Notes: a model not told the origin generated them from the sequence alone. Shown: positions 1-64,000, counted from the stretch's first letter. The stretch: 64,000 nt of DNA from a virus (IMGVR_UViG_3300012662_000198:19154-83153), one strand, 5' to 3'. Numbers and translations are program-made.

Positions 1-1
1 C

Positions 2-2773
2 AACGGCAACGACGTGAACGACAAGCTCACCATCACCGGCTACATGCTCAAGGATTACAAGGTCGCGTTCAAGCTGTACAAGCAGGCCGAGAATCAGACC
101 GCCGACAAGGATACCGTCGTCAAGACCCTTGACCCGGTTTCCCTGACCGAAGCGCAGAAGACCCTCGACTCCGCTTCCGTGCATCTGACCGACCCCGCCG
201 ACTACTACTGGCAGTGGGTGTTCACCAAGCCGGACGGCACCGCCTTCCAGCCCGACAACATCAACCCGGCGGTCTCCGACAAGCGCATCAAGGACGAGTC
301 CTTCCACGCTGTCCGCGTGACCACCAGCACGTACAAGTGGGCTTCCAAGAACGGAACCGTTCAGGACGTCGCCCGACTCGAAGGCCACCTGCCTGAGAAC
401 GCGACGCTCACCTTCGAAATGCACGACTACGCAACCGGCGAGAAGGTCGCCTCCACCAAGGCGACCACCCTCAAGGAGCTTGGCTTCAACAAGTCCAGCA
501 TCGACCAGCAGTTGACCGGCCCGAGCCTCAAGGTTCCGGACGCCATCGACTACTACTGGGTTGAGGTTCTGAACCTGCCGAAGGACGACCGGGATACTCC
601 GTTGCATGTCGGCAAGGACAAGATTAAGAACGAGTCCTTCCGCTCCATCGACGCGCAGACCGACGTAGCCACCGAACGTTACGTGGGAACCGTGGTCAAG
701 GACCACGCCGACCTGACCAACGTGAAGTGGAAGCAGTCCGGCGACATCCGCGACGATTTGACCCAAGGATTGGACGCACGCTGGTTCCTGTACAAGCAGG
801 GCGATGGCGACGTGAAGACCGACGAGAAGGTATTCACCGGCGACTACGTGCATCTGACCAGCGGCCAGACCGAAGCGTACGGCCCCGAACACAAGATGGA
901 CGAGGTTGGCGACTACTATTGGGTCATCGAAATCAGCGACCCGAGCACGAACCACAAGGTCGTCAAGCTGGGAACCCAGCGCGACCCGCGTGAATCGTTC
1001 CGCATCGTTGAGGCTTCCTCCGAAGCCCAAGTGGCCCAGCAGGTCAACAAGCCGACCAAGGATACCGTCACCATCACCGGCCATCCGGCTGAAGGCACGC
1101 TGGTTTCTTGGAACCTGTACAAGACCAACACCGCCGCCGACGACGATTATCTGATTGACAAGACCGAGCAGCAGGGCGAAGCCGAAGGCTCCGACGACGC
1201 CGACGCCGGTGTCGCACCTCAATCGGAGGACGACGGATACTCCGACAGCATGCTCGTCGCAAGCTATCAGACCCCGGCTGATGGTGCTCACCTCATCACC
1301 GCCGAGGAAGCCGCAGAAGCGTTGAAGAACGGCAAGGTCACCGTGGAAAGCCCCGAGTACACTCCGACCAAGGTCGGCGAATACTACTGGGTGTTCAGCC
1401 TGACCAGCCCGACCAAGAACCTCGCAGGTGACGGACAGCCGAACAAGCCGCAGAACGATACGGACACCAGCCATTTGGAGTCTGAGGACTTCTTCACCGA
1501 CCGCATCCACGTGACCGATGAGACCGTGCAGATTATCGACGCGACCACCAAGACCAAGCCGCTGGGCCATGTCGGCGAGAAGTTCCACGACACCGTGCTC
1601 CTTCAGGGCCGCGTGCCGGAAGGCTCCCAAGCCGACGCCACCCTCTACCGTCAGGTGGATGGCGACGATTCAAGCAAGGACGAGGAAGTGCTGACCACGA
1701 AGCGCACCACGCTCTCCGAAGGGCAGGCTTTCGCCGACTTGGAGGACGTGACCGTGGACAAGACCGGCGTGTACTACTGGCGTGAGCACGTGTATGTGCC
1801 GACCAAGCACACCACCACCGCCGACCACGACAAGACGGTGGAGGTCGAGAAAACCCCGACCGTCACCGGAAAGCCTCGCGTGAGCAACGAGACCGTCAGC
1901 GTGGTCAAGGTGACCACCACCACGCACCGTCTGGAAGCGCCCGGCACCAAGCTTCAGGACAAGGCGAAGATTGAGGGCGACGTCGTTGAAGGCTCCTACA
2001 TCATCTTCACCCTGTGGAAGCAGGCGGACGGGGACGACGCCAGCAAGGACGAGAAGGTGTTCACCAGCGACAAGGTGACGCTCAAGGCCGGTCAGAAGGA
2101 AGCCGACTCCCCGACCTACGAGGTCAAGGAGACCGGAACCTACTACTGGCGCGAAAGCATCTACAACCCGGTCGAAGACACCGACATTCCGCCGTGCGTC
2201 CCGCCGACCGAGAACACCGACGAAGACCATCCGTGCGACACTCCGGCACACACCGAGAATCCGCGCACGCCGGGTGAAACCACCGACGTGGTGAAGGTCA
2301 CGACCAAGGCGCAGGCCAACGGCACCGCCACCAAGCCGGTCAAGGACACCGCTCTTATCGAAGGCAGGATTCCTAACGACGACTACGAGCTGGTGTTCGA
2401 GCTTTGGAAGCAGAACGGAGACGACGTGAAGGACGACCAGAAGGTCGCCACCACCGACGCCGTGAACGTTCCAAAGAACGCCACCACGGTAGATTCGCCG
2501 GAAGTCATCCCGGCGGACGCCGGAACCTACTATTGGCGCGAGAAGCTGGTGGAGAAGTCCACCAACAGGCTCGTCCACTATGGTGACGCCCGGGTTCCGG
2601 GCGAAACCGTGACCGTGGGCGAACTCGCCAAGACCGGCGTCACGGGCGGCATCATCATTCCGGTCATCGGAATGCTCGCCGTGCTTGGACTGGGATTGGC
2701 TCTCGTTTCCACGAGCAGGCGTCGCATCGTTCCCCTTGAGAACGGCGCTCACCTGTCCGGCTCCAAGAAGTGA
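2..2773 (+). CDS. Sortase-anchored cell-surface protein with ~110-aa Ig-like repeats (5' end outside window)
   Basis: Frame is open to the window edge; repeated G-x-YYW-x-E units; C-terminal LAKTG, hydrophobic stretch and RRR tail. Confidence 0.85.
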   Translation, partial: NGNDVNDKLTITGYMLKDYKVAFKLYKQAENQTADKDTVVKTLDPVSLTEAQKTLDSASVHLTDPADYYWQWVFTKPDGTAFQPDNINPAVSDKRIKDESFHAVRVTTSTYKWASKNGTVQDVARLEGHLPENATLTFEMHDYATGEKVASTKATTLKELGFNKSSIDQQLTGPSLKVPDAIDYYWVEVLNLPKDDRDTPLHVGKDKIKNESFRSIDAQTDVATERYVGTVVKDHADLTNVKWKQSGDIRDDLTQGLDARWFLYKQGDGDVKTDEKVFTGDYVHLTSGQTEAYGPEHKMDEVGDYYWVIEISDPSTNHKVVKLGTQRDPRESFRIVEASSEAQVAQQVNKPTKDTVTITGHPAEGTLVSWNLYKTNTAADDDYLIDKTEQQGEAEGSDDADAGVAPQSEDDGYSDSMLVASYQTPADGAHLITAEEAAEALKNGKVTVESPEYTPTKVGEYYWVFSLTSPTKNLAGDGQPNKPQNDTDTSHLESEDFFTDRIHVTDETVQIIDATTKTKPLGHVGEKFHDTVLLQGRVPEGSQADATLYRQVDGDDSSKDEEVLTTKRTTLSEGQAFADLEDVTVDKTGVYYWREHVYVPTKHTTTADHDKTVEVEKTPTVTGKPRVSNETVSVVKVTTTTHRLEAPGTKLQDKAKIEGDVVEGSYIIFTLWKQADGDDASKDEKVFTSDKVTLKAGQKEADSPTYEVKETGTYYWRESIYNPVEDTDIPPCVPPTENTDEDHPCDTPAHTENPRTPGETTDVVKVTTKAQANGTATKPVKDTALIEGRIPNDDYELVFELWKQNGDDVKDDQKVATTDAVNVPKNATTVDSPEVIPADAGTYYWREKLVEKSTNRLVHYGDARVPGETVTVGELAKTGVTGGIIIPVIGMLAVLGLGLALVSTSRRRIVPLENGAHLSGSKK

Positions 2774-2786
2774 CGGACTAGAACCG

Positions 2787-2880
2787 TGGGGGAGGGGCCG
2801 ATAAGGTCCCTCCCCCATAACACATAGTTTGGGGAGGTGGGATAGCATTACTCCCCACCTCCCCAAACTATTTTTTCTTT
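2787..2880 (+). terminator. Two tandem hairpins, the second with a T-tract
   Basis: tgggggaggggcc/ggtccctccccca (2787-2818); atagtttggggaggtggg/cccacctccccaaactat (2824-2871) followed by tttttcttt. Confidence 0.8.
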
Positions 2881-2922
2881 GAAGGTTTTTAAGATAGAAA
2901 GAAAAAACGGAAAAGAGGAGAC

Positions 2923-5900
2923 ATGCGTAAATCTATAGCCCTAATCGCGGCTGGGTCGATGATGCTCATGCCGCTATTGGGAACAGCGAGCGCGGTTGTT
3001 GTGCCTGTGCCGGTGGCGTATGCTGATTCGTCCAGTGGTGTTGCTGATTATCCTGCTGGTGTTGGCGTGTATTTGGATGGTGTTCGTCTGGCGAGTTTTG
3101 ACCCGTCGGGTAATGGTGTGACTTATGATGCGACGGGTAGGACTGTGCGGTTGTCTGGGGTGCCGGATGATTGGACGGTGCAGTGGTCTGAGGCGGTCAA
3201 TGGGTCCACTAACAGCAAGTCTATTATGTATATTCTGTCGAATGGTTCCGTGACTTACCGGTATTGGTTTGATGGTGCCGCTGGTGCTGTGCGTACTGTG
3301 GAGGAGCTTCATGGTATGCGTATCACGTTGAACGGGAAGACGGTCGAGGGGGATGTTACCAAAGGTTTTACTGTTCATGATGTGACTTCCGGTGATTTGA
3401 AGGGGTATGAGAACGCTCCGTTCGGTTGGGTTCTTGACGGTGATTCCGAGGATGACCATTATACGTATACGGCTCATCCGGAGGGTTTGGATTCTCCGAG
3501 CGTGCAGTATACGTTTTTGTATGATGACACCAAGCCGCATGATGGTATCGGTTCGTTGAGGGGCGTGAAGGCGTATTTGACGGTTGATGGCAGTGCGGTC
3601 AAGGGTTTCGATTATACGCTTGCCGATTCGGGTACGATTGCCGTTCCGTTCGATACGGAGGTTCGTTTGGAGGGGGTGCCCTCCGGTTGGAAGGCTGAAT
3701 ACAATGACGCCACGGGCAAGGCCAATCGTGTGTGGAAGTTGACCGGTCCGTGTGGTGACACGTTCACGTATGTGTTCCATCCTACCGCGGCGTATGAGGG
3801 CTATTATTACCTCGACCAGCTTCGGTATGTCCGCGCGTTCGTGGACGGTGAGCTGTTTGACGGGTTCGACTATAAGGGTGGCGCGTGGAGCCTTCCTGAG
3901 GCGACCAAGAACGTGGAAATCTCCGGTGTGCCTGATGGTTGGGGTCAGAAGCGTAGTGTTGGTGGGAACACCATCGCTTATGTGGTGTCCAGTCCGGACA
4001 ATTCCGTGTCCGTCAATTATGTGTTCGACATCGCCAAGCATAAGGCGAGTCTGGACGAGTTGTCTAATGTCAAGGCCATTGTGGGCGGCAGTTATGTTCC
4101 GGGTTTCGACCCGAGGCAGTCGGGCGTCTACGAGTATGAGGACGGGCAGGGCATCGGCATCGTCAACGTTCCTTCCGGTTGGACGCAATCCGTGGTCGAG
4201 GGTGACGGGTACAAGGTGTATACGTTGACGAGCGGCGACCTTTCGGTGTCTTACCGTTTCAACCGGCATGTGAGGACCTATTCGGTGGACGAGTTGTCTC
4301 AGGTGGCCGCGTATACGGATGATGGCGTGGTGCGGGAGTTCAATCCGAAGGAGTCCGGCACCTACATCATCGGCGAGCATGCGACCGTGTGGATTGGCGG
4401 CGTGCCGGACGGTTGGCAGATTGAGTCGTCCGATAACGACATGACGTACACTGTGACCAGTCCCGACGGGAAAATCAAGGTCGTCTACACGTTCAAACAT
4501 GCGAAGCACCAGTATTCCGCTTCCGAACTGAAGGGCGTCACCGCCCAACTGCCGAACGGGGATTACATCAACGGGTTCGACCCGGTTTCCGGCGGCGATT
4601 TCTCCGTGCCGGTAGGCACCAAGGGTGTGTCCATCAAGCGTGTCCCGTCCGGATGGCGTCTCGTCAAGGACGACGCCTTGTCGTACACGTTGTCCAGCGG
4701 TGACGGGGAAGTGTCCGTATCCTACCGGTTCCATGCGAGGAAAGGCCACACTGTGACGTTCGACACAGACGGTGGAACGACGTTCCCCTCACGGGTCGTT
4801 GGTGACGGCGAAACGGTCAATCCGCCGGACGATTTCCCGGCCAAGGCCGGACACCGTTTCCAAGGCTGGTATGCGGACGGCGTTCCCTATGATTTCAGCC
4901 AGCCCGTCACCTCCGATTTGACCATCACGGCCAAGTGGAAGGCGAACGTCTACAGCGTGTACTTCGACGCCGGGGCCAGCGACTACTGGTATCCCGCCCA
5001 GTCCGTCTCCTATGGCGACAAGGTTGCCCGGCCAATCGACCCGACGCTGGAAGGCTACGATTTCGCCGGATGGCTGTTGGACGGCAAAGCGTACTCCTTC
5101 GCCGCCCCCGTGACCGGCGACATGACGTTGACCGCATCATGGAAGAGCCAGCGGGTCAAGACGCATACGGTCACGTTCAGAGGGGCCGGAGACGACTTCA
5201 CCCAGACCGTTGCCGACGGATTCACCGCCACGGTGCCCACTATTCCAAGCAAGAGGGGGCACACGTTCGACGGATGGTATTCGGGAGAAACATTGTACGA
5301 CTTCACCTCTCCCGTCACCGACGATTTGACGTTGGAAGCCCATTGGACGCGCAACACGTACACGGTCAGCTTCGACCCGAACGGCGGAACCGACGTGGAC
5401 CCCCAGAAAGTGGCCTACGGGGATTCCGCCGCCAAGCCGGACAATCCGACGTTGGACGGATACACGTTCCAAGAGTGGACGCTCGACGGCGACCCCTACG
5501 ATTTCACCGCGCCCGTCTCCTCCGGCATCACGTTGAAGGCGGTATGGAAGAAGAACGCGCCCGCCGTCCGGAAGCACACCGTCACGTTCGACACCGGCAA
5601 AGGAAGCAAGGTCGGGGACAGGACCGTCAAGGAAGGCGACCCCGTGTCCAAGCCCGACAATCCGACCCGCGAAGGATACACGTTCAACGGATGGCTGTTG
5701 GGCGGGGACCCCTACGATTTCACCACGCCGGTCATGCAGGACCTGACGTTGACAGCCTCTTGGACGAAGAACAAGAGCACGTACACCGTCAGCTTCGACC
5801 TGAACGGCGGGGACGGCGACGCCCCCAGCCAGAAAGTCGAGGAAGGCTCCACCGTCAGCCGCCCCGACAATCCGACCCGCGAGGGCTACACGTTCGCCGG

Positions 5901-8346
5901 ATGGCAGTATGAGGGAGCCGACTGGAACTTCCTGAACGCCGTCGAATCCGACATGACGCTGACCGCCCAGTGGAAACGCAACGAGGCCAAGAGATACACC
6001 GTCACGTTCGACACGACAGGAGGAACCCCGGTCAGCCCACAGACCGTCAAGGACGGAGGCAACGCGTCCAAGCCCGACGACCCGACCCGCGAAGGCTACG
6101 AGTTCAACGGATGGACTTTGAACGGCACGGCATACGATTTCACCACGCCCGTGAGGACCGACATCACGCTGACCGCCGCATGGATTCCCATCAAACCGAA
6201 GACGTTCACCGTCACGTTCGACAGCGACGGCGGCACCATCGTCCCACCACAGATGGTAAGCGACAAGGCCACCGTCAGCGAGCCAGCAGCCCCAACCAAA
6301 ACGGGATACGAGTTTAAAGGATGGCGGCATGACGGCCAACCGTACGATTTCACCACACCCGTGACCAAGGACATGACGTTGAAGGCCAAGTGGGAGAAAA
6401 CGAAGGCCGAAACCTACACCGTGGCGTTCAACCCCGACGGCGGAAGCGACATTCCATCCCAGACCGTGGAGCAGGGCGGAACCGCGTCGAAGCCCGACGA
6501 CCCGACCCGTGAAGGATACACGTTCCTCGGCTGGTATTCGCAGGACACGGCCTACGATTTCACCACGCCGGTCACCGGCAATCTCATCCTGACCGCCCGT
6601 TGGCATAAGGACGAGAACCCCCAGCCCAAGACCCACATCGTCACGTTCGACTACCAGAACGGCGCTCCCTCCGACGTCAGAACCGTCACCGAAGGAGACA
6701 CCATCAGCCAGCCGGACAATCCGACTAGGAGCGGCTACGACTTCCAAGGGTGGGTCGGCATCGACGGCTCCACGTTCGACTTCACCCAGCCCATCACCGC
6801 CGACACGCTGATAACCGCCAAATGGAAGAAGCACGAGGAGCCGCAACCCGCCACCCGCACCGTCACGTTCAACACGAACGGAGGCACCAGCGTCGAACCA
6901 CAAACCGTGACCGACGGAATGGTGGTCCGACAGCCCGCCGACCCCGTGAAGGACGGCTACGTTTTCGACGGATGGTATCTCGACAACAGCCCGTACGATT
7001 TCAACCGGCCCGTCACCAAGGACATCACGCTGACCGCCGTCTACCATCGCAAGCCAGTCCCACAGCCGAACACGTACACCGTGGGCTTCGACACGGGCGA
7101 GGGAAGCAAAGTTGACCCGCAGACCATCATCGAAGGCAAGACCGCAGTCCGCCCGGCGGACCCGAGCAGAAGCGGATACGACTTCCAAGGATGGCTGTTG
7201 GACGGCCAACCGTACGATTGGAACACGTCCATCACTTCCGACATGACATTGACCGCATCGTGGAAGAAGCATGAGGAGCCGAAGCCCATCACCCATACGG
7301 TTAGCTTCGACACCGATGGCGGAAGCACGGTCGCACAGCAGACCGTGAATGATGGCGAAACTGCCGCAGTGCCGGATACTCCAACCAAGAACGGATATAC
7401 GTTCTCCGGATGGACACTAAACGGCGAAGCATACGATTTCAACAATCCCGTCACAACCGACATCACCTTGAAGGCCACATGGGTTGAAAACCAGAAGCCC
7501 CAGCCGAAACGCCACACGGTCACATTCGACACGACGGGAGGGTCTGAAATCGGCCAGCAGACCGTCGATGAGGGGGAGAAAGCCATCCGACCCGCAAACC
7601 CAACCCGTGAAGGATACGACTTCCAAGGCTGGTTGTTGGGCGGACAAACCTATGATTGGAACACTCCAATCACCGGCGACATCACCCTCACCGCATCGTG
7701 GACTGAGAAAGCCCCGACCCTATTCACGGTCGCGTTCAATACGGGCGGCGCTTCCAACATCCCATCTCAAAAAGTCAAGGAAGGTGATAAGGCCACGCGT
7801 CCGACCGACCCGAAGCGTACCGGATACACTTTCACCGGATGGCAGTTGGATGGCAAGGACTACGATTTCAACACTGCGGTATCCAAGGATATGACTTTGA
7901 CCGCAGTATGGAAAGCCAATAACCTGCCCTCGACCGTCAAGAAGCATACCGTGACAGTGACCTTGTATGACGGCAAGACCGAACGTTATGAGGTCAAGGA
8001 TGGTGAGAAGCTGACACTTCCATCCAATCCAACCCGTGACGGATACGTGTTCGACGGCTTCATTGACAAGGACGGCAATGTCTACGACATGAGCAAGCCC
8101 GTGGTCAAAGACCTGACATTGACCTGCGTGTGGAAGAAGGCCAACGGCGTCTCCTCCGACAAGGACAAGGAGATTGCCGACGCATCCACCAATAGGACGG
8201 TTGGTAATGGCGAACAGAATTCTGACTCCCAGAATCCTCTAGCCAACACCGGCGCTCCCGTCTACGGTCTGGCCGTCGCGGCTGTCATCGCGGGAATTGG
8301 CGGCATTGGAATCCTGCTCGCTCGACTGCGCGGCAGAAACAACTGA
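2923..8346 (+). CDS. Giant surface protein: signal peptide, 7 uncharacterised repeats, 16 Listeria-Bacteroides (InlB B / Flg_new) repeats, LANTG anchor
   Basis: 16 repeats of the form TVTFDxxGG...P.dPtreGY.F.GW...YDFttPVt.DlTLtA.W; C-terminal LANTG, TM segment and basic tail. Confidence 0.9.
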   Translation: MRKSIALIAAGSMMLMPLLGTASAVVVPVPVAYADSSSGVADYPAGVGVYLDGVRLASFDPSGNGVTYDATGRTVRLSGVPDDWTVQWSEAVNGSTNSKSIMYILSNGSVTYRYWFDGAAGAVRTVEELHGMRITLNGKTVEGDVTKGFTVHDVTSGDLKGYENAPFGWVLDGDSEDDHYTYTAHPEGLDSPSVQYTFLYDDTKPHDGIGSLRGVKAYLTVDGSAVKGFDYTLADSGTIAVPFDTEVRLEGVPSGWKAEYNDATGKANRVWKLTGPCGDTFTYVFHPTAAYEGYYYLDQLRYVRAFVDGELFDGFDYKGGAWSLPEATKNVEISGVPDGWGQKRSVGGNTIAYVVSSPDNSVSVNYVFDIAKHKASLDELSNVKAIVGGSYVPGFDPRQSGVYEYEDGQGIGIVNVPSGWTQSVVEGDGYKVYTLTSGDLSVSYRFNRHVRTYSVDELSQVAAYTDDGVVREFNPKESGTYIIGEHATVWIGGVPDGWQIESSDNDMTYTVTSPDGKIKVVYTFKHAKHQYSASELKGVTAQLPNGDYINGFDPVSGGDFSVPVGTKGVSIKRVPSGWRLVKDDALSYTLSSGDGEVSVSYRFHARKGHTVTFDTDGGTTFPSRVVGDGETVNPPDDFPAKAGHRFQGWYADGVPYDFSQPVTSDLTITAKWKANVYSVYFDAGASDYWYPAQSVSYGDKVARPIDPTLEGYDFAGWLLDGKAYSFAAPVTGDMTLTASWKSQRVKTHTVTFRGAGDDFTQTVADGFTATVPTIPSKRGHTFDGWYSGETLYDFTSPVTDDLTLEAHWTRNTYTVSFDPNGGTDVDPQKVAYGDSAAKPDNPTLDGYTFQEWTLDGDPYDFTAPVSSGITLKAVWKKNAPAVRKHTVTFDTGKGSKVGDRTVKEGDPVSKPDNPTREGYTFNGWLLGGDPYDFTTPVMQDLTLTASWTKNKSTYTVSFDLNGGDGDAPSQKVEEGSTVSRPDNPTREGYTFAGWQYEGADWNFLNAVESDMTLTAQWKRNEAKRYTVTFDTTGGTPVSPQTVKDGGNASKPDDPTREGYEFNGWTLNGTAYDFTTPVRTDITLTAAWIPIKPKTFTVTFDSDGGTIVPPQMVSDKATVSEPAAPTKTGYEFKGWRHDGQPYDFTTPVTKDMTLKAKWEKTKAETYTVAFNPDGGSDIPSQTVEQGGTASKPDDPTREGYTFLGWYSQDTAYDFTTPVTGNLILTARWHKDENPQPKTHIVTFDYQNGAPSDVRTVTEGDTISQPDNPTRSGYDFQGWVGIDGSTFDFTQPITADTLITAKWKKHEEPQPATRTVTFNTNGGTSVEPQTVTDGMVVRQPADPVKDGYVFDGWYLDNSPYDFNRPVTKDITLTAVYHRKPVPQPNTYTVGFDTGEGSKVDPQTIIEGKTAVRPADPSRSGYDFQGWLLDGQPYDWNTSITSDMTLTASWKKHEEPKPITHTVSFDTDGGSTVAQQTVNDGETAAVPDTPTKNGYTFSGWTLNGEAYDFNNPVTTDITLKATWVENQKPQPKRHTVTFDTTGGSEIGQQTVDEGEKAIRPANPTREGYDFQGWLLGGQTYDWNTPITGDITLTASWTEKAPTLFTVAFNTGGASNIPSQKVKEGDKATRPTDPKRTGYTFTGWQLDGKDYDFNTAVSKDMTLTAVWKANNLPSTVKKHTVTVTLYDGKTERYEVKDGEKLTLPSNPTRDGYVFDGFIDKDGNVYDMSKPVVKDLTLTCVWKKANGVSSDKDKEIADASTNRTVGNGEQNSDSQNPLANTGAPVYGLAVAAVIAGIGGIGILLARLRGRNN

Positions 8347-8359
8347 CGGATAGTCGGAT

Positions 8360-8401
8360 GGAAGTCCCTTGGCCTGTTTTGGGCTGAGGGACTTCCTTTT
8401 T
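8360..8401 (+). terminator. Intrinsic terminator
   Basis: ggaagtccct...agggacttcc followed by ttttt. Confidence 0.8.
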
Positions 8402-8456
8402 ACTTGAGGAGACTATATAATTCTCTAGTAGATTTACTAAAAGAAGGGTTTTAGTT

Positions 8457-8564
8457 ATGACTGTCACGGCACCGGTAGACACTATGGTTCCCATCAGCGA
8501 CTTCAGTAATGGCAAATCCGCCGCCGCGTTCGCCAAAGTAAAGGACAATAATCCGGTAACAGTA
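8457..8564 (+). pseudogene. 5' part of a Phd/YefM-type antitoxin, cut by an IS right end
   Basis: MTVTAPVDTMVPISDFSNGKSAAAFAKVKDNNPVTV matches the Phd N-terminal pattern; sequence switches to the IS end at 8565. Confidence 0.7.
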
Positions 8565-8670
8565 GTGACATTCTCCCCCGCCTGTAGAGGCGGGGGCTTC
8601 CTGCTCAAGAACCCCATCGGGTTCAGTATCGACAGGCTATCCCCACATGCCCTGTGGTTCGCACGGTTTT

Positions 8671-9864
8671 CTAAGAGTTGTGCTGCTCGACGGTTCTTCT
8701 CGCCTCATCCCTGATGTTCAGGGCGGCGTTCACGTCACGGTCGTGGATGACGCCACATGACGGGCATGTCCATTCGCGGATGGACAAGTCCTTGGTCTGC
8801 GGGTTCCTGTAGCCGCAGTCATGGCATAGCTGGCTCGACGGATACCACCTGTCCACCCGCACCAGCTGTTTGCCCTGACGTGCGAGCTTGTATTCCAACA
8901 GGTCGCAGAACATGCCGTATCCGTTGTCCAACGCGCTTTTAGCCAGTCCGCTTTTCGCCTTGCGTCCGTTGCGCAGAAAACGTCCGGGATGTTCCATGTC
9001 TGGCTTGGGCTTGGGTCTGGCGGTCATACCTTTCAGGTTCAGCGTCTCGACCGCCACCGCGTCGTATGTCTTCACAAGGGCGTTCGCCTTCTTATGCTGC
9101 CAGTCGCGCCGTTGGTCGGCGGTCTTCTCATGCAACCGGGCGACACGACGCTTCTGCCTGCGCCAGTTGGCGGAGCCTTCGGTCATACGGGAGAGCCTGC
9201 GCTGTTCCAGTGCGAGCCTGTCCTGTGTCTTCCGATAGTATCCCGGGTATTCCGCTCTCTTCCCATCACTGGAAACGTACAGGCCGTGCGACGCGTAGTC
9301 CAGTCCGACGATGTTCACGGGCTTCACCCGCTCGGGCGTTTGGGTCTCGCGCTCGAACAGGATGGTCGCCATGTACCTGCCGGACGGGCAATGCTCTACG
9401 GTGGCGGATTTCAGTTTCCAATCGTTGGGAATATGCTTGTGCTGGCGCACCGCCAGCCATCCGAGTTTCGGTAGTTTCAGCCTCCTTGCATTGTCGTCCA
9501 GTCTGATGTTGCCGCCGATGCGGTTGGTCGTGTACGACGCCTTGCCGCGACGTTTCGACTTGTATTTCGGGAAGCCCTTGCGTCCATTGTCGAAGAAACG
9601 ACGGTACGCCTTCTCCAAGGCGAGCTGGGCGTTGCACAACGCCATGCTGTCCACCTCGCGTAGGAACGGGTATGTGTCCTTGTACAGGGCGGGCGTGGGG
9701 CGGCATGATTGCCAAGTGGTCTGATAGTGTGCGATGCGGGTTTCGAGCATAAGATTGTATACGAATCTCACGCAACCTATAGTGCGGTCTATCTGCCGCG
9801 CCTGTTCCACGGTCGGGTATGCGCGAAACCTGACGGCGATATGGGCCTTCGTCTTCTCGCTCAT
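8671..9864 (-). CDS. tnpB: TnpB RNA-guided endonuclease
   Basis: HTH start AVRFRAYPT..IGCVRFVYN; RuvC GLDY, VETL and DRDVNAALNI motifs; CxxC zinc finger. Confidence 0.95.
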   Translation of the reverse strand: MSEKTKAHIAVRFRAYPTVEQARQIDRTIGCVRFVYNLMLETRIAHYQTTWQSCRPTPALYKDTYPFLREVDSMALCNAQLALEKAYRRFFDNGRKGFPKYKSKRRGKASYTTNRIGGNIRLDDNARRLKLPKLGWLAVRQHKHIPNDWKLKSATVEHCPSGRYMATILFERETQTPERVKPVNIVGLDYASHGLYVSSDGKRAEYPGYYRKTQDRLALEQRRLSRMTEGSANWRRQKRRVARLHEKTADQRRDWQHKKANALVKTYDAVAVETLNLKGMTARPKPKPDMEHPGRFLRNGRKAKSGLAKSALDNGYGMFCDLLEYKLARQGKQLVRVDRWYPSSQLCHDCGYRNPQTKDLSIREWTCPSCGVIHDRDVNAALNIRDEARRTVEQHNS

Positions 9865-10268
9865 ATCCGGTTCTTCTCGCCTTGGTTCTCGATGTACTTG
9901 CGTATCACCTCAACGGGCGCTCCGCCCGTGGTCAGCAAACAGAAGCTACGGCTCCAGAAATATTCTTTCCAAAGCTTCCGCCTGATTTGCGGATACTCCT
10001 GTTTGAGCAGTCGGCTGCTGGCGCTCTTGTACGCGTTGATGAATTTCGACAGTTCGCTCTTCGGCTGGGCGCGGAACAGGACATGCACATGGTCGATGTC
10101 GTGATTCCATTCCTCCAACGTGATGCCATAGTTGGGTGCGATGTACTCGAATATCTCGCGTGCACGGTCGGAGATTTCGTCATCGAACACTTTGCGACGG
10201 TATTTCACGACGAGCACGAGATGGTAGTGCATGAGGAACACCGAATGATGATTCGACTCCAATTTCAC
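9861..10268 (-). CDS. tnpA: Y1 HUH transposase TnpA
   Basis: HYHLVLVVKYRR, HuH motif DHVHVL, C-terminal KYIENQ; GTG start chosen after RBS gaggt. Confidence 0.95.
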   Translation of the reverse strand: MKLESNHHSVFLMHYHLVLVVKYRRKVFDDEISDRAREIFEYIAPNYGITLEEWNHDIDHVHVLFRAQPKSELSKFINAYKSASSRLLKQEYPQIRRKLWKEYFWSRSFCLLTTGGAPVEVIRKYIENQGEKNRI

Positions 10269-10381
10269 TACAAACACCTCGCTTCTCGATATATACGACT
10301 GAATACCAGTATAACACACGGGAAAGCCGATTCATCCCCCGCCTACGCTAACGCTAATAGGCGGGGGAATCCTCGTCAAAA

Positions 10382-10552
10382 TCAGTTGAAACGGTCCGCC
10401 CGCGCAATGGATTGTTTCGGAAACGAACGGGAGGACGCCACGACGGTATCGGACGTGGTACCAACCGCCAATGCGGGCGAAACCATTATGGCAGATGGGA
10501 ACAATAGGCTGACGGTCACGCCGACGGCCGTGAGAATCTTTCGCGTACTCAT
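10382..10552 (-). pseudogene. 5' part (signal peptide) of the NlpC/P60 gene whose 3' part is at 13540-14119
   Basis: MSTRKILTAVGVTVSLLFPSAIMVSPALA...SSRSFPK is a signal peptide plus the N-terminus typical of bifidobacterial NlpC/P60 proteins; ends beside the IS target TTGAC. Confidence 0.7.
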
Positions 10553-11100
10553 AGTCTCATGCCTTGTCTTAATTGGAAGCGGGGTCGAATTCCACCTGAA
10601 GAGTCTGGGAATACAGGTGCACTTCCAGAATCAAGGACGCGAACGAGAACACCGAAGCCGCCATTGGCGACGGTCAAAGCCGTTCTACCGGCATTGCCGA
10701 ACGAGGGCGTATCCCGCAGCCGAGAACCTTCGGGAACCTCATCGTGGATGAGCTTGCGGTCGAGTTCCAGATTCGCTATATCCTCGTAGGCTTCGGCATC
10801 GCCCATGGGCGGCATGCGGCGCACGTCCGTCATGGCGACGCCATCATGCACGTGCGCAGTGCAGATGACCGGCTTATCAGGTGTGATGGTTCCGTCCTGC
10901 TCGAACCAGCATGAATGTCCGGGCAGGACGGACTTGCTGTTTCCCCTAACCGGGTCTCCACCGTCGGTACCGTAGACGGCATGACGCCGGTTTGTTCCAG
11001 TGAAGATGGTCATAGTGCCGCCCTTGTTGCCGACGACCGTCCAGTCGATTTTTTCGACGCACAGGTCGCTTATTTCTTGTGCGGCTTTCTCGTCTAACAT
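10549..11100 (-). CDS. Hypothetical protein in the CHAP-NlpC operon
   Basis: 183-aa ORF whose stop overlaps the next start (ATGA). Confidence 0.6.
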   Translation of the reverse strand: MLDEKAAQEISDLCVEKIDWTVVGNKGGTMTIFTGTNRRHAVYGTDGGDPVRGNSKSVLPGHSCWFEQDGTITPDKPVICTAHVHDGVAMTDVRRMPPMGDAEAYEDIANLELDRKLIHDEVPEGSRLRDTPSFGNAGRTALTVANGGFGVLVRVLDSGSAPVFPDSSGGIRPRFQLRQGMRL

Positions 11101-11142
11101 GTTTCTGAATCCTTATTTTTCGTACGGGTTTACCTCTCCGAA

Positions 11143-11913
11143 CTAGTAGTGGATGAACTGCAACTGCGAAGCCTGTTCGGCGGTGAACGTGCGGCTGAAC
11201 GGTTTGCCATTGTATGCGCTACCGCATTCGGACGTGGTGATTGAACCATCCGCGCCCACGGACTCGACTATCCCCACATGGCCGTACGTACCATCGGACT
11301 GGTATTGGCCGCGTTGGAAGCAAATCACGTCGCCGACGAGGGGAGTGTCGTCCACCCAATAGCCGAGTCTCCTCGCAGTGTCCGCCCAATCCGCGCCATT
11401 GCCCATGTGGGAGCCTGCGGGCAGGCCCAACTGGTGTCGGCGCACGTAAGCCCACCAAGTGCATTGGCTGAACTCGTACGCGTTGCCCGTATCCCCGGTC
11501 GCATGGTTCGGATTGAAGCCCTCCGGCGTATGGCCTTCGTCGCGTCCGTTAATCAACGATTTGACCACCGGATTGTCGGCGCTGATGACGGTCAGCTTGC
11601 CAGTCACCCCATCGGAGTCTGCCATGCTCCAACTGCCGTCATTGCTGGTGGCCTTGTAATCCTTCAAAGCCTCACGCGGGGAGCCACGGGACGCGGCACC
11701 GGTTTCGGTCAACGTGGCTCGTGTGACGGCGGTGCTCGTGTCGAACGGTTTCGCCTCCGCGTAGGCGCTCGGCGTCGGCTTCAACATGAGCATCGACGTT
11801 CCGGCGGCGGCGAACATCCCGGCAAGCAGACAGACGGCTATGCGACGTTGAAACAGCCTACGTCTGCGTTGCATGACCCTAGTGGGAGCCTTCTTATGTG
11901 CGGGTGAACCCAA
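11143..11913 (-). CDS. CHAP-domain peptidoglycan hydrolase
   Basis: N-terminal TM; SQCTWWAY, MGNGADW and YGHVGIVE CHAP motifs. Confidence 0.9.
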   Translation of the reverse strand: MGSPAHKKAPTRVMQRRRRLFQRRIAVCLLAGMFAAAGTSMLMLKPTPSAYAEAKPFDTSTAVTRATLTETGAASRGSPREALKDYKATSNDGSWSMADSDGVTGKLTVISADNPVVKSLINGRDEGHTPEGFNPNHATGDTGNAYEFSQCTWWAYVRRHQLGLPAGSHMGNGADWADTARRLGYWVDDTPLVGDVICFQRGQYQSDGTYGHVGIVESVGADGSITTSECGSAYNGKPFSRTFTAEQASQLQFIHY

Positions 11914-11914
11914 T

Positions 11915-12241
11915 TTAACACTCCGATTCTTCCTGTGCGGAGAAGAACTGCGGGCCGCCGATGCACTTGTCGAACTGGTAGGTGTCCGGAGTGCCCATCA
12001 TGCGACGAAGCAACGGCGCATGCTTGGTGACAATCCTGTTCTTGAACAATCCGCCCACGGAATCCCAAGTCACGTTGATGGTCCTGCCGGAATCGTTCTC
12101 CAACGTGGCCTTATGCACTGGTTCCTCCCAGCCCGGCGCGGTGTGTTCTCCGGCGGGGAGATAAAAGAAGCTTATATGCTGTCCCTTGCGGATTTCCGCC
12201 GGATACAACGTGTTATCCATGAATATTTTTATCGACGCCAC
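11915..12241 (-). CDS. Hypothetical protein
   Basis: 108-aa ORF with RBS, directly upstream of the CHAP gene. Confidence 0.6.
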   Translation of the reverse strand: MASIKIFMDNTLYPAEIRKGQHISFFYLPAGEHTAPGWEEPVHKATLENDSGRTINVTWDSVGGLFKNRIVTKHAPLLRRMMGTPDTYQFDKCIGGPQFFSAQEESEC

Positions 12242-12369
12242 TTATAGTTCCTTTGAGTTCGGGGGTTATCGTTCCAATTCAATGGTACCGGCTGTTCGAC
12301 GTGGCTGAACAGGAAAACGCGCCATTCGTACGCGCTTTTGGGTTGGGGAACAGGATTTTGATATTTCGT

Positions 12370-12397
12370 TTCTGACATAATCTACATTATCGGCGTC
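12370..12397 (-). other. dif-like XerC/XerD recombination site
   Basis: Minus strand reads GACGCCGATAA-TGTAGA-TTATGTCAGAA, an 11-6-11 layout matching the actinobacterial dif pattern. Confidence 0.8.
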
Positions 12398-12411
12398 GTA
12401 TAATCAAACCA

Positions 12412-12458
12412 ATGACACATTGGCACTTCCCTGATTCTTGGAAGTGCCAATGTGTCAT
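12412..12458. terminator. 19-bp perfect hairpin downstream of ssb
   Basis: atgacacattggcacttcc / ggaagtgccaatgtgtcat. Confidence 0.75.
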
Positions 12459-12474
12459 CCCGCGCTTTTTGTGG

Positions 12475-13050
12475 TCAGAATTCCGGTTCGGCGTCCTGTC
12501 CCGTTGGTGCGGGATTGTTGGCCGGAAGCGACCATGGGTCGTCCGATGGAGCCGTTCGGAAGTTGTCCGCACCGTAATTGTTCGGGTTCTGGTAGACCTG
12601 CGGGCCGTTCGAGTTCTGGTGGTTCTGCGCATTGTTCTGGAACGTCTGTCCGTTGGCGTGGTTGCCGCCGTCGTATCCGCCGTTGCGTCTCGGGTTCGGC
12701 ATGACCTGTGCGGTGGCGCGTCGGAGGCTTACGCCGATGTTGGTGACGGTGAATTCCACCGTCGAGCGTTTCTGTCCGGTCTGCTGGTCGGTCCAACTGT
12801 TCTGTTTCACGTCGGCCACCGCCACCACTTCCATACCTTTGCGGAGTGTGGAGATGATGTTGTTGCCGAGTGTGGTGTCCCACACTTTGCATCGGGCGAA
12901 AAGCGTCTGCCCGTCTTTCCACTCGCCGGTCTTCTTGTCCTGATAGCGGGTGCCTTCCGCAATGGAGAATTCAACCAGATTGGGGTTGCGCTGGTTGCGT
13001 TGCGGGTCGTCGGTGAGTCGGCCTTCGAGAATCGTGGTTGGGATTGGCAT
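12475..13050 (-). CDS. ssb: Single-stranded DNA-binding protein
   Basis: GRLTDDP, FARCKVWD, LRKGMEV, IGVSLRRATAQV motifs; Asn/Gln-rich linker; acidic EPEF tail. Confidence 0.95.
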   Translation of the reverse strand: MPIPTTILEGRLTDDPQRNQRNPNLVEFSIAEGTRYQDKKTGEWKDGQTLFARCKVWDTTLGNNIISTLRKGMEVVAVADVKQNSWTDQQTGQKRSTVEFTVTNIGVSLRRATAQVMPNPRRNGGYDGGNHANGQTFQNNAQNHQNSNGPQVYQNPNNYGADNFRTAPSDDPWSLPANNPAPTGQDAEPEF

Positions 13051-13072
13051 GTGTGGGCCTTTCATTAGATTT

Positions 13073-13091
13073 TGTGAACTATCCCAGTATA
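13073..13091 (-). promoter_or_regulatory. Plasmid promoter-family motif upstream of ssb
   Basis: TGc-TATACTGGGATAGTTCACA. Confidence 0.75.
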
Positions 13092-13154
13092 GCAGATATT
13101 GTTGCGAGGTCAGGAAAATGTCGTGGGAGATAAGGAACTAGTTGTAAGACATTC

Positions 13155-13497
13155 TCAACGGAATCGACTACTGTTTTTTTCTTCTAACTCCCCAAGCAGT
13201 TCTTCCGTCTCTCGAAGATAATTACGAATGCCCTTCGCGGCAGTCAGTCGAGAGAACAGCTCGTTGTGAGACGATAGTCTGACGGCAATTACCGTGATAG
13301 AAGACCCCGCCACCCTGTACACGAGCAACACGTCCTTACGTACATGCAGTTCCCTGAACCCTTTCCATTGACCAACCAACGCGTGGGCTCGATATTTAGT
13401 ATCCAGAACGTCTCTATCGTTGGACAACAGAGCTTCGAACACCTCATTCAGAGACGACAGGTCGGTATGTCTTTTGCTCAGGCTCTTATAGTCTCTC
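13155..13497 (-). pseudogene. YafQ/RelE-family toxin lacking its N-terminus
   Basis: RDYKSLSKRHTDLSSLNEV...YRAHALVGQWKGFRELHV..DVLLVYR...RLSSHNELF; frame begins at the IS-end palindrome. Confidence 0.8.
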
Positions 13498-13539
13498 GTG
13501 ACATTCTCCCCCGCCTCTACAGGCGGGGGAGAATGTCAC
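13498..13539. repeat. 42-bp palindrome made of two back-to-back IS right ends
   Basis: gtgacattctcccccgcc-tctaca-ggcgggggagaatgtcac; identical to the IS end at 8565-8596. Confidence 0.9.
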
Positions 13540-14119
13540 AGAGTCCGTCAGCACCGACGTGCAGTCCGATGCGGATTGGGGTGGCGTTGAAACGTTGAAC
13601 GTGCCGCAAACCAAATCCCAAGCCGAAAAAGACGCGGAAGCCAAGGCTCGACAGGAGGAGGAGGCCCGCAAGCAGGCTCAGGAGCGGGCGGCACAACAGG
13701 CCCAAGAACAGGCCCTCCGACAGGAGGAGGCCAGTCGAAGCGCGGAACGGACCGACATCAATCCCCCAGTGTCCAAAACCGGACAGGCCGTAGCCGAATA
13801 CGCCATGCAATTCAGTGGATACCCGTACGTGTATGGCGGCAACCAGCCGTCCGGGTGGGATTGCTCCGGCTTCGTCCAATACGTGTTCTCCCAATTCGGT
13901 GCCAGTCTCCCTCATCAGTCGGGTAGTCAAATGAGCGTAGGCTCTCCCGTCTCGTCATTGGCGGAAGCCCAGCCGGGAGACATCCTCGTCAACTCTCATC
14001 ATTCCGCCATTTACATAGGCAACGGCATGGTCATGAACGCCATGAACCCCGTACAGGGCACCCAGATTGCGAGCGTCGCGGTCATGGGTGGCGGTTATTC
14101 GATTAGACGCGTGGTCTGA
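13540..14119 (+). pseudogene. 3' part of an NlpC/P60 (C40) peptidase gene
   Basis: ESVSTDVQSDADWGGVE...YPYVYGG..GWDCSGFVQYV...HHSAIYIG; no start codon or signal peptide of its own. Confidence 0.85.
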
Positions 14120-14174
14120 TGGAAAATACCTTAAGCTGGAAAATATCAACCTCTAATTTGAAAGGCGTCACAAC

Positions 14175-14573
14175 ATGAGCGACCAGAACTACAACCCGCA
14201 ACCATACCAGCCGCAGACCCAACCACAGTACCAGCAACCCCAATACGCACGACCGCAGGCCAACCCTTATATGGCAAACCAACAGTACGCGCAGACCCCG
14301 CAATACGAGCAACAACAGTACATGCAGTACCGGTACGGCCAGCAACCCTACATGGGCCAGCGACCCGCCGACACCGGTTCGTTCGGCTGGGCCGTGTTGG
14401 GGTTCTTCTTCCCCATCGTCGGCCTCATCCTATTCCTCGTCTGGAAGACCGAGAAACCGGTCAGCGCGAAACAGGCGGGCATGGGAGCACTCGTATCTGT
14501 CGTCGCCGCAGTGGTTCTATGGTGTTTGCTTATTGTGTTCGCCGCGATAATCGGTAGCGCCGTCACATACTGA
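14175..14573 (+). CDS. Membrane protein with a Gln/Tyr/Pro-rich N-terminus
   Basis: QPQY repeats followed by two TM segments (GWAVLGFFFPIVGLILFLVW). Confidence 0.75.
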   Translation: MSDQNYNPQPYQPQTQPQYQQPQYARPQANPYMANQQYAQTPQYEQQQYMQYRYGQQPYMGQRPADTGSFGWAVLGFFFPIVGLILFLVWKTEKPVSAKQAGMGALVSVVAAVVLWCLLIVFAAIIGSAVTY

Positions 14574-14756
14574 ATTTGACGTCCTGAACCGTAAAAACCT
14601 GCTATTAGACAAAAACAACCTTGCGATACTTTACGATGAATGTTGGAAGCCGACAGTCGGTTCCTATCCAAAACGAGGATAAAGGATTGGAATAATAGAC
14701 AATTCCGTTTCAATCCTTTCCTTGTTCCCCTAGAAGCAAGGAGAGAAACAGTGACC

Positions 14757-15242
14757 ATGCGACAGCCGCAAGTCAACGTGAACATCAACCAACCGGCCAC
14801 ACCGCAACAACCCATGGTCCCGCCGCAACAGACCCCAATCCGGCAGAGCAGTCTCCGAACCAAACGTAGCCTGCTCAAATACGTGCTCCTCGGTATCGTC
14901 TCCCTCGGCGTCTACGACATTTGGCAGATGAGCGAGGTCGGTACCACGTTGAACCTCATCGCCACACGGCGTGACGGCAGACGCACCATGCACTACTGTC
15001 TCATGTTCTTCCTCATCGGCTGGTTGACCTTCGGCGTCGGCTGGCTCGTCTGGTATCACAAGCTCAGTGGACGCATCGGCGACGAACAGGCCGCCCGCGG
15101 ACTGCCGGTCACCGTCACCGCTGCAACCTACTGGCTGTGGAATGTCCTCGGCTCCCTCATCATCGTCGGACCGTTCGTCTACACGTACAAGCTTCTGCAC
15201 GCCATGAACGACCTGTGCTCGGACTGCAACGTGCGCGGCTGA
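14757..15242 (+). CDS. DUF4234-like membrane protein
   Basis: LLGIVSLGVYDIWQ...LFFLIGWLTFGVGWLVWYHKLS...AMN pattern. Confidence 0.7.
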   Translation: MRQPQVNVNINQPATPQQPMVPPQQTPIRQSSLRTKRSLLKYVLLGIVSLGVYDIWQMSEVGTTLNLIATRRDGRRTMHYCLMFFLIGWLTFGVGWLVWYHKLSGRIGDEQAARGLPVTVTAATYWLWNVLGSLIIVGPFVYTYKLLHAMNDLCSDCNVRG

Positions 15243-15264
15243 AAAAAGGAAGGAACGGTGCATC

Positions 15265-15435
15265 ATGGCTACTTTCATTCTCGGACTCTTCATCGGCGCT
15301 CTACTTGGCATGATTGTCCTCAGCATGTGCGTGACAGCCTCACGGTCCGACCGCAAGGCGCTCGTTGAAACCCATGTAAGCGACGTCGAAGAGCATGTGG
15401 TCCAAGACAAGGAAACAGCTGAGAAAAATGCTTAA
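15265..15435 (+). CDS. Small membrane protein (DUF3789-like), 56 aa
   Basis: MATFILGLFIGALLGMIVLSMCVTASRSD; strong RBS aaggaagga; stop overlaps the next gene. Confidence 0.6.
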   Translation: MATFILGLFIGALLGMIVLSMCVTASRSDRKALVETHVSDVEEHVVQDKETAEKNA

Positions 15436-16300
15436 CCTGAAACAGGATATTGCGCGGAGTGTCCGTCTGACCGTTCCAAGCGTTTTGGCGTTGGCGCTCC
15501 TATCCGTCGGCGCACCATCCTACGCGAACCCCGCCACGGGCAGCATCCCGGTCGGACGGTCGGCCACGCAGGTGTTGAGCACGCTCACGGTCGGAACGAA
15601 ATCCAACGCGTCCTCCGACCGTAAAAGCCACCAGTGGAACAAGGTGGACGGCAAGACCGGCAACTACACGACGAGAGACCTCGTGTTGGAACGTGATATG
15701 AGCGACGTGACCCATAACGCTCGCGGCAACGTGAACACCGGCACCCTATTGGAACCGTACACAGGCAAGACCATCCACTTCCAACGCGGAGCCTCGAACA
15801 AGTCCGAGGGCGGTAGCGCGTCAAACCGCGACGGTGGGATACAGATAGACCATGTGGTCGCCTACGCGGAGGCATACCGTTCCGGTTTGAACAGGCTCTC
15901 GTTCCAGCAGCGGGACTCCTACTATAACGACCCCGACGTGCTGCTCGCATCCCAAGCGGAAGCCAACAATGTGAAGAAGGACGGCACCATCGCCGAATGG
16001 GAGCCGTCCAACCAAGCGTTCCAATGCGATTACGCGAGTCTGCAAATCGGCATCAAGGCAAAGTACGGACTGACGGTGGACCAAAGGGAGCATGACGCGT
16101 TGGCGAAAACGTTGGCTTCATGCCCGTCCGAGACCATCATCTCCACCGGTCAGGTGAGACAACGGCTGGCGGGGGAATCCGGGTCGGGCAATATCGGTGG
16201 CTCCGGCAACGGCCATGCGTCGAGTGGAAGCCATGTGTCAACGTCCGGGAGGGGCTGGGTCAGGAATCTGTTCGACGGACTGCTGAAACGGTTCCTCTGA
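15428..16300 (+). CDS. Secreted HNH endonuclease (DUF1524 / GmrSD C-terminal-like)
   Basis: Signal peptide; TRDLVLERD, IQIDHVVA, YYNDPDVLLAS..EANNVKKD motifs. Confidence 0.85.
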   Translation: MLNLKQDIARSVRLTVPSVLALALLSVGAPSYANPATGSIPVGRSATQVLSTLTVGTKSNASSDRKSHQWNKVDGKTGNYTTRDLVLERDMSDVTHNARGNVNTGTLLEPYTGKTIHFQRGASNKSEGGSASNRDGGIQIDHVVAYAEAYRSGLNRLSFQQRDSYYNDPDVLLASQAEANNVKKDGTIAEWEPSNQAFQCDYASLQIGIKAKYGLTVDQREHDALAKTLASCPSETIISTGQVRQRLAGESGSGNIGGSGNGHASSGSHVSTSGRGWVRNLFDGLLKRFL

Positions 16301-16325
16301 CATCGAGGACGCCGAAGTGGGTCTC

Positions 16326-16460
16326 GTGAAGTATCGTCTTCGCCCCGTCGTCTTTACGGCGGGGTTTTCTTCTGCCTCTTTACCATGCTAAACTGGAATC
16401 ACTTACATTTATTAGTGGTTTACCCCAGCTTTAAAAGGCGGGGCTTGCGCCGCCAGTTCG
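16326..16460 (-). mobile_element. Probable non-autonomous IS200/IS605 mini-element (left end plus right-end-like hairpin)
   Basis: TTGAC|cgaactggcggcgcaagccccgccttttaaagctgggg is homologous to the left end at 31845-31887; distal hairpin ccccgccgt/acgacgggg ends ..TTCAC. Confidence 0.55.
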
Positions 16461-16466
16461 GTCAAC

Positions 16467-16577
16467 ATGCTGAAGGCCGAATGGTGCGACTTGTGCGGAA
16501 GACATGCCATCCGCATCGTGTTCAGCCCGGAAGGGCGGCCCGTTGGCATGTGCGGCCAATGCAAAACCCGTACCTAG
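16467..16577 (+). CDS. 36-aa CxxC/CxxC zinc-finger peptide
   Basis: MLKAEWCDLCGR...GMCGQCKTRT. Confidence 0.45.
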   Translation: MLKAEWCDLCGRHAIRIVFSPEGRPVGMCGQCKTRT

Positions 16578-17412
16578 ACTAGGGGGTCGCGTGAACTACA
16601 GCAAATGCGATGAAAACCTCGGCATGATGCTCGACCGGTTCGGGGCGGAGAACGCCATATTCCTGTTTTTCAAGGACGGCAACGCGTATTTCGACCCGAA
16701 GGTCTCAAGGCCGGGGAACTGCGCAATAACCGGTATATCCGAAGCCTGCACCGCATCTGGAAACGCAAGTCGCGGATTGCCGGATGGCGTGGCTGGGAAC
16801 TGGGCGTGGACACGCCGTTCGACTCCCGCGCATACAAGCGCCTGAACGAGGACGAACAGCTCCGTCTGCTTTCGCAACTTTCATTCGCCAAGAACACGGT
16901 GAGATACGTCGAGCAGATTGCCGACGCCGGGGACAGTGGTCTTGTCGATGATTTGGCGTCCGCCATGAAAGCGGTTCACGCCCGTTTGGAGGAAGCCGCT
17001 GAACATACCGACCTCCCCCGGTACGCGACAAGACCGAAACCGAGGGTTGATAGTGTCAAACCCTAATGGTTCCAACGGTTCCGACACGCATAAGGGTTTG
17101 ACCGGAACATCATATTCCGTATACTTGATGATGCGTTCGACCGGTGGGTTGGACGCCTCATAATTTGACGACTATCTGCGTAAAAAGACTTCCGTCTTTT
17201 TCTCCTTTTGGTCTGGCTTTTTATGTGTGGACATTCGAAGGCCCCGCCACTGTGCGGGGTCTTCGTTTACTCGGACGCGGGTCAGAACGGATTGCCGTTC
17301 GTTCCAGCAACCGGCATGGACGGCTGTTCGGACGATTCCACCATTGGAACGTCCACGACGTTACGGCTCCCCGATTCCAAGGATTTCCTGCACGGAAACA
17401 CCTTCAAGATTC

Positions 17413-18156
17413 TTAGTCGAGGATTCCCCGCCTAAGAATCTTGAACCGTTCCTTGAATCTGCGGGGCGGAGTGCCCGATGAATCGAACTGCATTTGCAGA
17501 CTGCTCCAAGGGATTAGAACAGGCTTGCTGATGTAGTAGGTTCTGCGGGCGAGCCACTGGTAGATGTCCAACGCTCTGTAGGATTTTCCTAGATTCATCA
17601 CAATCTCCCGATTGAGAGGAACGGGGTTCTCATTGAGGATTTCCCACATAGGCTCGGAGAATCCGATATACGAGCCTATCTTGTATTCGTCGGAGTTTCG
17701 GTCGAAGCATATGTGCGTATAGTCGGCAACGACAACATTGATGGCGTCGTGGACGGTTCTCCCCTGCTCGTCCTTGAACCAATTCGGTCACTTGGAAGAC
17801 CGTGCCGCCCAGATTCTCCAACATGCGGGTAACTTGTCCACGCTGCCCGTTGGCTGCTATTCCCGTGTTCTTGCAGAACGAGTTGAAGGTTTCGTCCAGA
17901 TGGATTGTCTTGTTTTCGAAATCGACCATGGGGAACCCTCTTTTATGAGGGTCTGCGCATACAGGAGGAACAGGCGGGGTATCTTCCCGTAGGCCCATTG
18001 CCCGTTTCTTGGAGTGGTTGTCATCGAGACTATTCCGTTGCCTCGGTGCAGGCAGGGGGTGTCGGGTTTGTCGACTGGAAGCAGTGAGACCACTGAAGAG
18101 AGGTTGGCTGTGTAGGTGATTGTCTTATTGCCGGGGTCAATGATATTCTTGTGCAT
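17413..18156 (-). pseudogene. Frameshifted plasmid RepA-family replication initiator (second replicon)
   Basis: Three frames: YGKIPRLFL; TIHLDETFNSFC; PVPLNREIV..YRALDIYQWL..IPWSSLQMQF. Shifts are -1 in a C-run near 17930 and +1 near 17785. Confidence 0.8.
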
Positions 18157-18274
18157 GTAATCGGGCTTCCTTATCGTTGACCGATGCTATTCCTCGTCTC
18201 GGGCATACGGGACGAGGTTTTTTATTTTCATCATAGCGGCGTCCTCGATGTTTTCGAAAACCGTGGTTGTTGTC

Positions 18275-18348
18275 TCTTACATTCGCGGGCAGAAGTCTTA
18301 CATTCGCGGGCAGTTATAGCCTCTAAGCCCTTATGGGAGTAAGGCTGA
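18275..18348. repeat. Two 18-bp iteron-like direct repeats plus an 18-mer shared with the main origin
   Basis: tcttacattcgcgggcag at 18275 and 18296 (21-bp period); ttatgggagtaaggctga at 18331; AT-rich region follows. Confidence 0.7.
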
Positions 18349-18522
18349 GGACACCGGCAATAGTACAATAGATACAATAGTTTACATAAGTATTTGTGAC
18401 GCCGAATTTCTAAATGCTCTGGAAAATAACAAAATCGGTTAATATCCAAAAAGGGATGAAATGTTTTTTACGATTTTTCCCAGTCGCGTCTCGTCGTTCT
18501 CGAAACCAGATACCTCGCATGC

Positions 18523-18543
18523 TATAGTGGAATGGTTTGCACA
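18523..18543 (+). promoter_or_regulatory. Plasmid promoter-family motif upstream of the sortase operon
   Basis: TGc-TATAGTGGAATGGTTTGCACA. Confidence 0.7.
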
Positions 18544-18659
18544 AAGGGAATGGCCTTCGACGTAAACAAGAAAACTGTTTCACTCAAAGCCCTCCCCCAA
18601 AGAACAAAACCGTTAAACTGGATATGTCCACAACGCAAACCCGTCAAAGGAACGAAAGC

Positions 18660-19847
18660 ATGGAAAACGGCTCCCCGAACAGTCTGCCCGACTGGGCTGA
18701 AATCATCGACGGCGAACAGGCCAAGCCGGACGACGGTCCCGTCCGCAAAGGCGGACATGGCAAGGGAGGCCACGCACGCCACGGCAAGCGTGCGGCGGAC
18801 AACGTTTCCACCGGCGAACACGTGCTCCAATGCTCCATCGGCATCGTGTTCACCATCGTCATCCTCCTCGTCGCCCAGATAGGATGGATGTTCTACGGGA
18901 ACGACTTGGACTCCATCCACACTCAGATAGCCGACTCGAAGCACGTCAGCCTGAACCGGAACGTGGACTTGGACTCCACGCGGATAGCCCAACCCCAATC
19001 CGGGGAGCCGCCCGTTGACGGCACTTCGACGCACGGTCAGGTAATCGGCTGGATGTACATTCCGAAAATCGAAACCGGTTGGAAGAGGGCCATCCAGCAG
19101 GGTACCGACCAAGTGGTGTTGGACAATCAGGGCATCGGCCACTACGAGCAGACCGTCATGCCGGGGGCCGTGGGCAACAGTGCCTACGCGGGGCACCGCA
19201 CGGGCGGCGACTTGGGTTACGTGGACAGGTTGCAGGCGGGTGACGCCATCGTCATACAGACCGCCGAACACTGGTACGTGTACAGGATGACCGAGGGCTG
19301 GGTCACCGACCCGACCGACGTGGGAGTCCTCGACACGGACGAGTCCGACCCCGACGCCCGCGAACTGACGTTGACGACATGCCACCCTATGAGCGCTTGG
19401 GCCGACGAAAGCGTCAAACACAGGTACATCGTCCGCGCCCGCTTCTCCTATTGGGCGAACGTGTCCGACGGCATCCCCGCCGAACTGAGCACCGCCGACG
19501 CGAACCCGGTCGGGAAGGCCGGATACAAGTGGCAGCAGACCGTCCGCGCCGTCAGCACCTACGCTCCCGCGAGCCTGATGTTCGGCGTGGCGCTGCTCGC
19601 CGCGTGGGCCATCCTGAACGGCCTGTGCTGGCTGCTGTGGCACAAGGACCGCGAGCGCAAGCCGTCGTCGTGGAACGTGCTGGTGTTGTCTTGGCGATTG
19701 CAGCAGGGCGTGTTGCCGTTGCGCGTGTTGAACCTGCTGTTGTTCTGGGGTGGGTTGCTGTTGCTGTTCTGGTGGGGTGTGGGGCCGCGTTTCTGTTCGT
19801 GGTTTCCGTTCCTGCGATGGGTTGGGGTTCCCGCTGTTTCGTTCTGA
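18660..19847 (+). CDS. Class E sortase with a C-terminal membrane domain
   Basis: GNSAYAGHRT, LTLTTCHP and RYIVRA (His-Cys-Arg triad). Confidence 0.9.
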   Translation: MENGSPNSLPDWAEIIDGEQAKPDDGPVRKGGHGKGGHARHGKRAADNVSTGEHVLQCSIGIVFTIVILLVAQIGWMFYGNDLDSIHTQIADSKHVSLNRNVDLDSTRIAQPQSGEPPVDGTSTHGQVIGWMYIPKIETGWKRAIQQGTDQVVLDNQGIGHYEQTVMPGAVGNSAYAGHRTGGDLGYVDRLQAGDAIVIQTAEHWYVYRMTEGWVTDPTDVGVLDTDESDPDARELTLTTCHPMSAWADESVKHRYIVRARFSYWANVSDGIPAELSTADANPVGKAGYKWQQTVRAVSTYAPASLMFGVALLAAWAILNGLCWLLWHKDRERKPSSWNVLVLSWRLQQGVLPLRVLNLLLFWGGLLLLFWWGVGPRFCSWFPFLRWVGVPAVSF

Positions 19848-19901
19848 CCCGGTTTTGGGTTGTGTTTTTTGGTGATTGGTTATTCAAGGAGGTGGCCGTT
19901 T

Positions 19902-20411
19902 ATGCGGCAAACGTATCTGACCAGTGACAATCCGGACGTGGTGGCGCGTCTGCGTGGGGACTGCCGTGAGTATGCGCGTCAGCGTGAGTTGGAGGCGTGG
20001 TTCGAGTCCACGCATCATGTGCGTATCGCGTGGCGTGAGGAGGCGGACGGCAGGCGTACGGTCGAGGGCGTGAAGGCCGCGGCGTCCAAGGGGACGTTGA
20101 CCGTGCGGGGCAAGGGTGATTTGAAGGGGCATTGGCTCATGCCGATGAACGGCGTGTACAGGCCGTGCAGGGACAATGGCGAGGTGTGGCGTATGCTCCG
20201 CCAGTTCGAGTGGCGTCCCGACGCTGTTCCGGGCGTGGTCAGTTCGTACACGTACACGCCGTACGTGGACCTGTTTGTCGAGGATGGCAGGGCGTTTCTT
20301 TCCATGCCGGTGGAGAGTTGGGACGAGTCGTTGTGGCGGAAGACCACGAGGGGCGTGTTCCGCGGGGCGGGCCAACGGTTCAACGGCGACATGGCGGAGG
20401 CGGGGTTTTGA
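19902..20411 (+). CDS. Hypothetical protein
   Basis: RBS aaggagg; coupled to downstream ORFs. Confidence 0.65.
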   Translation: MRQTYLTSDNPDVVARLRGDCREYARQRELEAWFESTHHVRIAWREEADGRRTVEGVKAAASKGTLTVRGKGDLKGHWLMPMNGVYRPCRDNGEVWRMLRQFEWRPDAVPGVVSSYTYTPYVDLFVEDGRAFLSMPVESWDESLWRKTTRGVFRGAGQRFNGDMAEAGF

Positions 20412-21009
20412 AATCGGATTTGCTGGCCGGCGTGTCCGCCGTCTCGGGGCTGGTGGCGTTGGCGTTGTCCATGGCGTATTCCACGTGTGTCGGGCATCCT
20501 TATCTTCTGGGCGATGGTAAGGCCAAGAGGGTGGGTTTCTGGTGCGTGTGCTTCTCCCTGCTGACGGCTTTTCTTGAGTTCGTCCGGTTCGTCGGGTCGG
20601 GCGGGGTTCTTCCCCTGTTGTGCGGCCTGCTGTGGGCGGCCACGGCCTTGGTGTGGAAGTGGCTGTGCCTCAACGACGATGACGGGGGCATGAGTTTGGG
20701 GGGCGGGGCGTGTTCGACGCGCTGACCTTCCTGTACGTGGCCGCGTTCCTCCTGTTCGTCGTGGGCGCGATGGTCTGGACGGTTGGCCGGAGACGGGCGG
20801 GGAAGCGTCCGGGTAAGGGCCGTGTGCCCCGTTGGGTGCGGCTGGGCACGATAGTGTGCTCTCTGATGGTCGCGTTGCTGGAGGTGTGCCTGTTCGTCGG
20901 CAAATGGGGTTTCCTCGAAGGACTGTCGTGCGTGCTGTGGATTGTGGTGTCGGCGTTGTGGATTGCCGAATACCGTTTGGAAAGAAACCAAGAGAGGAAG
21001 GCGGGCTGA
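20408..21009 (+). CDS. Two small membrane proteins (20408-20725 and 20710-21009)
   Basis: Overlapping hydrophobic ORFs in the operon. Confidence 0.55.
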
Positions 21010-21384
21010 ATGCTTCCATTCCGTAGGTTCAAAGACGACGCGGCTGTGCTCGACCAGTGTGTGACGATGATTGAGGACACCATTCACGACATTGAGGAAT
21101 ACGTCAACAAGGACGAGCGTAAGACCGAGTCCTTGACGGAGACGCTTTCTCACTTGATGGACGTGTATAGCGAGATGTTGGACGTGTTGGAAGACGATGA
21201 CATGACCGTGAATCCGCGACTGCACTATCGCATGTATCCGAGGGTTCGCGCCTATATTCGGGACTCATACAATCGCTGCCAGTCGGCGGTGGAACGGTTG
21301 GCGCAGTTGGCGAGCGTTCAGGACGAGTTGGATGGCATCGAATGTTATGCGAACGGCGAAGTGGATTTCGACGACGACTTCTAA
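21010..21384 (+). CDS. Hypothetical acidic helical protein
   Basis: 124-aa ORF abutting the upstream stop. Confidence 0.6.
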   Translation: MLPFRRFKDDAAVLDQCVTMIEDTIHDIEEYVNKDERKTESLTETLSHLMDVYSEMLDVLEDDDMTVNPRLHYRMYPRVRAYIRDSYNRCQSAVERLAQLASVQDELDGIECYANGEVDFDDDF

Positions 21385-21452
21385 AATATATATGTTCCGA
21401 TGCTATAGTGGATTCGTTTGCATTGAAGGGGAATCTGAAAATGTCTGACCGG

Positions 21453-21535
21453 ATTGACACTCCCGTGATTTCAATCACGGGAGTGTCAATCTCTACTTCC
21501 GACTGAAGTCGGAGGTTTTACGGCGTGACACATAA
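21453..21535. mobile_element. 38-bp TTGAC...GTCAA palindrome stacked on a second IS200/IS605 end
   Basis: attgacactcccgtgat-ttca-atcacgggagtgtcaat, then cttccgactgaagtcggaggttttacggcgtgacacataa (homologous to 37824-37874). Confidence 0.7.
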
Positions 21536-21608
21536 ATTGTCTCACTGTTCCTTCGTTTTGGGCGGTTATGTGTTCCGATGTGTTCGCATGCCGGATGCTC
21601 CCACGTGG

Positions 21609-21650
21609 TTGACGCCACCTCTTTTGCCTGTTATACTGGTAGCGTCCACA
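21609..21650 (+). promoter_or_regulatory. Plasmid promoter-family motif with a canonical -35
   Basis: TTGACG-17 bp-TATACTGGTAGCGTCCACA. Confidence 0.8.
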
Positions 21651-21717
21651 TATAGGCTCGGTTAGTCATTCACCAACCCTGCCCCGCATCAATAACAACC
21701 AGAAGGAAACACCTATA

Positions 21718-22233
21718 TTGGGTATCGAAATCTACGAACAGGACAAGTACGCAACCCACGTCGTCACCAGCAAGGGCGAAATCAAATACGAGTGCAGTGC
21801 CCGCAACGTGGCCGAAGCCATCGTCAAAGAACACAACAAGCATGACAGCGGGGAACCATGGCATGTCGGTACCACCGTCACCTTGGTCAGCGCTAAGAAC
21901 ATCGCATGGCGTGCCGAAGCACTCATCGACTGGGATAAGGTCAAGACCGGCAAGAACACTCCCAACAAGTGCGTGAAGGTCACTGCTTCGGAAACCCAGA
22001 CGAACTTGCAGGAAAGCAAGCCGAAGGTCAGCGCCACCTATCTGTTGTCCGACGGCGACAAGCCGGAAAACTACATGCGTTGGCATGCCACGGCGTCCGA
22101 TAAGGATGTCGCCATGGTGTTGGCGAAACAGGCGGCTGTCAAGGCTTTGGAAGCTTATCTTGAGAAGATTGGCAAGACCGTCAAGACTTCGGTCAAGCCG
22201 ACCGTAAAGCCGTCCGGGAAGGCTGTCAAATGA
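21718..22233 (+). CDS. Hypothetical protein
   Basis: TTG start after RBS agaagga; 171 aa. Confidence 0.6.
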   Translation: MGIEIYEQDKYATHVVTSKGEIKYECSARNVAEAIVKEHNKHDSGEPWHVGTTVTLVSAKNIAWRAEALIDWDKVKTGKNTPNKCVKVTASETQTNLQESKPKVSATYLLSDGDKPENYMRWHATASDKDVAMVLAKQAAVKALEAYLEKIGKTVKTSVKPTVKPSGKAVK

Positions 22234-22787
22234 GCGGCCAGAACAAAGCTGAAGAGAATCCGGATGAAGAGTATCTGCTGGACGCGCTTCGAAACTTAGG
22301 CCCCACGCCAATCGAGGAGCTTATCGACAAGTCCAGCATGGACGACGGGTCGAAGAAACAGTTCCATGAATCACTGCGAGCGCATGATTCCGATGTGGCG
22401 CGGGAGCAGTCGGTGAAGATTGCCGTCGGTGAGGCGTTGTTGGAATTGGACAGGTTGCGTGAACGGTTGGATGAAATCAGCGCGTTGACCGTGTGGGATT
22501 CCAGTCGGGCGTTGTCCGATGCTATTCCTTCCGTCGAGGCAATCCGCGTCATCCTCAAGCAGATACGCGGCCATGACAATAGTTGTGTGGATTCCGGTTC
22601 TCGAATCCGTTATCGTCTGGTGTGTGATGTGGACGGTGGTATCCTGCCGTTGCTCGGTCAAATGTCGGACGGGGCTGATGGGTTGGTGTATCTGAAGAAC
22701 GTGCTTGACGCTTGCAAGTCCGCCAATATCGAAGGGAACCCGCGCATCCAGTACGCGTATGCGACCGGTTGGAGGGACTTGAACTGA
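22230..22787 (+). CDS. Hypothetical protein
   Basis: ATGA-coupled ORF, 185 aa. Confidence 0.6.
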   Translation: MSGQNKAEENPDEEYLLDALRNLGPTPIEELIDKSSMDDGSKKQFHESLRAHDSDVAREQSVKIAVGEALLELDRLRERLDEISALTVWDSSRALSDAIPSVEAIRVILKQIRGHDNSCVDSGSRIRYRLVCDVDGGILPLLGQMSDGADGLVYLKNVLDACKSANIEGNPRIQYAYATGWRDLN

Positions 22788-22788
22788 A

Positions 22789-23760
22789 ATGTCCAAGTTC
22801 GACAAGACAGCCGTGTACGGGAGGGAGAATCCGTTCATTCCCTCCCCTGAGACCATGGACGCGTTGAAGGACGCGCTCATCGAGGAGGCTGACGAGCGTT
22901 CCGACATGCTTATCGGAATGACCACCGCGCCTGATGGGAGGAAGGTTCTTCGTCGTCAAAGCGCGGGGCGCAACACTGGATGGCGTTCCCTTATCGGATT
23001 GCGTTATCGTATCCAGACCAAGGAGGAGGCCGACGAACTCCGTTTGGATTATCGTCGTTTCTTCGAGGGGTACGTGGAGCGAACCGACAAGAGCGAGCGT
23101 CGTAACCTGTTGGATTTGGAGCATAAGACCGTGGACGGCGCGTACCGTTACACGGTGGAAGGCGTGGTGGCTGACTGTGAGGAGACGAGCGTATCGAACG
23201 GGTATGTGTCCCGCCTGTGTCTGATGTTTCCGCATGTGGTGAATTCGGATGGTTCTCAGACGCTTATCGACTCGCATATTTGGCTTGCCACGTTCGTGAA
23301 GAACACTGTTATCCGTCCCGACCGTATCGAGCCTCATAATGGTTCCGCCGACCGGCTGATGACGATTCGGTTGGGTGACACGTTGCGTGTGGACGCCGGA
23401 TTGTGTGCGTATACGGATAAGCGTGGCCGTCACCGTTTCGGATTGGCGGATTGGACTCCGTTGGACTCGCATTTGAGGTATCTGCAACTCCGTTCGGATG
23501 GTACCACCACTCCGCGCGTGGTCAGCGAGCGCCTGTGTGGGCGTGAGTATGATATCTGCTGGTTGGAGCGGGATGGTAGGCCGGGTTTTCGTTCGGTGAT
23601 GTTGGATGGGTTGAATGCTCGTGTGAAGGCGGGTTGGAGTTCGTATGATTGGCGTCATCGTCCGTTCCTGTCGGATGGTGATGGGTTCCCGTCCGTTTGT
23701 CTTGACCAGTATTTGACTCTTGACCCGTATAAGGGTGAGGCTCACGTGGTGTCCCGTTAG
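22789..23760 (+). CDS. Hypothetical protein
   Basis: 323-aa ORF in the operon. Confidence 0.65.
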   Translation: MSKFDKTAVYGRENPFIPSPETMDALKDALIEEADERSDMLIGMTTAPDGRKVLRRQSAGRNTGWRSLIGLRYRIQTKEEADELRLDYRRFFEGYVERTDKSERRNLLDLEHKTVDGAYRYTVEGVVADCEETSVSNGYVSRLCLMFPHVVNSDGSQTLIDSHIWLATFVKNTVIRPDRIEPHNGSADRLMTIRLGDTLRVDAGLCAYTDKRGRHRFGLADWTPLDSHLRYLQLRSDGTTTPRVVSERLCGREYDICWLERDGRPGFRSVMLDGLNARVKAGWSSYDWRHRPFLSDGDGFPSVCLDQYLTLDPYKGEAHVVSR

Positions 23761-23779
23761 TCGGATTGAGAGGATTTTT

Positions 23780-24424
23780 GTGTTGAGGAATTGTCTTAAG
23801 AAAGGTTTCCGTCCGGTGGCCGTATTGACTGTGGCGGTTCTGATGTGTTCTCTAGGTGGATGTTCGGACAGTGAGTCGGGTTGGTTGGAAGGCCGAGCGT
23901 TCACCATGAACGCGTATAGCAACACCGGTGAGCTGACGTTGACGAGTCATGCCGAGAAAATCGGGTTGGACGGCAATGTGACCACCGACTCCCGTTACTA
24001 CGGCATCGGCACCAATGGTTCGGTTTCCTCCGGTTCGACCGATTCCCTGTCTTCGGTCATTACCGTGACCCTTGACGGCAGGGAGTTGGACTCCTGCGGG
24101 GATACGCTCATCTTCACCGAAGATGGGTTGGAGCCGGTCAAGGATTTCGCCGCCGACGCTCTCAAATCTCAGGATACGGAGAAGACGACCGGTACCGGTT
24201 CGACGTCGCAATTGTTGAACCGGTATAAGGATTCGTTTGCCAAGAAGCATGTCGTGGTCATCAAAAGCCAAACGGGAATGCCGATTGAAGCGTTCAACGG
24301 CGACAGCATCAAATGGGATATAGACGACAATCTGCCCAAAACAACAAGACTCATGGTTGATGGTAAAACGATGTATATCCATCGGGCGAACTTTCAAATC
24401 ATGGATAAGGATTCGTTGCAGTGA
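23780..24424 (+). CDS. Lipoprotein (DUF5052-like)
   Basis: Lipobox LGGC after a hydrophobic stretch. Confidence 0.65.
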   Translation: MLRNCLKKGFRPVAVLTVAVLMCSLGGCSDSESGWLEGRAFTMNAYSNTGELTLTSHAEKIGLDGNVTTDSRYYGIGTNGSVSSGSTDSLSSVITVTLDGRELDSCGDTLIFTEDGLEPVKDFAADALKSQDTEKTTGTGSTSQLLNRYKDSFAKKHVVVIKSQTGMPIEAFNGDSIKWDIDDNLPKTTRLMVDGKTMYIHRANFQIMDKDSLQ

Positions 24425-24795
24425 GCCACGATACCGAACCGGAGGGGGCCAAGTTGGTTAGCATCGTAGAGAGGGAAGCCGAGGAAGCGTATCCCACCCA
24501 ATATTGGGATGATTCCGATATTAAGAAAACGTTCGAGGCCGATAGTGACGATTTGCAGGAAGCCTACGTGAACGGGCGTCTCCACCCCGCTTGCGGGGAG
24601 GAGATAGAAGCCGTGGCGAAATATCTCATGTGGTCGGACGAACTCCCGCGATGGAAGAAGACCTACGGGACGACACCCGACGAGGACTTCTTCTGGAAGC
24701 GGGCTGAAACGGTCGGCACACGCGACGGATACCTGACGTTAGCCAAGGAGCTTTTGGAAATCGCACGAAAGAAAATCGAGGAGGGACTAAGGTGA
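24421..24795 (+). CDS. Hypothetical protein, paralogue of 62990-63286
   Basis: Shared YPTxYW...KTFEADSDDLQEAY..GR block. Confidence 0.7.
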   Translation: MSHDTEPEGAKLVSIVEREAEEAYPTQYWDDSDIKKTFEADSDDLQEAYVNGRLHPACGEEIEAVAKYLMWSDELPRWKKTYGTTPDEDFFWKRAETVGTRDGYLTLAKELLEIARKKIEEGLR

Positions 24796-24962
24796 TTCGA
24801 CTGGCCGAGACACGGGAAAAACTCATCGCCGTCGATTTGGACGACACCTTCACCGACCATACGGGCGCGTTCCGCGAGGTATTGGCCCAGCTTGGCATCA
24901 ACGTTCCCGACGGGTATACGAATCGTGTCCTTCCGGTGTTGGGGGCTTTTCTGGCCTACTAG
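24792..24962 (+). pseudogene. Truncated HAD 5'(3')-nucleotidase-like fragment
   Basis: LIAVDLDDTFTDHTGAF (HAD motif I, DxD) followed by a stop after 56 aa. Confidence 0.55.
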
Positions 24963-24975
24963 ACACAAACTATGC

Positions 24976-24994
24976 TATAGTGGACGTGTTCACA
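24976..24994 (+). promoter_or_regulatory. Plasmid promoter-family motif
   Basis: TGc-TATAGTGGACGTGTTCACA. Confidence 0.8.
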
Positions 24995-25029
24995 CATAAA
25001 GGGCCTTCAGACAAAGGAAGAAGCAAACC

Positions 25030-25545
25030 ATGGACACGTCCACCACCTTGGAGGAACAGATACAGGCTTTGATGGATTCGCTGGCCGACACCGCACTATC
25101 CGCCGCCGAGTCGCGCCATCAAAGTCAGGCCGGAGAAGCCCACCTGCTGTACGCGCTCTACCGGAACGACGGACTCGTAGGCTCGATGCTTCGAGGCTAC
25201 GGGTTGGAATCCTCTGAAATTCGGCTCCTCATGTCCGATATTCCGAACCGTCCGTTGAAAATGGGAGAAGACCCGGTATTGTCTTATTCCAGCCGTCACA
25301 TATTGCACGATGCCCACGACGCGGTGGAAGTGTTGCGCCACGTGCAACGTGATAGTCATGTCGAACTCCTGCTCCGCGCCCATGGCATCGAACTGCCCGA
25401 ACATCAACCCACTCGGGAGCAGGTCGAGGCGGCGTCAAGAACCGGCGTCAACCTAGCCCAGACCGTCAGCCCCAACCGTGGGCGTCAGGTCGGTGTGGAT
25501 TATCTCTCCTACACTCGGCTCATGCTCGAAGCCGCGTTGAACTGA
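25030..25545 (+). CDS. Clp N-terminal (repeat) domain protein without an ATPase
   Basis: ALSAAESRHQSQAGEAHLLYALYR..GLVGSMLRGYGL and LSYSSRHILHDA resemble Clp_N repeats. Confidence 0.65.
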   Translation: MDTSTTLEEQIQALMDSLADTALSAAESRHQSQAGEAHLLYALYRNDGLVGSMLRGYGLESSEIRLLMSDIPNRPLKMGEDPVLSYSSRHILHDAHDAVEVLRHVQRDSHVELLLRAHGIELPEHQPTREQVEAASRTGVNLAQTVSPNRGRQVGVDYLSYTRLMLEAALN

Positions 25546-25570
25546 ACGAAACCAGCCGAAAGGAATACCC

Positions 25571-25957
25571 ATGGAAAACACTGAGATGAAAAACGGGGAG
25601 ACGGACGCCGTGGATGCAATCATCGCATGGTTGGACGAGCGGATAGACAGGACGGAAAAGACCATGTCCGCCGGTGAGGACGATTTTTCATGGCTTGCCG
25701 ACCGTGAATACCTGCAAGCCTACCGAAACGCCCGCTCACACATGACAGCCCTGCGCGGCACGGACGAATACACGGTGCGACATCTGGCCGAATGGTGCGG
25801 GATTCGTAAGAGGGAGGCGAAGAACAGTCTGCAACGACTGTTGGAATCAAACATCCCGTATGGAGATGATTCCATCACCTGCGCCGATTCGAGAAGGTTC
25901 GCCTACCAGACAATCATCGACCGTTGCGAAGAAGAAGACAAGGAGGTTCGGAAGTGA
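25571..25957 (+). CDS. Hypothetical protein
   Basis: RBS aaagga; related to 59597-59827 (AIIAWLDERI vs DVIDWCEKHV). Confidence 0.6.
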   Translation: MENTEMKNGETDAVDAIIAWLDERIDRTEKTMSAGEDDFSWLADREYLQAYRNARSHMTALRGTDEYTVRHLAEWCGIRKREAKNSLQRLLESNIPYGDDSITCADSRRFAYQTIIDRCEEEDKEVRK

Positions 25958-26514
25958 CCAATACGACAATCAGCGACATCGTCCGGTACGCGGACAAGAC
26001 CGCCCGCGAACGGAACGTGAAGTGGATGGACACGACCATCCTGCTCAAGGCCCTCATCTGGTCGGCCAGTGAAGCCTATCGCATTCTCCAACGTGGCGGA
26101 CTGGGGTATTCGGAAGACAACCCCGACTATCTGACGAGATTCGACCGAGAGCTGGTGAGATTCGACAACGAACCGTTGGAGGAAGGCGAGAAGCCACGGT
26201 TCACTCCGGTCGCCTTACGGTTGGTCGAGCATGCGAACAGCCCACTCGCATTGTTGAGGGCGATGCAACACACCGACTGCGAGGGCAATCTGATTCTCAA
26301 AGAACATTGGATATGCCCCCCCGAACATGAGCCTTCGGACGAGCAGGTGGAGCGTGCCGCCGAAGCCGGATACTTCCTTTCCGCCCGCTCCTACTTCTCC
26401 TACGGAAACCTGAAACCATGGGACAAGGTGAAGCAAGCGTCCAAGGAGAAATGGCGGGAATGGGCGCGGCTCATGCTCGAAGCCACACTCAACGGAACGG
26501 AGGAAGCATGGTGA
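25954..26514 (+). CDS. Second Clp N-domain protein
   Basis: ADKTARERNVKWMDTTILLKAL..EAYRILQRGGL and PRFTPVALRLVEHA; C-terminus shared with 25030 (EHxPxxEQVExA...RLMLEAxLN). Confidence 0.65.
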   Translation: MTNTTISDIVRYADKTARERNVKWMDTTILLKALIWSASEAYRILQRGGLGYSEDNPDYLTRFDRELVRFDNEPLEEGEKPRFTPVALRLVEHANSPLALLRAMQHTDCEGNLILKEHWICPPEHEPSDEQVERAAEAGYFLSARSYFSYGNLKPWDKVKQASKEKWREWARLMLEATLNGTEEAW

Positions 26515-26676
26515 AGAATCTGGATTGGCTTATCGACAAGCTCTGGCGGGTCGCCGACTACACGGAGTTCGAAGGTCGGGCGGAAGACCCGACCCTGAAG
26601 GCAGTGGAAGGAATCGAACAGTGAACGTCAACGGCGTGGACATCGAATACCAGTTCGACGGCGCGCACGACGCGCG

Positions 26677-27519
26677 TCAGACGGCTACGGGAGCTTTGAT
26701 TGACGGCCATGGGGTGTAGCCGATGAGATGGAACATGTCCGGCTTGTAGTCGAACAGGCTATCCGCCTTGTCGATTTCCATATACGGCCACGGGCGTGGC
26801 TCGCGCGACAATTGTTCGCACACTTGTTCCAGATGGTTCAAATACACGTGCGTGTCGCCGCCGACCCAAATGAACCGTCCCGGCTCCAATCCGGCCTGTT
26901 GGGCCATCATCATGGTCAGCAACGAGTAGGAGGCGATGTTGAACGGTACGCCCAAGAACATGTCCGCCGACCGCTGATACAGTTGGCAATCCAGAAAACC
27001 GTCTCCACGCACGTGGAATTGGAACAGGGCGTGGCATGGCGGTAATGCCATTTCGTCCAATTCTCCCGCGTTCCATGCGGATACGATGATTCGACGGCTG
27101 TTCGGATTGTGCTTGATAAGGTCGAGCGCGTTCGACAATTGGTCTACCGTGGTGCCGTCGGTTTTATGCCATGAACGCCATTGGATGGGATACCCTTTGC
27201 CAATTGTTCCGTCCGGCAACACCCATTCATCCCAAATGTGGACGTTCTGCTTTTGCAGAGTGTTGACCTTGTTGTCTCCGGCAATGAACCACAACAGTTC
27301 CGCGATGATGCCACGCAGGAACACTTTCTTCGTGGTCACGAGCGGGAAACCGTCTTGCAGATTGAATTCCATAAGCGTGCCGAACGTGGACAACGTTCCC
27401 ACTCCGGTACGGTCGTGAGTCAGCTCGCCTTCCAGTACGACTTGTCGTAACAGTCTCTCATATGGCTGGTCGCGTTCCAATGTTCCGGCAACATAGTTTT
27501 TAGCTTCTTTCGGTGTCAT
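26677..27519 (-). CDS. thyA: Thymidylate synthase
   Basis: [45 protein letters not shown] motifs. Confidence 0.97.
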
Positions 27520-27543
27520 AGATTTTGTCCTTTCATCAGCCCA

Positions 27544-27595
27544 TTGACGTCCTCCCCCGCCTTATGCGAGGCGGGGGCTTCCTGCTCAAGAACCC
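27544..27595 (-). mobile_element. Solo IS200/IS605 right end
   Basis: gggttcttgagcaggaagcccccgcc..ggcgggggaggacgTCAA; shares gcttcctgctcaagaaccc with 8596-8614. Confidence 0.75.
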
Positions 27596-27597
27596 TA

Positions 27598-29340
27598 TTA
27601 AACAATCTTGTTAAGTCCTCCGAATCGGCGGGGGGAATACAGCATACATCCCCGACTCAGCAAGTCACCGACATACTCCATGTCCACTCCACGCTCATTG
27701 AACGCCTTACGAGTGTAGACAAGACGATTCATGTTCGCATGAGACAGCACCCAACGCGCCAGCTCCGCACGTTCTGAATGGTCATTGTCGGCAATCGGCT
27801 TGTTACGTAACACAGCACGTTCCAACAGGTTGCGAAGACTCTTGACCTCAAGGTAATAGTCCGACTTCAACTTGAACATGTACCCATCAGCGTCGTACAC
27901 CACCACGCCTTCACGGTCGGACCAGCGGCGTTCCTCGTCCAACATGTGCCACAGGCTCTCCCGCTGTTCCTCAGTCTGGAAAACAGCCAGAACTTCGGGA
28001 CGGGCAAAGAATCTATCCGTATCAATCAAATCGTCGGCATCATAGTCGATATGGAAGTCAACGGTGTTCTTGATGGCGTGCAGGAACACGAGACGTGACG
28101 TATCGTACTTGATGATATGACGGTCGGAATCTTGGTCGATTACCTCAAAAGCCAAGGTGACGTTGGCGTCATGGGCGATGTTCCACAACGCCTCCTCCTG
28201 ACCAATGTCCAACGTCTGCTTGAAAAGATGTTCGATAAGATACGAATAGTCGGTCTGACCACTCTTCGACCAGAAACGCCAAGAACCATCCTCACACGCG
28301 GACACCAAGCCGAGGAAACCGTTCTCCTTGCGTTCCACGCGCACTGGGAACTTGAGCCGCCTGTCAATGTTCTCCCGAGTGGTCTGCTCGTTCTCCCCAA
28401 GGTTGAAGAACTTCTCGAAACCTCGTGCGACAACCTTACCGTTCCTGTCAAGGAACAGTCCGCGAGCCTTGCTGGAATACTCGTCCCAACGCTGGTTTTT
28501 GAAAGCGTCACGGCTGAAATTGCAAGCGTACACGTCGTTCTCGCCCTTGACCGGACGGACGTTCACGTTATCGGAATCACGCATGAGTTCGAGCAGGTTC
28601 CTTCCATCCGTGGAAAAGTCAGCGAACCTGTCATTGGCCTTATGCGCACCCTGTTCCAACCACTTCAAGTAACGGTCGAGAGTCCACTTCCTACCATCTC
28701 TGAGCGGAGGCGTATCCAACTGGATGACACCGGTCAAATCACGTCCCTTTGCCGGGACTGCGGTATAACCGAACTCGGCATTGTCGGGAACACGGGTCTT
28801 GTCGTTCCACAGCAATCCCACGTCCACCAGCGCAGGGTCTCCGGACGGATTCATATGGTAGGTTCCGTCAACCTTCCTTACATGGATGTTGACCCAACGG
28901 CTTTCATGGTCAAGGTTTTCATGCCAAGTCTCATACTGGGTGCGCAGATATTCCTCCGGCACACGGTCGTTTTCCGGACGGGTCTGGTTGCGTTCCAACA
29001 GAACGTCCAACGGCGTGTTGAATGTGAAAGTCTCAACATGCGCCTTGTGGCGGACGGCAATCTGCACCTCGTCCACGCAGAAACGCGGGTTGACATGCTG
29101 GGAGTCGCTGATGACGTTCACGCCCTTGGAAAGCAGGTCGCTGATGATGGCATGCGCCTGACGGACGAGAATCCTGTTCAACTGTGGATTCATGGTCTCA
29201 TGCCATGCCTGTCGGCCTCCGGCCATCATTTCTCGTAGTCCATCCAAGCTGACGATGACGGTGTTCGCGTCAACATGCTTGCGTGCCCAAGTGCTTTTTC
29301 CGGAGCCGGGTAGTCCTCTGAGAATGGTTATGGTGCTCAA
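27598..29340 (-). CDS. Polynucleotide kinase (AAA_33) - T4 Rnl1-type RNA ligase fusion
   Basis: LRGLPGSGKST P-loop plus SLDGLRE; ligase motifs KARGLF, ARGFEKFFN, KENG, FEVI, EGVV, KLKS. Confidence 0.9.
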   Translation of the reverse strand: MSTITILRGLPGSGKSTWARKHVDANTVIVSLDGLREMMAGGRQAWHETMNPQLNRILVRQAHAIISDLLSKGVNVISDSQHVNPRFCVDEVQIAVRHKAHVETFTFNTPLDVLLERNQTRPENDRVPEEYLRTQYETWHENLDHESRWVNIHVRKVDGTYHMNPSGDPALVDVGLLWNDKTRVPDNAEFGYTAVPAKGRDLTGVIQLDTPPLRDGRKWTLDRYLKWLEQGAHKANDRFADFSTDGRNLLELMRDSDNVNVRPVKGENDVYACNFSRDAFKNQRWDEYSSKARGLFLDRNGKVVARGFEKFFNLGENEQTTRENIDRRLKFPVRVERKENGFLGLVSACEDGSWRFWSKSGQTDYSYLIEHLFKQTLDIGQEEALWNIAHDANVTLAFEVIDQDSDRHIIKYDTSRLVFLHAIKNTVDFHIDYDADDLIDTDRFFARPEVLAVFQTEEQRESLWHMLDEERRWSDREGVVVYDADGYMFKLKSDYYLEVKSLRNLLERAVLRNKPIADNDHSERAELARWVLSHANMNRLVYTRKAFNERGVDMEYVGDLLSRGCMLYSPRRFGGLNKIV

Positions 29341-29373
29341 TTGTCTGTCTCCTTGTTTTGTAAAGCATTTTTA

Positions 29374-29415
29374 TGTGAACAGTTCCACTATAGGTGATGT
29401 TTGCAAGACATGCAA
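29374..29415 (-). promoter_or_regulatory. Plasmid promoter-family motif for pnk-ligase
   Basis: TTGCAT-17 bp-TATAGTGGAACTGTTCACA. Confidence 0.8.
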
Positions 29416-29478
29416 ACCGAAAAAATTCCCGCCACCCCCCTTTTCGGGGAACGGCGGGAATCCTCTACCGAACATGCA

Positions 29479-30177
29479 TCAAGCTTCGAGGAACATACTC
29501 GTCAGTTCGGTTTCCGATACTGGATGCATATCCCACGCGTCCAACCCCACGTTAATTTCATTCCGGTTCTCGAACTCATGCGGAACGCCCGCATGGGTAT
29601 GTCCGTGCAACAGGCGCATACCCCCACTCACCTGCGGTATCGCATACTGTCTAAGTTCTGGCTTCGCCCAATTCGACGCCACCCCGTCCATTGCCGGACG
29701 TTCGAAGTCCTCGCGCCATTGGAAATGACAGAGGAACACCGTCATGGACACTTCACCGTCCGTAATATCCGTCATACCGATACGCCCGATTTCACCGAAC
29801 GCTTCGGTCAAATCCTTGAACCCTTTGCTTCTGCCATACAATACGTCATCATGGTTGCCGAGAATCAGATGCCTGTGATTGCGAGGGCAACGTAGACTTT
29901 TGACATGCATGAGCGCCTGATGGAGACTCCAAGCGCCGCCACTGCACAGGTCGCCCAGAATATAGAGTTCGTCGGTTTCTCCAACCGTCTCATTGATACG
30001 GTTGGTCACATCCATGTCGTGCCGATACCAGTTAACGCAATCCTTGACCTGCATTCCCGCGTTCTTGGCCTGCTGTTTGATGGTGTTGTCGGACGTGAAA
30101 CCATGCTTCGCGTACCCGCGCAATGCGGCTACGAACGGGTGGGCGAAATGCGTGTCTGCGGTGAAATATTTGGTCAT
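29479..30177 (-). CDS. Calcineurin-like metallophosphoesterase
   Basis: DTHFAH, LGDL, GNHD, CH and HGHTH motifs. Confidence 0.9.
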   Translation of the reverse strand: MTKYFTADTHFAHPFVAALRGYAKHGFTSDNTIKQQAKNAGMQVKDCVNWYRHDMDVTNRINETVGETDELYILGDLCSGGAWSLHQALMHVKSLRCPRNHRHLILGNHDDVLYGRSKGFKDLTEAFGEIGRIGMTDITDGEVSMTVFLCHFQWREDFERPAMDGVASNWAKPELRQYAIPQVSGGMRLLHGHTHAGVPHEFENRNEINVGLDAWDMHPVSETELTSMFLEA

Positions 30178-30277
30178 CGGTTTTTCCTTTTTCGGTGATT
30201 AATGTTCAGACGGCGGCTGCAACTAGGGAAAGCTTGGTCCAAGCCTTGTTCCAGAACTTGTACATCCAACCCTCTCC

Positions 30278-31887
30278 TTGACTTCCTCCCCACGGCTAAA
30301 GCCGGGGGATTCCTGTCGCGTGTAAGACTTTCTCATGTTATAAGAATCTTCCTTCACGTGTAGCAGGGGTTAGCGTTTCATCGGGGCTTGCGTCCGGCAA
30401 GGCTTTCGTCTTGACGGACGGGTGCTCCTCCACGCTTTCGGCACCGTCCATGCCGGTTGTGTGTATCGCGCGGTCGAGAATGTTCTTGGCCGCGTTAGTG
30501 TCCGCATTGTCTGTGAAACCGCAGTTGACGCAGTGGAAGACCGCTTGGCTCTCACGGTTCTCCTTGGCGACATGGCCGCAACGGTTGCAGGTCTGGGACG
30601 TGTACGCCGGGTTGACCAGTATGAGCTGGGTTCCGGCGAGACGAGTCTTGTATTCGAGTTTGTTCTGGATGTCCGCCCAACGGTTGGCGAGGATGCTACG
30701 GTTCAATCCCGCTTTGGCCGCCGAGCCGTTGCGCAGATAATATCCCGGATGGTTGGGGTCCTGTTTCGGTTTCGGCTTGCGGGTCATTTGCCGTGTGTCC
30801 AACGCTTCCAAGGCGATGAGGTCGCAGTCTTCGACCAGTCGGGTCGTGGTCTTGTTGACCCAATCGTCCTTGCGGTTGTTGATGCGACGGCGTATCGAAC
30901 TCATGCGCTTCAATGTGAGTTTGCGTCGTTTCGACTGGAATTTCGCGGTTTTCCCACCACGTCGGCTGTTGGTCATGTCTTGTCGGGCGAGCTTGCGTTG
31001 CAGACGCAGATACTCTCGCCTCTCCCGTTCGGATGGTTGCGGCATGTCCAGCATGGTTCCGTTCGACAAGGCCAATGTGTGGACGCAGCCACGGTCGATA
31101 CCGGTCTGCTTGCCGGTGGTATTCCGTCGGATGGGCGACGGCTCGTTGGTGAACGCCAGAGTGCGTTCCGTCCAATTCACCGCCACGCTCGTGTACTCCC
31201 TGACGGGTTGGCTGACGCGCACGTGGATGGAGAGCATCCAACGGCATCCCGTTTCGTCCGGCTTGCGGAATTCCTTTTTCACGGTTCCGGTGATTACGAC
31301 CACGCCGCGCTTGCGTGACACCTGATGGTAGACGGCGTTGCCGGTCTTGTTCTGGTTGCGCCAGCATACGAAATACTGGGGGTTGCGTTTGCGGGACTTG
31401 AACCCCGGAACACGACCGCCATTAATCTTCTTGCGCTTCAATCCGGCATACCATTCCGAATTCTCCACGCGCATGGGACTGGCGAGAATAGCGGAGGGGA
31501 TGCACGCGAGCCAAGAACACCTGATTCGAGCCTCGCTGTCCTTGAACGGCTCCCCGACGGTCGAGCCGCCCAAGGGAACGTCCACCCACATGCGCTCACG
31601 GGATTCCACGTCCTCCATGTAGCGGCGGATTGTCCGATGCTCCCGATGCTGGTTGAAACGGGTACGCCAACCATCGCACAGCCAGTCCATGATGCGCTCG
31701 GGATTGCGCGTCCAACAGTGGTTGCGGCATGAATCGTCGCCAAGGTACACGGACGCGCCCGCATGCCTGACTTTGATGATTCGTACCTTATGGCTCATAC
31801 TATAAGCCTTACCACGGAAACAGTGATTAATCAAAGAAGTGGCGGCTTACCCCAGTCTTAAAAGACGGGGCTTGCGCCTCCAATTCG
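30278..31887 (-). mobile_element. tnpB-only IS200/IS605-family element
   Basis: Target TTGAC (31888-31892); left-end hairpin ccccgtcttttaagactgggg; right end gaatcccccggctttagccgtggggaggaagTCAA. Confidence 0.85.
30338..31798 (-). CDS. tnpB: TnpB with an atypical N-terminus
   Basis: RuvC GIDRG, LEAL and NADTNAAKNI motifs; CNRCGH/CVNCG zinc finger; N-terminus lacks the usual HTH_OrfB pattern. Confidence 0.85.
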   Translation of the reverse strand: MSHKVRIIKVRHAGASVYLGDDSCRNHCWTRNPERIMDWLCDGWRTRFNQHREHRTIRRYMEDVESRERMWVDVPLGGSTVGEPFKDSEARIRCSWLACIPSAILASPMRVENSEWYAGLKRKKINGGRVPGFKSRKRNPQYFVCWRNQNKTGNAVYHQVSRKRGVVVITGTVKKEFRKPDETGCRWMLSIHVRVSQPVREYTSVAVNWTERTLAFTNEPSPIRRNTTGKQTGIDRGCVHTLALSNGTMLDMPQPSERERREYLRLQRKLARQDMTNSRRGGKTAKFQSKRRKLTLKRMSSIRRRINNRKDDWVNKTTTRLVEDCDLIALEALDTRQMTRKPKPKQDPNHPGYYLRNGSAAKAGLNRSILANRWADIQNKLEYKTRLAGTQLILVNPAYTSQTCNRCGHVAKENRESQAVFHCVNCGFTDNADTNAAKNILDRAIHTTGMDGAESVEEHPSVKTKALPDASPDETLTPATREGRFL

Positions 31888-31901
31888 GTCAACTGTTTTT
31901 G

Positions 31902-31943
31902 TGTGAACACTTCCAGTATATCATATTTGTTCGATTATGCCAA
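31902..31943 (-). promoter_or_regulatory. Plasmid promoter-family motif reading into the IS left end
   Basis: TTGGCA-17 bp-TATACTGGAAGTGTTCACA. Confidence 0.8.
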
Positions 31944-31994
31944 AAGATTGGATACTCCACCTTTCCAGCAAAGTGCCCAATCTCAGGAAACAGG

Positions 31995-32399
31995 TCAGTC
32001 AACCAGACGATTCACAAACGGGGTACCATGCCCGTCCAGCATTAGGAATTCGAGCGGGTAGAAACGCTTCTTCCAATACTCCAACTGCTCGTCACTCAGG
32101 CTTTCGTTGTCACCGGTATTGGGATTAAATCCTGTGACCACGAATGTGTGGGAGATTAAATCCACAAGGGCGTTTTCGTCCCCTCCCTCGCAGACGTCGC
32201 CGACCACAATCGCGCGATTGAACTGCCAACGTCCGATTTTGCCCTCCTCGTTGCAGTAGAGGGTGGCATTTCCTTTGAGGTAGACCGGCTCAATATAACC
32301 GCCCACTTCATCCTGCAATGCCTTGAGGGTGTTGGGGATGGCCTTGACCAAAGGGTGTTCCCCTGCCTTGACTACGAGGACTTCGATGGTGTCGCTCAT
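31995..32399 (-). CDS. DUF3846-like protein
   Basis: VLVVKAGEHP..NTLKALQDEVGGYIE...YCNEEGK. Confidence 0.75.
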   Translation of the reverse strand: MSDTIEVLVVKAGEHPLVKAIPNTLKALQDEVGGYIEPVYLKGNATLYCNEEGKIGRWQFNRAIVVGDVCEGGDENALVDLISHTFVVTGFNPNTGDNESLSDEQLEYWKKRFYPLEFLMLDGHGTPFVNRLVD

Positions 32400-32816
32400 T
32401 TTCTGCTCCTTTTCAGGGGATAGGTTTTGCAACCATTTGTTTGTGCGAACAATTCCAGTATATCACGTTTTAAATAAAAGGCAAAATCCTGCGAAACCAA
32501 CAACCAACAAACGCCCACAATACCATGGAAAATACTAAAAACCTCCACCACAAGAAAGGGACCAACCTTGGAAACCAAGGAATTCGAAATCTTCTGCAAA
32601 GAAGTAAAAGGCAACGAAGGCAACAAATGCCACTACCCCACACGCTTGGACACCTACGGATGCGGATGCCCGTCCAATCGAACGACTGTTGCAATCTACG
32701 ACGGACAAGCATGCCGCCGTTGGGAACGGCAAATGGTGGGTTTCGCAAAACCATAAAAGCAGAGTAAGGGAAAAAGCCCGACGATATGTGATTATCGTCG
32801 GACTTTTCTATACTTA

Positions 32817-33077
32817 TCAGCCTAAGAATGCCATTTCGTCCGCTAACCCGTCCTCGCCTTCTTCCCTAAGCAGGTTGGCTACACCATACCGTTGGTTCCA
32901 ACATCGAACGATGGTATCAGCCTTAACGTTCGGAGCACCCCAGACAGTCGGTAGGATGGAGCACTCGTCGGGCTTGTGACTGATACCGAAACGAAGACCC
33001 TCTCCGTTATGCGAATAAACCAGTTTGACGTTCTGACCACAGAACGGGCATGGAGCCAAATGGAATGTCTCACTCAC
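32817..33077 (-). CDS. Lar-family restriction-alleviation-like protein
   Basis: LAPCPFCG...ISH...C....WNQR pattern. Confidence 0.65.
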   Translation of the reverse strand: MSETFHLAPCPFCGQNVKLVYSHNGEGLRFGISHKPDECSILPTVWGAPNVKADTIVRCWNQRYGVANLLREEGEDGLADEMAFLG

Positions 33078-33221
33078 GGTTTTGGTTCACTTTCTTGCGA
33101 TTCTCACGCCAGACCGCCACGGTATCGGTTATGAACGCTATCGCCATGACCAGCAGAATCATTGCCAACGAAACCAGTATAACAGCTAAACTAATCGCGA
33201 CCACCCAGTTCAACACAGTTT

Positions 33222-33533
33222 TCATATTGCGCTCAACCCGTAGCCGATGTTGGAGTGCAACTCGCCGTTCAGGCTGGGGTGTCCACCGGCCTGTAGTTGA
33301 CGTCCTCCCGGCGTTGAAACACCGGGATTCCAACATGTTCTCGTGGTGAACCACGAGAACGTGGTCTTGCTGTAAGCTTTGTTATATAAGGACTTCTTCG
33401 GCTGAGTGACCGCACCCTTGCCCTTGCTCCCATAGGCGGGCGTCACCGCCTTTTTGACCGCGCGTGCGGCACGGCTTTTGGTTTTCATGGAAATGGAACG
33501 ACGTATCGACGGTTTTCTTGCTCCGAACTTCAA
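33222..33533 (-). CDS. Basic conserved phage/plasmid protein with its 3' end overwritten by an IS end
   Basis: MKFGARKPSIRRS...RAVKKAVTPAYGSKGKG..PKKSLYNKAYSKTTFS. Confidence 0.65.
   Translation of the reverse strand: MKFGARKPSIRRSISMKTKSRAARAVKKAVTPAYGSKGKGAVTQPKKSLYNKAYSKTTFSWFTTRTCWNPGVSTPGGRQLQAGGHPSLNGELHSNIGYGLSAI
33297..33331 (-). mobile_element. Solo IS200/IS605 right end
   Basis: ggaatcccggtgtttcaacgccgggaggacgTCAA. Confidence 0.7.
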
Positions 33534-33542
33534 GGCATCCTC

Positions 33543-34142
33543 CTAGATTGTTTTGTTTGCCTGAAGTCTCTTGGCCCGCACCTCCTCGGGAGTGCCGAAG
33601 CGCTTGTGATAGCACTCCCGAGAGCAGATGTCGTATCCTCTCATGCCGGAATAGTATGGGTATTCCCTGCCGCACTCCAAGCATGTTATGGTGGCCTCGG
33701 CCATCATGGCTTTGGCGAACGCGACACCTTCCGGCGTCCCGGTGGCGATGTATTTCCCGCCGCGTTCCACGTAGGTAACGCAACCGTAGTGGCGCAGTCT
33801 TTCCATGCTGGCCTTGGCCGTGGGGTCGGACATGTAGTTCCATCCGTATCCCCTGCGCGAGATTTCCTCAAGGATGTCGAACATGTCGTAGCGCAGATAT
33901 TTCTTTTCGAGCCTGTACTGTCCGACGTGCGTTTCGATGAACTCGTGTATGCCGTCCATGTCCGGGATGAACCAGTCTCCGATGTTGGAGTAGTGTTCGA
34001 TTCTCCCATATCCCTTGCGGGACAAGGCTGTAAGGATTTCCTTGGTCTGGTCCAATACGATTCGGCTGTTGTCTCCCGGCTGGCCGTGGAACGAGTCGAT
34101 GAACTCCAAAAGACTGTATTCGTCTGCTGTCGGGGTTCTCAT
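33543..34142 (-). CDS. Hypothetical protein with a C-terminal CxxC...C zinc motif
   Basis: RBS aaggag; downstream of the promoter motif at 34174. Confidence 0.65.
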   Translation of the reverse strand: MRTPTADEYSLLEFIDSFHGQPGDNSRIVLDQTKEILTALSRKGYGRIEHYSNIGDWFIPDMDGIHEFIETHVGQYRLEKKYLRYDMFDILEEISRRGYGWNYMSDPTAKASMERLRHYGCVTYVERGGKYIATGTPEGVAFAKAMMAEATITCLECGREYPYYSGMRGYDICSRECYHKRFGTPEEVRAKRLQANKTI

Positions 34143-34337
34143 GTTATCTCCTTTTTCGACAGTGGTATCTTCATGTGAACAAAGCCAGTATAGCATAGTG
34201 TTTATGGTTTGGGCAAACCGCAAATGTAGCCAAAACCACAATTAAGCGACACTTAAGACGATAAGTGTCGCTTAACAAAAAAGAAGCCCCGGCAATCCCC
34301 CGAAAAGAAAACTGCCGGGGCTTCCACTCAAATACAA

Positions 34338-36935
34338 TCAGTCGTTTTTGCGACGGATTGAACGCTCCACTCCGACGAAGCCGACGCCCATCATCAGCGC
34401 GACGATGGACACTGCGGCGACATCAGCCACGTCAACACCAGTGGTGGCGAGATTGTCATCGGCGACGGTGACGGTCTTCTTGGCGGCGTCCACCTTGTAG
34501 GTAGTGGTCTTGTTCGCCTTCTTATCAGCCGCTTCGACCGTGGACTCATTCTTCTTGGAAGAATCGTCAATGACCGTGCCGGTGGAACCGCCGTTATTGG
34601 ACGGATTGGTCTTGCCCGGGGTGTCCTCCGGGGTGGACGGCGTATCAGGCGTATCGGGCGTGTCAGGCACGCCAAACCCCGGGTCGGGATTCTCGCCATT
34701 GCTAGGCTTGGACACGATACCTTCGAGGGCGTTCTTCGCATCCGTGAGAGCGGCTTCGGTCCGCTTCTTATCAGCCTTGGCCTGTTCGAGCTTTGCGGTC
34801 GCGTCAGCCAGCGTCTTATCGGCCTTCGCCTTGGCGGTCTTGGCCTTATTGAAGTTGGCCTGAGCGGTCTTCTGCTCGTCCTGCGCCGTGGACAATGCCT
34901 TTCCCGCCTCCGCGAGCTTCCTCTGCGCTTCCGCCAGCTTCGCGTTCGCGTCGGTATAGCCGTCGAGCTTGGACTGCGCCCGCTCGACCTGCCTCTTGGC
35001 CGCGTCAACTGCGCCCTGAGCCTTGTCCACGTCCGACTGGGCGGTCTTCACCTGCCGGTTCGCCTTGTCAAGTTCGCCCTGCGCGGTCTTGGTCGCGGAC
35101 TGCTTCTGCTCATACACGGACTGTTTGGCATCAGCCTCATCCTTTGCCTGAGCGTAAACCTTGTCAGCGGTTTTGCCCGCGCCGACTGCGGTATTGTACG
35201 CGTCGAGAGCCTTCCGGTAGGCTTCGTCCTTGGCCTTGGCGGTCTTCGCGGCTTCGTCGGCGGTCTGCTGTGCGCTCCGGGCACGCTCCTGAAGGTCCGC
35301 AAGCTCCTTCTGCGCCTGCTGTGCGGCCTTCTTCGCCTCGTTCGCCTTGTCGAGAGCCTGCTGGTACGCGTCGGAAGCCGAATCCAAAGCGTTCTTGTAG
35401 GAGAGAATCTGCTGACGGTAGTCGTTCACGGAAACGCCACTGGTGTACAGGTATTTCTGGCTGAAGTTCTGGGCGGCTGTCAGAGAACCCGTGATGGCAA
35501 AACCGGTGGTGTCGCAGTCCGGGTCGATGATATTCAGATAATGTCCGGTCTGCTCGTAGATGTCCGGATATTTCATGTAGATTTCCACGGCGGTCATGTT
35601 GCGCAGTTCCGGATTCTTCTCCGCATACTGGTCGAACACGGCCTTCTCTTCCGTATACCATCCGTCATACGGATTGTCGTACCCCCAAGCGAGATTCTGG
35701 GAGGTTCCGGTGAACACGTGCCCCGTGTTCTGAGAGTACGTGTTGTAGTCGGCGGCAAGCTGGGCGGTGGCGGAGTCCATATCGTTGACGGTCCACTCCG
35801 GCAGTCCGAGACTGCGACGAATCTCATTGCCCTTGTCAATCATGTCGAGGGCGTCGAGCATGTTCTGCAAGCTGGTCGCGGAATTCTCGTCACCAATCTT
35901 CACCCAATCCTCGTTCCGGTATTTGACGAGCTGGTCGAGAGCTGACTGGGTGTCCTCGTTCGCATAATCGGATGTGAGCTTCCACTGGTAGAAGCCGATG
36001 GAGCCGGAGGCGAGCTGCTTGTCCGCATTGTCGGCGGCGGTCTTCTTCGAATCCGCGTCGGCCTGCGCGGCATTGGCGGCAGTGGTCTTAGCGTCCACGT
36101 CCTTCTGCTTCGCGTCGATGCCGCTCTTTGCGTCCGAAGCGTTCTTGTCGGCGGTGGTCTTCGCGGTGTCGGCGTCATTCTTAGCGGCCAACGCGGCTTC
36201 CAGTTCGGCTCGAAGCTGGTCGATGGTTTTCTGGGATTCGTCGGCGTTCGCCTTCGCGTCTGAGGCGGTCTTGTCGGCCTTGTCCTTGTCAGCCTTGGCT
36301 GAAGCCTCGTCGTTCTTAGCGGCGGTCAGACTGTCGGCTTTCTTCTGGGCGTCCTGCTGTGCCTGCTTGACCTGCTGGTTGGCGGATTCCAACTGCTTGG
36401 CGGTCTGGTCGAGCTGCTGTTTCGCGTCGGAAAGCGCCTGCTGGGCTTTCTTCTGGTTTTCCGGATTGGTGGCTTCACTGGCGTTCTGCTGGGCCTGACT
36501 CAGATTCTCCTGCGCCTGATTCACCTTGTTTTGAGCGTTCTGAACCTGCTGGTTAGCGGAGTCCAACGTGGTCTGGGCGTTGTTCACTTGAGTCTGGGTC
36601 TGGTTGACTGTGGTCTGAGCGTTGTCAACGTTGGTCTGGGCCTGATTCAGATTGGCCTGAGCTTGGTTGTCTTTGGTTTGGGCTTCATCCACCTTGGCCT
36701 TTGCGTCGGCCTTGGGGTCTGCCTGAACCGTGGTATCAACGTTTGGCGTTGCGGCAATCTGAGTGGCTTGGGCTACAGTGTCTTGGGTCTGCTTGACTGC
36801 GGCCTGAGCCTGTTCGATTGTGCCATTCACATCTGGCTGAATGTTGTTGACGTCATCCGCGAACGCGGTGGCTGGTGCGGCGAGGGTTGCCGCGGCCACT
36901 GTGGTGGCGATGAGCGTCTTCTTGACGTTTACCAA
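34338..36935 (-). CDS. CAP (SCP) domain surface protein with coiled coils and a LATTG anchor
   Basis: TTG start and signal peptide; NEIRRSLGLP, GHVF..SQNLAWG and TGHYLNII CAP motifs; LATTG, TM segment and basic tail. Confidence 0.85.
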   Translation of the reverse strand: MVNVKKTLIATTVAAATLAAPATAFADDVNNIQPDVNGTIEQAQAAVKQTQDTVAQATQIAATPNVDTTVQADPKADAKAKVDEAQTKDNQAQANLNQAQTNVDNAQTTVNQTQTQVNNAQTTLDSANQQVQNAQNKVNQAQENLSQAQQNASEATNPENQKKAQQALSDAKQQLDQTAKQLESANQQVKQAQQDAQKKADSLTAAKNDEASAKADKDKADKTASDAKANADESQKTIDQLRAELEAALAAKNDADTAKTTADKNASDAKSGIDAKQKDVDAKTTAANAAQADADSKKTAADNADKQLASGSIGFYQWKLTSDYANEDTQSALDQLVKYRNEDWVKIGDENSATSLQNMLDALDMIDKGNEIRRSLGLPEWTVNDMDSATAQLAADYNTYSQNTGHVFTGTSQNLAWGYDNPYDGWYTEEKAVFDQYAEKNPELRNMTAVEIYMKYPDIYEQTGHYLNIIDPDCDTTGFAITGSLTAAQNFSQKYLYTSGVSVNDYRQQILSYKNALDSASDAYQQALDKANEAKKAAQQAQKELADLQERARSAQQTADEAAKTAKAKDEAYRKALDAYNTAVGAGKTADKVYAQAKDEADAKQSVYEQKQSATKTAQGELDKANRQVKTAQSDVDKAQGAVDAAKRQVERAQSKLDGYTDANAKLAEAQRKLAEAGKALSTAQDEQKTAQANFNKAKTAKAKADKTLADATAKLEQAKADKKRTEAALTDAKNALEGIVSKPSNGENPDPGFGVPDTPDTPDTPSTPEDTPGKTNPSNNGGSTGTVIDDSSKKNESTVEAADKKANKTTTYKVDAAKKTVTVADDNLATTGVDVADVAAVSIVALMMGVGFVGVERSIRRKND

Positions 36936-37046
36936 GTTTTTCTCCTTTGTCTGATTTCTTTTTCCACGTGTGGTGTGGCTTATATTATACCCCCTTGTTG
37001 GAGAGGGTTTCCACCTCGCATAGGAAAACCCAAACGAGAGGAAAAG

Positions 37047-37120
37047 CGCCTTGGATGGGATTCGAACCCACAACCATCCACTTAGAGGGAGGACGCCCTA
37101 TCCGATTGGGCCACCAAGGC
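37047..37120 (-). tRNA. tRNA-Arg(TCT), atypical anticodon arm
   Basis: Cloverleaf GCCTTGG..CCAAGGC; anticodon loop CC-TCT-AA (C33 instead of U33) and a T-T mismatch in the stem. Confidence 0.8.
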
Positions 37121-37152
37121 AATTCCCTAATGATTTAGGGAGGAGTGAAAAA

Positions 37153-37608
37153 TCAGAACATGTCACGTTCTAAAGAAGCGAGCGTCCTGCTGGTCTGGTT
37201 CAAATCCCAGAATTCACGTTCGAACTTTTCAGCCAGTTCCATGACCTGTTCGACCTTTTTGACAAGAAGCTCGGCGGAAGTCCTCACTCCCTTGAAAGTG
37301 GTGATAATCTCACCATCCCTGTACATGGGAATTCGTGCCGTTTCGGCGGGAATACCGGCGGCGCTTCCATTGTCAGCCGCGTATTGCAAAGAAAGGTCGT
37401 AAGTGAGGGCGAAGGTCGCGTTCTTAACGTAGCCCTCTTCCTCCACTGCGTTGATGGTCATCTTCCAAGAGCGGGGGAAGGGACGTTCGGGATTGCAAAC
37501 GTGGACTTTGGTCCATACGTTCCCGCCTTTTTTGGTGTTCTTGGTGAAGTCGGGCAGATATTCGGTCATGTTCTGTTCGAATTCCTCGATGGTGGTCTGC
37601 TTGTTCAT
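37153..37608 (-). CDS. Hypothetical protein
   Basis: RBS aaaggag; promoter motif at 37637 with -35 TTGACC. Confidence 0.7.
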   Translation of the reverse strand: MNKQTTIEEFEQNMTEYLPDFTKNTKKGGNVWTKVHVCNPERPFPRSWKMTINAVEEEGYVKNATFALTYDLSLQYAADNGSAAGIPAETARIPMYRDGEIITTFKGVRTSAELLVKKVEQVMELAEKFEREFWDLNQTSRTLASLERDMF

Positions 37609-37823
37609 TTTGGCTCCTTTTTTCGTCATGTCTTTATGTGAACAATCTCAGTATAACACATGCTGTGGAGTGGGTCAATCCAACGAAGCCAACTCCATCT
37701 CAATCCCAGCCAACTCCTCCAACAAACGCTTACGACGAGCCACCAGCAGACTCTTCCTACGAGCACCCGCGAACACAGGATGCCTTTTCTTGGTCTGTTT
37801 GCATGAACGATTCAAGTATGCCT

Positions 37824-37874
37824 CTTATGTGTTGCGCCGTAAAACCTCCGACTTTAGTCGGGGGAGAAAGTCAA
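37824..37874. mobile_element. Solo IS200/IS605 end
   Basis: ttatgtgttgcgccgtaaaacctccgactttagtcggggggagaaaGTCAA. Confidence 0.7.
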
Positions 37875-37920
37875 TAAGACAATAATGAAAGTAGTGTGTC
37901 GCATGGTTTGAATATTGAGA

Positions 37921-37939
37921 TATACTGGATACGTCCACA
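37921..37939 (+). promoter_or_regulatory. Plasmid promoter-family motif upstream of tracrRNA/cas9
   Basis: TATACTGGATACGTCCACA inside the fold-back gcatggttt/aaaccaagc. Confidence 0.7.
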
Positions 37940-38018
37940 AATAAAAAACCAAGCGCTGTTCAAAAACGGAAACAACACGCCGAGGTTGCTAGAAGAACAC
38001 TATGTGCTATAGTGGGAA

Positions 38019-38105
38019 CCACGGCAAGTTTCAATCAAGTCCGGTGACAGACCGGAATTGACCGTAGGGCGGCGATAGGACGCAAGTCCCAATCGCCGCT
38101 TTTTT
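38019..38105 (+). ncRNA. tracrRNA
   Basis: Extended -10 TGcTATAGT (38005-38013); anti-repeat acggcaagtttcaatc pairs with gattggaagactgccgt; nexus tccggt/accgga; terminator gcggcgat/atcgccgc plus T6. Confidence 0.8.
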
Positions 38106-38134
38106 CATGCAGTGCGGAAAGAGAACAACAGACC

Positions 38135-41100
38135 TTGACCGCAAAAACCAATATCCGCTACCGCGTGGGAGCCGACGTAGGACTCAACAGCCTAGGATTC
38201 TCCGCAATCCAACTCGACGCCAACGGCAACCCGACAGCACTGCTCAAAACCCTCAGCTACATTCACGATGGCGGAGTAGACCCGACCCAAAACAAGTCCG
38301 GCACCACCCGCAAGGCCATGGCCGGAATCGCACGGCGAACCCGCAACATGCGCAAACGCCGCCGCCACCGTCTCAACCAGCTCGACCGTCAGCTCTACCA
38401 ACTGGGCTATCCGGTGGACGGAGTGCCGGACTGCGAGCAAGACCTTTATGAAGACTGGAACACCCGTTCCGCTTTGGCTACCACCTACATATCCGACAAA
38501 GACAGGCGTGACCGGATGATTGTCATGGCAGTCAGACATATCGCACGCCATCGCGGTTGGCGCAACTCCTACAGTCGGGTCGAAACCCTGTTCGAGGACG
38601 TGGAGCCGTCCGACCAGTACAAGGATTTGAAACAGCGAGTGGAGACCCGTCTTGGAATGAAACTGGACGATGATATGACCCCGGCGCAGCTCGTCGCATT
38701 GACACTTTCCGAACGTAACGGCAAACTGGTTCGGCTCCGCACCAGCACCAAATACGGTGAGGGCATTCTGCCGAACCGTCTCATGCAGTCCGACAATGCG
38801 CGTGAACTCCGACGCATCTTCACCGTCCAGCAAGTACCCGAAGAGGTTTGGAAACCCATCCTGCGTACCGTGTTCCATTGCGCATCCCCCAAGGGTTCCG
38901 CCGAAAAACGCGTGGGAACAGACCCGCTCGACCAAACCCAGAAGAGAGCGTTGAAGGCCAGTCTCGCCTTCCAGAAGTATCGTATCCTCAATATCATCAC
39001 CAACCTACGTATCCGACGCAAAGGCGAAGCATCCCGACCGTTGACCGTCAGTGAGAAACAGGATGTGTACGAACTGCTCACCACTGCCAAGGAAGACTTG
39101 GAATGGTTGGACGTGTGCGCCATTCTCGGCATCGAACGAAACGAACTCAAAGGCGTCGGCACCCTCACCCATGACGGGGAGGAGCGCATCGGCAACAAGC
39201 CGCCAGTATTGGACACCGTAATCCGAATCCACGGCATCAAAAACACCAAACTCCGCAAGATGATGGACATATGGTGGAACGCCGCCACCGAGGACGAACA
39301 GTCCGCGATGGTTCGACTACTGTCCAACACGGTTGACTTGGACAAGGTGCGCGACCTCATCGAATACGCCTCCCCCATCGAATTCATCGACGGGTTGGAC
39401 GAAGACCTGCTCACCCCATTGGACTCCATCAGCCTTCCAGTCGGACGTGCCGCCTACTCCGAAAAGACACTCGACCGACTGTCCAAGCGCATGTTGGAAA
39501 CGGAAGACGATTTGCATTATGCGATTCGCCACGAATTCGACGTGCCAGCCGACTGGAAGCCTCCGGTTCCACCCGTTCAGGAGCCGACCGGCAACCCAGC
39601 CGTAGACCGCGTGCTCAAAGCGTTCAACCGTTTCCTCAGCCAATGCGAACAACAGTGGGGCACGCCCGAAAGCGTCAACATCGAAACCACAAAGGAATCG
39701 TTCTCAAGTATCGCGTTCGGACGTACGCTTGACTTCGAGCGTCGCAAACGCCGCGACAAAGACAATCAAGTCCGCGCCGCAATCCGCGAAGACATGAGGA
39801 AGCAACTGTCAAACGGTGGAAGCCTCAAAGTCCACGACTATGATGTGCGCCGTTGGGAAATCGTGCAATCGCAGAACAACACATGCCTGTACTGCGGGGC
39901 GACCAGTCCACGGTTCAGTTTCGACAAGTCGGAACTCGACCACATCGTACCCCGACGCGGTGTCGGCTCGGACAGCAAACGCACCAACATGGCGGCTGTA
40001 TGCCCCGAGTGCAATGCCAACAAGTCGAACATTCCGTTCGCCGTTTGGGTAGGTTCGGAGTATGCGAAACAGCATGGCATCACCATGGAGGCCGTCACCG
40101 CCCGAGTGAACCAGTTGATGTTCCCCCAGTCCATGACCCGCAAACAGGTTGGTCAGGTGAAGAAAACCATCATCAGCCGACTCAAGCAGACCGAACGAGA
40201 CGAGCCACTGGACAACCGTTCCATCGAATCGGTTGGCTGGATGGCCGACGAACTCCACCGCCGACTCGACGGACGTTACGCCAGTAAAGACGTGGACGTA
40301 AACACATTCCCCGGCTCCATCACCTATGAGGCACGACGCGCGTCCGGTATCGACGGACGAATCCACTTCATCGGCGCACAATACAAGACCCGACTCGACC
40401 GCCGTCACCATGCGGTAGACGCCTCGGTCATCGCCATGATGAACCAGAACACCGCACTCCGATTGGCCGAACGCCACTATCTACGCGAATCCCAACGCCT
40501 GTGCGGAACCCCGTTCGGACAAACGGACTGGAAACAGTATCCAAACGAGAACACCCCCGGCTACGTCCGATACCGGCAATGGATTGAACAGATGAAAAGT
40601 CTGCTCCACCTGTTGAACAAGGCCTTGGACGAGGATACCATTCCGGTCGTTCGGAGCCGCCGCCTCCGCTTGGGCAACAGTACCGCGCATGATGCGACGG
40701 TGAAACCGTTGCAATACGCGCGACTGGGAGACGCGCTCTCCCCCACGCTCATTGACCATGCCATCACACCGCAGGTATGGAAGGCGTTGACCCGACTGCC
40801 GGACTACAATCCTCAGACCGGTCTGCCCGCCAATCCGAACCGTGTCATCACGGCCTTGGGTGAGGTATGCCATGCGAAGGACGAAATCGGCTTCCTACCC
40901 GGCAACAACGCGCAACTGTATGTCAACGGTGGTGCCGCCGACATTGGCGGAACCATCCATCATGCCCGTATCTACCGTTGCGAACAGGTGTTGAAGAACG
41001 GAAAACGCAAGACGTTCTACGGCATGGTGCGCGTGTTCCAATGCGATTTGATGAAACGCAAGAAGAACACCGACCTGTTCCGCACCCCGTTGTATCCCGC

Positions 41101-41461
41101 CGACGTATCACTCCGTTATGCGGACGGCAAAGTCAGGGAGGCTATCGCACTTGGTAATGCGACTTGCGTGGCACGACTCACCCTTAATGATGAAATCAAG
41201 TTGACTTCGGAACTCATGGAGGATATGTGCCCTGAGTACGCTCACATGTTCCATACGGATTCCGGTGTTGAACGACGATTCATCGTGGCCGGTTTCCCCT
41301 CCCCTACCCAGTTCAGACTAGTTCCCTCAGTCATATCAAGCGAGGGAATACCAAAGCTCGCAGAACATGGATTTAACATTCCAACTTCGGTGCAGTCAAT
41401 GCTGGTGCTTCACAAGTTCCGTCCTGCGGTAGGTAAAACGGGACAAGTCCTAGAGGACTAA
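38135..41461 (+). CDS. cas9: Type II-C Cas9 (actinobacterial)
   Basis: RuvC-I VGADVG, Arg-rich bridge helix, RuvC-II NIE, HNH ELDHIVPR..N...CN, RuvC-III RRHHAVDA. Confidence 0.97.
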   Translation: MTAKTNIRYRVGADVGLNSLGFSAIQLDANGNPTALLKTLSYIHDGGVDPTQNKSGTTRKAMAGIARRTRNMRKRRRHRLNQLDRQLYQLGYPVDGVPDCEQDLYEDWNTRSALATTYISDKDRRDRMIVMAVRHIARHRGWRNSYSRVETLFEDVEPSDQYKDLKQRVETRLGMKLDDDMTPAQLVALTLSERNGKLVRLRTSTKYGEGILPNRLMQSDNARELRRIFTVQQVPEEVWKPILRTVFHCASPKGSAEKRVGTDPLDQTQKRALKASLAFQKYRILNIITNLRIRRKGEASRPLTVSEKQDVYELLTTAKEDLEWLDVCAILGIERNELKGVGTLTHDGEERIGNKPPVLDTVIRIHGIKNTKLRKMMDIWWNAATEDEQSAMVRLLSNTVDLDKVRDLIEYASPIEFIDGLDEDLLTPLDSISLPVGRAAYSEKTLDRLSKRMLETEDDLHYAIRHEFDVPADWKPPVPPVQEPTGNPAVDRVLKAFNRFLSQCEQQWGTPESVNIETTKESFSSIAFGRTLDFERRKRRDKDNQVRAAIREDMRKQLSNGGSLKVHDYDVRRWEIVQSQNNTCLYCGATSPRFSFDKSELDHIVPRRGVGSDSKRTNMAAVCPECNANKSNIPFAVWVGSEYAKQHGITMEAVTARVNQLMFPQSMTRKQVGQVKKTIISRLKQTERDEPLDNRSIESVGWMADELHRRLDGRYASKDVDVNTFPGSITYEARRASGIDGRIHFIGAQYKTRLDRRHHAVDASVIAMMNQNTALRLAERHYLRESQRLCGTPFGQTDWKQYPNENTPGYVRYRQWIEQMKSLLHLLNKALDEDTIPVVRSRRLRLGNSTAHDATVKPLQYARLGDALSPTLIDHAITPQVWKALTRLPDYNPQTGLPANPNRVITALGEVCHAKDEIGFLPGNNAQLYVNGGAADIGGTIHHARIYRCEQVLKNGKRKTFYGMVRVFQCDLMKRKKNTDLFRTPLYPADVSLRYADGKVREAIALGNATCVARLTLNDEIKLTSELMEDMCPEYAHMFHTDSGVERRFIVAGFPSPTQFRLVPSVISSEGIPKLAEHGFNIPTSVQSMLVLHKFRPAVGKTGQVLED

Positions 41462-41470
41462 TTACCGATA

Positions 41471-41510
41471 AGCCTGCTGACAACATAAGGTTGTCAGCAG
41501 GCTCTTTTTG
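41471..41510 (+). terminator. Strong terminator between cas9 and cas1
   Basis: 14-bp perfect stem agcctgctgacaac/gttgtcagcaggct followed by ctttttg. Confidence 0.75.
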
Positions 41511-41526
41511 TATTAGGAAGGTTGAT

Positions 41527-42432
41527 ATGACAAAAGGATGGCGAGTTATCGACTGTACTGCCATGACCGGCAAACTCACATACAAGCGCGGTCAAGTCGT
41601 AGTGGAACATCACGATTTGGAAACACGTATACCCCTAGCAGACACAGCCGTCCTGCTTCTGGGAGTCCAGACAACGGTATCAACCGCACTACTACAACAG
41701 TTGGCCGTTTTCGATGTGGAAGTACTCATCTGCCAGTGGAACGAAATCACAATATCCGCATTGCAACCATGGAACAAACCAAACACCCGTTCCGCCGCAC
41801 GACAAACCGCCCAACAGGACATGAGCATTCCCGCGAGAAAAGCAGCATGGAAGCGGATAATACAGGCGAAGATTACAGGGCAATCGCACGTACTCGACAA
41901 ACTCGACTTGGACGGAGGGGAACTCTTAAGAAGTCTCGCCGTCCAAGTCCACTCCGGCGACCCGAACAACATTGAAGGACAGGCGGCACGCGAATACTGG
42001 CATCGCATGTTTTCCGAAGAACAATTCCGCCGATTCCCCGGATATGGCGAGGGGCGCAACGCTCAACTCGATTATGCGTACACGATACTGCGTGGATTCC
42101 TGATTAAGTCCATCTGCGCGGCGGGACTCTCCCCCACCATCGGCATACACCATCATTCAGCCAGTAATTATTTTTGTCTGGCAGACGATTTGATAGAGCC
42201 ATTCCGTCCGGCCATCGACTATGGGATAAGCCAACTGCCGGACGAACCGTTGACCCCGGAAATGAAACAGCAGATAGTGCTCGTCGTCAACAGCCAATTC
42301 AACCCGAAAGGACTGACCATCCCCTCGCTTGTGGACGAGTTCTGCGGGCAATACGCGCAATACTGCGAAGGCTGGTTGGACAAACTTCCCGTTCCAGTCT
42401 TCGGGAAAGGTGAGAAAAATGGAAAGAGATAA
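41527..42432 (+). CDS. cas1: Cas1
   Basis: SGDPNNIEGQAAREYW, RNAQLDYAYTILR, GIHH, CLADDLIEPFRP. Confidence 0.97.
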   Translation: MTKGWRVIDCTAMTGKLTYKRGQVVVEHHDLETRIPLADTAVLLLGVQTTVSTALLQQLAVFDVEVLICQWNEITISALQPWNKPNTRSAARQTAQQDMSIPARKAAWKRIIQAKITGQSHVLDKLDLDGGELLRSLAVQVHSGDPNNIEGQAAREYWHRMFSEEQFRRFPGYGEGRNAQLDYAYTILRGFLIKSICAAGLSPTIGIHHHSASNYFCLADDLIEPFRPAIDYGISQLPDEPLTPEMKQQIVLVVNSQFNPKGLTIPSLVDEFCGQYAQYCEGWLDKLPVPVFGKGEKNGKR

Positions 42433-42760
42433 GGATAACGGCATGTGGACGCTGGTTATGTACGACCTACCCATTGCAACGAGAGAGGACGCTGGAGCCG
42501 CGAACAGATTCAACCACTTGTTGGCTGATTTAGGGTTCGTCCGTGTACAGTACTCGGTCTACGCGAGATACACTCCCACCCAATCAGGTGGCAGGTCTGC
42601 CCTTAACTACATCAGGGCTGGCCTACCGCCTCACGGGAACGTGAGAGTGCTTTGCGTAACGGACATTCAATGGGCTAATTCTTTAAAATTCATCGACAAA
42701 AAACAGCAGAAGACGGACGAACAGCCGGGTCTGTTGACTCTTTTCGACAACGACGAATAG
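42419..42760 (+). CDS. cas2: Cas2
   Basis: MWTLVMYDLP...LADLGFVRVQYSVYAR. Confidence 0.95.
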   Translation: MERDKDNGMWTLVMYDLPIATREDAGAANRFNHLLADLGFVRVQYSVYARYTPTQSGGRSALNYIRAGLPPHGNVRVLCVTDIQWANSLKFIDKKQQKTDEQPGLLTLFDNDE

Positions 42761-42798
42761 CAAAAAACGTTGATATGAAGCAGTTTTCAGCTTCCTAC

Positions 42799-44694
42799 AG
42801 TAGAAGGAAGTAATAATACGGCAGTCTTCCAATCCTACGCCGACTTTGCCCCCATTGCAGTCAAGTAGAAGGAAGTAATAATACGGCAGTCTTCCAATCA
42901 AGGCTTCAAAACGACTTTCGTTACCGAAGTAGAAGGAAGTAATAATACGGCAGTCTTCCAATCGTCGCTCGCATGGATACTAACTGGCCTAAGTAGAAGG
43001 AAGTAATAATACGGCAGTCTTCCAATCCTGCACGACAATTCCGTCGTCGCATCTTTAGTAGAAGGAAGTAATAATACGGCAGTCTTCCAATCCGGCAACC
43101 TCTGTAGCTGTAGTAAAAAAAGTAGAAGGAAGTAATAATACGGCAGTCTTCCAATCCGTACGCTCAGGCGGCTGAAACGCCGTCAGTAGAAGGAAGTAAT
43201 AATACGGCAGTCTTCCAATCACACATCGCCGACGACCTTGCAACTGCTAGTAGAAGGAAGTAATAATACGGCAGTCTTCCAATCAACTGGCACAACCAGC
43301 CAGAATCGTTGGAGTAGAAGGAAGTAATAATACGGCAGTCTTCCAATCAACTACGCCACAGACGGCAGTGAACTAGAGTAGAAGGAAGTAATAATACGGC
43401 AGTCTTCCAATCGCACTCCTTTTATGCCACGGTCGGGGTGAGTAGAAGGAAGTAATAATACGGCAGTCTTCCAATCGGTCGAACTGGGCATGTACGGCGA
43501 GGTGAGTAGAAGGAAGTAATAATACGGCAGTCTTCCAATCAAAGTGGCACAACCAGCCAGAATCGTTGGAGTAGAAGGAAGTAATAATACGGCAGTCTTC
43601 CAATCCTTACTCCAAGGTGCTTGGCCATTTCGGAGTAGAAGGAAGTAATAATACGGCAGTCTTCCAATCAAATAGAAGAGGAGATGCAGCAATGAAAAGT
43701 AGAAGGAAGTAATAATACGGCAGTCTTCCAATCAGGTCACTGTCTTTCCATCCCAGTCGGCAGTAGAAGGAAGTAATAATACGGCAGTCTTCCAATCCCT
43801 ACGTTCACCATCCGAAATGGGTAGAAGTAGAAGGAAGTAATAATACGGCAGTCTTCCAATCTCGGGAGCTAGTGCCCTACACCCGTTCCAGTAGAAGGAA
43901 GTAATAATACGGCAGTCTTCCAATCCCTGCCTACTCTGGGAGAAGGGTGGAGAAGTAGAAGGAAGTAATAATACGGCAGTCTTCCAATCAGATGCGGTTC
44001 AGGGCGTTGTCGGCTTCAGTAGAAGGAAGTAATAATACGGCAGTCTTCCAATCACGTTGCGCGGAGGGTATGGAAGTGCAGGAGTAGAAGGAAGTAATAA
44101 TACGGCAGTCTTCCAATCACGAATCCTAATTGGACGGCGCAGGCTAAGTAGAAGGAAGTAATAATACGGCAGTCTTCCAATCTCGTAGATACGGCTACCG
44201 CGTATGCGAAAGTAGAAGGAAGTAATAATACGGCAGTCTTCCAATCTCCTGCTTGAATCCGTCAGCACTGTAGGAGTAGAAGGAAGTAATAATACGGCAG
44301 TCTTCCAATCTAACGTTTCGCCATTTTCTGGTTTTCAGAGTAGAAGGAAGTAATAATACGGCAGTCTTCCAATCGATACCCGACGTTTGCGCGTACGAGA
44401 GCAGTAGAAGGAAGTAATAATACGGCAGTCTTCCAATCTTAACTCTACGTGCGGACGCTGGTCGGGAGTAGAAGGAAGTAATAATACGGCAGTCTTCCAA
44501 TCCAGTATTCCAGAAGGAACGTGGCGAGAAAGTAGAAGGAAGTAATAATACGGCAGTCTTCCAATCTGCTCCGCCGACTGTCCGACCGTCCACGGGTAAG
44601 AGGAAGTATAAATACGGCAGTCTTCCAATCTATAGCCGGTTTCCCTTTTACCGTCTTCGGTAAGAGGAAGTATAAATACGGCAGTCTTCCAATC
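42799..44694 (-). CRISPR. Type II-C array: 30 repeats of 36 bp and 29 spacers of 28-29 bp
   Basis: Plus-strand repeat agtagaaggaagtaataatacggcagtcttccaatc x28 plus 2 variant repeats at 44595 and 44659; crRNA strand is minus, judged from tracrRNA pairing. Confidence 0.98.
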
Positions 44695-45009
44695 CCAATA
44701 AAGGATAAGCCGGTGTTTCGCCACTCCCACCGGCGAGGAGCTGTTCACACAAAGATGCGAGGTAAGGAGAGGGCCATGAGAAGTTGCCCATAAACCCCGC
44801 TTTTTGTTTGGCGTTTGACATGGCTTGGTTTTTTCCCATCAGTGAGCTTATGTCGTGAACACTGGCAGGTATGCGTGAGTACAGGGTGCAAGGCATACTG
44901 GCTTGCTGACAATCCATCATGGATTTCCGGATTGTCGTCCATCGCGCATGTGAGAGTCATGCCATGGATTGTCCCACTGGCTTCGGGGTATGAGAAGTGT
45001 GGGACTTTG

Positions 45010-45116
45010 TGCGGAAGGCGAGATTCGAACTCGCAATATTTGCTTGCAAGATAAAGCAGAAAGAAGAATCAATACGGCAAATATTTCCATCGTGATAATC
45101 TTTTCACTACTTCCGC
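45010..45116 (-). ncRNA. tRNA-like RNA with an expanded central arm
   Basis: Acceptor GCGGAAG/CTTCCGC, D-stem GTGA/TCAC and T-arm GCGAG-TTCGAAT-CTCGC; 56 nt between the D and T arms. Confidence 0.6.
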
Positions 45117-45229
45117 GGGGGCGGGATAGTTTTGGCTTTCAGGTAGGTAAGCACCACGTACACAATATAAGGTTTTACGACCACTCCATTTTTGGAATGG
45201 AAGACCGTCCAGCCAAAACTTATCCCTAG

Positions 45230-45316
45230 CGGAGCCGGAGGGATTCGAACCCTCGAACCGTGTAAACGGTCAGCACCTTAGCAGGGTGCCCCTATCGGCC
45301 ACTCAGGCACGACTCC
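45230..45316 (-). tRNA. tRNA-Ser(GCT)
   Basis: Class II cloverleaf; anticodon arm gcacc-ctGCTaa-ggtgc. Confidence 0.95.
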
Positions 45317-45355
45317 AAAGTTTCGACCCGCTCAAGAAAGCCGGTCGAAACCAAG

Positions 45356-45426
45356 CTCCCCATGATGGACTCGAACCACCTCTAAAGGTTCCAAAGACCC
45401 GTGTGCTGCCATTACACTAATGGGGA
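45356..45426 (-). tRNA. tRNA-Gln(TTG)
   Basis: TCCCCAT/ATGGGGA acceptor; loop ctTTGga. Confidence 0.9.
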
Positions 45427-45455
45427 ATGCGCAGACCAGTATGGTCTGCTTTGAC

Positions 45456-46301
45456 TTACTTGGATTCGGAAATCAGCTTGTCGATATTAGCGCCCAACTG
45501 CCTTAACTGGGCGAGAGAGTTGGCGACGTTGCGTTGCGCCGTTTCCTCCATCTGCTGAGCGTCTGCCATCAGTTTCCTGCTGTTGGAATCCAATTCGGCG
45601 GCATGCTGTTCGGCCTGTTTGGTTCGGAGGTCGATTTCCTGTGACGCCTTGTCCAACCGGTTGACTGCTTCCGCTTCCGCCTTGCTGATAATCTGTTCGG
45701 CTTGCTTTTTGGCTGTGTCCAACTGGGTGGCAACCTTACTGTCGGTTTCCTTTTTCAGTTTGGCGCATTCCTGTTCAAGCTTCTGCTTCTTATCCTGTGC
45801 GGCGGCCATCATCTGTCTGGTGGTTTCCGTCGCGGAGTCGATTCGCTTCTGGGATTCATCCTTGGCCTGTTGGAGAATCTGTTCGGCTTGCGTGCGGGCA
45901 TGTTCCAGCTCCTCACGTTTCTTCGACTCGTAAGTGTTTTTCAACGTTTGGAATTCTTTGCCAAGACTGGTGCCTAATTCCTGCATCGGGTTTTCCGACG
46001 CTTGACGGGCTTCCTGCAAATCGGATTCCAGCCGGTCAATCTGCTGGCGGAGAGAGTCAGCTTCCTGCTCCCGTTTGCCGAGTTCGGATTGGCGACTGTC
46101 CAAGACCATGCTTTTTTCCGTCAACTGGCGTTGTAGATTCCAAATCTGTGTTTCCAACCCGTTCACGTACTGTTCGACGGCATCTTTACGATAACCGTTG
46201 AATCCAGTGGGTAGGTTGAGTGGTTGAATCTGCGGTTGGGCCATTCCGTCCACGGTGAGAGCGTGGGATGAAATGACTCGTGTTTCGTCGGGCATGGTCA
46301 T
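45456..46301 (-). CDS. DivIVA-domain coiled-coil protein
   Basis: N-terminal LPTGFNGYRKDAVEQYV (DivIVA GY...V motif) followed by a long coiled coil. Confidence 0.7.
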   Translation of the reverse strand: MTMPDETRVISSHALTVDGMAQPQIQPLNLPTGFNGYRKDAVEQYVNGLETQIWNLQRQLTEKSMVLDSRQSELGKREQEADSLRQQIDRLESDLQEARQASENPMQELGTSLGKEFQTLKNTYESKKREELEHARTQAEQILQQAKDESQKRIDSATETTRQMMAAAQDKKQKLEQECAKLKKETDSKVATQLDTAKKQAEQIISKAEAEAVNRLDKASQEIDLRTKQAEQHAAELDSNSRKLMADAQQMEETAQRNVANSLAQLRQLGANIDKLISESK

Positions 46302-46338
46302 GGTGGATTCCTTCTTTTTTTTGGTTGAAAAACACGAG

Positions 46339-46410
46339 AGCGGGCGACGGGAGTCGAACCCGCGTCAACAGTTTGGAAGACTGTGGCACTAGCCGTTATG
46401 CTACGTCCGC
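46339..46410 (-). tRNA. tRNA-Gly(TCC)
   Basis: acagt-ctTCCaa-actgt; discriminator U. Confidence 0.95.
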
Positions 46411-46530
46411 GAAAAACGAATGGGGATGGGTGTAAACATAGAAAGAACAACAACAGCTTCATCTGTCCCCATTCGTTCCCGTCACTGGGTGACGTGATGG
46501 AGGCCACGCCTGATAGCGGAAGTCTCCAAG

Positions 46531-46604
46531 TGCCCATGGTTGGAATTGAACCAACGACACCCGGTTTAGGAAACCGGTGCTCTGTTCCACTGAGCTACAA
46601 GGGC
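46531..46604 (-). tRNA. tRNA-Arg(CCT)
   Basis: ccggt-ttCCTaa-accgg. Confidence 0.95.
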
Positions 46605-46884
46605 GATTGGTGCCGCCGGGACGGGGAAGCCCCGTCCTGCGCACACCCGCGTCCGGCGCTGTAGTTTACGTCCAAGTCCGAAATATGAATGACGCGGCAT
46701 GGCGGATTGGATTTTACCGCCAACGGCAAGGTCGTGGGCTGTTTAGTACCCCGTTTCACCGTACCTCCCCTTCGGTTATCAGCCGCCTGATGAGGGCAGG
46801 GAGTCTCTTATCCTCCACGAGACCATGCAGGATTATTCGAGCAATGCCATCGGTTTCTTAGACAGCTACCTCTAAGAAACCTAG

Positions 46885-46957
46885 TGCCCCCCGTGGGATT
46901 CGAACCCACAACCCAAGGTTTAAAAGACCCTTGCTCTAACCGTTGAGCTAGAGGGGC
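46885..46957 (-). tRNA. tRNA-Lys(TTT)
   Basis: agggt-ctTTTaa-acctt. Confidence 0.95.
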
Positions 46958-47031
46958 GAACATGGGATGGAACAACAGAAGGCAAAACCATCCCATGCCT
47001 AGTGAATGTTAAAGGAGAACCATATGGTTCG

Positions 47032-47114
47032 TGCTCCGGGAGGGATTCGAACCCTCACGTCCGTTAGGACAGTCGCTTTTGAGGCGACCGCGTATACCAT
47101 TCCGCCACCAGAGC
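47032..47114 (-). tRNA. tRNA-Leu(CAA)
   Basis: gtcgc-ctCAAaa-gcgac; long variable arm. Confidence 0.95.
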
Positions 47115-47345
47115 AGTAGCACGATTAAGGTACGTGCTTTTATTTGTTCAATGACCGTCGGCTTTCATACCAACCCTCCCCGCTTGCAAGCCGACAAAAG
47201 CCGGGGATTGGAGGAAACTGATTTTTTGTTTGCAAAGTTTATCCTTTAAGTTTGTAGAGTCTGTCTTGCAGGGTCGCTCGGCACACACATCAGTTTCCTC
47301 AATAAACTGTGACAACCATTTCGAAAAAGAACGCCTGTCACATCG

Positions 47346-47711
47346 TGGAGCCGGAGGGAATCGAACCCTCGTCTTTAAAAGCGTTGACAATGGTTTCTAC
47401 ATGCTTAGCCATCTTATAGAGATAAAAGTTCCGGTTGAAGAGGCTCTTTTCGGAACAGTTTTGCAACTTGATTTTCAGTTCGGCGAACAGTTGCCGTTCG
47501 ACGAACTTTTGCTGTTATTTTTTTATTGGAACCACTTTTACAGTAGTTAGTGAATCCATTCTTCCATCAAATCGTTTCAGGCGACGAGCTGGAAGTTGCG
47601 CGAAGAATTAGTCTTGGCGTTTGTTTGTTGGCAAGGATTGATAACGGTTGCCCTTGCCAGCCTCCGGCATGCTTGCAGTGTCTAGTTTTCAAATCGAAAC
47701 CTGTCGGCCCC
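47346..47711 (-). ncRNA. ssrA: tmRNA
   Basis: 5' GGGGCCGACAGGTTTCGA; 3' T-arm GAGGG-TTCGATT-CCCTC and G3-U70 acceptor CGGCTCC-A; tag frame gcc aag act...gtc gcc tga. Confidence 0.93.
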
Positions 47712-48147
47712 AAAATGCCGTCTTCCTTCCGGTTTTCCGTCCGAGCTTCCCATAGGTGTGGTTCAGAACCAATAGAATGGTTGGCTGGGATTTCCAGCCG
47801 GAAGGTTGACAGCGGTTTTGCCTGTCATGGTTTTCCTCAAGCGTTTTCATGCTTTTCCTCGTGTGTTTGAGTGAACAGGTGAGGATAGGTGTGATAGTTC
47901 TTGAAGATTCAACCATGATGGGCAAGTCTTCATATCGAACATGATTTGATGGGCTTTAAGTCCTATCGAATCATGTTTCCTTATCTCTATTCATTTTTCA
48001 ATCATGCGGCAACATTCAGGGAGTGTTCCCTACTGGGGAGGGTCTTTACCCCGGTTGCCTTGGTGACTGTCCCAGTAGTGAACTGGATATGAGAAGCAGT
48101 CTTCTAACAGTCTGTTCGCACGTGATGTTTTTATTGAACCTCGTTTG

Positions 48148-48188
48148 TGTGAACACTGCCAGTATAGCAGTTCTAGGAAACATGTCAA
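48148..48188 (-). promoter_or_regulatory. Plasmid promoter-family motif heading the tmRNA/tRNA cluster
   Basis: TTGACA-16 bp-(TGc)TATACTGGCAGTGTTCACA. Confidence 0.75.
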
Positions 48189-48297
48189 ATCAAAAATAAA
48201 AAACAAGGTTTTCCAAGGCGTGTCGCATATAACCAACCTTCCCCAACAGCATTGAACACTTGGACAGAAACGTCGCCCACAAGCTACACTCCCCTAC

Positions 48298-48570
48298 ATG
48301 CAGTCCAAGCAGATACGAGAAGACGTCACAGTCGCATATATAGAAGACCAGCTCAAATCGGAAGACCCCATGCTCATCCAGTCGGCCACGGGAAACCTAG
48401 CCAGACTGTACGGGATGACGACATTATCCCAATTGACGGGATTAGCCAGACCATCCCTCTACCGGAGTCTATGCGAGCAAGGGAACCCGTCCTTCCAAAC
48501 CATGTGCCGCGTGTTGGACGCGATGGGATACACGGTGTCAATACGACGCAAGGAGACCTCCGATGAGTGA
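48298..48570 (+). CDS. HTH protein of the addiction-module antidote (HI1420) type
   Basis: GMTTLSQLTGLARPSLYRSL...GNPSFQTMCRVLDAMG; overlaps the repA start. Confidence 0.8.
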   Translation: MQSKQIREDVTVAYIEDQLKSEDPMLIQSATGNLARLYGMTTLSQLTGLARPSLYRSLCEQGNPSFQTMCRVLDAMGYTVSIRRKETSDE

Positions 48571-49618
48571 CGTACGAGCGGAACAGGACGTTCTCGAACT
48601 TGGCTCCACTGGAATGGAATTGGACGTCAGACGTGTTAACCTGCTGGACGATATAGAAGCCCGAGAGCCGAACAGTATGGAAATCTGGTACGGTCACTCC
48701 ATTCTCACGGCAACATTGTTTCCACCTGCCCAACCGTCAGACGACGTGGATTTCGTCAGCAAAACGAACGGACGTTTGGAATACATGCTCGAAGCGGGCG
48801 TGACCGGTGATGGTGGTGACCGTAAACGCCGGTTCCCGTTCGGCAAGTATCCGAGACTGTTGATGGCTTGGATGGCGAAGCAGATTCGTGCGGCGAAAGG
48901 TCATAAGACCAAGAATGTTGACCCTGATACGAAAACCATCACCATTCCAAGCATCTACCAGTTGTGTGAGGAGATGGGATTGCCGCATGGCGGCCGTACC
49001 GCGAAAAGCGTGCAGGAACAGTTGGAACTGTTGTTGGCCTGTCGTATCAGCATTCGAGCTTCCGGCACGGGCAAAGGGTTGAACGTGCGGGATACGGCTT
49101 ATCTGCCTATCGTTCAGGCTGTCCGTATCATCAATGACGAGAAGAACGTCGGCTATTCCGGTGCGACGTTCCGTCTGACCGATGAAGTGTATGAGAGGTT
49201 GAGCCGTGAGTCGGCACCGTTTGACACGAGGGTGTCAACCTACCTGTTGAAGGGCCGGTCAGTCATGCCTTACGACATTTACATTTGGCTGACGGGCAGT
49301 ATGAAGAATCTTCGACATGACCTTCCGGTGAGTTGGGATTGGCTGTATGAGAGGTTCGGAGACCAGATTGCCGTCAAGAAGTCTTTCCGGCGCATGTTCC
49401 GTCAATCGTTGGAAAAGGTCAAGAAGGTTTATCCGGGTTTGAATGTGGAGTGTCCGACTTATGAGGATTATATTATCCTGCATCCGAGTCCGACTTCCGT
49501 TCCTTCCCGTGCCGTCCGTGACGCGGAGGTTGCGGCGACTGATGGCGTTTTTGATGTGGCGATTCGCTCGTTGACCACGGCTCAACGGAATGGTGTTCGA
49601 AAAGCCATGACCAAGTGA
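48563..49618 (+). CDS. repA: Plasmid replication initiator RepA
   Basis: FPFGKYPRLLMAW, SAPFD, YDIYIWL, VSWDWLYERFG, FRRMFRQSLEKVKKVYP. Confidence 0.9.
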   Translation: MSDVRAEQDVLELGSTGMELDVRRVNLLDDIEAREPNSMEIWYGHSILTATLFPPAQPSDDVDFVSKTNGRLEYMLEAGVTGDGGDRKRRFPFGKYPRLLMAWMAKQIRAAKGHKTKNVDPDTKTITIPSIYQLCEEMGLPHGGRTAKSVQEQLELLLACRISIRASGTGKGLNVRDTAYLPIVQAVRIINDEKNVGYSGATFRLTDEVYERLSRESAPFDTRVSTYLLKGRSVMPYDIYIWLTGSMKNLRHDLPVSWDWLYERFGDQIAVKKSFRRMFRQSLEKVKKVYPGLNVECPTYEDYIILHPSPTSVPSRAVRDAEVAATDGVFDVAIRSLTTAQRNGVRKAMTK

Positions 49619-50115
49619 GCGGGAAGCGTGGCCTTTCGGACACCATTCCTAGGAAAGGTGATTGAAAAGCCACGTGCGGCGTGGACTATCGAACATCTTG
49701 GCCCGTGGCTTTTCGGACACCTTCCATTGGCCGAGTGGTGCTTGCGGGCGTGGACTTTCGAACACCTTGCAATTCGACACGGCTATCATCCCCATACCAC
49801 ATTCCATAGTTATCCACTGTATTTTCCTTGATATTCCAACCTTTCAACAAGGTTATCCACTTTTCCACAAGCGGACAGTCGAATCGGACATGGACCATCG
49901 GACACCTTTCATGGCCTTTCAAGCACCATGCGACCCACTCAAGCATGAGGGCGTGGACTATCAAGCACCCTCAGTATGGACTTTCGAACACCTTTATCTG
50001 GGGTTTCCGACACCATTCCGTGGACTATCGGACACCTCGACCTGCGGGAACCGGTTATGGGAGTAAGGCTGACCCCACATGCTTATATATTATGCACTCA
50101 TAGTTTTCTTATAGT
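49592..50115. promoter_or_regulatory. Iteron-type replication origin
   Basis: About 12 copies of a 17-bp RTGGmyTwTCrrrCACC motif (e.g. 49628, 49681, 49705, 49750, 49890, 49911, 49953, 49976, 50020; inverted at 49592 and 49657); DnaA-box-like ttatccact at 49810 and 49853; AT-rich stretch near 50083. Confidence 0.85.
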
Positions 50116-50161
50116 CCTGATTTTCAGCGGGAAGAAACCCCTAGTGCGGAATACTGGACTT

Positions 50162-50665
50162 ATGAGACTCTTATATAAGCTTACCGGAATGTATCGTAAA
50201 GCTCGTTGGCTCATGTGGTTGGGTGGAGCGTTGACCACCACGCTCATTCCCATGATGGGCTACGGCATGCACGCTTTGAATATCGCGAAGGACAAACAGG
50301 AGTTGGCGACAGACAATCCGGAGCTTGCCTCGGAGGAGACCGCAGGGTCCCTGTTTGACTGGATGACCGGCGAGAATGCGGGGAAAATCATTGGAATCAT
50401 TGCGATTCTTGGTATTGTTTTCGTTCTGCTTCTGATTGTCCTGCAAATCTTCTCGTTTATCGGCGCTCGAACGTCAGTGTCCGGAACCGACCGTGATACG
50501 GCCACCAAGGAAGCCAATCGTAGACAAGCGGATTTGGACGAGATGGACGTGGATTCAGAGTCCGAAGACGTGGCTTTTCAAGCACCTTCCCAATCGAAGC
50601 CGAGGAGGAACAGGGAGAATCCCGCTCCCTCCACCGACGATGAGGATGACTGGTTCATTGATTAA
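50162..50665 (+). CDS. Two-TM membrane protein with an acidic tail
   Basis: Two hydrophobic segments; carries an iteron at 50570, with another inverted at 50675. Confidence 0.65.
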   Translation: MRLLYKLTGMYRKARWLMWLGGALTTTLIPMMGYGMHALNIAKDKQELATDNPELASEETAGSLFDWMTGENAGKIIGIIAILGIVFVLLLIVLQIFSFIGARTSVSGTDRDTATKEANRRQADLDEMDVDSESEDVAFQAPSQSKPRRNRENPAPSTDDEDDWFID

Positions 50666-50750
50666 CAAGACAATGGTGCTTGAAAAGCCACGTATTTTGG
50701 CGGACTGATATATAGGAAAAGGGTCACCAAGTATCCGTGCGACCCTTTTC

Positions 50751-51072
50751 CTATGCCTTCTTTTCCTGTGCTTTCCTCAACCGTACAGACAATTCGGCTA
50801 GTCCGTCGATAATCTTGTCCTCCTCCACGGTTTTCTTACCACCGGCTTTTCCAGTCCGGAACCGTCGCTCGCATTCGCCCATGCCCTTACGAATATCATC
50901 ATTGGTGATGCCGTAGGCGATGGCGAACGTTCCCAACGTTTCCACCACGTCGCAGAACTCTTCGACCATCCGGTCGTAGAGTTGATGGTCGGAAGTGCCG
51001 TCGGCGACCCAATCAGCGCCTACTGCGGCGAGTTCCGCAGACTCTTCCACCAGTTTCCGCCATCGTTTTGTC
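50751..51072 (-). pseudogene. MazG-like nucleotide pyrophosphohydrolase, 5'-truncated by IS
   Basis: KLVEESAEL...MVEEFCDVVETL (EExxE/EExxD motifs). Confidence 0.7.
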
Positions 51073-51106
51073 GTGAGGGTACACCGTCCTTTAGGGCGGC
51101 GGTGAA

Positions 51107-51523
51107 TCACGCTGGCCTGTTCTGGTTTTCTATATATCGTTTCAACGTGTCCAACGGTGCCCCTCCCGATGTTCCGGCGTAGTAGCTTGGAGACCAGAGT
51201 CTTTGGGCTTTCCAATAATGTTGAGCGAGTTCGGGATAGTCGCGTCGCATGTATCTGCTGGATACTCCTTTGAGACTGTTCACGAGTCGGCTGAGTTCCA
51301 CGGTCGGAGGGAATGATACGAGCAAGTGGACGTGGTTCGTTTCGCCGTTGAATTCCTCCAACCGGCAGTCGAATGACGCGCATACGTCGGAGAATATGCG
51401 TTCCAATGCTTTCAGATGTTCGTCGGAGAACACTTCATGCCGGTATTTGGTGACGAAGACCAAATGGACATGCATGTCATAAACACAGTGCCGCCCCTTG
51501 CGAATATCGGTTGTCTTATCCAT
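51107..51523 (-). CDS. tnpA: Y1 HUH transposase TnpA
   Basis: HVHLVFVTKYR, NHVHLL, LWSPSYY, RYIENQ. Confidence 0.95.
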   Translation of the reverse strand: MDKTTDIRKGRHCVYDMHVHLVFVTKYRHEVFSDEHLKALERIFSDVCASFDCRLEEFNGETNHVHLLVSFPPTVELSRLVNSLKGVSSRYMRRDYPELAQHYWKAQRLWSPSYYAGTSGGAPLDTLKRYIENQNRPA

Positions 51524-51546
51524 GTAGACCAAGTATAATACCAAGT

Positions 51547-52833
51547 ATGAGCACGTACAGGCGATACAACTATCGCGCATACCCCACGCAGGGTCAGCGC
51601 GAATCGTTGTCATGCCTGTTCGGCGCGTGCAGGTACGCCTACAATTGGACGCTTGACCAGCGCGAGTCCATGCGCCGCCGACACGGGCGGATGCAGTCGT
51701 ATTCGCAATTGAGTGGCATGTTCACCCTGTGGAAGCGGGAACCCGGAATGGAATGGCTCACCTCCGTGTCGTCCACGCCGTTGCAACAGGCAATACGACA
51801 CGCGGACTCGGCGTACCGGAATTTCTTCCGCCTGTACAAGGCGGGTAAGACCCGTGTCGCGACCAATCATCACACCGGGAAAAAGCATCGCACGGGACTG
51901 CCCCGCTATAAGAGCCGTAGGGACGGAGAGCAATCGGCCGAGTTCACCAAATCCGCCCGCTTCAGAATCGAACATGCCGACGGATGCAAGTGGTGGTTCC
52001 TCTCGTTGCCGAAAATCGGACGCGTCAAACTCCGTTGGACAAGAAACCTCCCGTCCAAACCATCCACCGTCACCATCATGAAACACGCGGACGGAACCTA
52101 TGAGGCGAGCTTCACCGTACAAGCGGAACCCGAGGCCAACGTCCCGAAGCCAGTCCACGACGCGTGCGGAGTGGATATGGGTCTCGAATACCTCATGAGC
52201 ATCGTCTACACGGACGGCACACGGGAGAAGATACCCCACCCGCACACGCTAAAACACAAGGCCCGCAGACTACGCAAGATTGACAAGAAACTGGCCCGAA
52301 CGAAGAAAGGCTCACACAACAATGCGAAGACAAGAATCCTGAAAGCCAAGACCTACGGGCGAATCCGAAACCAACGCAAGGACATGGCGTACAAGCTGGC
52401 ATCCAAAGTGGCGGGCGAGAACCAAGCCGTCGCATTGGAGACGTTGAACGTCAAAGGACTCGCACGCACCCGTATGGCGAAAAGCCTGTTGGATGCGGAT
52501 TGGACCCGAATCATCGACCGGATACGGCAATTGGGCATCCAGTATGGAAGAACCATCGTCCAGATAGACCGCTGGTATCCCAGCAGTCAAATCTGCTCAC
52601 AATGCGGACGCAGGGACGGCAGGAAGCCGTTAAGCGTACGCGAATGGGATTGCCCCCAATGCGGTGCGCGGCTCGACCGAGACTGGAACGCCGCATTGAA
52701 CATACTCGACGCGGCAGGACTTGCCGAGTCGCTAAACGCCTGTGGAGGCGACGTAAGACGGAGGCTGGCGCAAGCCGACCGCAACGCGGACGCCAGTGAA
52801 ACAGGAACCCACCGAACTGCACGGCTTCATTAA
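51547..52833 (+). CDS. tnpB: TnpB RNA-guided endonuclease
   Basis: YNYRAYPT..FGACRYAYN; GVDMG, LETL and DRDWNAALNI motifs; zinc finger. Confidence 0.95.
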   Translation: MSTYRRYNYRAYPTQGQRESLSCLFGACRYAYNWTLDQRESMRRRHGRMQSYSQLSGMFTLWKREPGMEWLTSVSSTPLQQAIRHADSAYRNFFRLYKAGKTRVATNHHTGKKHRTGLPRYKSRRDGEQSAEFTKSARFRIEHADGCKWWFLSLPKIGRVKLRWTRNLPSKPSTVTIMKHADGTYEASFTVQAEPEANVPKPVHDACGVDMGLEYLMSIVYTDGTREKIPHPHTLKHKARRLRKIDKKLARTKKGSHNNAKTRILKAKTYGRIRNQRKDMAYKLASKVAGENQAVALETLNVKGLARTRMAKSLLDADWTRIIDRIRQLGIQYGRTIVQIDRWYPSSQICSQCGRRDGRKPLSVREWDCPQCGARLDRDWNAALNILDAAGLAESLNACGGDVRRRLAQADRNADASETGTHRTARLH

Positions 52834-52961
52834 TCCAAACAGCGTAGGAATCCCCCGCCTTCAGGCGGGGGAGGAAGTCAAACAGGAACCCACCGAACTG
52901 CACGGCTTCATTAAGCCAAACAGCGTAGGAATCCCCCGCCTTCAGGCGGGGAGGAAGTCAA
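52801..52961 (+). repeat. Tandem duplication (81 + 80 bp) of the IS right end / omegaRNA 3' segment
   Basis: acaggaacccaccgaactgcacggcttcattaa(t/g)ccaaacagcgtaggaatcccccgccttcaggcgggg(g)aggaagtcaa x2. Confidence 0.95.
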
Positions 52962-53437
52962 TGACGGTCGGACGGTTGGGTGTATTCCGGTGAGAAGGTT
53001 CGGACGGTGCCGAGACTCGCGACTTCGGAATCATCCAGTTCGGAGGATTCTCCGATGAACTTGTATCCGGGATTCTTGGCGCAATAATCGCGCACGTCAC
53101 GCAACCATTGGATAGCGTTGGGGATACTCCCCCAGCTGATGACCTTCCCATCCTTGCCGAGGAAGTATTTCTGCTCCAACTCGTCAATGGAATGTTTTCC
53201 GATTTCCTCCAAAGCCTTGTCCAGCATGTCTTTCACCACGATGGCGGACTTGCCGTGCAGGTCGGTCGTGGGACGTACGTGGAACGCTTGGAAGAATTCG
53301 GAATAGTTGTGCGTCGGATTGCAGTACGTGCCAACCATGTCAACATACATCAGTCCACGGTCCTGCCAATCACAGGCGACCATGAACGCCAACTCGTCCG
53401 GAACGTCGGAACGGACTATCGCAACATCGTAACTCAA
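52958..53437 (-). CDS. Hypothetical protein
   Basis: TTG start after RBS gagga; stop codon overlaps the IS end. Confidence 0.55.
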   Translation of the reverse strand: MSYDVAIVRSDVPDELAFMVACDWQDRGLMYVDMVGTYCNPTHNYSEFFQAFHVRPTTDLHGKSAIVVKDMLDKALEEIGKHSIDELEQKYFLGKDGKVISWGSIPNAIQWLRDVRDYCAKNPGYKFIGESSELDDSEVASLGTVRTFSPEYTQPSDRH

Positions 53438-54177
53438 ATCGCACCTATCCTCTTGAAAAGAGACCAACAGAACATGAAGCAAAGAATCGTCGCGGCGACG
53501 ATGAACGCGACCATCAGGGCGACGGCCAAATGGTAGAGGAACCGCCAACAGTAGATTCTTACTCCCAGCCAGCGTCGTATTCCCCGCGAATACGTATTTT
53601 TCAATACGGCTTTTTCCAAAATCGTGATGGAACGGTTGAACAATACCGCCATAGCATGTGACATGAGCGCTCCGGCTATACAGCCGATGCTCAAGACCAG
53701 TCGGACGAGTATGCCAGCCATTTTATCGTCTAATCCTCTAAGTTGAGTACCGCCAGCTCGCAGTCCAACCTTCGGGCGATGTCCATTTTGGTGCCCAAGA
53801 GTCGGAATTGCGGGCCGACGGCGGTTCCGTTTTTGTATTTTTGGGCGACCATGTTCGACTGTATGTGGATGATGTTTTCAGCATGCTTGTACCGCCACAC
53901 GTTGCCTCCGCCTTCACGGTCGAGAGTCATTCGCATGCCACGGTAGTAGTCCACATTATCGTACAGGTCTCTTGGTGTCAGGGTTTCATTCCGCATCGAG
54001 CATTCCAATCCATTTCTCCAATTCGTTTCGGTCGATGGAGAACTGTTTATGTTCGGTGCAGTCGGAAAAGTCGATGGTCAGATACGGTCTTCCCTGATGG
54101 ATGTCGGAGGACACGCGAATGGTGTCACTAGCCAGTCCACCATGCTCGTGCATGAGCTTGTAATACATTTTGTCCAT
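53434..54177 (-). CDS. Three small hypothetical ORFs (53434-53721 membrane, 53730-54008, 53986-54177)
   Basis: Tightly packed, same strand. Confidence 0.5.
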
Positions 54178-54208
54178 AACCTGTCGTCTTTTCCTTTCAG
54201 TATTCGAT

Positions 54209-54442
54209 TCAGGAGAGTTTTACGAGAATCCCGTAAGTGATGATGAGTGCGAACCAGAGGATTGTCACTACGACCGTCCAACGGTCCAAGTTCTTTTCCG
54301 CCACGCCGGAACTCCCGGCTGAACCGGTCAACGATTCAGCGAAATTCGAGAAGCCGCCGCCCTTGCCTTTGTGCATGAGAATCAACGGGACGAGCATGAG
54401 GCTCAATACGGCGATGATGGCGAGGATGATGTGTTTCAGCAT
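54209..54442 (-). CDS. secG: Preprotein translocase subunit SecG
   Basis: LILMHKGKGGGFSNF..SLTGSAGSSGVAEKNLDRWT between two TM helices. Confidence 0.92.
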   Translation of the reverse strand: MLKHIILAIIAVLSLMLVPLILMHKGKGGGFSNFAESLTGSAGSSGVAEKNLDRWTVVVTILWFALIITYGILVKLS

Positions 54443-55110
54443 GATGTGTCCTTCTTTGGTTCGTATTCGTCGGGGATGGTCGTCCACCGGATGATTTCGG
54501 CGGGCGTGCACAGGTCGTCCGTCTCATAGGGTTCGGCATCCAATACCGCTTTTGAACAGGCGACGGTCTCGCGCAGCTGTTGGGCGCTTACCCGACTGCA
54601 CATGGTGAGCCGTGCGAACGCGCCGTCCGTTGTGTGTTCAAGCCAGACCGCGCGCCACAATCCGACGACGTGTCCGCCGTCCGGGCTGTGGTCGCACCAC
54701 AGGTCGGCGTGTCTCGCGCACCAGCGGGAGCCGTCCACGGTAGGCCTGCCGCACACGCCATCCAAGTCGAGATACCGGCAATGGCCGTCAATGTCCATGT
54801 TCTCCTGACGTTGCCGTTCGGGGTCGAACGCGGCCAATTGTTTTCGGGTGTCGTCGGCGCGACGGCGCAACCGTGCGGCACGGTCGGCCATGGTTGACAG
54901 GGAGGACGCGGCCGACGTGATGACTTCGATGCCGTCCAACCTAGTGATGGGAAGGTGGGCGAGCCGGTCACGCAGTATCCACGTGCGGCTCAACGCCCGC
55001 CGATAACGGTGTTCCCAGAACCTGCGGTCGGCGTCCAGCCGTCTGAACCTACGGTCGATGTAGTCCTCCACTAGTCGGTCTCCTTCCCGTGGAATGTCAG
55101 GGTCCTCCAT
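54436..55110 (-). CDS. Hypothetical Cys-rich protein
   Basis: 224-aa ORF with several CxxC-like pairs. Confidence 0.55.
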   Translation of the reverse strand: MEDPDIPREGDRLVEDYIDRRFRRLDADRRFWEHRYRRALSRTWILRDRLAHLPITRLDGIEVITSAASSLSTMADRAARLRRRADDTRKQLAAFDPERQRQENMDIDGHCRYLDLDGVCGRPTVDGSRWCARHADLWCDHSPDGGHVVGLWRAVWLEHTTDGAFARLTMCSRVSAQQLRETVACSKAVLDAEPYETDDLCTPAEIIRWTTIPDEYEPKKDTSC

Positions 55111-55484
55111 CCGCTTGCGAGACGCCAGTGTTCGCCCGGCAAACGCATAAGCAACGGTTGGAAGATGCCTTCGATGATAAGCTGGTCGAGCGAGCCGCGA
55201 ATGGAGACCGTCCGGCCATACACGATGGTGCCGTCATTGGTTTCGGCTTCGACCATGCGGCCGTCCAGTTCCTTCAAACCGGCGCTCTCCCAGTCAAAAT
55301 CGGCGGGCCTGTCCTCCTGCGAGTCCAATGCGGCTTTGGCGAGGCGGCGGAAACTGTCGCGTACCGCGTCCTGCTGCCTGTTCCAGAGGGCTTCGGCCTC
55401 CTCCATGTTCGGGTTCGGCTCCGCCCAGTTCGTCTGGATGGCGAAAATGGCTTTCGCGGCCCGTTCGACGCTTTCATCGTCCAT
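55071..55484 (-). CDS. Hypothetical protein
   Basis: RBS gaaagga; ESVERAAKAI motif like the tail of the Clp-N proteins. Confidence 0.6.
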   Translation of the reverse strand: MDDESVERAAKAIFAIQTNWAEPNPNMEEAEALWNRQQDAVRDSFRRLAKAALDSQEDRPADFDWESAGLKELDGRMVEAETNDGTIVYGRTVSIRGSLDQLIIEGIFQPLLMRLPGEHWRLASGWRTLTFHGKETD

Positions 55485-55634
55485 TTGTCTTTCCTTTCGG
55501 GTTAATCAGCGTTCGCGTGCAGTCCGAAAATCGGCGTCAGGGTCGGCCTCAATCGTTCAGGCAGGTGAAACACATTTTCCTCAAGCGTTGAGCGAAGCCG
55601 ATTGGGACGGTATTCGGAAGGCGAGAGTAGATGG

Positions 55635-56585
55635 TCAGTCTTCCGATTTAGTAAGCGAGGATAGGTCGGTATCGTTGAGAATGTTTCTCGGCGGGCCGAA
55701 GGACGTGAACGTTTTCCGCCATGCGTCGGCGGTCGTGACCTCCACATGGCCGGGAAATTCGGTTCCCTCCATGACGCCATACGTGCCACGTTTGGTGCGG
55801 GTCAGCAGGATGACGGGCTGGACGGTTATGCCTTCCGGCCTCGACAGTAGTTTCTTCACCGCGTCTGTAGCCCATGCCATGTTGCCGGACGCATGGTAGG
55901 CCTTGAGTGGTGTGGCGCGTGCCATTGCGGATGCGGGCACGTCCATCTTCGTTTCGTGCGAATCGTAAGCGTATAGTTCGCCCGCCTTGGATTGGCTACC
56001 CAGAATACCCGTGGGTGTGAGGTACGAGTCTGGACGGACGGGAGAATAATGCTTCGCGTCCAACAGCCATATCTGCGAGCCGGTCATGATGATGCAGTCA
56101 ATGTCCGTGTTTCCGGTGCTGTCACCCGGATTGACGCAGGAAAAGTAGACATGCGCGTCCCCCAGTTCGCCTCTACGGTTCATGTCCGCGAGCATGTGGG
56201 CCAACACGACCTCACCGGCCACGCCCGCTTGCACATTGTGTTTGTTCATGCCCGCGTCAACGCCACCGGACTTCAATCCGCTTGCCGGACGCCCGTATAC
56301 GTTGGGCGAGTTCAGGAACGCTTGATACTCCTTGTCGGACACGCCATAATTCACGTCGGTGGACGTGTTGGGGTATACGGCGACACGCATGTTTTTCTCG
56401 GACAACGTGGGATACCGGTTCGCCACGGGAGGCGTATGCGTTTTGTTGTCGGTGTGCGGCGGCGTCTTCTTCGTGTCGGTCGCCGTGCATGAGCAGTAGA
56501 GAAGGAACAGAACAATGGCCGCCCATATCCAATGTCCGTTCAGGAGCAGGATGAAGGCGATGATACCTAATAACAGATTAAACAT
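55635..56585 (-). CDS. Membrane-anchored NERD-domain (nuclease-related) protein
   Basis: Two N-terminal TMs; GVAGEVVLA...TDIDCIIM..IWLLDAKHY. Confidence 0.8.
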   Translation of the reverse strand: MFNLLLGIIAFILLLNGHWIWAAIVLFLLYCSCTATDTKKTPPHTDNKTHTPPVANRYPTLSEKNMRVAVYPNTSTDVNYGVSDKEYQAFLNSPNVYGRPASGLKSGGVDAGMNKHNVQAGVAGEVVLAHMLADMNRRGELGDAHVYFSCVNPGDSTGNTDIDCIIMTGSQIWLLDAKHYSPVRPDSYLTPTGILGSQSKAGELYAYDSHETKMDVPASAMARATPLKAYHASGNMAWATDAVKKLLSRPEGITVQPVILLTRTKRGTYGVMEGTEFPGHVEVTTADAWRKTFTSFGPPRNILNDTDLSSLTKSED

Positions 56586-56662
56586 GTCATTCCTTTAGCG
56601 GTCAATCCATTTGTGAATAGCTAAGATGTGAAAGATGGACCGGTGTCGTGGTGTTTCATATG

Positions 56663-56866
56663 TCAGCCGAACACCCATAGGGTCGTCTTGCCCAAGCCGA
56701 AGTCCATGCCGGTGACGAGCGCCATCAGCGTCATCACGAACACGAACACGGCGGCGCACCAGACCGCCCATTCGACCACGGTCGGCGTGACCACCTTGCG
56801 GATTTCCGCGACCGTCTGACGGACGAACCGTCCGATACGCGTGAACGGGTTTGTTTTCTCAGCCAA
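56663..56866 (-). CDS. secE: Preprotein translocase subunit SecE
   Basis: TTG start after ggaagga; FVRQTVAEIRKVVTPT amphipathic motif, one TM, DFGLGK..LWVFG. Confidence 0.9.
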   Translation of the reverse strand: MAEKTNPFTRIGRFVRQTVAEIRKVVTPTVVEWAVWCAAVFVFVMTLMALVTGMDFGLGKTTLWVFG

Positions 56867-57284
56867 CGTATTCTCCTTCCAACAGGAATCTCGTATCGTC
56901 CTCCATGTTTTCGGCGACGCGACGCCGCACATCCAGCACGGACGTGACGTAATCATCCAAACGGCATGACAGTTCCATGTCGCCGTTGCTTTCCGCCAAC
57001 ACGACCATCGCGCCCAGAAACGTGGAGTACGGTGTGGTGGTGATTGGCTCGTAATAGCCGCCGAACAGCCACAACGGCTCATACCGGCGTCCGCCGTCAT
57101 CGAGGATGATGCGGCAGACAAGCCCGTAATCGCGGCCATCGACCATGACTTGCAGATGCGTTTCCATCGGCGAGATTGGCGTATATGACGGGACTCGTAT
57201 TCGTTTCAGGAACGGCTTGTACCGTTCATGCAGCTCCCCCAGTTCGACGTCCGCCCAACCGATTGAGAGCAATCCCTTAGCCAT
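56859..57284 (-). CDS. Hypothetical protein, paralogue of 57489-57926
   Basis: QVMVDGRDYGLV vs QVVVNGRDYGIV; LSCRLDDYV vs LASQLTDYI. Confidence 0.7.
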   Translation of the reverse strand: MAKGLLSIGWADVELGELHERYKPFLKRIRVPSYTPISPMETHLQVMVDGRDYGLVCRIILDDGGRRYEPLWLFGGYYEPITTTPYSTFLGAMVVLAESNGDMELSCRLDDYVTSVLDVRRRVAENMEDDTRFLLEGEYVG

Positions 57285-57488
57285 AGATTTCCTTCCATTC
57301 GATGAGTCCGTCGATGAGTTTCGCAGCGGTACGATTGTCCAAATACTTCTTTTCCAAGTCTTCCCTATAGCGTTCGACCGGAGGGCAGTTTTCGAGGTTT
57401 TTCACGTTGCTGATGTCCGACTGGTTGGTGAGTGTAAGAATCAGTTTGACCTGCGCTTCCGTGGCATGGCGTCGCCTTCCCGCGTAAA

Positions 57489-57926
57489 TCATCGGTCCAC
57501 TCCCAGCAGGTCTTTGGTGTTCTTCCGCAGTTGGGCGGACGCGAGTTCATACACTTGGGAGACAGCGATGATGTAGTCGGTCAGTTGGGACGCGAGTTCG
57601 TTATCGTGGTGGCGGCGTGCCATTTCGCATACGGCGTCGATTGCGGAATCGTGGAAGATGTCGGAAATGGGTTCGATGTAGTTGCCGTCGGCCATGAGGG
57701 CGCGGTATTCGAAATGCTTCCCGCAGTTGATTTCACGGACTATTCCGTAGTCCCGTCCGTTGACTACGACTTGATAGTCTTTGGTTTTGCCGGAGGATTG
57801 CGTGTAGCGGGGGAAGTGGATTCCCGACAGGCTTGCCGAATACTGGTCTTGTATCATTGCCAGTTCTTCGTCCACCCAGCCAAGGGAGCGAAGCTGGATG
57901 GGTTTGGCTGTTTTCTTTTCTTCCAA
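57489..57926 (-). CDS. Hypothetical protein
   Basis: TTG start after RBS aggagg; promoter motif at 57953. Confidence 0.7.
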   Translation of the reverse strand: MEEKKTAKPIQLRSLGWVDEELAMIQDQYSASLSGIHFPRYTQSSGKTKDYQVVVNGRDYGIVREINCGKHFEYRALMADGNYIEPISDIFHDSAIDAVCEMARRHHDNELASQLTDYIIAVSQVYELASAQLRKNTKDLLGVDR

Positions 57927-57980
57927 CGTTTTCCTCCTAAAGAATGCTTATGTGTGGACTCCCCCAGTATAGCAGAGTTT

Positions 57981-58262
57981 TCAGGAAGCGAGAACAGTCA
58001 CAGACCTGAACAGCGAGTCGGACAGCATGTTAGGTCCACCCTTGACGGAAGCAATCACATACTGGGGCAGATTCCTGAAATTAACACTCTCCACGTAAAC
58101 GCCTTCAGGATTCCCCTCGACGTGATATTCAAGCCGTCCATCGATGACGGTTCCACCCACAGTGACCGCGATGGCCCTCAAATCGCCCAACGCGTTAAGG
58201 GGCTTGTGCCGCCAATCCACAGTCTCGTGGGCTTCAGTACGAACACGCTCACCCATCTTCAA
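57981..58262 (-). CDS. Hypothetical protein
   Basis: RBS ggag; 93 aa. Confidence 0.55.
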   Translation of the reverse strand: MKMGERVRTEAHETVDWRHKPLNALGDLRAIAVTVGGTVIDGRLEYHVEGNPEGVYVESVNFRNLPQYVIASVKGGPNMLSDSLFRSVTVLAS

Positions 58263-58267
58263 CTCTC

Positions 58268-58813
58268 CTAGTCTTCGAACAGGACTGCACGACCGGACTC
58301 GTGCAGTCGTTTGGCCGCGTCCCGCATGTCATTGGTCGAATACCATGACATGAACTCCTCCGGACTGGTTCCGGTGATAAGCTCCTGAACCATGTCCAAC
58401 GCCCATGCGGGGATGGTGTCGTACACGCGGTAGAGGTCCAGTTTCTTCACGTCCTTGTTCACGATGCCGCCGATGTGGACGCCGTGAGGTGCGCCGTCCA
58501 ACGGGTGATAGTCCGCCAAGACGATGATGGCTTGGGCCACTTCGTCGCGGATTTCCTCCAACAGGTCGTAGCTCATGGGGCATTCTTCGCTGAACAGGGG
58601 CAGATAATGCTCCTGTGCGAGCCAGAACGGGAACTCCTCCAAATCGTACTTGTCCATGTCGTGACGACTCAACGGCTTCTCATAGTCGATGATTGCGGTG
58701 AGCTTGCCGGTCGGGTCGGCTATTGGACGTTCGTGGATTGAGATGAGTTTTTCGTCGGGATACTGGTGGTCGTATAGCGACTTGGTGTATGCGTATGAGT
58801 ATTTTTTGGTCAA
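58268..58813 (-). CDS. Protein with a DarA C-terminal-like (defence-against-restriction) domain
   Basis: YSYAYTK..YP...AIIDYEKPLSRHDMDKYDLE resembles the Y-x-x-PL...YEL motif; promoter motif at 58838. Confidence 0.5.
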   Translation of the reverse strand: MTKKYSYAYTKSLYDHQYPDEKLISIHERPIADPTGKLTAIIDYEKPLSRHDMDKYDLEEFPFWLAQEHYLPLFSEECPMSYDLLEEIRDEVAQAIIVLADYHPLDGAPHGVHIGGIVNKDVKKLDLYRVYDTIPAWALDMVQELITGTSPEEFMSWYSTNDMRDAAKRLHESGRAVLFED

Positions 58814-58877
58814 CGGTTGTCCTTCACTCTTGTATGATGTGAATGTTTCCAGTATAGCAGGGGGAACGGTAGAAACG

Positions 58878-59827
58878 TCAGCAGTTAGTGACCTTGACCT
58901 TGTTATGCGCAAGAATAGACTCGAACAGTCGGAGTGGATTGCGGGAGTCCAGCTTGTACTGATGGTGATTCCGCGCGGTTTCCGTTTCGAGAAATCGTCC
59001 GCTCTTGGATGGCCCCTCGACAATCATGGGAATCCAGCGCCATTTCTCGCACCCCTTGCTGTTCTCCCAAACAATTTCCCCAGTGTCCAAGACGCGCTTG
59101 TATGCGGTCTTGTCGGGGAAGGACGAGTCTATTCGTGCTACCAGATTCAGTCTGCTCAAGGTTGGATTCCTCCTTCTTCCAGTTCCTTATAGTCCTGCGG
59201 GTTCAGGAAGAGCCAAGCGCCGCAGTAGGGGCATTTGACTCTGTTTTCGGCATCGACGGTGTTCTTGCAGTACCAGCAGGTGATATACCATTCCTCTACT
59301 TGTTGGTTTTGCATTTCCCCTCCTTTTTCTTGGCAAAGAAGTCGATGACTTCGATGAGATAGAGGAACATTTCAAGCAGGACAAAGAACACGAATCCCAG
59401 TACGTCAAAAGTCCAGTTTTTCAGTTTTTTGAATATGTTGGACATTGCTCTCCTTGTCTTGATAGGTTGTGTGAACAACCTCAGTATAACCCAAAAAAGC
59501 AAGACTGGCAATCACACCAAAAACCGGAAAACAAACAGGCTAATAGTTATTCCGAATCGCATTCAATACAAGCCGGGGGCGTATCTTCGGGCAACATCAG
59601 CGGCTTACTTTCTCGCTCTGATTTGGCACTTCCAACGGCATGGAACCCGAATATCCCAACAGCTCCTCGCAATGAGCGGCGACGGCTTGCAACGCGAACC
59701 GTTCTCCTGTTAGAAAGCCTTCATCCGACGCGTTGGGAATCTTTTCATCGATTCGGGCTACATGCTTTTCGCACCAGTCGATTACGTCGTTCAAGGTCTT
59801 GTCCTTCTGTGTGACGTTCACTGCCAT
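58878..59827 (-). CDS. Three small hypothetical ORFs (58878-59159, 59187-59445, 59597-59827)
   Basis: RBS-led ORFs; promoter motif at 59470 with -35 TTGCCA. Confidence 0.5.
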
Positions 59828-59918
59828 GTGAGTTGCCTTTCTGTTTTAACGGGGCAAAAATCGTTGTTTTTGCGAAAAAGACCCCGTTAAAACGCTTTTC
59901 TTTGGTTTAATTGTCTTT

Positions 59919-60224
59919 CTATCTGATTTGCTGTCGTGGAAGGACTATTTCTAGCCTGTAGTCCCCGTTGACGGTTGCGTGAAGCTTGTACACGCCTTTC
60001 GTGTCCGTAAGGCTTCGTACAGGTTTGCCGTCTTCATCCTTGTAAGGGACGCCATTGTTGCGCACCATTGTGACCATCGCATGGGGAATACGATTGCCGT
60101 ACCGGTCTGTGACAGTGCCTTCCAAGGTGATTTGACGGCCATGGATGGTCGTATCCAAGTAGCTTATTCCGTTCGATAGTTGAGGTGCGAATATCAGACC
60201 GATGAGAGTCAGTGCCGCCGCCAA
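59919..60224 (-). CDS. Carboxypeptidase-regulatory-like (beta-sandwich) domain protein
   Basis: ITLEGTVTDRYGNRIPHAMV...TDTKGVYKL. Confidence 0.6.
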   Translation of the reverse strand: MAAALTLIGLIFAPQLSNGISYLDTTIHGRQITLEGTVTDRYGNRIPHAMVTMVRNNGVPYKDEDGKPVRSLTDTKGVYKLHATVNGDYRLEIVLPRQQIR

Positions 60225-60925
60225 TCGTGTTCCGACACCATTCAGCGGTCTTGTCGAACTGGTCTTTCAGCCACATGAGCCGGTCGGTGCGCGGCATGGG
60301 CGCGGACAGCAGGCGGGACAGCTCGGCCAATGCCTGTTCCTCACCCATGTCGGCCGTATTGAGGACGGTGTTATCCTCGACTAGCTCGTACTGAGTTCGG
60401 ATGATGCGGATGGTGTCGCGGTCGGGAAGGTTGACGATAATCTCGTATCGTGCTTGGGGGTCGTACGCGGTGATGCGTCCGAATTGGAGGTCGTTGCCCA
60501 CATGCCAGTCCGGCAGTGTGTGGGCAACGGTGTTGAAGACGTTACGTGTTTTCATTATGTCAGTTCCATTCCTTCGGGGCGACAACAATCCAGCCGTTTG
60601 ACAGCGGGTATACTTCGCAGGGTTCGTCCGAGTCCAAATCGTCGTCCAACGGGTTCCAGTCTTCGAGACCGTCGTGGGCGATTTCGTCGTTGAGTGCCCC
60701 GCTGTGGATGCGTTCGGTTTCAACGTGGACGTCCTCTGAGGGGAGGAATAGGAACGAGAATGGTTCGAGCATTGGTTCGAAAAGATACGGCAGTCCGTCC
60801 TCGGCTCCCCAGTTGGCGACCATGTTCATGTGTCGTCCGTCATCCGTTTCCACGAGGATTATTCCCTATTCCTGTCCAGTGAGGTCGTGCAGGTTGATGG
60901 TCATGTTTTTCTCCTTGGTTTTAAC

Positions 60926-61423
60926 TTTTTGTGTGAACAATTCCAGTATAAGCTATGTTAAACCAAAAGTCAACCCAGAAAAACAGGGGCATAGTCCACC
61001 CAAGCAGACCATGCCCCAAAACCCAAAAACTCACCGACCAGCCAAGGCGATGGAACGAACCATAGAATCCAGCCTTGTGCTCCCCACCGATTGAGTCACA
61101 TAGTAGCTGTCGTTGTCGAGGTCAAGCCAGTAGACGACCTCGTTCTTGTCCTTATGGTACTCAGAGAAGATATAGCGTTCATCCGGCTCGCTTTTTGGAG
61201 ACGATTCCTTATGCTCGTCGTAGATGTGCTTCCAGTGCTCTTTCGTCAGCTTATTATGTCGAATACACAGCAGAGCGGTGTCATCATCGCTCCAGAATTC
61301 CAGTTCGACATCAAACGGCTGGATGGTGTCGCTGATATTCATAGGGGTTCTCCTTTTTTGCGTGGCCTGTTCGGCCTTTTTGTGTGAACAATTCCAGTAT
61401 AAGCTATGTTAAACCAAAAGTCA
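60926..61423. repeat. 47-bp identical direct repeats (60926-60972, 61377-61423) flanking one gene
   Basis: tttttgtgtgaacaattccagtataagctatgttaaaccaaaagtca x2. Confidence 0.95.
61031..61342 (-). CDS. Hypothetical protein (cassette between the 47-bp repeats)
   Basis: RBS aaaggag; 103 aa. Confidence 0.7.
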   Translation of the reverse strand: MNISDTIQPFDVELEFWSDDDTALLCIRHNKLTKEHWKHIYDEHKESSPKSEPDERYIFSEYHKDKNEVVYWLDLDNDSYYVTQSVGSTRLDSMVRSIALAGR

Positions 61424-61879
61424 TCAAATCATGAGAGCGAGAACACGCCTATCCCCCGCCTCAGCGTCCTTTAGATAGCAACGATGACGGTCGGGTTCCC
61501 CGTCCATCGCATAATCATCCCTGACCTCGAACTCTTCCAAGGAACCTTCGTTGTCACCATAGTAGGCGAACACGATAGGAGTGTCACCGCCAAGGGTTCC
61601 ACGTGCGTAGCGCAGTGTGGAAATCATCTGGTCGATGGTGGCGGGCGTGGTGAACACTTTCTGTCTCAGGTCTTCCTCAAGCTCGCATTCGCAGTCGGGG
61701 CAAACCTTCTTCAAACCATTGGAGGCGTCCGTCATATGTTGCGGGCAGTTGATGGCTCCGCACCGGTCGCAGATGGCTCGGCAGTTCTTGCAGATGTGCC
61801 TTCCGCAGGTTTCGCAAAGGGTGAGCTGGGTGAAGGGGTCAACGTTTCCGCAGTTGACGCATTTGATGCCGTCGTTCAT
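61424..61879 (-). CDS. Zinc-finger-rich hypothetical protein
   Basis: Four CxxC pairs; promoter motif at 61921. Confidence 0.65.
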   Translation of the reverse strand: MNDGIKCVNCGNVDPFTQLTLCETCGRHICKNCRAICDRCGAINCPQHMTDASNGLKKVCPDCECELEEDLRQKVFTTPATIDQMISTLRYARGTLGGDTPIVFAYYGDNEGSLEEFEVRDDYAMDGEPDRHRCYLKDAEAGDRRVLALMI

Positions 61880-62172
61880 TTTTTCTCCTTTGTTGGTGGG
61901 TTTTTTCAACCCTTCGTTTGTGTGGACGATTCCAGTATACATCTTTGGGAGAACGACACTCCCACATTCACACCGTTGGCAATGGTTTCCGCAATCTCGG
62001 CAAGAGCGTATTGCAGACCGTTTGTACTGACGTGGGCAACGCCAAGTCGTGGCTTAGGGGAATGTATGGTAGCGCCCAGAAAGGCGAAACTGCTTGTTAA
62101 TCCCTAAAAAACAGGAAGGCCGGAATCTCCAAGGGAAGAAAAACCTTGAGCTTTCCGGCCTTCCTGTTTTTT

Positions 62173-62703
62173 TCAGTCGTTGTGGTCTTCCGTGGAACCG
62201 TATACCGCTTCCTTCATATCCATCGGGTGAGCGTATTCGTAGGTGCTGATTTTCACATAGGCTTCGCCATCCCTGTTGGCGAGAACACGATGGCTGGTGG
62301 CCTTGCCCGCGAAGCGGGTCGGGCTTGTCAGGTCGGGGTAGACGGTGCATCCGGCGATGTCGTTGGGGCTTCCATCATAATTCTTGCGGAGTGGGCGGAT
62401 TTGCACGGTCTTGCCACTGGGGCTGACCTTGACCACTTCGTAGTAGCTGTTGAGAATCATGTCGTAGCCGTAGACGGAGTGGAGCACGTCTCCCACTTTG
62501 AGGGTTCCCACCGCCTTGGTGTTGTCCTTGCGGGATTCTTCGCCTTTGATTTTGAAGTCTTCGAGCGTGTAACCGTTATAATCCATGACTTTTTGGCGGA
62601 AGTTTTCAAGCCCACGCATGGTCTTCCAAGTACGACGGTAGGTGCCTTGGTAGGTGCGTTCGCCTTGGCTGTTCTTAGTCCAAAGTTCAAGGCTGAGCAT
62701 TTT
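62173..62703 (-). CDS. Hypothetical protein
   Basis: RBS aaaggag; promoter motif at 62735. Confidence 0.7.
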   Translation of the reverse strand, partial: KMLSLELWTKNSQGERTYQGTYRRTWKTMRGLENFRQKVMDYNGYTLEDFKIKGEESRKDNTKAVGTLKVGDVLHSVYGYDMILNSYYEVVKVSPSGKTVQIRPLRKNYDGSPNDIAGCTVYPDLTSPTRFAGKATSHRVLANRDGEAYVKISTYEYAHPMDMKEAVYGSTEDHND

Positions 62704-62948
62704 GGTTCTCCTTTTTGTTTGCGGTCTTCGTTTGTGCGAACGATTCCAGTATACCACATGCGAGAACAGACAAAAAACGGTGAGTCGGAACTTTTTAACT
62801 ATGATTCAGCCACAAGGGTTTAGAAATCTTTTCTTCTCGCCCTCAAATAGGACTTAATCGTTTTACGGGGTACTTCTCTGTTAGAAAACAGCACATCGTG
62901 ACTGTTAAGTCTGACTAACACCAAAGAGACCACATCGTTGTCCACGTA

Positions 62949-62982
62949 TTGAATCCTCCCCACGGCTAAAGCCGGGGGATTC
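62949..62982 (-). mobile_element. Solo IS200/IS605 right end
   Basis: gaatcccccggctttagccgtggggaggatTCAA; hairpin identical to 30285-30312. Confidence 0.75.
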
Positions 62983-62989
62983 TAAGCGG

Positions 62990-63286
62990 TCATTTTCCAC
63001 CTTCCGGTTCTTCCGAAACCGCTTTCCATGCGGCCTTGAGCACACCTTTAGCCAAGACACGCAACCGGCTTTCGTTCCACTCTTTCAACCCGAAATTGCC
63101 CGCCGAATCCTTCAAATATTGGATGACGGCCTGAATCTCCATTTCAGTGGGTTTCATGGTGCGGCCACGCAAGTAGGCTTCCTGCAAATCGTCACTGTCG
63201 GCTTCGAACGTTTTTTGGACAGTCGGATAATCCTCCCAATATTCGGTTGGATACAGTTTCTCGGCTTCGTTGTCGGCAATACTCAC
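62990..63286 (-). CDS. Hypothetical protein, paralogue of 24421-24795
   Basis: KTFEADSDDLQEAYLRGR. Confidence 0.7.
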   Translation of the reverse strand: MSIADNEAEKLYPTEYWEDYPTVQKTFEADSDDLQEAYLRGRTMKPTEMEIQAVIQYLKDSAGNFGLKEWNESRLRVLAKGVLKAAWKAVSEEPEGGK

Positions 63287-63461
63287 CGCGTACCTCTTCC
63301 TGTAAAAGTAGTCGAATTCGACTACTTTTAGTCTACTGTCTTTTTCGTCTGATTAGGTTTCCCACCCAGTTGGCCGATGACATCAACCTGAAGGCAAAAC
63401 AAAAAAGGAGGGCCGGACTGGCGGTGGAACCAGTCCGGCCCTCCCCTAGCTCACGGTCGGA

Positions 63462-64000
63462 TTACCGTCCATGTCGAGGCGTCACGACATGACGCCTACG
63501 ACCAGCGGACACGACCGCCAACCCCACACCCAAGAGCGTGAACACAGCCAACGCCACGGTAGGCATGTTCACACCGGTCTTGGCAAGCTGGCGAATCGCC
63601 TTCACGATGGCCGGTGTCACCGGTGGAATATAGGAATTGACGAACTCGGGACGGGTTCCAGTAGTCGTGACCATGCTGGGACTTGCATCCGAGCCATCCT
63701 CACCCTCGCCGGAACCATCAGCCGTCTTATCGGACTTGACGGTCGGATAGACGAGCATGGTGCTGGAATCCTTCACCGAATCATCCGCCGGGTCGTACTC
63801 GACTTTGGCGGTCAGACTGCCTTGCAGATTGTCGCTTACGGTAACGGTCACGTGGTGTTCCGTCTTGTCGTAGGTGACGTTCTTTTCGCCGGTGTTCTTC
63901 TCCCGAATCACATACCGGTGTCCGCCGGTATCGTCGGCCCCGTCATTGTCGTCGCCACGATTGTTGTCGTTGTCAAATGGTGCGGTGCCGGTTGCCCGGT
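63462..64000 (-). CDS. C-terminus of a sortase-anchored surface protein (continues beyond the window)
   Basis: YVIRE..YDKTEHHVTVTVSD (Spy0128-like) and LAKTG with TM and basic tail. Confidence 0.8.
   Translation of the reverse strand, partial: RATGTAPFDNDNNRGDDNDGADDTGGHRYVIREKNTGEKNVTYDKTEHHVTVTVSDNLQGSLTAKVEYDPADDSVKDSSTMLVYPTVKSDKTADGSGEGEDGSDASPSMVTTTGTRPEFVNSYIPPVTPAIVKAIRQLAKTGVNMPTVALAVFTLLGVGLAVVSAGRRRHVVTPRHGR

Follow-up and report, generated by a model that had tools for sequence, protein, structure and literature searches.

Background

Several systems are known in which a short sequence is repeated at many promoters of a mobile element. In the kor regulon of the IncP plasmid RK2, the KorA operators lie over the -10 region of several promoters, and each site is a palindrome of 12 bp to which a known dimeric repressor binds. 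The stoperators of cluster A mycobacteriophages (L5 gp71 sites) are also found inside operons, away from promoters. The early promoters of coliphages T5 and T4 are used by the host sigma factor, and conservation past +1 adds to their strength. The Frpo promoters of conjugative plasmids work from one strand only, where a long hairpin rebuilds a duplex -35 and -10 within its stem.

Conjugative plasmids of ~200 kb are widespread in gut Bifidobacterium, and carry adhesins, CRISPR-Cas, tRNAs, tmRNA and Sec components. In one of them, pMP7017, Dineen et al. 2024 (Microb Biotechnol 17:e14405, PMC10832533) described a 34-bp motif at 19 promoters that head 56 genes, many copies lying within ~60 bp upstream of translation starts. 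This motif is absent from chromosomes and was judged a likely transcription factor binding site; the motif-headed set was named the 'pMP7017-specific regulon', and by RNA-seq six of its promoters were among the most highly expressed at steady state in log phase (PMC10832533).

In this work we analyzed a window of 64,000 nucleotides (the whole stretch to which all positions refer) within an 83-kb record, G000, that IMG/VR lists as a virus. For pMP7017 both motif and regulon have been published; what is added here is modest, namely the extension of the class to a distant lineage, its rigid register, and lineage-specific versions of the conserved box.

Results

A divergent member of the pMP7017 family

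By megablast the record matched Bifidobacterium plasmids only, with no phage matches, and 26 of its 79 proteins have pMP7017 homologues at ~41-47% identity, including RepA (58%), both adhesins, the sortase, ssb, secE and secG. The element belongs, as a divergent member, to the family of Bifidobacterium conjugative megaplasmids around pMP7017, in agreement with the initial annotation, which had treated the replicon as a plasmid. A jumbo phage, the reading that the IMG/VR label would imply, is ruled out by this homology to a conjugative plasmid and by the lack of phage matches. Gene content was compared in the near-complete relatives G001 and G004 as well, and there too protein homology indicates a plasmid rather than a phage.

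Copies of the motif and their register

The sequence TATASTGGNNNNGTTCACA has 8 exact matches in the window (0 expected), and with up to 2 mismatches there are 21 copies (0.09 expected); the 83-kb record holds 25 copies in all. The 19 positions listed in the initial annotation are all among the matches at up to 2 mismatches; the pattern given for them fits 8 exactly, and the other 11 carry 1-2 mismatches. Two copies, at 18614 (+) and 33163 (-), come in addition to that list, and the two partial copies that it mentioned do exist, one decayed and the other reduced to the downstream box. The copies are as follows.

13073-13091, minus: motif promoter, exact; 22 nt before ssb (12475-13050)
18523-18541, plus: motif promoter, 2 mismatches, GTTTGCA; upstream of the sortase gene
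18614-18632, plus: additional copy, TAAACT + GTCCACA; 27 nt before the sortase gene (18660-19847)
21404-21422, plus: motif promoter, 2 mismatches
21632-21650, plus: motif promoter, GTCCACA; 67 nt before an orphan gene (21718-22233)
24976-24994, plus: motif promoter, exact; 35 nt before a Clp_N-domain gene (25030-25545)
29374-29392, minus: motif promoter, exact, no TGn, TTGCAT -35 at 17 bp; before the Pnk-RNA ligase gene (27598-29340)
31902-31920, minus: motif promoter, exact; 103 nt before a TnpB gene (30338-31798)
32444-32462, minus: motif promoter, GTTCGCA; before a DUF3846 gene (31995-32399)
33163-33181, minus: weak additional copy, GTTGGCA, 2 mismatches; doubtful as a promoter
34174-34192, minus: motif promoter, exact; before an orphan gene (33543-34142)
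37637-37655, minus: motif promoter; before an orphan gene (37153-37608), then tRNA-Arg and an 865-aa gene
37803-37826, minus: decayed partial copy, CATACTTGAATCGTTCATGCAAAC
37921-37939, plus: motif promoter, GTCCACA; 195 nt before cas9 (38135-41461)
44743-44753, plus: downstream box alone, GTTCACACAAA, no -10; beside the CRISPR array, syntenic in G001 and G004
48148-48166, minus: motif promoter, exact; heads the tmRNA and tRNA cluster, divergent from the RepA homologue (48563-49618)
57953-57971, minus: motif promoter, GTCCACA; heads an operon reaching secE
58838-58856, minus: motif promoter, ATTCACA
59470-59488, minus: motif promoter, no TGn, TTGCCA -35 at 17 bp
60932-60950, minus: motif promoter, exact, TTGACT -35 at 17 bp; the only copy with two-part flank complementarity (9 and 10 bp)
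61383-61401, minus: motif promoter, exact; 26 nt upstream common with 60932, not its downstream arm
61921-61939, minus: motif promoter, GTCCACA
62735-62753, minus: motif promoter, GTTCGCA

The -10 hexamer is near-consensus (TATACT or TATAGT) and the box GTYCACA starts exactly 6 nt downstream of it, a spacing kept in 109 of 113 composite matches. From this spacing and the published boundaries of the pMP7017 RNA-seq, +1 is probably the G of the box. The box as a whole spans -6 to about +12 and reads G, G/A/T, AAT, Y, then G+1 T Y C A C A, Y, AAA; the position-specific logo is T.TG.TATACTGGAAtTGTTCACAcAAAa plus a weak TTG at -35. Logos from five plasmids align base for base, with T-12, A-11, T-10, A-9, T-7, G-6, G+1, T+2, C+4, A+5, C+6 and A+7 each at ~90-100%. 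Outside the -10, conservation peaks at +4 to +7, and it also extends 5' of +1, G-6 being kept at 93-100% and -5 to -1 being lineage-specific.

The box is asymmetric. A weak TGGA-N4-TYCA dyad is visible, but it does not cover the best-conserved CACA, which rules out a palindromic operator. A -10-like pause element within the box, and a -35-like element with a second promoter, were likewise discarded, neither being conserved between lineages. The flanks of different copies are unrelated (27-28% identity), ruling out recent segmental duplication of the promoters, and in orthologous promoters the core is 89-93% identical, as compared with 79-83% in the adjacent flanks.

The peak at +4 to +7 and the fact that almost all variants are transitions would suit an element acting in the RNA, in which G+1 UYCACAYAAA is a common mRNA 5' end that could serve stability, processing, base pairing with an RNA of the plasmid, or translation (as an unstructured standby site rich in CA/A). 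Boxes lacking the -10 point the same way: pMP7017 has three perfect 11-nt boxes of this kind, against ~0.09 expected, one of them 30 nt before a start codon within an operon, and the box-only copy by the CRISPR array recurs in G001 and G004. Yet the conservation runs upstream of +1 into the untranscribed part, the 7-mer shows no general enrichment outside the composite of -10 and box, and neither a partner RNA nor an Rfam match in the leaders was found, so that an RNA-level role is improbable.

The pMP7017 motif shares with that described here the TATACT -10, a GTYCACA box in the same 6-nt register with an A-run after it, the placement ahead of start codons, and its restriction to plasmids. 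The two differ in the box itself (GGAATT-GTTCACA-C here, GAATAT-GTCCACA-T in pMP7017), in an A-rich upstream extension that only the pMP7017 form has, and in that the present lineage is distant, with 26 of 79 proteins in common. We count 24 copies in pMP7017, where 19 were published, and 33-45 in near-complete relatives at up to 1 mismatch; the class thus heads roughly 25-45 transcription units per plasmid, and is conserved across members with only ~45% protein identity in common.

Promoter anatomy and gene context

The anatomy of the copies is that of housekeeping-sigma promoters (sigma70/SigA type): a TAnnnT -10 with TGn at -15/-14 or TTGnnn, facing a gene. A TGn extended -10 is present in 17 of the 25 copies and a TTGnnn -35 at 16-18 bp in 10, so that 20 have one or the other. 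TGn or a -35 accompanies 78-88% of copies across the plasmids compared, and 10-19% of control TATAST hexamers in the three other than G000; the control for G000 itself stands at 47%, a figure that still includes motif variants. All 25 copies lie between genes and point toward the next one, 17 of them 20-80 nt upstream of a start codon. Anatomy, register and gene orientation agree with the initial proposal that the copies are promoters.

The proposed plasmid-wide set, including ssb, pnk-ligase, the tmRNA/tRNA cluster and the cas9 region, was likewise recovered, and it matches the published pMP7017 regulon, with which it has in common ssb, the tmRNA/tRNA cluster, the sortase, the secE/secG region and CRISPR-Cas. 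Orphan methyltransferases are also members, along with ssb. By Pfam, 20 genes that follow or neighbour motif promoters are mostly orphans, and there is no regulator gene among them.

Restriction of the motif to plasmids

The host genus, presumed to be Bifidobacterium, was reached through an IS shared with the record. Among 151 genomes of this presumed genus, 143 have no copy, 7 have one, and 1 has 32, all on two contigs of 103 and 178 kb; the other 150 genomes average about 0.05 copies each. In 301 genomes of the order there were 3 matches, against 2 in the reversed control, and species-representative genomes gave single chance matches only, among the matches listed. The motif is therefore not equally frequent on host chromosomes, an outcome that would have spoken against a plasmid system; it is private to this plasmid family and essentially absent from the presumed Bifidobacterium chromosomes.

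Absence of a hairpin across the motif

The initial annotation had proposed that the flanks fold into a hairpin with -10 and +1 in its loop, making an establishment promoter that senses ssDNA or cruciform DNA, or a stem that silences read-through. The four pairings it quoted are present, with individual complementarities at 60932, 29374 and 59470, and ssb and orphan methyltransferases are typical leading-region genes. The complementarity does not generalise across copies. In the window the duplex energy of true flank pairs is -15.2 kcal/mol and that of swapped pairs -15.5 (p=0.65), the best Watson-Crick run is 5.9 in both (p=0.40), and 70-78% of chimeric flank pairs also yield at least 6 pairs spanning the motif. 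Folds of 120 nt of ssDNA at 20 sites gave z from -1.82 to +1.60 (mean -0.11, none below -2), no better than shuffles. These four tests rule out a hairpin or cruciform across the motif.

What was seen by eye reflects T-rich upstream sequence pairing with an A-rich leader, and SD-like tracts flanking the motif on either side. In G001 and G004 flank pairing is in slight excess (p 0.0004 and 0.03), but this comes from 3 sites in each, where an upstream polypyrimidine tract complements the purine-rich SD leader. In the paralogue at 61383 the upstream arm of 60932 is kept and the downstream arm is not.

Topology also argues against the hairpin. A promoter active in ssDNA needs one orientation relative to the transferred strand, a single-stranded loop holding -10 and +1 would have no complementary template strand to copy, and a loop of 25-30 nt disfavours cruciform extrusion. 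The copies occupy both strands of the whole plasmid in G001, G002, G004, G005 and pMP7017, with 30/12, 14/24 and 13/26 forward/reverse copies in near-complete relatives. In log phase, moreover, motif promoters are found among the most strongly expressed units of a plasmid that is already established (PMC10832533). The hairpin model is accordingly very improbable. With Frpo the present promoters share a proposed role in the expression of early conjugative-plasmid genes, ssb among them; they differ in that -35 and -10 lie on one side at normal duplex spacing. No stable stem rebuilding -35 and -10 appears (mean z -0.11, flanks like swapped controls), nor a single orientation in a leading region, the copies being plasmid-wide on both strands (oriT is unlocated).

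We consider it highly likely that the copies form a class of dsDNA promoters without a hairpin, which the host housekeeping sigma factor would use as ordinary promoters.

Discussion

Three positions of the box vary with the plasmid lineage. Position -5 is G in 90%, or A in 69%, or A/T without G; +3 is T in 70%, or C in 100%, or C in 97%; and +8 is mixed, or T in 100%, or C in 94%. Because each lineage keeps its own version within one genus and with the same polymerase, these versions favour a plasmid-encoded reader: the box would be a docking site for a trans-acting factor, which would act on RNA polymerase at the promoter and coordinate the plasmid-wide regulon. Gene conversion, or copying of a master promoter, could also be a source of such versions.

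A simpler reading is a self-sufficient strong core, in which the box is a discriminator and initial transcribed sequence tuned to the host RNA polymerase (stable open complex, easy escape) that spread within plasmids by copying, with no dedicated plasmid factor. GGGA is the optimal discriminator known for E. coli sigma70, and the near-consensus extended -10 followed by G at -6/-5 resembles it. The early promoters of T5 and T4 offer a parallel as host-sigma promoters conserved beyond +1, although they belong to phages and their sequences are unrelated. The rigid register of -10 and box, the lack of free-standing sites and of a plasmid sigma factor gene, and the high log-phase expression of motif promoters (PMC10832533) are all in line with a strong core. 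Against it, the polymerase is the same genus-wide, yet at +8 one plasmid has a fixed T and another a fixed C, and +3 and -5 differ by lineage as well; strong host promoters did not converge on the motif, as ~150 chromosomes of the genus are essentially devoid of it; and the flanks bear no trace of recent copying. On balance we regard a strong core acting by itself as unlikely, while giving it more weight than an element in the RNA.

That a plasmid-encoded factor reads the box has, in our judgement, about even chances. The explanation we prefer overall, and hold to be slightly better than even, is that of host-sigma dsDNA promoters fused to a private box read by such a factor. A more specific form, somewhat short of even, is a private promoter code for each megaplasmid lineage, in which the factor would read -6 to +12 in register with RNA polymerase and co-evolve with the box, giving rise to its lineage versions. 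If true, at least a quarter of the plasmid's genes would be under a phage-like control by the plasmid itself, without host regulators.

The plasmid genes examined for sigma and WhiB domains gave no match to a reader. A plasmid-encoded sigma factor is ruled out, as Sigma70_r2 (PF04542) has no hit in G000, G001, G002, G004 and pMP7017 with controls positive, and this sets the system apart from the plasmid sigma class exemplified by SigN of pBS32. WhiB is excluded as a universal reader, being present only in pMP7017. For a repressor, the sole candidate is a small HTH protein paired with an ImmA/IrrE-like peptidase, a pair conserved in 4 of 4 plasmids compared; high steady-state expression is easier to reconcile with an intrinsically strong promoter, or with an activator, than with a tight repressor.

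Like the RK2 kor regulon, the present system has a plasmid-private sequence overlapping the -10 of many dispersed promoters and a plasmid-wide coordination; in contrast to it, the box is asymmetric, spans -6 to +12, occurs in 25-45 copies and has a putative reader only. With stoperators it shares short asymmetric sites in dozens of copies that are oriented with transcription and specific to the element, but the box is enriched only in a fixed register with the -10.

Since one promoter class heads a large share of the genes, its reader would be a master switch of the plasmid, and the lineage-specific versions of the box provide a concrete test for a plasmid-encoded one. As a diagnostic marker the motif is clean, too: by it, the promoter class of this plasmid family was recognised on many contigs of 100-217 kb that IMG/VR lists as 'viral'.

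Nature of the element

The 83-kb record that contains the window (G000) is filed by IMG/VR as a virus with an estimated completeness of 38%. No match to it was found among 50,697 phage records, and within the plasmid collection its DNA matches were confined to megaplasmids of Bifidobacterium longum and B. breve, including the published conjugative megaplasmid pMP7017. Homologues in pMP7017 were found for 26 of its 79 predicted proteins (median identity 41%), among them the RepA-type initiator, both giant repeat adhesins, the sortase, ssb, secE and secG; 67 of the 79 are common to the near-complete relatives G001 and G004 at about 77% identity. Judged from gene content, this indicates that G000, G001 and G004 represent a conjugative-type megaplasmid and not a phage, so the initial annotation was right to read the stretch as a plasmid. 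Some of the IMG/VR 'viral' contigs carrying the motif described below are rated 88-100% complete by CheckV; gene content was compared for G000, G001 and G004.

Distribution of the motif

The motif consists of a -10 hexamer, TATACT or TATAGT, and the box GTYCACA 6 nt later. Exact matches to TATASTGGNNNNGTTCACA occur eight times in the window and never in shuffles, and at up to two mismatches there are 21 copies versus 0.09 expected. All 19 positions listed by the initial annotation were recovered at this tolerance, but 11 of them deviate from the motif by one or two mismatches. Two copies absent from that list were found by the same search:

18614, plus strand, motif copy
33163, minus strand, motif copy

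The whole record carries 25 copies. As for the two partial copies proposed, that at 37803 is present as a decayed motif; at 44737 there is a downstream box, but it stands alone and adjoins a CRISPR array.

The same motif has been described in pMP7017 by RNA-seq profiling (Dineen et al. 2024; PMC10832533), where 13 copies were added to those first noted, 56 genes (24% of the coding capacity) were predicted to be motif-driven, and the motif was judged "likely a transcription factor binding site"; according to the authors, homologous plasmids have it upstream of comparable genes and bifidobacterial chromosomes lack it. What was noticed in the window is thus a published motif, met again in a distant member of the plasmid family, and the plasmid-wide regulon, correctly proposed for the window, had already been published for pMP7017. 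Our literature search found no later paper naming the binder of the motif.

When IMG/VR was scanned for exact matches, 116 stretches were obtained, and many of these lie on 'viral' contigs of 100-217 kb with several copies each; full counts in five of these contigs (190-217 kb), two of which are G001 and G004, gave 33-45 copies each and zero in the reversed control. pMP7017 has 24 copies in an identical register, preceding ssb, the RNA-gene cluster adjoining repA, sortase, the secE/secG operon, type I-E cas genes and many orphans. Among 301 genomes sampled from one actinobacterial order there were three matches versus two in the reversed control. The presumed host genus, probably Bifidobacterium, was sampled by means of an insertion sequence common to G000 and a 2.0-Mb genome; 143 of its 151 genomes had no copy, seven had one, and a single species-representative genome (G323) had 32-39, confined to contigs C4 and C23 (103 and 178 kb), which represent a third plasmid lineage. 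Here the motif reads TATACTG(T/A)AATTGTCCACAC and the TGn extended -10 is mostly missing.

Three TnpB (IS200/IS605) genes lie in the window, the second with a motif promoter 103 nt upstream:

8671-9864, minus strand, TnpB gene
30338-31798, minus strand, TnpB gene
51718-52833, plus strand, TnpB gene

Promoter anatomy

The alignment consensus is T.TG.TATACTGGAAtTGTTCACAcAAAa, preceded by a weak TTG at a distance of 17 bp; upstream of about -36 and downstream of about +15 the aligned copies show no conservation. A TGn extended -10 is present in 17 of 25 copies and TTGnnn at 16-18 bp in 10; one or both are found in 20 of 25, versus 10-19% of control TATAST hexamers from three other plasmids. Where TGn is missing, as at 29374, 59470 and 60932, a good -35 hexamer lies at 17 bp. 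The gap between hexamer and GTYCACA is exactly 6 nt in 109 of 113 composite matches from four plasmids, which puts the predicted +1 at the first base of the box. Each of the 25 copies lies between genes and is oriented toward the next one, and in 17 an AAGGAG-type ribosome binding site and, 20-80 nt downstream of the motif, a start codon follow. Between different copies the flanks show no relationship (27-28% identity), and in orthologous promoters the core is 89-93% identical versus 79-83% for the adjacent flanks. From these features it is concluded that the housekeeping sigma factor uses the copies as conventional duplex promoters, to each of which a private extension with sharp boundaries is added; the promoter family claimed initially is confirmed. 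A function of the RNA 5' leader is an improbable explanation of this extension; the 7-mer box showed no enrichment outside the composite.

Flank pairing and single-stranded folding

The initial annotation had placed the -10/+1 sequence in the loop of a hairpin formed by complementary flanks. The four pairings that it quoted exist in the sequence, but complementarity fails as a feature of the class. The duplex energy between upstream and downstream flanks was -15.2 kcal/mol on average for true pairs versus -15.5 for swapped pairs (p=0.65), and the best Watson-Crick run was 5.9 in both (p=0.40). When upstream flanks were combined with the downstream flanks of other sites, 70-78% of the resulting chimeras still folded with at least 6 pairs spanning the motif, so that the stem appearance is an effect of composition (T-rich upstream, A-rich leaders). 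Single-stranded folding energy against controls, a check proposed with the hairpin itself, also went against it: for 120-nt windows at 20 sites z-scores ranged from -1.82 to +1.60, with a mean of -0.11. The larger relatives showed a small excess of flank pairing (p 0.0004 in G001 and 0.03 in G004), owed to three sites in each plasmid; at these sites the purine-rich Shine-Dalgarno leader has its reverse complement in a polypyrimidine tract upstream of the motif. The promoter at 61383, a paralogue of that at 60932, has the upstream arm in common with it and an unrelated downstream arm.

The layout is likewise contrary to promoters that sense single-stranded DNA, given that copies occur on both strands and are spread across whole plasmids. 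In Frpo, the single-strand promoter type of conjugative leading regions, the stem rebuilds the duplex elements, whereas the proposed loop would leave -10/+1 single-stranded and without a template partner. A hairpin, single-stranded or cruciform architecture is accordingly unsupported by the flank-swap, chimera and fold tests and by the two-strand layout.

Lineage versions of the box

Compared base by base, five plasmids have in common a skeleton of T-12, A-11, T-10, A-9, T-7, G-6, G+1, T+2, C+4, A+5, C+6 and A+7, each at about 90-100%. The comparison also shows lineage-specific versions of the box, which are new here.

Bases that distinguish the lineages
Position -5: G000 lineage, G 90%; pMP7017, A 69%; third plasmid (G323), A/T and no G
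Position +3: G000 lineage, T 70%; pMP7017, C 100%; third plasmid (G323), C 97%
Position +8: G000 lineage, mixed; pMP7017, T 100%; third plasmid (G323), C 94%

Since the host polymerase is presumably the same within the genus, the lineage-fixed versions argue either for a plasmid-encoded reader that may co-evolve with the box or for copies that homogenise one another. About half of our confidence goes to duplex promoters whose -6 to +12 box would be read in fixed register by a putative plasmid factor. An intrinsically tuned discriminator and initial transcribed sequence, with which the fixed register is also compatible, appears unlikely given these versions, although less so than a leader function.

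Search for the reader

With a plasmid-encoded reader as the preferred reading, no sigma70-family gene was found in the five plasmids searched, and WhiB was rejected as a general reader because it is present only in pMP7017 among the plasmids compared. A pair of genes for a small HTH protein and an ImmA/IrrE-like HEXXH peptidase is conserved in all four plasmids compared:

L282:4252-5075, about 14 kb before the window, minus strand, HTH protein (125 aa) and ImmA/IrrE-like HEXXH peptidase (124 aa), common to pMP7017 (RS00140/RS00145), G001 and G004

In the G000 lineage a conserved motif variant, CATACTGG....ATTCACA, stands upstream of the pair. The pair is a candidate for the reader and for a master regulator module, and is offered as a lead only.

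Free-standing boxes and other features

The CRISPR array has 36-bp repeats (GATTGGAAGACTGCCGTAT...), and these features were observed in and near it:

44300-44700, read on the minus strand, CRISPR array
44743-44753, adjoining the array, 11-nt sequence perfectly complementary to the 5' leader that the mRNAs share
about 44850-44870, minus strand, decayed motif copy
45010-45116, minus strand, 107-nt tRNA-like gene by Rfam (42.7 bits) without an ARAGORN call, which could be a tRNA that carries a long insertion

In pMP7017, the 11-nt downstream box (GTCCACATAAA) occurs with no -10 in three perfect copies, at 60373, 107051 and 147846, versus about 0.09 expected; one of them is operon-internal, 30 nt before a start codon.
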